Shown: positions 1 to 30,194, counted from the stretch's first letter. The stretch: DNA of 30,194 nt from Gemmatimonadales bacterium (GCA_039794085.1 JBDIWC010000045.1:1-30194); one strand, 5' to 3'. The notes: generated by a model from the sequence alone, not told the origin. A program made the numbers and translations.

Positions 1-33
1 TCGCCCCTGGTGGGACCCCATGCGCACCGAGGT

Positions 34-80
34 GTGCCTCTTGTGACTTCTGTGCTTTTTGTGGCCATTCCCCTTGCCCG
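34..80. repeat. Dispersed repeat module A (GTGCCTCTTGTGACTTCTGTGCTTTTTGTGGCCATTCCCCT)
   Basis: 34-74 is identical over 41 bp to 30140-30180, and after one mismatch both continue with GCCCG. Confidence 0.9.
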
Positions 81-135
81 GCGCGGCCGATGCGATCGCC
101 GTGACCCGAACGGTCGGCGGGGGGGGGGGTTGGGA

Positions 136-188
136 GTCGCCCACAATATTGTTGCCGTTTTGTGTTCAATCTGGTCCGTAAGGGACTA
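136..188. repeat. Direct repeat module B, copy 1
   Basis: 53 bp GTCGCCCACAATATTG...AAGGGACTA matches 489-541 with 4 mismatches. Confidence 0.9.
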
Positions 189-202
189 TTTCCTACTCCC
201 TA

Positions 203-236
203 TTCCCTAAGCCGGCACAGCCGGAACCAAAGAGGC
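203..236. repeat. Dispersed repeat module C (TTCCCTAAGCCGGCASAGCCGGAACCAAAGAGGC)
   Basis: 34 bp matches 29782-29815 with 1 mismatch; both copies are preceded by CCTACTCCC-type pyrimidine repeats. Confidence 0.9.
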
Positions 237-488
237 GCCTCGGGATCGCGTGGGTTCCCCGGGGCTTTCGCCCCGGGCTCGGCGGCGAGAGGCCGTTCAC
301 ACGGCCGGGTGGTCGTCCGGGCTCCTCGGTGGCGTGAGCCACCTCCCCTGGCCGAGCAAGGGGCGTCAGCCCCGGGAAACACCAAATCGCCGGGTCACGG
401 CGCTCCGCGACGCGAATACTCGAGATCCCTCAAAGTTTGATGCCTTCCCAATCGCCGTCAAACACGCTGCCCGTAAGGGTTTCCGGGC

Positions 489-541
489 GTCGCCCACAAT
501 ATTGCTGCTTTTTTGTGTTCAATCTGGTCCGCAAGGGACTA
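489..541. repeat. Direct repeat module B, copy 2
   Basis: Matches 136-188 and lies directly after the stop codon of the RCC1-repeat gene. Confidence 0.9.
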
Positions 542-545
542 CTCC

Positions 546-2081
546 CTATTTCTGCTGGCTCACCCGCGTCGGCACCAGGCGTCCGGTCGTGGTGCTGTCT
601 CCCACCTGGGCAAACTGGTTGTCACCCCAGCAGTAGGCGATGCCGTCGGTGCCCATGCCGCAGGTATGGGTGGCACCGGCACTGACCATCGTGAACCCGC
701 TGACGGGTCCGGCCACCAGTGTCGGAGCCGAGGCGGACCCGGTATTCCCCGATCCGAGTTGCCCGGAACCATTGGCGCCCCAGCAGAAGAGGGCGTTGGT
801 CGTGGAAACGGCGCAGGTGTGGTCGAGACCCGATGAAATCTGACGGAAGGCGACTCCCCCCGACACCGGAACCGGGACCGGGCTGGCGGCGGTGGACCCA
901 TTGCCGAGCTGCCCGGAGGCGTTTCCGCCCCAGCAGAAGGCGGCTCCGGCCGGGGTGAGGGCGCAGGAATGGCTCCCTCCGCTCGAGACGCTGTCGAACA
1001 CGAGGCCACCGATGACCTGCACCGGGGACATGGCGCGCGTGGCGGTCCCGTCACCCAGCTGGCCGCTCTGGTTGTCGCCCCAGCACCAGGGCACGCCGGC
1101 GGGCGTGAGGCCGCAGGTGTGGAGCCGGCCCGAGGAGACGGTCCGGAAGGGGATGGTGTCCTCGGCCACCACGCCGGGGATCAGGAGGGAATCCCCCGCC
1201 ACCATTCCGATACCGAGAGCGCCGTCCTGGGTGAAACCCCAGCAACGCGCCCGGTTGGCCAACGTGACGCCACAGGTGTGGAGCCGGCCCGGGCTGATCG
1301 AGGAGAAGGTCTGGGAGGTCACGACCTGGACCGGAGCGTTCTTGGGAGCGACCGTTCCGTCCCCGAGGCGTCCATCCACGTTGGTGCCCCAGCAGTGGGC
1401 CAGTCCGGAAAGGGTCAGGGCGCAGGTGTGGAATCGCGACCCGATGGCCTGCCGGAAGGTGAGGTCACCCACCGCCATTACCGGCTGGGGGAAGGCGAAG
1501 AGAGGACCGCTTCCGAGGGGAGGCACTCCGATCCCCAGTTGTCCGTCCCCATTGAAGCCCCAGCAATAGTTCACATTGTCGGTGGTCAGTCCGCAGGTAT
1601 GGCGGTCTCCGGCGGAGATGGTCTGAAAGGAGACCATCGCCGGGGGAGGCGGGGGTTGCCCCGGACCACCGGTGGAGGTCGTATCTCCTTGGGCGAACAC
1701 CGAGAAGGAAACCGGCTGGACCCCGGTGATGATCGCATTGACCACCTGGGTGCCGCTGTCGGCCCCGAGCCGCAGGAGAGTGGATGCCCGTCCATCGGCT
1801 CCCGTCTGGGACTGCGACGGGGTGACGGTTCCTCCTCCGGAAACAACCTGCCAGGAGACAGTGAGCCCGGGGAGGGGGACACCGAACTGGTCGGTGGCCT
1901 GGACGACGAAAGGCTGGGTCAGAAGAGCCCCGACCACGCCCTGCTGTCCGGATCCGGTCACCGACGCGAGGGTGATGATCCGGGGACCGGACGAGGTCGG
2001 GTCACCGTCGCAACCTGCCATGACTATGGCAGCAAGCGCCGCAGTGAGAACCGGGAGAAACCGTGCTGTCCGTCGAGGCAT
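546..2081 (-). CDS. Lipoprotein with Big-1/Ig-like domain and RCC1/BLIP-II (ATS1-like) beta-propeller repeats
   Basis: Signal peptide with lipobox (MPRRTARFL...VMAGC); Ig-like segment (GQQG..G..L..PFVVQATDQFG.P..G..VSW...GGG); about 7 repeats of 'ISxGxxHTCxLT..G..CWGxNxxGQLG'. Start at 2081 chosen for the GAGGAAGG RBS and the lipobox. Confidence 0.9.
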   Translation of the reverse strand: MPRRTARFLPVLTAALAAIVMAGCDGDPTSSGPRIITLASVTGSGQQGVVGALLTQPFVVQATDQFGVPLPGLTVSWQVVSGGGTVTPSQSQTGADGRASTLLRLGADSGTQVVNAIITGVQPVSFSVFAQGDTTSTGGPGQPPPPPAMVSFQTISAGDRHTCGLTTDNVNYCWGFNGDGQLGIGVPPLGSGPLFAFPQPVMAVGDLTFRQAIGSRFHTCALTLSGLAHCWGTNVDGRLGDGTVAPKNAPVQVVTSQTFSSISPGRLHTCGVTLANRARCWGFTQDGALGIGMVAGDSLLIPGVVAEDTIPFRTVSSGRLHTCGLTPAGVPWCWGDNQSGQLGDGTATRAMSPVQVIGGLVFDSVSSGGSHSCALTPAGAAFCWGGNASGQLGNGSTAASPVPVPVSGGVAFRQISSGLDHTCAVSTTNALFCWGANGSGQLGSGNTGSASAPTLVAGPVSGFTMVSAGATHTCGMGTDGIAYCWGDNQFAQVGDSTTTGRLVPTRVSQQK

Positions 2082-2382
2082 ACCTTCCTCCGCGAGTGTG
2101 CATCCTCCCCCCGTCCTGCCACCCGGCCGGTCGAGGGATGTGGGAAGCCCAAGGGCTGGGCTTGAGACAGAAAACTGTTGATATGCAACAACTTGCACAA
2201 CCATGGACTGCGTCAATCCGAAGGGTTCGGGCCTGTCGGGAAGCGCCCCGCAGTATGGTCACCCTCCCCGGCGTCCGCAGGCGGCCATCCCACGCCCAGA
2301 ACCCCGGAAACGGGGTGTCGAGTTTGGGTGCGCCTCGGTCAGCCGGAGGACTCAGGGGCAAGTTCCAGACCGTTCCGCGGGG

Positions 2383-2411
2383 TTGACCGGCTGCGGAGGG
2401 GGCGATACCTT
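2383..2411 (+). promoter_or_regulatory. Sigma70-type promoter of the tRNA operon
   Basis: TTGACC-N17-TACCTT about 35 bp upstream of tRNA-His. Confidence 0.65.
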
Positions 2412-2446
2412 ACCACCCGCTTCAGGCAGCCGGCTGAGGCGACCGT

Positions 2447-2521
2447 GGTGGTTGTAGCTCAATCGGTTAGAGCGCCGGACTGTGGCTCCGGAGGTTGCGG
2501 GTTCAAGTCCCGTCAGCCACC
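2447..2521 (+). tRNA. tRNA-His(GTG)
   Basis: Cloverleaf with G-1, acceptor GTGGTTG/CAGCCAC, anticodon arm CCGGA-CTGTGGC-TCCGG, T-loop GTTCAAG. Confidence 0.95.
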
Positions 2522-2549
2522 CTCCAGGGAGAGGGAAAGGCGGCTGCAG

Positions 2550-2622
2550 AGGTCCGTAGCTCAATTGGTAGAGCACCGGTCTCCAAAACCGGGGGTTGCA
2601 GGTTCGATTCCTGCCGGGCCTG
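2550..2622 (+). tRNA. tRNA-Trp(CCA)
   Basis: Acceptor AGGTCCG/CGGGCCT, anticodon arm CCGGT-CTCCAAA-ACCGG, GTTCGATT. Confidence 0.95.
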
Positions 2623-2649
2623 TGGAACAGAGTGTGACGCGGCTGGTGT

Positions 2650-2722
2650 GGCGCTATCGTCTAGGGGACCAGGACACAGCCCTCTCAAGGCTGGAACACG
2701 GGTTCGAATCCCGTTAGCGCTA
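2650..2722 (+). tRNA. tRNA-Glu(CTC)
   Basis: Acceptor GGCGCTA/TAGCGCT, anticodon arm CAGCC-CTCTCAA-GGCTG, GTTCGAAT. Confidence 0.95.
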
Positions 2723-2735
2723 TTCGGCGGAACCC

Positions 2736-2807
2736 GGCCCCATCGTCTAACGGTCAGGACACCACTCTTTCAAGGTGGGAACAGGGGTTCGATTCCCCTT
2801 GGGGCTA
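2736..2807 (+). tRNA. tRNA-Glu(TTC)
   Basis: Acceptor GGCCCCA/TGGGGCT, anticodon arm CCACT-CTTTCAA-GGTGG, GTTCGATT. Confidence 0.95.
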
Positions 2808-2816
2808 TGACAGAAC

Positions 2817-2889
2817 GCGCCGCTAGCTCAATTGGCAGAGCAAGTGACTCTTAATCACTAGGTTGTAGGTTCGATTCCTACGCGGCGCA
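2817..2889 (+). tRNA. tRNA-Lys(CTT), integration target
   Basis: Acceptor GCGCCGC/GCGGCGC, anticodon arm AGTGA-CTCTTAA-TCACT, GTTCGATT; the 3' half is duplicated at 15798-15842. Confidence 0.95.
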
Positions 2890-2891
2890 CT
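2847..2891 (+). repeat. attL core (3' half of tRNA-Lys, starting at the anticodon loop)
   Basis: ACTCTTAATCACTAGGTTGTAGGTTCGATTCCTACGCGGCGCACT, identical to 15798-15842. Confidence 0.95.
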
Positions 2892-2898
2892 CCTTACA

Positions 2899-2911
2899 AA
2901 TCAACAACTTA
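2899..2911 (+). promoter_or_regulatory. IHF-like site in the att arm
   Basis: AATCAACAACTTA matches WATCAANNNNTTR exactly; a weaker copy AATAAGGCACTTA lies at 15748-15760. Confidence 0.55.
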
Positions 2912-2919
2912 CCAAGATC

Positions 2920-2946
2920 GGCCCGCCCCTTCGGCGGGCCTTTTTT
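2920..2946 (+). terminator. Intrinsic terminator after the tRNA operon, supplied by the island
   Basis: GGCCCGCC-CCTTC-GGCGGGCC followed by TTTTTT. Confidence 0.85.
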
Positions 2947-2951
2947 GCGCC

Positions 2952-2972
2952 TATCCATAGGAATATCCATAG
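2952..2972 (+). repeat. Integrase arm-type sites (left pair)
   Basis: TATCCATAG at 2952-2960 and 2964-2972; the same pair occurs at 15661-15680. Confidence 0.75.
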
Positions 2973-3132
2973 TCCGCTTCTCCCGAGAAGATCCACATAG
3001 GTGCATCGAGGCAACCTCCTCCCCAAGACCCACGCTGAGGTCCGACGAGTGCGTTAGATGTGCTCAATCATACTTATAGAAGGGAGGAGCCATTGGTGGC
3101 TCGTCCACACCCAGATTCGAGGAGGCAGGAAC

Positions 3133-3321
3133 ATGGACATCCCAAAGCTACTGCGCGTGAAAGAGGCGTCCGAGCGGACCGGGTTGGCGGCGTGGCGCTT
3201 CTACGACCTTATCGCCCGGGGGAAAGGACCACCCCACATGCGGGTCGGGAAAACCATCCGCATCGCGGAAACGGCCCTTGTCGAGTGGATCGAGGGGCAG
3301 CACCGGAAACCGACTTCCTAG
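3133..3321 (+). CDS. Excisionase / AlpA-HTH_17 family DNA-binding protein
   Basis: 62 aa, 'LLRVKEASERTGL...FYDLIARGKGPPHMRVGKTIRIAETALVEWIE'; GGAGG RBS; next to attL. Confidence 0.85.
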   Translation: MDIPKLLRVKEASERTGLAAWRFYDLIARGKGPPHMRVGKTIRIAETALVEWIEGQHRKPTS

Positions 3322-3415
3322 GATCCTATAAGGGGGGAGGCAACCGGAGCCCCTCCTAATAGGCACCGAGGAAACACCTTTCTACTACAGCATCCCTACG
3401 GGGGAAGGAAAAAGC

Positions 3416-4072
3416 ATGCCTACCGATGAACTTCAGGCCCTTCGGCGGCGAATCGACATCGTCCTTACCGCGCTCGGCGGTAGGTCGGTCGAGGAAACCG
3501 CCCGGCAATGTCGCACTTCGCGTCCGACCGTGTCCAAATGGCTCAAACGATTCCGCGAGTGTGGGATCGCGGGCTTGTTGTCAGGCGTCCCCAGCGGACG
3601 CCCAAGCTCCATCCATCCCGCCGTCCGGCGCGAGCTTCTCCGTCTCCCGTACCACACGCGGCCTCCGCTCGCCCGGGGGGACCAGTGGACAGCGAATGCT
3701 CTGGGCCAAGTATTCGGCCTCCACCCGGCCACGGTCTCGCTGGTGTGGCAATCCGGGCGCTTCGATGCCCCCCAGCATCTCAGGCAAGTGGAAATCGGAC
3801 CGGACCGGGGGGTTCCTCTCCGCCTTGAGGCCCGGGTGCCCGCGTGGTTCAAGCTCCACCTCGAATTGTTCTGCCGCGAGCGGGACCTTTCCCTAGAGGA
3901 GCACGTCATCAACCTCATTTGCGGGCCGGATGGGTGGCGGGAGTTACGAGAGGACGTCCTGCCCTCGCTCCGTCCCCGCTGGTACCGGGTCAACGACAAC
4001 CTTCCCCGGGTCGATCCCCGGCACCCGGCGTATCGGGCGAGGCTTGGGAGGGAGGATCACCATGCGAGTTGA
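3416..4072 (+). CDS. IS630-type tandem HTH protein with RHH-like C-terminal part and no DDE domain
   Basis: 'GRSVEETARQCRTSRPTVSKWLKRFRECGIAGL...SGRP...WTANALGQVFGLHPATVSLVW' matches the IS630 N-terminal pattern; followed by 'RLEARVPAWFKLHLELFCRERDLSLEEHVINLI'. Confidence 0.7.
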   Translation: MPTDELQALRRRIDIVLTALGGRSVEETARQCRTSRPTVSKWLKRFRECGIAGLLSGVPSGRPSSIHPAVRRELLRLPYHTRPPLARGDQWTANALGQVFGLHPATVSLVWQSGRFDAPQHLRQVEIGPDRGVPLRLEARVPAWFKLHLELFCRERDLSLEEHVINLICGPDGWRELREDVLPSLRPRWYRVNDNLPRVDPRHPAYRARLGREDHHAS

Positions 4073-4964
4073 TAATCCGGGTGCCCTCATCGAGCATCTC
4101 CGACGCTTTCCCTTCCCCCGGGTCGTCCTGCGTGGAGCGTGGGAGGCGGCGGGCACGTCCGAGGACGGGGCACTGGTGGCCGTCCTGCCTCCCCTCGACA
4201 CCGCTCCCGCGCTGTCTGGGGAGGAGGTAGGTATAGAACTGAACCCCCTTCTGAGGTGCCTGCCGGGGTTGTACTCGCGCAACGAGGGGAGCAGTCATCA
4301 AGCGGTCTGGCTTCCTGTTGACGTCGATCTTGAGGAAACCCGGATGGTGTGGTCAAGCCCCGGCCATCCCGAAACGGGGATCCTGCGTTTTCGTCGGTTC
4401 CACCCGGAGTCGGTCCACGGTCGTCTTGATCCGGCCCTCTCCGCGTCCATCGTGGCACGAGCGGAAGAGACGGGCGAGCGTCTCTCGATTCCCGACGCGC
4501 TTGATTGGAAGGACGATCCGATCCCCGTCGCTGAGCCTACGACGCTCCCCGAGCATTGGCTATCAGGTGCCTACCGTACCACGACGGCCAATAGAATCCA
4601 GACGGCCAGGAGAAACGCCAAAAGGAAAAAGGAGGACAAAGAACCCGAGGAGATCGTTCAGTTAGTAGGAACCTCGGGGTACTCCGTACTGAGGGGGCCC
4701 TTGTTGGGATGGGCGGGGCGCTACGCGCCCCCGATTCCTCACGTGGGGCGCTACGCCCTCCCGATTCGCCATGTCGGCTCCCAGGAGTTTGACTTGACCT
4801 TCCCCGGAGAGCACTTCCGGCGAGTGATGGGGATTCTTCTGCGTTCTCGCGATCCTGTGGAAATGATCGTGAGTGCGGACGCTGTCCTTTTCAAGCAGAG
4901 GGGGTACGCGTATCTCATCTATGCGAAGGAAGGCCTACGGAACCCGATCTCTGGGGAAGGGTGA
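4062..4964 (+). CDS. Hypothetical protein, candidate PCNA/gp45-like DNA sliding clamp
   Basis: GGAGG RBS, and ATG overlapping the upstream ORF. The ORF itself is well supported; the clamp call rests on motif resemblance by eye only. Confidence 0.5.
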   Translation: MRVDNPGALIEHLRRFPFPRVVLRGAWEAAGTSEDGALVAVLPPLDTAPALSGEEVGIELNPLLRCLPGLYSRNEGSSHQAVWLPVDVDLEETRMVWSSPGHPETGILRFRRFHPESVHGRLDPALSASIVARAEETGERLSIPDALDWKDDPIPVAEPTTLPEHWLSGAYRTTTANRIQTARRNAKRKKEDKEPEEIVQLVGTSGYSVLRGPLLGWAGRYAPPIPHVGRYALPIRHVGSQEFDLTFPGEHFRRVMGILLRSRDPVEMIVSADAVLFKQRGYAYLIYAKEGLRNPISGEG

Positions 4965-4986
4965 GGTGAAGGGTGAGGTGAAGGGT
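4956..4986 (+). repeat. 12-bp tandem repeat GAAGGGTGAGGT x2.6 directly upstream of a promoter
   Basis: Seen directly; ends 3 bp before the -35 box. Confidence 0.85.
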
Positions 4987-4989
4987 CAC

Positions 4990-5018
4990 TTGACCTAGCG
5001 GGGTGTAACCTGTATCTT
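4990..5018 (+). promoter_or_regulatory. Sigma70-type promoter of the rep-like gene
   Basis: TTGACC-N17-TATCTT. Confidence 0.65.
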
Positions 5019-5136
5019 TCCTAAACTGAGCGCCGCGGAACAGTGCTCTGCAACTCCCAAAACCTCCGCCACCGTAATGGTGTAGCGGAGGTTTTGCGTT
5101 GGGGGGATTCCCCCGGTCCCGACAACGGAGGAGCAC

Positions 5137-6075
5137 ATGTCCCAACTGCACATCCCGACCCGCGACACTGTTTCTGAGCCTCACCCGACTCGCGGTACAG
5201 TCTCAAAGCCTCACCTGACCGAGCATTTCGTCGAGCCTACGGAACCCCAACCGAATCAGAGGTGGCGACGCGAGACGGAGTGGGCGGTCGCCTGTTCGGA
5301 CCTTCCTCCTGCGACTCGGGTTCTCCTGCGCGTCGTTCTTCTGCATCAGAGCAAATACGGGGGACCGTGCATTGCGGAGTACCGGACGCTCGCGCGGGAG
5401 GCCTCACTCTCCCAGTCTGCCTTGTGCGCCATCCTGCGCCGCTCCGCCCGCGCGGGGATTGTGGACCGGATGCCAGAGGATGGACCCCGGAATCGGCACA
5501 CGAGCGTCCTATTGAGGCCGTCCCGCGATGACCGCGCGGCGCTCGGGGCGCTCTGGGCTAGGCTGAGCGTCCTGCGGCGCCGGATGGTGGCTGGCACAGT
5601 CACCGAGCGAGAAGAGGCCCTGATGCGATGGGCCTGCCCTGAGGAGTGGGCCAGGTGCTACTGGTCTACCCGACCGGAGGCGGACGAGGCCTCTTTCGTC
5701 GCGTTGGAGACGCGGGCACGGGAGGAGGCGGGGGGCCCTGATGTGAACCGCTTTGGGTGGATCCGCGAGGTCGTGGCCGACCGGTCCCTCACCACACTGT
5801 CCAAGGGGGTCGCCCTCGCGGCGGACCTGCTGATGGCGCGGGACGGGGTGCCCCTCCGCTGGATCATGAGGAGCGATCTGGCGGCCCTGTCGGGCTACTC
5901 GCGAGACGCCGCACGTCGCGGATTGGGGGCGCTCGAAGCGGCGGGGTGGATCCGATCAGTTCACGTGGCGGGACGAGAAGGTGGCTTGCTTCTCCGGGCG
6001 TCTCTCCCTCCGGCGATTGCCGCTCGGTGGGAGCGAGAGAAGGCGGTGAATGAGTGGGAAGAGCACTGCGGCTAA
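5137..6075 (+). CDS. Tandem winged-helix (HTH_36-like) putative replication initiator
   Basis: Two copies of the pattern W...L...(R/K).....L...TLA..(A/S)(S/G)(L/Y)S......L......G(I/W)(V/I); GGAGGAG RBS; direct repeats immediately downstream. Confidence 0.65.
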   Translation: MSQLHIPTRDTVSEPHPTRGTVSKPHLTEHFVEPTEPQPNQRWRRETEWAVACSDLPPATRVLLRVVLLHQSKYGGPCIAEYRTLAREASLSQSALCAILRRSARAGIVDRMPEDGPRNRHTSVLLRPSRDDRAALGALWARLSVLRRRMVAGTVTEREEALMRWACPEEWARCYWSTRPEADEASFVALETRAREEAGGPDVNRFGWIREVVADRSLTTLSKGVALAADLLMARDGVPLRWIMRSDLAALSGYSRDAARRGLGALEAAGWIRSVHVAGREGGLLLRASLPPAIAARWEREKAVNEWEEHCG

Positions 6076-6190
6076 AGGGCTTCCTCCAGGATGCTAAAGG
6101 GCTTCCTCCAGTACTCATGGTGCGAGGGAGGAGGTTAGTGGAAACTGTGAAACGAGAGGGGTTCCGGGAGATAAAAGGGCTTCCTCCAGG
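6071..6190 (+). repeat. Iteron-like repeats AAAGGGCTTCCTCCAG x3
   Basis: GCTAAAGGGCTTCCTCCAG at 6071-6089 and 6093-6111 (22-bp period); third copy at 6174-6190. Confidence 0.85.
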
Positions 6191-6328
6191 AATGGGAGAG
6201 GAGGACCTCTCTAGAGTACAGAAGAAAAGCTCTTCTCTAGAATGAGGTAACTGAGAATGAGGCCGGGAGGAGCCCCGGCCTAGGGATCAAGGAAAGGCTA
6301 GGGAAAAACTGGGGGAAGGAAGTACCTG

Positions 6329-6386
6329 AGAGAGACTCCCGGTAGAGGGGAACACGCAGAGAGACTCCCGGTAGAGGGGAACACGC
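6329..6386 (+). repeat. Perfect 29-bp tandem duplication
   Basis: AGAGAGACTCCCGGTAGAGGGGAACACGC x2. Confidence 0.9.
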
Positions 6387-6413
6387 CCGAGCGTCTTAGA
6401 AAGGAGAGATCAG

Positions 6414-6992
6414 ATGTCATATCCGAGGACGCCTACTCCACTGCCTGATGTCCGGTGGGTACGGTGGCGACGGTGGGATCCGATCACGGGAGACATGCGT
6501 CCGGGAGGCAAGTGGCACGTGGTCGAGAGGGGAACACGGTCGGTGTGCGAGAGGATCCCGGTGCCTGGGGCGGCATGGAAGGTCGCCGTGGAAGAGACGA
6601 AGAAGGCCCCCCGAGACCGGGATTTGTGTAAGGCGTGTCGGGAGCTCAGGGCCGGGGAGGAGGCGCGACGGGCGACCAGACGGGCGTGGGTGGCGGAGTT
6701 CGTGAGCGCAATGGAGGCACAGGTCCAGTACTCCGTCTGTGAGTGCGTGACGCTCTGGCTTCGGTCGGAGGAGGCGACCCCGTGGCGGCAGATGGTGGAG
6801 GGGGTCACCGAACGTCTCCATCAGGCCCTGTTCCTCTATGAGACGGGTGGGGAGCGGAGGGAACGCGATGCCTTGGAGGGACTCCGCGTGGGGGTCCTCG
6901 TGGCGTGGTGGGGGGCGGGATTGGGCTTTCGGGTGGCTGTGGGGGATTGCGGCTGTACGCCGGAAGGGAGTCAACAGCGGGAAGGCACCTAG
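6414..6992 (+). CDS. Hypothetical protein with N-terminal H-C-CxxC zinc-finger-like motif
   Basis: AAGGAG RBS; WVRW...GKWH-x9-C-x26-CKAC. Confidence 0.7.
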   Translation: MSYPRTPTPLPDVRWVRWRRWDPITGDMRPGGKWHVVERGTRSVCERIPVPGAAWKVAVEETKKAPRDRDLCKACRELRAGEEARRATRRAWVAEFVSAMEAQVQYSVCECVTLWLRSEEATPWRQMVEGVTERLHQALFLYETGGERRERDALEGLRVGVLVAWWGAGLGFRVAVGDCGCTPEGSQQREGT

Positions 6993-7106
6993 ACCCGCCG
7001 GAGAGCGGCGGAGAGGAACTAATGGGAGCGGGGCAGGGAAAGAGGGGTTTGACGGGTAGCGAGGGCTGAGGAGGCGAATCTCGGCCCAAGGAAGGAGGGA
7101 GCGCAA

Positions 7107-7895
7107 ATGGAGGACGCGGGAGAGAGGCCGGCACGGAGCGGCCTTCACTGGATCCGCTGGTCAAAGGGAAAGTGGCATGCCTGGCCCTACGGGGGGAGAC
7201 GGAGCCTGTGCGGTGGGCGGGCGTATGCTGACCTCCTCTCCTCCCCTGTACATGCGGTGGAGACGAGCCTGTCCCCTTTCGCGGCGAGGGAGGCCTGTGC
7301 GAGATGTCTCCGGCTTACCGGCCCCGAGCAGAGGGAGGATCGAAGCTCGGCTTCGAAGGGGACATACGCGGAGGAATGGCGAGGGGTTCTGACGGCCCGA
7401 GCGCGGGGGCGGCGGGTGGTTGGTGCGAAGGAAAACCTCGACCTCCTTGCCTCCCGTCTGGCTGAGGTCGGATCCCCCTCTCAGGAGTACCCGCGCAATG
7501 TCGGTGAGAACGTGATCCTTGTTGTCGCGGTCCCGCTCCGCGACAGAACCCTCACCCTGTTCCCGTACGTGAAGGCCGTAGTGGCCCTCCTCCCGGGTCG
7601 AGAATCCCTCGTGCATGTGGCGCGAGCGGTGGAGAGGTGGAGGGAGATAACCGGACGTGACCCCCGGTCAGAACGCTTCCGGCCAGACACGGTCATCTCC
7701 ACAATGCTCCAAGTACCGACCCCTGAGCCCTATGTCCGACATCTCCATTCGAAAGGTTGGAGTAGTCTGGCGCAGATGTGGCACCCCAACACGTTGGAAG
7801 CGGCCAAGAAAGATCCTCATTTGCGCGGAACGTTTGGAGGCACCCCTGACTACTGGGCACGAACCCAAAATGATCTGGTCATCGTGCGAGAGTAA
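7107..7895 (+). CDS. Hypothetical protein with paralogous N-terminal H-C-CxxC motif
   Basis: GGAGGGAG RBS; WIRW..GKWH-x10-C-x28-CARC. Confidence 0.7.
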   Translation: MEDAGERPARSGLHWIRWSKGKWHAWPYGGRRSLCGGRAYADLLSSPVHAVETSLSPFAAREACARCLRLTGPEQREDRSSASKGTYAEEWRGVLTARARGRRVVGAKENLDLLASRLAEVGSPSQEYPRNVGENVILVVAVPLRDRTLTLFPYVKAVVALLPGRESLVHVARAVERWREITGRDPRSERFRPDTVISTMLQVPTPEPYVRHLHSKGWSSLAQMWHPNTLEAAKKDPHLRGTFGGTPDYWARTQNDLVIVRE

Positions 7896-7942
7896 GGAAA
7901 CGGGAGGAGGGAATGGCGTGGTCGTTTGTTGGAGTAAAGGGC

Positions 7943-8060
7943 TGATGGGTGACGTGAAGGGTGGTGTGTGAAGGCACAGACTAGACCATCACACAGCACA
8001 AGCACTAACTTAAAACAGACAGCGCCGGTGTGAAGGCCTATGGATCTCTCGTGATGGGTG
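7943..8060. repeat. Cluster of (G)TGAWGG repeats in direct and inverted orientation
   Basis: Copies at 7943, 7954, 7966, 7986 (inverted CCATCACAC), 8028 and 8051, around an A-rich spacer. Confidence 0.7.
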
Positions 8061-8214
8061 GAGCGAAGTCAAGAGAGAGCAAGGAGATAGGCGGCCACCT
8101 AATGATTAGAAATCTCTAGGTGATCGGTTGGGGGCGGGGTTGTACGGGGGTAGGAAAAGCACCGGGTAGACCCCAGTTCCGGTGGGCAAGCAGTCAAAGC
8201 AGGAGGTAGATGTA

Positions 8215-8673
8215 ATGGAGAACGCAACAGAAAGCGAAGGGTCCGCCCCGGCCACGCTCTCGGAGGAGGAGAGACCGGACCAGTGCCGGGCGATCGTGGA
8301 CGGGCGCCCCTGCGGAGTACCGGCGACCTGGGTCAAGGATGGATGGTGCTTTGCCCATAACCCGGCGCTGGAGGCCGAGAGGCGGGCCGCGAATCTGCGG
8401 GGCGGGATGACGACGGCTCGACTCCTCCGGAAGAGGCGGGGACTGGAGGAGGGGGAACTGGGAGCGTTGCAGACCCCGGAGGATGCGCAGCGTTGGTGCA
8501 TGATCGCAGCCACGGCGGTCGCCACGGGTCGGATGTCTGCCTCGGCGGCGAGTGCCTTGCGGGGACTGGTGACCTCATGGCTGCGGTCGCGGGATCTCCA
8601 CGTACGAGAGACCCGCCTCTTGGCCCTAGAGAAGCGGGTCGCCGAGTTGAACGGAGGAGGATACCGACCATGA
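8215..8673 (+). CDS. CCCH zinc-ribbon plus helical protein, small-terminase-like (inferred)
   Basis: AGGAGG RBS; C-x8-C-x11-C-x2-H(NP); C-terminal 'LQTPEDA...AVATGRMS...ETRLLALEKRV'. Confidence 0.6.
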   Translation: MENATESEGSAPATLSEEERPDQCRAIVDGRPCGVPATWVKDGWCFAHNPALEAERRAANLRGGMTTARLLRKRRGLEEGELGALQTPEDAQRWCMIAATAVATGRMSASAASALRGLVTSWLRSRDLHVRETRLLALEKRVAELNGGGYRP

Positions 8674-8936
8674 ACAAAGAGCTTCCCGAGGACCTCGTCC
8701 CCGGATGGGGGATGTTGGAGCGGGCCGTGGCGGCGGTCGGAGACAACGACCAGAGAACGGGATTCGAGCACCTCACGGATGCCGAGTTGATGCGTCGTCT
8801 GGCCGAACTTGACCCCGACTCTCCCCCCTCGACGTGGAGCGTTCTGCCTCCCCTCGCGAGTCTGTCGGACGATGAACTCTTGCACGAGCTACACGCGTTG
8901 GACGATTCACACCCCCACAGGAGTAGACCCCAATGA
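8670..8936 (+). CDS. Hypothetical protein with duplicated L(T/S)DxEL helix motif
   Basis: GGAGGAGG RBS and ATGA overlap with the upstream gene; 'LTDAELMRRL' and 'LSDDELLHEL'. Confidence 0.7.
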   Translation: MNKELPEDLVPGWGMLERAVAAVGDNDQRTGFEHLTDAELMRRLAELDPDSPPSTWSVLPPLASLSDDELLHELHALDDSHPHRSRPQ

Positions 8937-9310
8937 AGTACGCCGAACCTCTGTCCCCGGACCTACTGACCAAGGCGGAACTGATGCGAACCGTGCAGGA
9001 TCTGACGGGAGCAGTCAACGCCGCCGCCGATTCGTCAAGGCCGATGAGTGTGCGAGACGCCGCCCGCCGGACGGCGCTCGACTGCCGGGCCCGTCTCGAC
9101 CGCGACAACGCCGTCCGAGAGCGGTTGCCGGAACCCTCCGCCGTCCGGGTCGCAGAGATGGGCCCGTGCGGATGCCGTCCTCGACACGCAACGCCGGCGG
9201 AGCAGCAGGCCTTGAGTGCACAGATCAAGGACCTGAGGAGGGATGTCGAGGTGATCCAGCAGCAGGCGGCGGCGCTTCTGGCCCGCTTCACTCCGGCGGG
9301 CCAGCACTAA
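8933..9310 (+). CDS. Hypothetical helical/coiled-coil protein
   Basis: AGGAG RBS and ATGA overlap; C-terminal heptads 'LSAQIKDLRRDVEVIQQQ'. Confidence 0.7.
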   Translation: MKYAEPLSPDLLTKAELMRTVQDLTGAVNAAADSSRPMSVRDAARRTALDCRARLDRDNAVRERLPEPSAVRVAEMGPCGCRPRHATPAEQQALSAQIKDLRRDVEVIQQQAAALLARFTPAGQH

Positions 9311-9438
9311 CGGGTGGGTGGGGATCCGGTGCGTGCGGTGGGTTTACGGCCCCCGCATGCCGTAAGTGGGGACCTAATCCAGCCCCGGCCGGTGACCCAC
9401 CCCCTTCTCCTTCATGGGAGCAGAAAGGAAGTCCCCAA

Positions 9439-10191
9439 ATGACCGACGAGACAGCGGCCACGGTCGCGGAGCTTGACGCGGAACTGGCGGAGGCCCGGGC
9501 AGGATTGGCCGCCGCCGAGAAGGAGAGGGAAGCCGCCTCGCGTGCGGCCCGCGAGAACCCCCAGGACGAGGACACCATCACGCGGGTGACCAAGGCCACC
9601 TACCGCCTCGACGCCTTTCGGGGCCGGGTAGCGGATCTGGAGGTGGAGCGGGAGGAGGCCGGACGGGCGGACCGACGGGCGCGAGCGGTCGAGCGGCTCT
9701 CGAAGGGAATCCCCCGGGCGCACGGGTCGCTGATGAACGAGTACCAGAAGGACATGGAGCGCGTCGTGTCGTCTGTGCAGGCCTTGAAGAAGGCGGTCGA
9801 CCGCATCAATAGCCGCTACGGGGTGCTGGACCTCCTTCGGCTGGAGGCTGAGGCCGTGGCCGACCGTTTCGAGCTTCCTCGGCTCCCGCTGCCCCTCGTC
9901 CTCCCCCCTTCGAGGCTCCCTCACGCCAAGGAGGTCGTCGAGGAGATGGCCCGTATAGTGCTGACCGAGCGGTCCTATCCGACGGCCCGCGAAATCGGGC
10001 GACGGGTCCGGGGGACACCGGGCGGGCAGTTGATTTACGAGGCGGGACCGATCGAGGCCGAACGCCGGGCGACGGAGGCGAAGGTCGCCAAAGCCGAGCA
10101 GGATCGCCGCGAGGCCGAAGCCACGATGGCCCCGCTGGCCGGCGCCTTCAAGGCGGCGAACGCACCGACCCGCCACGGCCTTGGGTTCTGA
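9439..10191 (+). CDS. Long coiled-coil hypothetical protein (250 aa)
   Basis: AAAGGAAG RBS; Ala/Glu/Arg-rich heptads throughout. Confidence 0.75.
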   Translation: MTDETAATVAELDAELAEARAGLAAAEKEREAASRAARENPQDEDTITRVTKATYRLDAFRGRVADLEVEREEAGRADRRARAVERLSKGIPRAHGSLMNEYQKDMERVVSSVQALKKAVDRINSRYGVLDLLRLEAEAVADRFELPRLPLPLVLPPSRLPHAKEVVEEMARIVLTERSYPTAREIGRRVRGTPGGQLIYEAGPIEAERRATEAKVAKAEQDRREAEATMAPLAGAFKAANAPTRHGLGF

Positions 10192-10205
10192 CCGAAAATG
10201 ACGCT

Positions 10206-10979
10206 GTGATCGGCTTCAAGTTCCTCTTCCCCCACGCTTCGCTTCTCTGGCGTAGCGTATGCCAAGGGGAGGTCTTCCCCGCGCCAGGGCTCGGGGAGAG
10301 CGCGGGAGCGTGGGTAGTGTGCGCGGGCGACCTCAAGCCCGGCCACAACGGCCTCCACATCCTCGACGGCCCGGCGGGGGTGCTGTGGTTCCTCAAGAGT
10401 TACGGCGGGGCGGTCGGTTGCGGCGGGATGTGGAGCGTCGAGGGCGACGGCGCAGAAAAGGCGGAGCACGATCCCGTTCTTGTGGCTCGCCGGGTACGGC
10501 TCCTGCGGCCCGTGTCGTGGAATTGCCGCGCGATGGCCGCCGAGGTCGCCGCCCTTGCGCTTCCGCTATGGGACCAGTTTGCTCCCGGAGATCCCCGCCC
10601 TCGTATGGCAGTCGAGGCAGCGTGGTCCTTTGCCCAGGGCGCGGTCACGGAGCGGGTCTTGGCCCTCGCGTCCGCCGATGCGGAACGCGCGACCTACGGC
10701 CCGCTCGGGGGGATCGGGACCTCCGGGCCCGAGCCCTCTGGAGAGCCGCCCCTCCTGCGCCTGCGGGCGCGGTGGGCTGCGCTGGCGGCGAGCCGATGCG
10801 CGAGTGCGGAGGCCGGGCTCGAACCCCGCGCCGATGACCCGCCGGTCGCCCCCAACGCCTATCCGCGTCCCCTCGGGCCCGCGCCCTTCGGCCTCCTCCA
10901 GCGCACGATCATTGCGGCACTGGATGCCGGTGTGGAGGAGGAGGCGATAAGCGCCGCCCTCGCGCCGTACATGGGGTAG
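10206..10979 (+). CDS. Phage-type N-terminal domain fused to an Imm5-like domain
   Basis: N-terminal 'GDLKPGHNGLH...VLVARRVRLLR'; then 'AAEVAALALPLWDQFAPGDPRPRMAVEAAWSFAQG', matching the Imm5-like D.RPR.A..AA motif. Confidence 0.6.
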   Translation: MIGFKFLFPHASLLWRSVCQGEVFPAPGLGESAGAWVVCAGDLKPGHNGLHILDGPAGVLWFLKSYGGAVGCGGMWSVEGDGAEKAEHDPVLVARRVRLLRPVSWNCRAMAAEVAALALPLWDQFAPGDPRPRMAVEAAWSFAQGAVTERVLALASADAERATYGPLGGIGTSGPEPSGEPPLLRLRARWAALAASRCASAEAGLEPRADDPPVAPNAYPRPLGPAPFGLLQRTIIAALDAGVEEEAISAALAPYMG

Positions 10980-11208
10980 TTCACGTTCAGTTCAAGGTTC
11001 TGTCCTACCGTAGTGGCACGATGTTTACCCTTGACGAACTCCGCGAGGCTGAGGCCTGGGCCCGAGCGTGGTCCCGGGTTCGGGAGTTCGTGGATCCCGC
11101 TGGGACCTGCTGCTGCCGCAGGCTTGCCAGATCAGGGTGCGAGCGGTACTCTCTTCGGGGGGTTGGGAGAGGCACGGGGAGACTGACGAACAACTTTAGG
11201 GTAACTGT

Positions 11209-11595
11209 ATGAATGCGGGAACTCCAACGCATCCCATAAACTGGAAGCGTGGCTTGCACCGGGTTTTTGCGGTGCTTTGGGTCATATGGGGGTTGTTTCT
11301 GTTCGGGTGGCTTCCTCTACAGCAGATCCACCGGGCGCAGCGATTCGCGCAAGAGATGTATGCTCGTGATCTGGATGCGATACCAAGCAATGAGCGAGAA
11401 AGGGCCGAGTGGAAGGCTCGTCAAGATGAGCGGCGGGCTCGGGCATCGTGGTCCCACGTTTATAAGTCAGAAGTCATTCCAAACATCTGGCTGTTCTTGG
11501 CCGCCGCTGTGTTCGTCCCAATTATCGCGTATGCACTGGTGCGTGGAGTGCTAGTTATCGTGGGTTGGCTATTTCGTGGATTCACTACACCCTAA
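11209..11595 (+). CDS. Two-TM membrane protein (cargo)
   Basis: 'NWKRGLHRVFAVLWVIW...' plus a C-terminal TM ending 'WLFRGF'; visibly lower GC. Confidence 0.75.
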   Translation: MNAGTPTHPINWKRGLHRVFAVLWVIWGLFLFGWLPLQQIHRAQRFAQEMYARDLDAIPSNERERAEWKARQDERRARASWSHVYKSEVIPNIWLFLAAAVFVPIIAYALVRGVLVIVGWLFRGFTTP

Positions 11596-11678
11596 CCGCG
11601 CGTTCGCGAGTGACGCCCCGGGCGTCCTGACGCACTTCGTCCTTGTGCGCCGCTTAGCGCAGCGTGTCGCGGCGGCTC

Positions 11679-12128
11679 GTGCCTGAACTGGCGACACAAG
11701 TCCTAGCGGGGTGGGGCGCCGCCCTTTCCACCGCACTCGCTGCCCTCCAGTTTCACTCCTGGTGGCGCGATCGCTTTCGCATCGAGGTCTCCTACCAGTT
11801 CACGGGGTGCGACGACATCGGGAACCAGATATACATCCGGAACCTTTCAGCTACACCACTGATCCTCACATACTGGGAACTCCAATGGCGATCCGGATGG
11901 CCGCTTCTCACTTCAGTATCGCGAACCCATCAACCAGACGCACACGATCATTCCGATGTACGTATCGAAGCACGATCTACGCACATTTTGTCATTCGTAG
12001 GGCCTGATTATTTCGATTGCGGGGTTGGGGCGTCGAAAGGCGACACAATCTACATCGAGCTCCGCTTTGCTGGTCGCCGCTCGATTGTCCGCAAGAAGGT
12101 CTACAGCCCGCGAGACCGCATGCTATGA
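11679..12128 (+). CDS. Hypothetical protein with N-terminal TM anchor (cargo)
   Basis: 'LAGWGAALSTALAALQF..W.RDRFRIEV' followed by a beta-rich domain; start uncertain (GTG at 11664 or 11679), no clear RBS. Confidence 0.6.
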   Translation: MPELATQVLAGWGAALSTALAALQFHSWWRDRFRIEVSYQFTGCDDIGNQIYIRNLSATPLILTYWELQWRSGWPLLTSVSRTHQPDAHDHSDVRIEARSTHILSFVGPDYFDCGVGASKGDTIYIELRFAGRRSIVRKKVYSPRDRML

Positions 12129-12137
12129 AACAAGGGA

Positions 12138-12177
12138 GGCCCATAGGGTTGGTAACAGCCCTATGGGTCCTGCTTTT
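12138..12177 (+). terminator. Strong hairpin / possible terminator
   Basis: GGCCCATAGGGTTG-GTAA-CAGCCCTATGGGTC followed by CTGCTTTT. Confidence 0.55.
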
Positions 12178-12195
12178 CCTTCACGGAGGTTGAGT

Positions 12196-12465
12196 ATGAT
12201 TGATGATGAGAAGTGGCCGAGAGTGAACGAGAAGGCGCGATGGGAGAAGGACGGTGAGTATGTTGCCGTTGCGGGGGCCGTGGATGCCGATCGTGGGTCC
12301 GTCTACATTGTCGAATCAAGCGTGGCCCCAAGGCTGCCGTACGCGATACGGTCCCTCAAGACGGACGGTCACGACGAGGATGCGCTTGCCTCTCTCGTCA
12401 AACGGGTTGGGGCGTGGGCCTTGGAAAACGGGTTTGCTTGTGTCGACCTTGGGGGAGCGCGATGA
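12196..12465 (+). CDS. Hypothetical protein (89 aa)
   Basis: GGAGGT RBS; stop codon overlaps the next ATG. Confidence 0.7.
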   Translation: MIDDEKWPRVNEKARWEKDGEYVAVAGAVDADRGSVYIVESSVAPRLPYAIRSLKTDGHDEDALASLVKRVGAWALENGFACVDLGGAR

Positions 12466-12944
12466 CCTCCCCGGTTGAACCAGACAATGGTGAGGACGAG
12501 CGCCAGTACGAAGTAGTCGTCCAACAGATCGAACACCTTGTCGCCGTCGAATACGAGAGATCCTCGGCGTACACCAACTTGGTCATGGCGGTTGGATACG
12601 CAGGGGTCTTCGGCATCTGGTCCTTCGTTAAAGACGACCTGGACCCCCGTAGCTCTTTGCTGGTGGCGCTCCTTTTCCTCATCTCGCTTGCCGCGTTCAT
12701 CTTCAATGAAGTGTTCCAGGGCTACAACCGTGAGAAGGCTAATCGAAAGGTTGCCAAGCTGACCCAACAGGGGTCGACCATTGACGAGCTAATCAATAGT
12801 TACAAGCGTATCGCGGATGAACGGGCGGTCAAGGCCGCTCTGGTATGGCCGTGGGCATGGTCGGTGGCCACAGGTGCGGGTCTCCTGTCGGTCGCCGTCC
12901 TCCTCTTTGAAATCGGTTCACAACTGGTGAACGCGCTCCGGTAG
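12462..12944 (+). CDS. Three-TM membrane protein (cargo)
   Basis: GGAG RBS and ATGA overlap; 'SAYTNLVMAVGYAGVFGIW' plus two further hydrophobic segments. Confidence 0.75.
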   Translation: MTSPVEPDNGEDERQYEVVVQQIEHLVAVEYERSSAYTNLVMAVGYAGVFGIWSFVKDDLDPRSSLLVALLFLISLAAFIFNEVFQGYNREKANRKVAKLTQQGSTIDELINSYKRIADERAVKAALVWPWAWSVATGAGLLSVAVLLFEIGSQLVNALR

Positions 12945-13062
12945 GGCGCCGGGACGCAAACGTAGTGGAACGGGGTGGGTCGTGTCTTGTGGTGACGTGT
13001 AAGGTCGAGGTCTTAGTTAGTCGTGTCCTCTTCTACTTGCTGATCCACCTGCTGTAGGAGTG

Positions 13063-13094
13063 AACCCGTAGAGTTCTTATGCTCTACGGGTTTT
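13063..13094 (+). terminator. Hairpin, probable terminator after the cargo genes
   Basis: AACCCGTAGAG-N8-CTCTACGGGTT, running into TTTT. Confidence 0.6.
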
Positions 13095-13261
13095 CCTGTT
13101 CCGCGGGTAGCGGTGTAGCATCTAGAGGCCCTGTAGCGACGCCGAGAGGCCGCCTCTCCCTTCCGAACGCGTTCCCTCCTTCCTCCTCCCTCTCTGGCCC
13201 CCAATCAGCGCTTCTACCCCAAGGGTGGACTCGCACGTAACCCCACCATCCCCAAAAACCC

Positions 13262-13290
13262 TTGACCTTTATATGTAGCAAGAGTAGGTT
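13262..13290 (+). promoter_or_regulatory. Sigma70-type promoter of the small-gene/integrase operon
   Basis: TTGACC-N17-TAGGTT preceded by an A-tract. Confidence 0.65.
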
Positions 13291-13337
13291 AGGGGTAGGT
13301 TAAGACTGAACCTGAACCCTGAAACCGGAGCCCCCAA

Positions 13338-13607
13338 ATGACCACACCCGCTCTCCTCCACGAATTAGAAAGACTGGGGTTCCTCATTCACGAGTATGGG
13401 GAAGAAGTCCCCGGTTGGATAGCCCTCTCCTTTTCCTACAACCGATTCCTCCGGTACAACACCGCGCTGGCTCTCCAGATCCTGGAGAAGTACCCCGACG
13501 GATACGCGACCACCAAAACCCGCAAAACCGAAGTACGCCGTGCCTTGGAACCCGCTATGGAACAGCCGGGAAAGTTCTACACCGCCCGCGCTACCACCAC
13601 CTTCTAG
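13338..13607 (+). CDS. Hypothetical protein (89 aa)
   Basis: GGAG RBS, directly downstream of a promoter. Confidence 0.7.
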   Translation: MTTPALLHELERLGFLIHEYGEEVPGWIALSFSYNRFLRYNTALALQILEKYPDGYATTKTRKTEVRRALEPAMEQPGKFYTARATTTF

Positions 13608-13621
13608 CAGAAAGGGACACA

Positions 13622-13840
13622 ATGAACTCCTCCTCTCCCTCCCTCCTCGAAAACTGGGCCATCGTGTCCGAAATCGAGGAAGGGTTCGCGGTCGGGAACG
13701 GGGATACGCTGGTGATTCTGTATCCGGATGGCGATGTGGAAGTCTCGTCAGAGGATGGCGCCATCTCTCGGTTGCCTTTCCAAGAACTCGTCCTCGTCCT
13801 CAACTGGCTGGCCCTCCACCGGCTACCGCCGAAGGCGTAA
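13622..13840 (+). CDS. Acidic hypothetical protein (72 aa)
   Basis: AAAGGGA RBS, operonic spacing. Confidence 0.65.
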   Translation: MNSSSPSLLENWAIVSEIEEGFAVGNGDTLVILYPDGDVEVSSEDGAISRLPFQELVLVLNWLALHRLPPKA

Positions 13841-13865
13841 CCCCCGGACACAAAGGAGATCACCG

Positions 13866-14159
13866 ATGACCATCACTACCCGCAGCGCCGTCCCCTTCCC
13901 GCTGGGACGCCTTCTGGCCACTCCGGGCGCTCTGGCGGCCCTGTCGGAGGCGGGGCAGACCCCGCTCGCCTACCTCCAGCGCCATGCGGCGGGGGACTGG
14001 GGCGACCTGGGGGCAGAGGATCGGCGGGCCAACGAGGATGCCCTTCGGAGCGGGGCCCGCCTGTTCAGTGCCTACCGCATTTCCCCGGACATCCGCCTCT
14101 GGATCATCACCGAGGCCGGGCGGTCCGCGACGACGGTCCTACTCCCCGAGGAGTACTAG
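13866..14159 (+). CDS. Conserved plasmid/ICE-associated small protein (HxxGDWG...TTxLLPEEY family)
   Basis: 'FPLGRLLATPGAL...RHAAGDWGDL..ED..AN..AL..G.RLFSAY...LWIITE..RSATTVLLPEEY'; AAGGAG RBS. Confidence 0.85.
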   Translation: MTITTRSAVPFPLGRLLATPGALAALSEAGQTPLAYLQRHAAGDWGDLGAEDRRANEDALRSGARLFSAYRISPDIRLWIITEAGRSATTVLLPEEY

Positions 14160-14225
14160 AAAAGCCCCCGGCACCTCGATAGACGTGTTCGATCATACAT
14201 ATAAGGGGAAAGGAGACTCCAAACG

Positions 14226-15512
14226 ATGGCCACGGTCAACAAGCGCGAATGGACCACCAAGGACGGCACCCTCCGCACCCGATGGGATGCGACGGTCTAC
14301 GTCCCGCCCCTCCGGGATCCCGAGACGGGGGAACCGACCGGCGGTGCCCCCCGGCTTCTCAGCAAGACCTTCCACCGGAAGGGGGATGCCGATGCCTGGG
14401 CCCGGGCGCAAGAGGGGCTCAAGGGGAGCGGGCGCTCCCCGGTCGTCACCCGACAGACGCTGGCCCAATACCTGACCGGATGGTTGGAGACGAGCGTCGC
14501 CGGGCAGGTGCGGCGCGTCACCTTCGACAGCTACCGGGCGAGTGTGAGCCGATGGATCCTCAAACCGACCAATGGCGCTCCTCCCATCGGCTCGGTGCCC
14601 CTGCGGCGCTTGAGCGTCCATTCCTTCGACGCCCTGTACACCTATATGGCCGAGTACGGCCTCCGGCGCGAGATCAAGTACCTCCACGGGATCGTGAAGC
14701 GGGCGCTCCGGGACGCGGTCAAGAGGAACATCCTCCCCTCCAATCCGGCCGAGTATGCGAGCGTGCCGAAGGCCGATGCGTCGGGAGAGGTCGAGGCCGC
14801 CGAGGGCGTGGGAAAGACGATGACCCGGGAGGAGGCCGGACGGTTTCTCCTCTGCGCGCGGGTGGAGAGGTTGAGTGCCCTCTGGCACGTCCTCCTGACG
14901 GGCGGTCTCCGGCCTTCGGAGGCCTTCGCCCTTCGGTGGGCGGATGTGGACTTCGGGGAAGGAGCGGTGGACGTCAAGCGGACCCTGACGCGGAGCGTCG
15001 ACCGGAAAAAGCACCCTGCGGGGTGGGCCTTCGCCCGCCCCAAGACGGCCAAGAGCCGCCGCCACGTTCCTCTCCCCGCCGTCACCATGAGGGAGCTACG
15101 GGCGTGGCGGGGGATCCAGAACCAAGAGCGTCTTCTCCTCGGTCCTGAATGGCAGGATCATGGCCTTCTGTTCACGACGGAGTTCGGCACCCCCCTCGAC
15201 CTGTCCAACCTCCGCACCGGCTCCTTCCGCCGCGTGATGGAAGGGGCGGGGCTCGGGACATGGGGACCGGAGAGGCGGAAGCCTCGGAGCGGCCCGACCG
15301 CTCGGAGACCCTTCACTCCCTCCCACCGGATCTATGACCTCCGCCATACCTGCGCCTCGCTCCTCCTCATGGATGGCGAGGACCTTCTGACCGTGAGTCG
15401 GAGGCTCGGCCATAGCACCATCACCCTCACGGCCGATACCTATGCCCACGTCGCTCCCCAAAGGGCCGAGGCGGCCGCGGCCCGCTTCGACAAGATGTTC
15501 GGGACGGCGTAA
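14226..15512 (+). CDS. int: Tyrosine recombinase / phage-type integrase
   Basis: Arm-binding N-terminus, SAM-like core and catalytic motifs GLRPSE (R), PKT (K), YDLRH, LGHS and TYAH (Y); next to attR. Confidence 0.95.
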   Translation: MATVNKREWTTKDGTLRTRWDATVYVPPLRDPETGEPTGGAPRLLSKTFHRKGDADAWARAQEGLKGSGRSPVVTRQTLAQYLTGWLETSVAGQVRRVTFDSYRASVSRWILKPTNGAPPIGSVPLRRLSVHSFDALYTYMAEYGLRREIKYLHGIVKRALRDAVKRNILPSNPAEYASVPKADASGEVEAAEGVGKTMTREEAGRFLLCARVERLSALWHVLLTGGLRPSEAFALRWADVDFGEGAVDVKRTLTRSVDRKKHPAGWAFARPKTAKSRRHVPLPAVTMRELRAWRGIQNQERLLLGPEWQDHGLLFTTEFGTPLDLSNLRTGSFRRVMEGAGLGTWGPERRKPRSGPTARRPFTPSHRIYDLRHTCASLLLMDGEDLLTVSRRLGHSTITLTADTYAHVAPQRAEAAAARFDKMFGTA

Positions 15513-15547
15513 GGGACCTTCCCTCCTTCGCCCTCGCGCTTTCATAC

Positions 15548-15608
15548 TCCTCTAGGGTCGGGTAATTACTGCCCCCTCGCCTTCTTGTTCCTCTAGGGGC
15601 GGGTAATT
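15548..15608 (+). repeat. 20-bp direct repeat in the right att arm
   Basis: TCCTCTAGGG(T/G)CGGGTAATT at 15548-15567 and 15589-15608. Confidence 0.8.
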
Positions 15609-15660
15609 CCCTTTCCATACCCTTCTTGGCGTCCGTAGAGGACCCCCCGAACACCAAAAA

Positions 15661-15680
15661 TATCCATAGTCTATCCATAG
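15661..15680 (+). repeat. Integrase arm-type sites (right pair)
   Basis: TATCCATAG at 15661-15669 and 15672-15680. Confidence 0.75.
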
Positions 15681-15797
15681 TCCGAGGCCAAAAACGACCC
15701 AAGAAGGCCAAACGGCCAACTTTTTCCTACTCCGTATCTGATTGTAAAATAAGGCACTTACACGCTAGGCCCAAAAGGGCCAGAGACCGGGGGGCAA

Positions 15798-15842
15798 ACT
15801 CTTAATCACTAGGTTGTAGGTTCGATTCCTACGCGGCGCACT
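15798..15842 (+). repeat. attR core (duplicated 3' half of tRNA-Lys)
   Basis: 45/45 identity with 2847-2891. Confidence 0.95.
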
Positions 15843-15845
15843 GGA

Positions 15846-15995
15846 CCCTCACCCCCCGTCCCCCTCTCCCGCACGCGGGAGAGGGGGGGGCTTGGCCTCC
15901 ATTTCCCTGCCGACAACCGATCCGCCGACCCGCCCCCTGATCTTCAGGTGCCGTTCCCCTCTCCCACTCTGTGGGAGAGGGGTCAGGGGTGAGGG
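15846..15995. repeat. Inverted pair of REP-like palindromes (CCCTCACCCC..CCCTCTCCC..GGGAGAGGG)
   Basis: Copy at 15846-15887 and inverted copy at 15956-15995, each with an internal hairpin. Confidence 0.8.
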
Positions 15996-16036
15996 CCACC
16001 GCTGGCCCTCCGACGTCGGTCGGGGTAGAATGCAGC

Positions 16037-17347
16037 ATGACTTCCATCCTGCCCGATACCCTCGACTTCGGCCCTCCTGAGCCCCTGGCCGCTTCCTGCT
16101 CCGCCCGGGCCCGTGGGATGCGCGCCTCCGAAATCCTGCAGATCGCCTCCGAGATCCGGACACTCCAGGCCGAGGGACGCCCCATCTGCAACCTGACCGT
16201 GGGCGACTTCGATCCCCGGCAGTTTCCGATTCCCGAGGTCCTCCGAACCGGGGTCCAGGCGGCACTCGATGCCCACGAGACCAACTATCCCCCCGGCGAC
16301 GGCCTTCCCGTCCTGCGGGACGCCATCCGCGCCTACGTCCAGCGGGAACACGGGGTCGAGTATCCCCGCGAGGCCATTCTGGTCACCAGCGGCTCCCGGC
16401 CCGTTCTCTACGCGGCCTTTCGCACCCTCGTCGATCCCGGGGACCGGGTCATCTACCCGGTTCCGTCCTGGAACAACCAACCCTACAGTTGGCTTGTGGG
16501 TGCGGAGCCGGTGGAGATTCCCACCACACGGGCCACGGGGTTTCAGCCCACGGCGGATCAGATCATCCCTCTCCTTCCCGGAGCCCGGCTGCTCTCCCTC
16601 TGCACGCCCGCCAACCCGACCGGGACGATCATCCCGCCGGACACCATGGAGGCGATTCTCCGCGCGGTGGTGGAGGAGAACCAGCGTCGTCTCGTCCGGG
16701 GAGAGCGCCTCCTGTTCGTTCTGCATGACCAGGTCTATGGTTCGTTTGTGTTCGGAGAGGCCCGCCACGTTCACCCTCTCGCCCTGGTGCCGGAAGCGGC
16801 CCCGTACCTGATCTCTCTCGATGGAATCTCCAAGGCGTTTGCGGCGACCGGACTCCGGGTCGGGTGGTCGATGGCTCCGCCCGTGATCAGCGCCCGCATG
16901 CGCGATCTCCTCGCGCACGTGGGCGCCTGGGCTCCCCGGCCCGAACAGGTCGCCACGGCGGCCTTCCTGGCGGATGAGGACGCTGTGGCGGCGTTTCGGG
17001 CCAGCACCAATGCCGGGGTGGAGGCTCGGCTGACGGCTCTGACTGCCGGGGTCCGGGCCCTGCAGGCGGAGGGGTTCCCGGTGGACTGTGTCGATCCTCA
17101 GGGGGCGATCTACCTCTCCCTCCGTCTCGACCTGGTGGGACGGTCGCTCGGCGGGCAGATGATCCAAAACAATGAAGCGGTTCGGCGCCTCGTGCTGGAG
17201 CGGGCCGGTTGGGCCGTCGTCCCGTTTCAGGCCTTCGGACTGGACGAGGATTCCGGCTGGTTCCGGCTCTCGGTCGGGGCTGTGTCCCTGACCGACATCG
17301 AGACCGCCTTTCCCCGCATCCGGGCCATGCTGCAGGAGATCGAGTAG
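16037..17347 (+). CDS. PLP-dependent aminotransferase class I/II (aspartate aminotransferase-like)
   Basis: NLTVGDFD, PANPTG, DQVY, GISKAFAATGLRVGW; TAGAAT just upstream suggests a leaderless start. Confidence 0.92.
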   Translation: MTSILPDTLDFGPPEPLAASCSARARGMRASEILQIASEIRTLQAEGRPICNLTVGDFDPRQFPIPEVLRTGVQAALDAHETNYPPGDGLPVLRDAIRAYVQREHGVEYPREAILVTSGSRPVLYAAFRTLVDPGDRVIYPVPSWNNQPYSWLVGAEPVEIPTTRATGFQPTADQIIPLLPGARLLSLCTPANPTGTIIPPDTMEAILRAVVEENQRRLVRGERLLFVLHDQVYGSFVFGEARHVHPLALVPEAAPYLISLDGISKAFAATGLRVGWSMAPPVISARMRDLLAHVGAWAPRPEQVATAAFLADEDAVAAFRASTNAGVEARLTALTAGVRALQAEGFPVDCVDPQGAIYLSLRLDLVGRSLGGQMIQNNEAVRRLVLERAGWAVVPFQAFGLDEDSGWFRLSVGAVSLTDIETAFPRIRAMLQEIE

Positions 17348-17408
17348 CGGATCCCTCGGGCATACCCCTTGCTGTGCCGCGAAGCATCCTCTTTCTGTCC
17401 AGGGCATC

Positions 17409-18416
17409 ATGCGCATTCTCGTCACCGGCGGGGCCGGCTACATCGGAACTCACACCTGTGTGGAACTGCTGGCCGCGGGCCATGACATCACCGTGGTCGA
17501 CAACCTCGTCAACAGCAAGGAAGAGGCGCTTCGCCGAGTCGAGGCGATCGCGGGGCGGTCGATCACCTTTCACCGGGAGGACCTCCTCGACCGGGTGGCA
17601 CTGGACCGGATCATGGGGGAATCGCAGCCCGATGCCGTGATCCACTTCGCCGCGCTCAAGGCCGTCGGGGAATCGGTCGCCCAGCCGGTGCGCTATTACA
17701 CAAACAATGTGACGGGGACCCTGAACCTCTGCGCCAGCATGGCGGACCAGGGAGTGCGGACGCTCCTGTTCAGCTCGTCGGCCACGGTGTATGGCATTCC
17801 GGACCAGGTGCCGATCCGGGAGGAGGCTCCGCTCCGGTCCACCAATCCGTACGGGTGGTCCAAGGTCATGATGGAACAGGTGCTGCAGGACGTGCATCGG
17901 GCGGATCCCACCTGGCGCATCGGCATCCTGCGGTACTTCAACCCGGTGGGAGCCCATGCCAGTGGAACCATCGGTGAGGACCCCACCGGCGTTCCGAACA
18001 ACCTCTTCCCCTATGTGACACGGGTGGGGGTGGGGAAGCTCGACCGGGTGCGGATCTATGGCGGAGACTACCCGACGGCCGACGGGACGGGAGTGCGCGA
18101 TTATATCCATGTCGAGGATCTCGCCCTGGGTCACCTCCGGGCTCTGGAGCAGCTGGTCGCCACCGGGGGGGTGCAGGTCTGCAACCTGGGTACCGGCCGG
18201 GGCTACAGCGTGCTCGAGGTCATCGCGGCGTTCGAGCGCGTGGTGGGACGCCCGATCCCGCACGAGATCGTTCCCCGCCGACCGGGCGACGTGGCCGAGT
18301 GTTACGCTGATCCTGGCCGGGCTCGAACCCTCCTCGGCTGGGTGGCCCGGCACGACCTCGACCGCATGTGTGCCGACTCCTGGCGCTGGCAAACCGCCAA
18401 CCCCACCGGGTACTGA
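17409..18416 (+). CDS. galE: UDP-glucose 4-epimerase
   Basis: GGAGYIG, HFAALKAVGES, SSSATVYG, YGWSK, LRYFNPVGAH, DGTGVRDYIHV. Confidence 0.96.
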   Translation: MRILVTGGAGYIGTHTCVELLAAGHDITVVDNLVNSKEEALRRVEAIAGRSITFHREDLLDRVALDRIMGESQPDAVIHFAALKAVGESVAQPVRYYTNNVTGTLNLCASMADQGVRTLLFSSSATVYGIPDQVPIREEAPLRSTNPYGWSKVMMEQVLQDVHRADPTWRIGILRYFNPVGAHASGTIGEDPTGVPNNLFPYVTRVGVGKLDRVRIYGGDYPTADGTGVRDYIHVEDLALGHLRALEQLVATGGVQVCNLGTGRGYSVLEVIAAFERVVGRPIPHEIVPRRPGDVAECYADPGRARTLLGWVARHDLDRMCADSWRWQTANPTGY

Positions 18417-18591
18417 CCGGAACCCGGTCCGGCCGGAAGGATATTGGTACCGGATCGCCCCACACCTCCCCGCCTCCCCGCCTCCCCGCCTCCTCCACCC
18501 CCCGGGGGACAGGGTGGCATCTTTCTCCCCCCGACCTCACATTGCAGGAAGGCCCCGGGCGCGCCGTGGCCGTCATGCATGAACTCGGAGG

Positions 18592-19488
18592 GTGATCACG
18601 GTGGAGCGCATACGTGTCGCATCGGTCCAGTATTTCATCCGTCCCGTCACCACCTTCGAGGCCTTCCGCGATCAGGTGGAGGGCCTGGTGGACACGGCTG
18701 CGGACTACAAATGCACCCTCATGGTCCTTCCCGAGTACTTCACGCTGCAGCTTCTCACCTTGGGTGACGTGCGGCGCCCCATCCGCGACCAGATCATGGC
18801 ACTGGCCGATCAGGTGGAGGTCTTCGTGGATCTCATGGGCGGTCTCGCGAAGAAACATGGGATCTACATTGCGGCCGGAACCATACCCGTTCACCGGGAC
18901 GGCAACGGGCGTGTGACCAATGAATGCTTCCTGTTCAACCCCCGGGGTGACCATGGGGTACAGGGCAAGCTGCACATGACGCGGTTCGAGTCGGAAGAGT
19001 GGATGGTGACCCCGAACGACGTGCTCAAGGTGTTCGAGACCTCCTTCGGTCGCATTGCCATCGCGATCTGCTACGACGTGGAGTTCCCCGAGATTGTGCG
19101 CGCGGCGGCGCGGGAACAGGTGCACATCCTCCTGGTTCCGAGTTGCACCGACGACCGGCAGGGATTCTTCCGGGTTCGCTACTGTGCCCATGCCCGGGCG
19201 ATCGAGAACCAGATGTACGTGGTGCACTCGTGCACCGTCGGGTCCCTGCCGATGGTCCCGGCCGTCTCTCTCAACTACGGCTGGGCCTCCATCCTCACGC
19301 CCAGCGACTTCGCCTTCTCCCGGGACGGAATCCTGGCGGAAGGCAATCCCAACCAGGAGATGATGGTGATCGGGGAATTGAACCTGAAGACCATCGGGGA
19401 ATCCCGGTCCGCGGGGACGGTCCTGCCGCTCTGGGACAGCCAGCGCTCGTCGGAGATTGCCCGCAGCACGGAGCGGATCGTTTTGTGA
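18592..19488 (+). CDS. Carbon-nitrogen hydrolase (nitrilase family)
   Basis: E-K-C triad in LPEY, GKLH and ICYDVEFPE; 'ARAIENQ'; GGAGG RBS. Confidence 0.92.
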   Translation: MITVERIRVASVQYFIRPVTTFEAFRDQVEGLVDTAADYKCTLMVLPEYFTLQLLTLGDVRRPIRDQIMALADQVEVFVDLMGGLAKKHGIYIAAGTIPVHRDGNGRVTNECFLFNPRGDHGVQGKLHMTRFESEEWMVTPNDVLKVFETSFGRIAIAICYDVEFPEIVRAAAREQVHILLVPSCTDDRQGFFRVRYCAHARAIENQMYVVHSCTVGSLPMVPAVSLNYGWASILTPSDFAFSRDGILAEGNPNQEMMVIGELNLKTIGESRSAGTVLPLWDSQRSSEIARSTERIVL

Positions 19489-20180
19489 CCGAGTGGATCG
19501 TCCGGCCGGCCCGTCCCGAGGATGTCCCCGAGATCATCGCGCTCTGCCGTGCGGTCTATCCCGACTCCCCGGCCTGGACCCGGGAACAGCTGCTGCATCA
19601 CCAGGAGATCTTTCCCGAGGGACAGCTCGTGGCGACCGACCCCGCCACCGGTGCCGTCGTGGGGTATGCCGCCAGTCTCGTGGTGCTCTGGGATGACTAT
19701 CACCTGGATGACTGCTGGCGCGACTTCACCGAGGGTGGCATGTTCACCAACCACGATCCCGAGGCGGGTCACACGCTCTATGGCGCCGAGGTGATGAGCG
19801 ATCCGGCGCGGCGCGGCCGGGGAATCGGCAAGGCACTCTACGCCGCCCGCCGGACTCTGGTGAAGCGGTTGGGGCTTTGGAGGATTCGAGCCGGGGCCCG
19901 CCTGCGGGGCTACCACCGGGTGGCGGACCAGATGACGCCCGAGCAGTACCTGGCGGCGGTCGTGGAGGGTCGGCTCACGGATCCCACCCTCACCTTTCAA
20001 CTGGCCCAGGGATTTCGGCCCGTGGCCCTGGTGCGGGATTACCTGCGACACGATCCGGAAAGCCTCGGCCACGCGGTGGTGATCGAGTGGCTCGATCCCG
20101 CGACGGCTCCCGGTTCGGCCGATCAGGACCCGGCGGGACCCTCGGCCATGTCCGCCCCGAGCGGCGATGAGACCGCATGA
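19485..20180 (+). CDS. GNAT family N-acetyltransferase
   Basis: 'FPEGQLVA', 'HDPEAGHTLYGAEV', acetyl-CoA motif RGRGIG, 'DPTLTFQL'; GTGA overlap with the upstream gene. Confidence 0.88.
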   Translation: MTEWIVRPARPEDVPEIIALCRAVYPDSPAWTREQLLHHQEIFPEGQLVATDPATGAVVGYAASLVVLWDDYHLDDCWRDFTEGGMFTNHDPEAGHTLYGAEVMSDPARRGRGIGKALYAARRTLVKRLGLWRIRAGARLRGYHRVADQMTPEQYLAAVVEGRLTDPTLTFQLAQGFRPVALVRDYLRHDPESLGHAVVIEWLDPATAPGSADQDPAGPSAMSAPSGDETA

Positions 20181-20424
20181 TCCCGGAAGACATCCTCTAC
20201 GTTCTGCTGCCCTTCGTTCTGTTCGTCGTTCCCCGGATTCTGGTGCGGGACCGTCTCCCGACCGCCATCACCAGCCTGCTGCCCGGTGCGTTGACCGCCG
20301 GTTCAACCTGTTCGATCACGACACCACCGTGGCCCTCCTCGCCCGCTTCGGGATCGTCGCGCTCTTCCTCTTCGCCGGACTCGAAATCGAGGTGGGCGGG
20401 CTCCGCGCGGGGGCCCGGGTCCTC
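20177..20424 (+). pseudogene. Frameshifted, truncated cation:proton antiporter
   Basis: One frame reads 'YVLLPFVLFVVPRIL.R.RLPTAITSLL'; another continues 'HDTTVALLARFGIVALFLFAGLEIE..LR', typical of CPA N-termini; the similarity then stops. Confidence 0.7.
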
Positions 20425-20867
20425 GAGCCATCCCCGGCGATCCCCTCTCTCCTACGCCGGCGGTTCGGGATCCGGGGGCACCGGCCGAGGGGGAGATGCG
20501 GGGCCATCATAAGACCGAAAGGGGGTCCACAGCACCCACACCTCGCACGACATGTCGGGAAGCATGGGGGCTCCCACCAGCGGCCCCTTGGGAGCGAGAC
20601 ACTTCCCCGATGCCTGCCTCCGCGGAACGGTGATGCGCAGCTTGGCCAGATCCTCGGTGCGAGTACCCCCCCAATGCTCACAGGTGGCACAGCGCCGAGC
20701 GCGAAAGAAAAATCCTGGTGGTCCGGGCACGTCACTCTCCAGCTGAATGGACCCCCCAATATGGGGGAATATCGTGAACCAACCTTGAACTGACCCCGCA
20801 ACCCCCGGAAACCACCCCGGCGCCAAGCTTGGCAGGCGTTTCCTACCGGTAGTCGTATCAATAATGG

Positions 20868-20914
20868 AATCAATGAATTAAAATAATTGACGAAATATCA
20901 GGAAATAATATATT
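20868..20914 (+). promoter_or_regulatory. AT-rich promoter with IHF-like site, probably leaderless
   Basis: AATCAATGAATTA (20868-20880); TTGACG-N16-TATATT ending 6 bp before the ATG at 20921. Confidence 0.55.
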
Positions 20915-20920
20915 ACCCAG

Positions 20921-21583
20921 ATGAAGCCGGGCAGACCGAAACTCCCCCTCCCGCCACCGACCCGGCTCCTGACTGTCCGGGTCCGGCTCCTCCTCGATTC
21001 CGCCCATGCCGGGAACATTCGGGAGGCATCCCGCTTTGCCTCGATACCCTATGCCACGCTGCGGGATCTCTACCGGGGAAGTGTCACGGACCCCGGTCTC
21101 GACACCCTCCAGCGGCTGGCAACTCCCTACGGAATCGGCCCCGAATGGTTCCTCGACACCGGCACCGAAGGTGTCCCCGGACCCGTTGCCCATCGCGGAC
21201 TCCTCCCTGCGGACCCCGATCTCTCGGCCCGGCATCGGGAGGGGCGGGAAGTCGAGATCCCCCTCGCCGCCCGGTCCCTCTACCAGGTCTACGGCACACT
21301 CTGGTCCCACCTGACGGTACTCCCCCCGACCCGCGACCGGCCCATCCTCGGAGGAGCCCGGGATTCTGACGAATGCCGGCGCCGACTCACGACCTTTCTC
21401 CTGTCACCCCTTCTCGGGGCCCAGTCCCTGGGAGAATCCGTGCTCCGGACGTCCCCCCCTCTTCGGAAGAAACCTGACCCGGACGAGTGGGTGGAGCTGC
21501 TCCAGGCACTCGGCGTCCTGTGGGAGAGGGCACTGCCGGAACTCCTGCGGCGGGCCGGACGAGGGGCGACTTGTCCGGGATGA
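20921..21583 (+). CDS. XRE/cro-C1-type HTH protein
   Basis: 'GNIREASRFASIPYATLRDLYRG...PGLDTLQRLATPYGIGPEWF'. Confidence 0.7.
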   Translation: MKPGRPKLPLPPPTRLLTVRVRLLLDSAHAGNIREASRFASIPYATLRDLYRGSVTDPGLDTLQRLATPYGIGPEWFLDTGTEGVPGPVAHRGLLPADPDLSARHREGREVEIPLAARSLYQVYGTLWSHLTVLPPTRDRPILGGARDSDECRRRLTTFLLSPLLGAQSLGESVLRTSPPLRKKPDPDEWVELLQALGVLWERALPELLRRAGRGATCPG

Positions 21584-23382
21584 CCGTCGACCCGCAGACC
21601 CATTACCGAACCCGGGAAGATGCCGCATCCCGGCTCGTGGCCCGGCTCGACCACCGGGACCGCCGGATCAGCGCCGCGCGCGGTGGGCTCTTCGTCCTGG
21701 CGGCGCTGTTCACCTGGTTTGCCGTCACCGCCTCCTTCCCCGCCTGGGCGGTCCTGGTTCCTGTGGTTGGATTCGTTGTCCTCGCGGTTCTCCACGGACG
21801 GGTTGCCCGGGCCCTCGGGAACGCACGACGGGCGGAGTGGTATGCGCGGGACAGAAGAGCGAGGGCTGAGGGAGCGTGGGATGGAAAGTGCCCGGGGCCA
21901 AAACCGGACCCTCCTCCCGACCACCCGGCGGTGGACGGGCTCGATCTTCTGGTGCCGGGCGGAGTTTTCGATTTGCTCGGACCCGTGGCCACTCCCTTCG
22001 GTGCTGCGACCCTCGGAGCCTGGCTTCTGGAGCAGGGGCGGGAGGTTCCCGTGGAACGTCGCCAGGCGGTGCAGGTGCTGGCGGGTGATCCCGACATCAC
22101 CGAGCGGCTCTTTCTCGCGGCGGCGGAGGTCCGGCCGGTGGATGTCGATACGGTGACCGCGTGGGCCAGGGCGGAGGTTCCGGCGCCGGGACGGACGCTT
22201 CGCTGGACCGTGGCGGGGATCATGGGGATGACGCTGGCCACCTTCGCATGGGCTCTCATGGGAGGGCCCCCCCTGGCGCCGGTCGGTGCTCTCCTGCTAC
22301 AGACCGTGATTGCGCTCCGTCTTCGCCGACAGGTCCAGGAGGCGATTCACGGAGTCGAGCCGCCTCTACAGGCGCTCGCACGGCTGGCCCCGGTGTTCCG
22401 AGTGGCCGAAACGCTGGTGACCTTGCCCTCCCTCCGGAATGCGGAATGGCTCGGCGGGGTGGTGGGGGAGTCGTTGGTGTCGGGACGATCCCTCCCCTCC
22501 CATCAGTTGCTCTTCCTTCGGCGGTTGGTGGCGCTGCTCGACTCCCGCCGCAACCAGCTTTTTGCCTTGGTGGCGCCCCTCCTGCTCTGGACCACCCAGT
22601 GGGGCCTTGCCCTTGCCGCCTGGCGAGCCCGGTCGGGACCCCTCCTCCTCGACTGGTGCCGGGCCTTGGGAGAGCTCGATGCCCTTGCCGCACTGGGACG
22701 CCACACGTTCGAGCACCCCGAGGACGTCTTCCCCGAATGGGTTCCTCCCGGGGACGGCGCGGTTCTCCAAGCGGAGGGAGTCGCGCATCCGTTGCTCGGT
22801 GGTTCCGCCGTCCGGAACGACGTGACACTCGGCCCCCCCGGGCTCCTGCTCATCAGCGGGTCGAACATGGCGGGAAAGAGCACTCTGTTGCGCGCCGTGG
22901 GGGTCAATGCCGTGCTGGCGATGGCGGGGGCGCCGGTGCGGGCTCATCGGTTTCGGCTTACCCCCATGGCGGTGGGTACCTCCATCGGGATTCATGACTC
23001 CCTCCTCGACGGCCGGTCGCGCTTCCATGCGGAGGTGCTGCGCCTGCGGGAGATCGTGGATCTTCTCGAGGGCGACTCCCCCGTTCTCTTCCTTCTCGAT
23101 GAGTTGCTGAGCGGAACCAACTCGGCCGATCGAGTGGCCGGGGCCACCGCGGTGCTGGCCCACCTGCTCGATCATGGCGCGGTCGGTCTGGTGACGACCC
23201 ACGACCTTGCTCTGGCGCGGGCGTGCGAGAGCCTGGGTCCGCAGGCCGTCCAGGCCCACTTCGAGGATCAGGTCGTCGGCGACCGGATGGTGTTCGACTA
23301 TCGCCTGCGGCCGGGGCCACTGCCCCGGGGCAATGCCCTTGGAGTCATGCGCCTCGTGGGGCTTCCGGTCAGAGACGGATGA
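21580..23382 (+). CDS. Membrane-anchored MutS domain V ATPase (MutS-related)
   Basis: N-terminal TMs; HPLL, GSNMAGKST, SRFHAE, LLDELLSGTN, TTHDL, FDYRLRPG. Confidence 0.92.
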   Translation: MTVDPQTHYRTREDAASRLVARLDHRDRRISAARGGLFVLAALFTWFAVTASFPAWAVLVPVVGFVVLAVLHGRVARALGNARRAEWYARDRRARAEGAWDGKCPGPKPDPPPDHPAVDGLDLLVPGGVFDLLGPVATPFGAATLGAWLLEQGREVPVERRQAVQVLAGDPDITERLFLAAAEVRPVDVDTVTAWARAEVPAPGRTLRWTVAGIMGMTLATFAWALMGGPPLAPVGALLLQTVIALRLRRQVQEAIHGVEPPLQALARLAPVFRVAETLVTLPSLRNAEWLGGVVGESLVSGRSLPSHQLLFLRRLVALLDSRRNQLFALVAPLLLWTTQWGLALAAWRARSGPLLLDWCRALGELDALAALGRHTFEHPEDVFPEWVPPGDGAVLQAEGVAHPLLGGSAVRNDVTLGPPGLLLISGSNMAGKSTLLRAVGVNAVLAMAGAPVRAHRFRLTPMAVGTSIGIHDSLLDGRSRFHAEVLRLREIVDLLEGDSPVLFLLDELLSGTNSADRVAGATAVLAHLLDHGAVGLVTTHDLALARACESLGPQAVQAHFEDQVVGDRMVFDYRLRPGPLPRGNALGVMRLVGLPVRDG

Positions 23383-24052
23383 CCAGTCCGAAGGCCAGAA
23401 CCGGATGGAACCGGGCCAGGGATTCGTCGTTGATCGCCTGTTGAATCTCCTCCCGCTCCCGGGCCACCTCGGCGTCGAAAATCGCCCGTTCCGTTCCCGT
23501 GAGCGGGGAGGTGCCCGTCAGGGAGGCCTGCGGAGTTCCGTGGAATGCCACGCCCAGATCCACACTGAAAGCCACACTGCTCTGGCCGACGTAGCCGATC
23601 CCGGCATAGGGGGAGACCCTGCGCACCCGGATTCGACCGTCGAGGCGCCCGATATCGCCTGGCTGGAAAGTCTGGTTTCCGATGGTGACGGGTCCCGAGG
23701 GGACCGCGACGATGTCGATGCGGTTCCGGTTGATCACCGCACCGCCGGTGATCCGGAATCCACCGGAAAAGGGATGCAGATCGAGCAGAACGGTTCCGTT
23801 GCGGAGGCGGGGGCGGATGTCGTAATCGATTCCCTCGATCCCCGAAGAGCGGGAGAAGGAAAAGAATTGCGCACCCCCGCGGACTGCCACGAGCGAGGCA
23901 AGGCGCACTGCAAGTTCTCCCCCCGCCCCCAGAGTGGAGGCCTTGGCCGCCACCGACACGGAGGTCTGGGCCTGGGCGGGCGGGGACAACGCAAGTGCCG
24001 ACAGGCAAAGGATCAACGACTTTGATCCGGCAACGACGGGGTGCGGGCGCAT
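23369..24052 (-). CDS. Outer-membrane beta-barrel protein
   Basis: Signal peptide; 'STLGAGGE', 'LLDLHPF.GGFRITGG', 'PYAGIGY'; amphipathic terminal strand. Confidence 0.75.
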   Translation of the reverse strand: MRPHPVVAGSKSLILCLSALALSPPAQAQTSVSVAAKASTLGAGGELAVRLASLVAVRGGAQFFSFSRSSGIEGIDYDIRPRLRNGTVLLDLHPFSGGFRITGGAVINRNRIDIVAVPSGPVTIGNQTFQPGDIGRLDGRIRVRRVSPYAGIGYVGQSSVAFSVDLGVAFHGTPQASLTGTSPLTGTERAIFDAEVAREREEIQQAINDESLARFHPVLAFGLVIRL

Positions 24053-24136
24053 GGAATATCCTCCTCGGTGTTCGGCCCTCAGGAACGGGGGCCCGGGCTC
24101 GGGGTCCCTTCACCGAGGGGCAACTCCGGGGCCAGT

Positions 24137-25078
24137 TTATTCCATGTCCCCGGGCATGGGGAGGGACACCAGCAGTGCCGTGACAAGCAGGAGGGCGAGG
24201 GTCAGGCCGAGCTCCACGGCGGTGGTGCGCCGGAGGGCCCGGGTGCCCGCGTCGGATCCGAGGCGGGGGCGAAGGACTCGCCAGTTCCTGGCGCCGGCGG
24301 CGGCAATCCCTCCCACGAACAGGACCTTCACCAGGAGGGTGCGGCCGTATCCGCTCCCGACCCACGCCGAGGGGGACCATCCAATGTACTGGAGGGAGAG
24401 GATCAGTCCGGCACCAATGGTGGTAGCCCCCGCCACCAGCGCGACCGGGCTGAACGCGTGGACCAGCCCCGCCACGGTGCGGGCCCTGTCCGCCTGATCG
24501 AGTCCGAGCCCGGACCAGAATCCCGCCACGGCGAGAACCAGCAGCGTGCCGATCCAGGAGCTCCCACCGAGGACATGGAGGAGATCCACCGGATATCCGA
24601 TGGCTCCGGCCTCGGTGCTTCCGGCGGCATGTCCGGTCAGGGGCGCCGCAAAGACGATCAGGCTGGAACCGAAGGCCGGAAGGAAACGCATGAGAGGGGT
24701 TCGCAGGGTGCCGAAAAGGTGAGCGGCCGCGCCGAGCATCCCGGCCAGAATCTGCGCCATCCATCCCTGTCCCCAGGTTGTTTCCCGGAGCACGTAGTCC
24801 GCGAGACTCCAGTCCACCGGCTCCCCCGGTTCCCCGAGGGTGGTGAGCTGGACGTAGCCCCGAAGGAGTCCGGCCAGGACCACGAGAAGTCCGCCCAGGA
24901 CCCCGAGCCAGGTGGCGCGATTCCGCATCATGGTGAGGGCGGTGGCGGGAAGTTGCCACTTCCGCTCCGCCGTGGGCAATACGGCGGTACGGGTCACCGC
25001 CGCTCCCACCAGGAGGAATATCCCGAGGTAGTGCCCGCCCCGTCCGAGGATCCCGAGGGCGGACCAGAGGTCGCTCAC
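24137..25078 (-). CDS. copD: CopD family copper resistance/uptake membrane protein
   Basis: 'LTGHA', 'HVLGGSSWIG', 'FSPVAL', 'YGRTLLVK', 'AVELG'; GTG overlaps the copC stop codon. Confidence 0.88.
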   Translation of the reverse strand: MSDLWSALGILGRGGHYLGIFLLVGAAVTRTAVLPTAERKWQLPATALTMMRNRATWLGVLGGLLVVLAGLLRGYVQLTTLGEPGEPVDWSLADYVLRETTWGQGWMAQILAGMLGAAAHLFGTLRTPLMRFLPAFGSSLIVFAAPLTGHAAGSTEAGAIGYPVDLLHVLGGSSWIGTLLVLAVAGFWSGLGLDQADRARTVAGLVHAFSPVALVAGATTIGAGLILSLQYIGWSPSAWVGSGYGRTLLVKVLFVGGIAAAGARNWRVLRPRLGSDAGTRALRRTTAVELGLTLALLLVTALLVSLPMPGDME

Positions 25079-25464
25079 GGGGTGACGGTGAAGTCGATGT
25101 GTCCCCGGATCACGTGCCCATCCTCGCTCGCGGTCCTCCACCGGATCCGGTAGGCCCCCGCGGGCAAGGGGTCGGGCACGGCTGCCGCGACCGACACCAC
25201 GGTGTCCGAGCCCACCACGGAGCCCATCGGGCGCCGGGTGCTGTCGGGGCCGATGGTCCAGAGCGCGATTCCACTGAGCCGGGGGATGGCGCGTTCTGCA
25301 AACCAGAGCCGGATGGTGTCGGGCGACGCCGCGAGCACCTCGGCGGCTGCGGGACTGCTCTTCACCAGATGGTTGTGCCACCGCGCCGCGCCAGCCAGGA
25401 CCGGGACAAGGAGCGTGAGGGCCATCAGGGCGGGCCAGGAGCGGGAACGGCGAGTGCGGGTCAT
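25075..25464 (-). CDS. copC: CopC periplasmic copper-binding protein
   Basis: Signal peptide, then HNHLVKSSP...Y.IRWRTASEDGHVIRG...FTV. Confidence 0.9.
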   Translation of the reverse strand: MTRTRRSRSWPALMALTLLVPVLAGAARWHNHLVKSSPAAAEVLAASPDTIRLWFAERAIPRLSGIALWTIGPDSTRRPMGSVVGSDTVVSVAAAVPDPLPAGAYRIRWRTASEDGHVIRGHIDFTVTP

Positions 25465-26279
25465 GCCGGGGTCCTTTCCGTGATCGGAGTTGCGGGGACG
25501 GTGGAGCGGTCCTCCCGTTCCTCCGCCGCGTGCCACCTGAAGAAGACGACCGCCATGGCGATCCAGATCAGGGGATCACCCACCGCCTTCATCAGCAACC
25601 CGGCCGTCTGCTGGTCGGCGGCGGCGGTGATGCCACCCACCCGGGGGGCCAGCTCATAGAGGGCGTAGATCGGGTAGGTGGCGAAGGTGAGGAAGGCGGC
25701 GGGGATGGTCGGGGGAATGGTGGCCACGAAGAGATAGAGCATCTGCAGGGGAGGCCCGATCCGCTGCACCGGGGGCGGGGCGATCACCGGCCACCAGAGG
25801 GCCGCCCCCGCCAGGAGCCAGAGGGCGTCGATGAGGAAGTTCCCCCATTGCGACGGCATGAGTCCATCAACCACCGCGGGCAGATGGGTGGCGAAGAGAA
25901 TCCCGTTGAACACCAGGAGGGCCGCCCAGGGCCGGGCCACGTGATGGATCCAGGGGGGAAGGGTCTCGGCCCGCGCGGCCACGGCGGGGCGGATCCCGAG
26001 GAGAAGGAGGGGGGCGGCGAGCATGGCGATGAGCAGGAACTGGATGGTGTGCACCGTCACCAGATACCCGGCCCCGAGTGCCCCCAGGGGCCAGTCGAGC
26101 GCGAGCCAGAGCAGGGCGACCCCCGCGGGCATCGCGAACGCCGCCCCGCCCCGCCGGTGGGCCCGGGGGATGGTCAGGACCCACGCGGCCGCGATGGTGG
26201 CGAGGAAGAGCCAGACTCCCGGGTACGGCTGCCAGGTCCAGGTCCAGGCGGCTCCCGTGGCGGCGCACCACCAGGTCAC
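25461..26279 (-). CDS. ctaG: Cytochrome c oxidase assembly protein, Caa3_CtaG family
   Basis: 'HTIQFLL...APLLLLG', 'THLP', 'WWPVI', 'DQQTAGLLM'. Confidence 0.85.
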   Translation of the reverse strand: MTWWCAATGAAWTWTWQPYPGVWLFLATIAAAWVLTIPRAHRRGGAAFAMPAGVALLWLALDWPLGALGAGYLVTVHTIQFLLIAMLAAPLLLLGIRPAVAARAETLPPWIHHVARPWAALLVFNGILFATHLPAVVDGLMPSQWGNFLIDALWLLAGAALWWPVIAPPPVQRIGPPLQMLYLFVATIPPTIPAAFLTFATYPIYALYELAPRVGGITAAADQQTAGLLMKAVGDPLIWIAMAVVFFRWHAAEEREDRSTVPATPITERTPA

Positions 26280-26743
26280 GGAATGCCCTCCTCGGTCGGG
26301 GGGACGTCACCGTAGGCGATCACAGGAACGCGGACCGTTCGCTCGCCATCCGAGGCGAACTCAAACGTTAGATCAACTGAGTCACCGGGAGAGAGGGTTC
26401 CCGTCAGGGCCATGAGCATCAGGTGCAGCCCTCCCGGCTCGAGACGCGTGGTCCCGGGTGGGATGGAGAGCCGTTCGACGGGCACCATGCGGACCATGCC
26501 GCCCTCCGGCACCTGGCGGTGCAGGTGAACCATGCCCGCCCTGGGGGAGCGGATCACGAGGAGGGTGTCGTCGAGGGGACTGCGGTTGTCGATCGTCACG
26601 TACCCGGCGGCCTCGGACCCCGCGGCGGGCGCGTACACGAAACCGCCGGTAAGGCGCAGGACGACGTTCGGTGTCACGTCCTCTCCGGCGCAGGCGGCGA
26701 AGAGGAAAATCGGGGCCGCGAATCGCACGAGGCGGCGAATCAT
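26276..26743 (-). CDS. Copper chaperone PCu(A)C
   Basis: 'AAGYVTIDN', H-x6-GM.RM, 'LEPGGLHLML'. Confidence 0.9.
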   Translation of the reverse strand: MIRRLVRFAAPIFLFAACAGEDVTPNVVLRLTGGFVYAPAAGSEAAGYVTIDNRSPLDDTLLVIRSPRAGMVHLHRQVPEGGMVRMVPVERLSIPPGTTRLEPGGLHLMLMALTGTLSPGDSVDLTFEFASDGERTVRVPVIAYGDVPPTEEGIP

Positions 26744-27378
26744 CGCCCGGTGCCGGGCCACCGTTCGAGGAGAAGGGGAAGGTCGTGGGCCCAGTCCTCC
26801 TGGCGGATGCCCCAGGGATACATCGAGTGGGCCAGGTTGTCCGGGGCGTAGGCGATGACCTGGGCCGCATGACCGATCAGGTACTCACCTGGTGGTGTCG
26901 TGACCGTGGTGTCGCGAAAGGCGGGCTGCACCCGGGCCGCGACCTGGGCCAACCGGATCGATTCGGGTGATCCGGTGAGGGCGATGAATCGGGGGTCGAA
27001 GCCGGCGAGCCATTCGCGCAGGCGCTCGGGGGTGTCGCGTTCGGGGTCCGTGGTGACGAACACCACCTTGATCCGTTCGGTCACCAGGTTGGGCAACTGC
27101 TTCATGACCCGCCCCAGGTTGGCCATGTGCACCGGGCAGACGTCGGGGCAGTGGGTGTAACCAAAGAAGAGGAGGGTGAGGTCCCCGTTGGTCTCCTGGC
27201 GGAAATCGAACGGGGCGCCGTCGAGCGTCAGGAGCGTGAAGTCCGGCTTCGGGAGCGGGGTGGCGAGCTCGGGTCCGCGGAGGGCCTCGGGGGCCTGGGA
27301 CGGCGGAGGGGATCCCTGGCATCCGGCGAGGATCGTTACAGACATGAGGGCGGATAGTAACCGGGTGGCGTGTGGCAT
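26740..27378 (-). CDS. SCO1/SenC family lipoprotein
   Basis: Lipobox LAGC; FGYTHCPDVCP; DPERDTPE; conserved His in YLIGH. Confidence 0.93.
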   Translation of the reverse strand: MPHATRLLSALMSVTILAGCQGSPPPSQAPEALRGPELATPLPKPDFTLLTLDGAPFDFRQETNGDLTLLFFGYTHCPDVCPVHMANLGRVMKQLPNLVTERIKVVFVTTDPERDTPERLREWLAGFDPRFIALTGSPESIRLAQVAARVQPAFRDTTVTTPPGEYLIGHAAQVIAYAPDNLAHSMYPWGIRQEDWAHDLPLLLERWPGTGR

Positions 27379-27448
27379 GGTGCTAAATTTAACCGCGTCG
27401 AGCCCCGGTGGACGACCTGGAGTTCTTTCCTCCCGGCAGGTGAATGTC

Positions 27449-29038
27449 ATGGTTCTCAGTGGATGTTGCATCCTCTCCCGTGCTCTCCTCCCCCTCTCCC
27501 TTGCCCTGACAGGCCCTGGACGGGAACTCCCGGCTCAGGAGGGAGCTCCGAGAGTGGTCATCTTCCTCGCGGTCGATCAGCTTCGGCCCGATTATCTCGT
27601 GAGGTATGGCGACGAGCTCATGGGGGGGCTGGCCTGGATCGCCCGGGAGGGAACGCTGTACCTGCGCGGCGAGCAGGACCACGGGGTGACCGAAACCGCC
27701 CCCGGGCATTCGACGATGCTCTCCGGCCGGTCCCCCGCGTCGACCGGGATCGTCTCCAACGAGCGCGGTGTGGGGGATCCCTCCTTCCCCCTTCTCGGCG
27801 TGCGCGGGTCGGGGGCATCACCGTTGCGCTTCCGGGGCACCACCCTGTTCGACTGGATGCTCCGCCGTGATTCGGCCCTGCGGGTGCTCTCGGTGTCCCT
27901 CAAGGATCGGGGGGCGATTCTCCCGATCGGGAGGGCGCGGGTGCCGGTGTTCTGGTACCAGAGCGGGATCTTCACGACCAGCCGGTACTACGCCGACACT
28001 CTGCCCGCCTGGGTTCGGGACTTCAACGCGCGCCGCAGCGTCCCGCGCGCCGCCGGCTGGCAGTGGGAGCCCACTCTCCCCGCCTCACGGTATGCCGAAC
28101 CCGATTCCCAGCCCTGGCTGCGGGAGGGACGGGAGACGGCATTCCCCCACTCGTTACCCGTCGATTCCGCCGTCCTCGTCGAGCGATTCCGGATCACTCC
28201 GCTGGCCGATTCGGTGACGCTGGCGCTGGCCCTGGCCGGCGTGGACGCGCTGGGCATCGGCCAGCGCCCCCGAGGGGGAACCGACCTCCTTTCCATCTCC
28301 CTCTCCGCCACGGACATCATCGGGCACCGCTACGGCCCCGACTCCCGGGAGATCCACGACCAGGTCCTCCGACTCGATCGGTACCTGGGAGAGTTCTTCG
28401 ACTCGCTGGCGCGGATGGTGCCGCGGGACCGTTGGCTCGTGGCTCTCACGGCGGACCATGGGGTCACGTCACTTCCCGAAGTCGCAATCAGTCAGGGAAG
28501 ATCCGGTGGACGGGTGTCGTTCTCCCCGTTGGCGCGGGAAACGGCGCGGGCCCTCGAGGCACGGTTCCGGGTGCCGCTGGGTTTTTTTCACGACAACGGC
28601 CTCCTGATGGCCGACACGGCGGCGATCGGGGCCCGCGGCATGAATGTCGACAGTCTGGCGGAGGCGCTGCGGGAGCGGGCCCGGGAGTTGCCCGGCGTGA
28701 GGGAGGTCTTCACCCCACGGGGGCTTGCTGCCTCCCGCACCCTCGAGGCCCATCGCTGGAAGCGGACCATCCCGCCCGGGACCGGCTGGTTGCTGGCCGG
28801 GGTTCCGCGGGAGGGATACGTCTGGGCGTTACTCCCGGACGTGGCGATGCACGGGACGATCAATCCCGAGGATGTGCTGGTGCCGATCGCGTTCGTGGGG
28901 AAGGGAATTCCCGCCGCCACGCCGGATCGGGTGGTCCGCACGGTGGACATCGGGCCGACACTGGCGGCCCTGCTCGGCCTCACGCCGACGGAACGGGTCG
29001 AGGGGATCCCGCTGCCCGAGGTGGTGAGGCGGCGGTAG
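27449..29038 (+). CDS. Alkaline phosphatase superfamily protein (PafA/NPP-like)
   Basis: VDQLRPDY, TETAPGHST, SLKDRGAI, DIIGH.YGPDS, TADHG, HGT. Confidence 0.9.
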   Translation: MVLSGCCILSRALLPLSLALTGPGRELPAQEGAPRVVIFLAVDQLRPDYLVRYGDELMGGLAWIAREGTLYLRGEQDHGVTETAPGHSTMLSGRSPASTGIVSNERGVGDPSFPLLGVRGSGASPLRFRGTTLFDWMLRRDSALRVLSVSLKDRGAILPIGRARVPVFWYQSGIFTTSRYYADTLPAWVRDFNARRSVPRAAGWQWEPTLPASRYAEPDSQPWLREGRETAFPHSLPVDSAVLVERFRITPLADSVTLALALAGVDALGIGQRPRGGTDLLSISLSATDIIGHRYGPDSREIHDQVLRLDRYLGEFFDSLARMVPRDRWLVALTADHGVTSLPEVAISQGRSGGRVSFSPLARETARALEARFRVPLGFFHDNGLLMADTAAIGARGMNVDSLAEALRERARELPGVREVFTPRGLAASRTLEAHRWKRTIPPGTGWLLAGVPREGYVWALLPDVAMHGTINPEDVLVPIAFVGKGIPAATPDRVVRTVDIGPTLAALLGLTPTERVEGIPLPEVVRRR

Positions 29039-29160
29039 GGTAGTGCGGGGGGTCCCCTGCCCGGCAGGGGGGTGATTGTCCCGGTGTGCAGATCCGGACG
29101 CGTGAGGCGTCCGTATCCTCTGTACCGTGACATCAATGACTCGATGAAGGAGGTGTGACC

Positions 29161-29577
29161 ATGTCGGCCTGTTGGGACCGAGTGGCCAGGACCAGCGGCG
29201 AGCTCTGGCGCTGGCTCGAGGAGTGTCGTCTGGGCTTCACCCGTCCGGTGGCGGCCCGCGTGTTGGGGTACGACTCCGGCGATGCGCATGACGAATCCCT
29301 CCGCGGGCGCAATCTGCCGCCGTTCACGCTTCTCCGCGACTGGGTCTATGTGGTGCTCCTGCTGGAGCGGGAGGAGCGGGGGGAGCCCACCCTCCACCGG
29401 TGGGTTCGGCGCCGGAACGGGGACCCCTCGATGTACTACCGGTTTGTCAAGAGGGTGACACGGCTTCCCTGGCGGGAGGTAAAGAAACGGGGCTCGCTCT
29501 GGGCGCGCCGGGAGGCGTGCCGGATGTGGGGCCCGTATCTTGCTCCTCCCTCCCCCGGGGGAACCAGAAAAACATGA
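29161..29577 (+). CDS. Hypothetical protein, possibly a degenerate AraC-like HTH
   Basis: AAGGAGGT RBS; 'LPPFTLLRDW...DPSMYYRFVKRVT.LPW.EV' loosely resembles an AraC C-terminal domain. Confidence 0.45.
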   Translation: MSACWDRVARTSGELWRWLEECRLGFTRPVAARVLGYDSGDAHDESLRGRNLPPFTLLRDWVYVVLLLEREERGEPTLHRWVRRRNGDPSMYYRFVKRVTRLPWREVKKRGSLWARREACRMWGPYLAPPSPGGTRKT

Positions 29578-29781
29578 CTCAAAAGAGTCATAACACGTTG
29601 CGGGCGTTCAGGCCATATTGCGAAGGAGTGCTGTTGGCCGTCGTGTCAATCGGGAGAGCGGTGGACATGATTATCGAGAGCGGTGGAATCCGGAGATTGA
29701 GCGCTGCATGGGCCCTTGCCACGGGTCCTTCGGACCCTCGCAATGATGGCCTACTCCCTACTCCCGACTCCCCATTCCCTC

Positions 29782-29815
29782 TTCCCTAAGCCGGCAGAGC
29801 CGGAACCAAAGAGGC
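29782..29815. repeat. Dispersed repeat module C, second copy
   Basis: Matches 203-236. Confidence 0.9.
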
Positions 29816-30085
29816 TTACACACTCGGAGCCACAGATACTGCCCGGGTATGCTCGCGGTCTGCGGGGTTCCTACTCCCAAGACCAGATGCGGCCCGACAC
29901 CTGGCCTTCGTGGTCCGGTGTGCCTCCCTCCGCGGTCTCGTTCGGGTGGGTTCAGAGGCCCTGCCCCGTCACGGCGCGCAGCGACTCGAGTCCACCAGAC
30001 GCTTTACTGTTGGGCTCCTCAGGCTTTGGCAGGGGTTCCTGTCCAGCCGGAGCACCTCTACCTCTCCCCCCCCCCCCAGAGCCAA

Positions 30086-30186
30086 CCACAAGAAGCACAA
30101 AAGGCACAAAACCTCTCCCCCCCCTGGTGGCAGAGGGGCGTGCCTCTTGTGACTTCTGTGCTTTTTGTGGCCATTCCCCTCGCCCG
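30086..30186. repeat. Inverted CACAA-type repeat pair containing module A
   Basis: CCACAAGAAGCACAAAAGGCACAAAA (30086-30111) is a 22/26 inverted match to 30145-30170; 30140-30180 is identical to 34-74. Confidence 0.85.
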
Positions 30187-30194
30187 CCTGACCA

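Follow-up and report, generated by a model that had tools for sequence, protein, structure and literature searches.

A tRNA-Lys Island of a Gemmatimonadales Bacterium as a Candidate PICI-like Satellite with a Likely Small Terminase Gene

Introduction

The elements known as cf-PICIs have HK97-type capsid, portal, and head-completion genes of their own. Actinomycete ICEs of the pSAM2 type are 9-24 kb long, integrate into tRNA genes, carry int, xis, and a rep gene, and require an FtsK-like Tra ATPase. For the PICIs, the described core set comprises an integrase, a regulator of the alpA, merR, or stl type, a primase-replicase, a capsid-morphogenesis gene, and a small terminase subunit (TerS), the component that redirects packaging (PMC10085698); the word "Gemmatimonad" is absent from the main text of that paper. 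Satellites without capsid-remodelling genes also exist, as described for the PICMI, which depend fully on the particles of a helper that is not necessarily a resident prophage (PMC10803314). An oriT-only class of IMEs, iOriT, in which a helper's relaxase acts on the oriT, has been defined as well (PMC11389934). Here, an island from a hot-spring Gemmatimonadales bacterium, represented by a MAG of 94.7% completeness, is analyzed and compared with these systems.

Results

Insertion Site and Boundaries

The analyzed stretch of 30,194 nt (the window) contains an insertion of 12,951 bp in a tRNA-Lys(CTT) gene. Two exact copies of a 45-bp direct repeat with a spacing of 12,951 bp form its borders (attL core, 2847-2891; attR core, 15798-15842), as the preliminary description of this DNA had reported. 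The left copy corresponds to the 3' portion of the target tRNA-Lys(CTT) (2817-2890, + strand; ARAGORN), whose 3' 44 nt lie within attL, and the right copy is the displaced tRNA 3' half. This tRNA is the final gene of a cluster ordered His-Trp-Glu-Glu-Lys, and the restored gene is directly followed by an island-borne, terminator-like hairpin with a T run (2920-2947, + strand).

The unoccupied site was found in a same-genus genome (G001), where the tRNA cluster is joined to the right-flank gene after about 510 bp. The cluster is 92% identical to that of the window over 2,002 nt, and the right-flank gene is 96.5% identical over 984 nt (98% at the amino acid level over 316 residues). This comparison demonstrates at the sequence level that the 12,951-bp insertion is real, and an empty site between flanks of 92-96% identity argues for a recent gain. 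A search for syntenic elements at this site had been suggested; island-interior DNA was absent among the matches listed for 40 relatives, a listing that leaves out 114 weaker ones. A close relative of the element as a whole was found neither among those listed matches nor in 50,697 phage records. In the contigs, island depth equals flank depth, corresponding to a single copy, and an attP circle or excision junction is not visible, the contigs breaking at the 45-bp repeat.

Integrase, Excisionase-Type Gene, and Arm Sites

The tyrosine integrase (Int, 428 aa; 14226-15512, + strand) matched PF00589 (3.3e-14) and phrog_1 (1e-54), and its nearest match in the species genomes was 48% identical. At the opposite end of the island, as described earlier, is an excisionase/AlpA-type gene encoding a 62-aa HTH_17 protein (3133-3321, + strand), which matched PF12728 (3.3e-9), phrog_66 (8.5e-8), and TIGR01764 "excise" (3.4e-7), and did not match PF05930. 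The protein earlier labelled Xis itself belongs to HTH_17 (PF12728), the family accepted as the AlpA marker in the PICMI description (PMC10803314).

The sequence TATCCATAG occurs in four exact copies, all on the + strand, two in each arm and none elsewhere in the window, in line with the paired arm sites described before. The left pair (2952-2972), 12 bp apart, represents predicted Int arm-type sites; the right pair is located at 15661-15680 with the copies 11 bp apart. With up to one mismatch, 5 matches were found where 1.17 are expected, a count reached in 2 of 100 shuffles. Between int and attR, a 41-bp tandem repeat (15548-15628, + strand; two copies, 77% match) is a possible Xis/Int binding region. 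The att repeats, Int, the Xis-type gene, and the unoccupied site support the proposal of an intact integrative element.

Coding Strand and Gene Content

A codon score trained on the host was calculated, and each ORF was compared with its five alternative frames. All five were outscored by 16 of 20 candidate ORFs on the + strand and by one of nine on the minus strand, the latter being overlapped by higher-scoring + ORFs. The four failing + ORFs were the Pfam-supported 3416-4072 and three in a low-GC stretch at 11.0-12.1 kb. The coding signal thus favors the + strand, as expected from the all-one-strand layout proposed earlier; all island features below are on this strand.

Most island ORFs are orphans. 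A 218-aa HTH protein (3416-4072), a predicted regulator, matched HTH_28 (1.6e-12), HTH_29, and HTH_32; at its N-terminus it is similar to the DNA-binding region of IS630/IS481 transposases, the DDE domain is lacking, and a match to NF033545 (3.7e-14) was below the cut-off. The orphan P0002 (300 aa; 4062-4964) contains a 30-bp tandem at 4715-4774. It had been called clamp-like, a reading for which the Atlas scores were all sub-threshold.

An exact 29-bp tandem duplication (6329-6386) lies ahead of the central operon (6414-10979). Two of its orphan ORFs, of 192 aa (6414-6992) and 262 aa (7107-7895), share an N-terminal Cys/Trp motif (W-x-R-W...KWH...C...CxxC in the former), with a pairwise E value of only 0.075. 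The TerS-like gene (8215-8673) is connected by ATGA overlaps to orphan ORFs of 88 aa (8670-8936) and, in turn, 125 aa (8933-9310). These are followed by a 253-aa coiled-coil protein (9430-10191), which has the top codon score within the operon, and an orphan ORF of 257 aa (10206-10979). A low-GC accessory block (11209-12944) encodes four proteins, of 128, 154, 89, and 160 aa, the first and last of which are membrane proteins; hairpin terminators are located at 12138-12169 and about 13064-13095.

Three small genes (89, 70, and 97 aa; 13338-14159) precede int. The family of the 97-aa gene (13866-14159) was detected in 195 of 72,556 plasmid records, 82 of these 195 being conjugative, versus 6 of 50,697 phage records; such a strong predominance on plasmids over phages speaks against a satellite. 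Its neighbors in Ralstonia pB1903 are an ArdC-like zincin, an orphan methylase, and KleA.

Winged-Helix Protein and Direct Repeats

The tandem winged-helix protein P0001 (312 aa; 5137-6075) is a predicted replication initiator or operon regulator. Its gene is preceded by a 12-bp tandem (2.6 copies) and a sigma-70-like promoter, TTGACC-17-TATCTT (4956-5018). A search of 1.84 billion representatives returned 33 matches counting P0001 itself, with about 32 distant metagenomic homologues, and six contigs of 12.6-15.8 kb were present among 30 looked up with cluster members. The AF2 model (pLDDT 86.8) predicts two wHTH domains at residues 41-125 and 205-290. Apart from a weak match to phrog_270 "replication initiation" (9.2e-4), only generic HTH matches were obtained in Pfam and PHROGs. 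The model had no Foldseek match at E<=1e-3, with RepE (2z9o) at rank 45; the best VIA-align score was Z 6.4, to a generic winged-helix, with the "MDR initiator" 4pta at Z 5.4. No tblastn match was found among 72,556 plasmid records.

Three exact 16-bp direct repeats, AAAGGGCTTCCTCCAG (6074-6189), iteron- or operator-like, begin at the P0001 stop codon; three copies were found against 0.22 expected, and none of 100 shuffles reached three. The GC content drops to 54-56% at 6100-6400, and no DnaA box was detected within one mismatch. The previously suggested initiator with iterons was retained as a candidate, given a modelled tandem winged-helix protein beside exact repeats and no primase-helicase. 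Such a combination is a plasmid-like feature and weighs against a satellite.

TerS-like Protein Family

The TerS-like protein P0036 (152 aa; 8215-8673) consists of a CxnC...CxxH zinc ribbon and a helical core roughly 95 aa in length. A first HMM, built from P0036 and its single close homologue, was searched against 400 same-family genomes, and the P0036 family was found in 16 places in 14 of them; it is a small protein family spread through the host phylum. When an HMM built solely from six relatives was searched against the 45,083 ORFs of the island's genome, P0036 was the single match (E 1.3e-10), and phmmer comparisons of P0036 with seven loci ranged from 2.3e-11 to 1.4e-3.

In 7 of the 16 places, a TerL gene is directly downstream of the family gene, which is the TerS position. 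These TerL genes were recognized by PHROGs in L048 (1.8e-56), L049 (2.3e-17), and L050 (3.1e-110) and by tblastn with a relative's TerL in L055, L059, L061, and L062 (L061 also by Terminase_6C); the overlap between the two genes is 4 nt in L048 and 8 nt in L050. No TerL was recognized beside the family gene in 7 of 16 places, and one subgroup bears a long Arg-rich tail. Known TerS families in PHROGs and Pfam were matched by none of 14 family members, and the family profile had no match among PDB sequences.

From gene position and family membership only, P0036 is likely a small terminase subunit, which supports the TerS-type gene of the preliminary description; if so, its TerS family was previously unannotated. 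The family may have another DNA-binding role instead, because of the places without a recognized TerL and the Arg-rich-tail subgroup. The source of the TerS-like call and these places also count against a satellite.

Small Elements of the Same Bacterial Family

Several P0036-family places are 7-16 kb elements integrated in tRNA or tmRNA genes, with an integrase and a primase. The shortest, L051 (6,907 bp, tRNA-Pro), contains int, a primase, and the TerS-like gene and lacks TerL. The other att-bounded elements with the TerS-like gene are L048 (11,909 bp, tmRNA), L049 (8,951 bp, tRNA-Leu), L061 (12,833 bp, tRNA-Leu), and L050 (15,789 bp, tRNA-Ser). All five resemble the island in the TerS-like family, a tyrosine integrase, genes mostly on one strand, a size of 7-16 kb, and att repeats derived from a tRNA or tmRNA 3' end. 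Unlike the island, they rely on replication genes of the AAA_25, DnaB-like, or Prim-Pol type, and TerL is present in four of the five. Island ORFs other than P0036 had no match to them.

The earlier proposal of a new satellite class is weakened by these elements, which combine a TerS-like gene with ordinary int/AlpA/primase modules within the same bacterial family. On this ground, the island appears to be a variant form of the PICI-type elements, and a new class is not established.

Motor and Capsid Genes and the Search for a Helper

No match to TerL, capsid, portal, relaxase, primase, or helicase was obtained in the island with Pfam, PHROGs, NCBIfam, and PADLOC, and at this level the earlier statement that primase, helicase, capsid, TerL, and relaxase are missing holds. 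The sole Walker-A match in a six-frame scan of the island was a chance one inside Int. The relatives' TerL had no tblastn match in the island, a frameshifted TerL could not be detected in 8670-10191, and no island ORF matched a capsid-morphogenesis gene. The MAG gave no matches for five TerL families, HK97 capsid, or portal; PF05065 and PF04860 were absent throughout it, as were VirB4 (PF03135) and the relaxase PF03432. No IMG/VR relatives were found with any family query. The lack of a helper in the MAG and of IMG/VR relatives speaks against a satellite. Since no TerL, capsid, or motor protein of its own was recognized, the island would need a helper virus for spread, like the phage satellites already known.

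Discussion

Proposed Mechanism and Alternative Explanations

A gene whose relatives are in the TerS position, together with no recognizable self-transfer or packaging motor, follows the logic of a helper-dependent satellite. This part of the preliminary description (integrative, without a recognizable motor, with a TerS-like gene) stands; the new class and the clamp-like protein are not supported. There is, in our estimate, an even chance that the island is a PICI-like satellite dependent on a helper, in which an unannotated TerS family is combined with a module for replication or regulation resembling that of plasmids. In this scheme, a helper phage, either infecting or induced, would provide the cue for Int and Xis to excise the island as a circle, bringing int, attP, and xis side by side. 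The three 16-bp repeats next to the P0001 gene would be binding sites for P0001, which would act either by initiating replication with the aid of host enzymes or by activating the operon 6414-10979. P0036 would recruit the helper TerL and capsids to the island DNA, as the small terminases of PICI/SaPI do, and the small genes before int, including the plasmid-typical family, may aid establishment in a new cell.

The plasmid-like features might instead indicate an integrative plasmid or oriT-only IME, excised and replicated by means of P0001 and the iterons, with a conjugative element supplying the relaxase and pore and the TerS-like protein acting as a DNA-binding accessory. The winged-helix protein beside exact repeats, the weak phrog_270 match, the replicon-like P0001-homologue contigs of 12.6-15.8 kb, the 97-aa gene with its 195 plasmid records (82 conjugative) and pB1903 neighbors, and the existence of a defined iOriT class (PMC11389934) are consistent with this. 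However, the island has no relaxase, coupling protein, or P-loop protein, the MAG lacks PF03135 and PF03432, P0001 matched none of the 72,556 plasmid records and has no DnaA box within one mismatch, and the TerS-position evidence indicates phage packaging, so that this explanation is considered unlikely.

Decay into an immobile satellite or prophage fragment, persisting as a genomic island, would account for the missing helper genes in the MAG, the single-copy depth with no junction seen in contigs that break at the 45-bp repeat, and the lack of a close whole-element relative among the listed matches of 40 relatives and in 50,697 phage records. It is rather improbable, given that the 45-bp repeats and the four arm sites are identical, that the reading frames of Int, Xis, and every central ORF are uninterrupted, ATGA overlaps providing translational coupling, that the same-genus site between 92-96% identical flanks is unoccupied, and that 8670-10191 holds no detectable frameshifted TerL. 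A provirus of an undescribed small non-tailed virus, forming particles from its own orphan proteins, seems very improbable: a length near 13 kb, coding on a single strand, a majority of orphan ORFs, two small membrane proteins, and homologue contigs near 13-16 kb would suit it, but no packaging or morphogenesis ATPase motif was found in six frames, no capsid family was matched, four queries gave no IMG/VR relatives, and the TerS-like gene suggests tailed-phage packaging.

Comparison with Known Systems

Assignment to P4-like satellites was rejected, as Psu, Delta, Sid, Ash/epsilon, and the alpha primase-helicase were unmatched in PHROGs and Pfam and only the integrase and HTH_17 are present. 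The cf-PICIs were rejected because neither capsid nor portal was matched in the island and the whole MAG lacks PF05065 and PF04860. The pSAM2-type elements are comparable in size, tRNA integration, int, xis, and a rep gene (in the island a candidate one), but the island encodes no Walker-A protein; with no conjugation ATPase or relaxase match and no PF03135 or PF03432 in the MAG, an ICE/AICE was rejected too. Iteron initiators (RepE, RepA, pi) resemble the modelled P0001 in two winged-helix domains, a length of about 300 aa, and adjacent direct repeats; P0001 differs in having no Rep-family sequence membership, only generic fold matches, no DnaA box, and no plasmid-record match.

As described in PMC10803314, the PICMI also lack capsid-remodelling genes, and PF12728 is their accepted AlpA marker, matched by the 3133-3321 gene. 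They differ in being much smaller (six genes in PICMI115), in their location beside fis, and in a mandatory DUF3987/DUF5906 primase; the word "terminase" is absent from the main text of that paper, whereas the island has a TerS-like gene. PICMI membership was therefore rejected: int and PF12728 are present, but the primase is missing and the site is tRNA-Lys, not fis. Compared with the PICI core features in PMC10085698, the island has the integrase and lacks the primase-replicase, in whose place it carries the tandem winged-helix protein and 16-bp repeats; P0036 lies outside known TerS profiles, no capsid-morphogenesis gene is recognizable, and the host is an unstudied hot-spring bacterium. 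Within the same account, PICI/SaPI and the island are alike in size, integrase, a small HTH protein possibly of the AlpA/MerR type, a predicted replication module, a likely small-terminase-type gene without TerL, one-directional layout, and a fixed integration site.

Boundaries and Insertion Site of the Island

The island is a real, intact and recently gained integrative element. It lies in contig C45, which makes up the entire window (30,194 bp) and belongs to a 4.16-Mb MAG of 94.7% completeness. Two mismatch-free copies of a 45-bp sequence, at 2847-2891 and 15798-15842, are spaced 12,951 bp apart, which bears out the exact att duplication reported in the preliminary description. The left copy covers the tRNA-Lys(CTT) gene (2817-2890) from its anticodon stem to its 3' end; this gene is the last of a His-Trp-Glu-Glu-Lys tRNA cluster. 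This five-tRNA cluster was complete in eight of nine relatives' loci, and none of the nine carried an island protein within the 1.5 kb examined beyond the cluster. In the same-genus genome G001, the tRNA cluster is 92.1% identical over 2,002 nt and is followed, about 510 bp on, by the right-flank gene of the island (96.5% identity over 984 nt and 98.1% over 316 aa between the window and G001). Since the cluster is joined there to the right-flank gene, the site is empty in G001, which shows that the 12,951 bp were inserted. The G+C content of the island is 63.4% versus 65.8% and 67.6% in the flanks, and the host-trained codon score is 0.02-0.10 for the central ORFs versus 0.18-0.33 for the two flanking host genes; both measures agree with a foreign origin.

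A megablast search of the whole island against 50,697 phage records gave zero matches. The integrase-led search for syntenic islands yielded a single 4-kb contig with a 48%-identical integrase and no shared neighbours. The public sequence data, four runs from one hot-spring metagenome sample, consist of contigs that break at the 45-bp repeat, and no excision was seen in them. Its depth in run X1 was about 7.6 at the contig level, equal to the flank depth of 6-9. Low-depth contigs in runs X1 and X4 link position 15148 back to 13787 via 13 foreign letters; their probable source is a related sequence carried by a different organism in that sample.

The tRNA cluster seems to be a hotspot at which other, unrelated islands insert. 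In a same-family genome (locus L030, G015:C7:100500-120000), the distance from tRNA-His to tRNA-Trp is 7.2 kb, compared with 27 bp in the window, and two additional copies of the tRNA-Trp 3' end come after it, at 5.4 and 2.5 kb. Just left of the cluster in the window, an ORF on the minus strand (546-2216) encodes a 556-aa repeat protein with seven repeats of about 150 nt that are 60-71% identical. Short intergenic repeats are located at both contig ends and beside attR (24-80/30130-30186, 132-195/485-548, and 15936-15996), and copies of the 15936-15996 unit, 85-93% identical, occur on contigs C87, C15, C5, C30, and others of this genome and in a sister genome.

Recombination Module

The integrase (Int, 14226-15512) matched PF00589 (3.3e-14) and phrog_1 (1e-54), and the 62-aa HTH_17/'excise' protein (Xis, 3133-3321) matched PF12728 (3.3e-9) and TIGR01764 (3.4e-7). 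The two genes are located at opposite ends of the island, as previously described, and are read in the same direction; in an excised circle, int would be followed by attP (about 570 bp) and then by xis. The paired arm sites were likewise recovered: TATCCATAG occurs at four exact sites in one orientation, two per arm, with no further exact copy in the window. A 41-bp tandem repeat is located between int and attR, and a hairpin terminator supplied by the island lies directly behind the restored tRNA.

Gene Content of the Island

In the codon-score test, 16 of 20 plus-strand ORFs beat all alternative frames, versus one of nine minus-strand ORFs. These data support coding on the plus strand, in line with the earlier statement that every credible ORF lies on this strand; the one minus-strand ORF that passed overlaps plus-strand ORFs with higher scores. 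Beyond Int and Xis, three ORFs (3416-4072, 5137-6075, and 13866-14159) had matches to known families or collections. The first contains HTH_28/29/32 domains, typical of the N-termini of IS630/IS481 transposases, and lacks a DDE domain. The 97-aa product of ORF 13866-14159 had no Pfam model or family match and was detected by tblastn in 195 of 72,556 plasmid records versus 6 of 50,697 phage records. On Ralstonia plasmid pB1903 its homologue is found among genes for an ArdC-like zincin, an orphan N6-methylase, and KleA; this ORF is a candidate establishment or anti-restriction gene. Plasmids with the family come from Vibrio, Shewanella, Pseudomonas, Paenibacillus, and others, and its members are sometimes annotated as 'type I restriction endonuclease subunit M'.

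No ORF of the island matched a primase, helicase, terminase, capsid, portal, relaxase, or coupling protein, in agreement with the preliminary description, and PADLOC predicted no defence system in the island. The six-frame scan of the island for [AG]xxxxGK[ST] gave one match, a chance occurrence inside Int, and the island is therefore without a recognisable NTPase motor of any kind. A decayed TerL in the region 8670-10191 was considered and ruled out, as the region has no family match, no Walker A motif, and no tblastn match to relatives' TerL.

No homologues were found for the product of ORF 4062-4964 (P0002), and its AF2 single-sequence model (pLDDT 31) was unusable. Its Atlas scores, against hypothetical proteins of viruses and a small number of DNA_pol3_beta clusters, were 0.86-0.87 and fell under the 0.9 line, so that the clamp-like assignment made earlier is a lead only. 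Within this ORF, a 30-bp tandem repeat (4715-4774, 83% identical) carries a GGGGCGC/GCGCCCC palindrome in each copy and encodes GRYAPPIPHV/GRYALPIRHV; it may represent a DNA site lying within the coding sequence. The Atlas search with ORF 7107-7895 gave zero matches, and ORF 10206-10979 had no real match in 250 same-family genomes, with a single marginal one at 2.9e-4.

Winged-Helix Protein and Associated Repeats

The product of ORF 5137-6075 showed weak winged-helix matches and also matched phrog_270 'replication initiation protein' (9.2e-4). As a single-protein query it was absent from all 400 sampled genomes of the phylum, found only itself in the word-indexed set of 5.8 billion, and was without a match in plasmid records. 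When 1.84 billion representatives were searched exhaustively with HMMER, 33 matches, including itself, were returned at 25-46% identity. The family HMM A1 gave only generic 40-aa wHTH matches, in 73 of 400 genomes. No matches were obtained in metagenome contigs with the family query A2 and the homologue P0006, or in viral contigs with A2, P0006, and the homologue P0003. Each of the 30 homologues that were looked up originates from a metagenome or read-archive source (JGI, ENA, Logan, and SRC), and one carries the name 'MarR family regulator'. Six contigs of 12.6-15.8 kb were recorded among these homologues and their cluster members; together with the 13.9-kb contig of P0037, the homologue of the TerS-like protein, they hint at replicon-sized relatives. 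In the shared-contig test, the P0037 contig (13,924 bp) was equal in size to none of those holding 30 of the 32 winged-helix homologues. Three of the 23 aligned homologues (P0005, P0008, and P0018) are extended at the N-terminus by a segment that includes the conserved Cys-rich motif CFCxxCKKxGFRRxELSDxWLCxxC.

AlphaFold modeling with a 24-sequence alignment (pLDDT 86.8) predicted winged-helix domains at residues 41-125 and 205-290 with helices between them. Structural comparisons retrieved generic winged-helix proteins only, both with Foldseek (best SarS, 1.9e-3; RepE at rank 45) and with VIA-align (best Z 6.4; 'MDR initiator' 5.4). From the stop codon of the gene on, AAAGGGCTTCCTCCAG occurs in three exact copies (3 versus 0.22 expected), and an exact tandem of 2 x 29 bp comes after them. 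The GC content dips to 54-56% by these repeats, with a strong purine skew, and no DnaA box was found within one mismatch. The two predicted domains and the three exact repeats agree with the winged-helix protein and adjacent repeats of the earlier description; as to function, the architecture fits an iteron-type initiator or equally a regulator of the downstream operon. Both roles are putative, and that of initiator is rated slightly above that of regulator.

TerS-like Family and Its Genomic Contexts

The TerS-like protein P0036 (8215-8673, 152 aa) combines a zinc ribbon (CxnC...CxxH) with a C-terminal part that is helical. Its sole close homologue, P0037, is 52% identical and is encoded on a 13,924-bp Logan contig. 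The HMM of these two proteins located the family at 16 places, in 14 of the 400 genomes sampled. At E <= 1e-5 the TerS-like family was present in 14 of the 400 other sampled genomes of the phylum, including 9 of 165 in the own family, 1 of 94, 2 of 30, and 2 of 70 in three other families, and 0 of 41 in the remaining seven. A query-free control HMM, built from six relatives only, matched a single ORF, that of the island (E 1.3e-10), among the 45,083 stop-to-stop ORFs of its genome. With phmmer, P0036 matched seven loci at 2.3e-11 to 1.4e-3, and no other island ORF matched those loci. The eight-sequence HMM confirmed six further places (9e-32 to 9e-11) and, weakly, L058 (8.6e-4); L062 and L057 were not confirmed.

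A TerL gene is located directly beside the TerS-like gene in 7 of the 16 places. It was identified by PHROGs in L048 (phrog_7579, 1.8e-56), L050 (phrog_38, 3.1e-110), and L049 (phrog_2, 2.3e-17), and by tblastn to a relative's TerL in L055, L061 (also Terminase_6C), L059 (about 0.6 kb off), and L062. The two genes overlap by 4 nt in L048 and by 8 nt in L050. Small terminase genes classically sit immediately upstream of TerL. In another 7 of the 16 places (L051, L052, L053, L054, L056, L058, and L060) no TerL was recognised beside the gene; L054, L056, L058, and L060 were tested by tblastn with relatives' TerLs, and L056 and L060 also with Pfam for one large ORF each. L047, cut by a contig end, and L057, on a 1.7-kb contig, are left out of this comparison. 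The family matched no known TerS in PHROGs, Pfam, or PDB sequences, so the TerS assignment of P0036 is positional; IMG/VR likewise gave no match. L053, L054, L056, and L060 form a subgroup in which the C-terminal tail of the TerS-like protein is long and Arg-rich and no TerL adjoins the gene. Beside the gene in L060 (6170-6818, G417:C1) are 21-bp repeat arrays of 4 and 9 copies and a 46-bp tandem.

Five of these places are small integrated elements at tRNA or tmRNA genes. L051 (tRNA-Pro, exact 46-bp repeat, 6,907 bp) carries int, a primase, and the TerS-like gene, with no TerL. L049 (tRNA-Leu, 58-bp repeat, 8,951 bp) has a primase, TerS-like, and TerL, and L048 (tmRNA, 20-bp repeat, 11,909 bp) has int, AlpA, an AAA_25 primase/helicase, RusA, TerS-like, and TerL. 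L061 (tRNA-Leu(CAA), 52-bp repeat, 12,833 bp) encodes a Prim-Pol, TerS-like, TerL, and int, and L050 (tRNA-Ser, 40-bp repeat, 15,789 bp) a DnaB-like helicase, TerS-like, TerL, three unknowns, and int. All five are too small for the complete gene set of a tailed phage. Because the relatives of its TerS-like gene reside in such elements, the island has kin in kind: it shares with them this gene, the kind of site, and the size range, whereas the other genes are not shared and its replication module is different. L048, L049, and L061 (genomes G634, G450, and G168) are att-bounded mini-elements of 9-13 kb at tmRNA/tRNA-Leu with a primase or Prim-Pol and their own TerS and TerL; no structural genes were recognised in them, and int was recognised in L048 and L061.

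Nature of the Island and Comparison with Known Satellites

The layout of the island fits satellite logic, and the chances that it is a helper-dependent satellite appear about even. The real rival is an oriT-only mobilizable element, as defined in the available text of PMC11389934; it retains this standing because of the plasmid-like predicted initiator and the plasmid-typical small gene 13866-14159. In the MAG, five TerL families, HK97 capsid, portal, VirB4, and relaxase were all without a match, as were relatives' TerL. By analogy with PICMI, whose helper may be virulent (available text of PMC10803314), the helper of a satellite here might be virulent, or it might have been left unbinned.

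The preliminary description had put forward a candidate new satellite class. A distinct new class is not demonstrated, given the relatives with the same TerS-like gene in 7-16 kb tRNA/tmRNA elements; as a satellite, the island would be a variation on a known type. A wider joint reading is doubtful: the island would be the first of a distinct Gemmatimonadota satellite lineage that hijacks tailed phages via a zinc-ribbon TerS of an undescribed family, would use a plasmid-style tandem winged-helix initiator and iterons in place of a primase-helicase, with zero NTPases, and would belong to a larger, so far unrecognised population of mini-elements in the phylum that measure 7-16 kb, reside at tRNA/tmRNA genes, and carry terminase genes.

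Phage satellites are detected via homology to a few core genes. To our knowledge, nearly all those described come from Proteobacteria and Firmicutes, and viruses of Gemmatimonadota are barely known. Since its TerS-like gene and replication genes have no match among known families, the island would escape profile-based finders. The TerS-like family offers a handle for finding satellites and helper phages in Gemmatimonadota, and the island is a test case of whether a satellite can swap its primase-helicase module for a plasmid-type initiator. No mention of Gemmatimonadota satellites was seen among the entries listed by a full-text literature search, and the word 'Gemmatimonad' is missing from the main text of the 2023 satellite survey (PMC10085698).

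Set against the core sets in the available text of PMC10085698 and PMC10803314, the island falls outside PICI, P4-like, cf-PICI, and PICMI, since a primase-replicase is missing in all cases and capsid genes or the fis site are missing where required. PICI/SaPI, with their own TerS and no TerL (available text of PMC10085698), are the closest in working, the island's gene being TerS-like by position. In its minimalism the island resembles PICMI, as described in the available text of PMC10803314.
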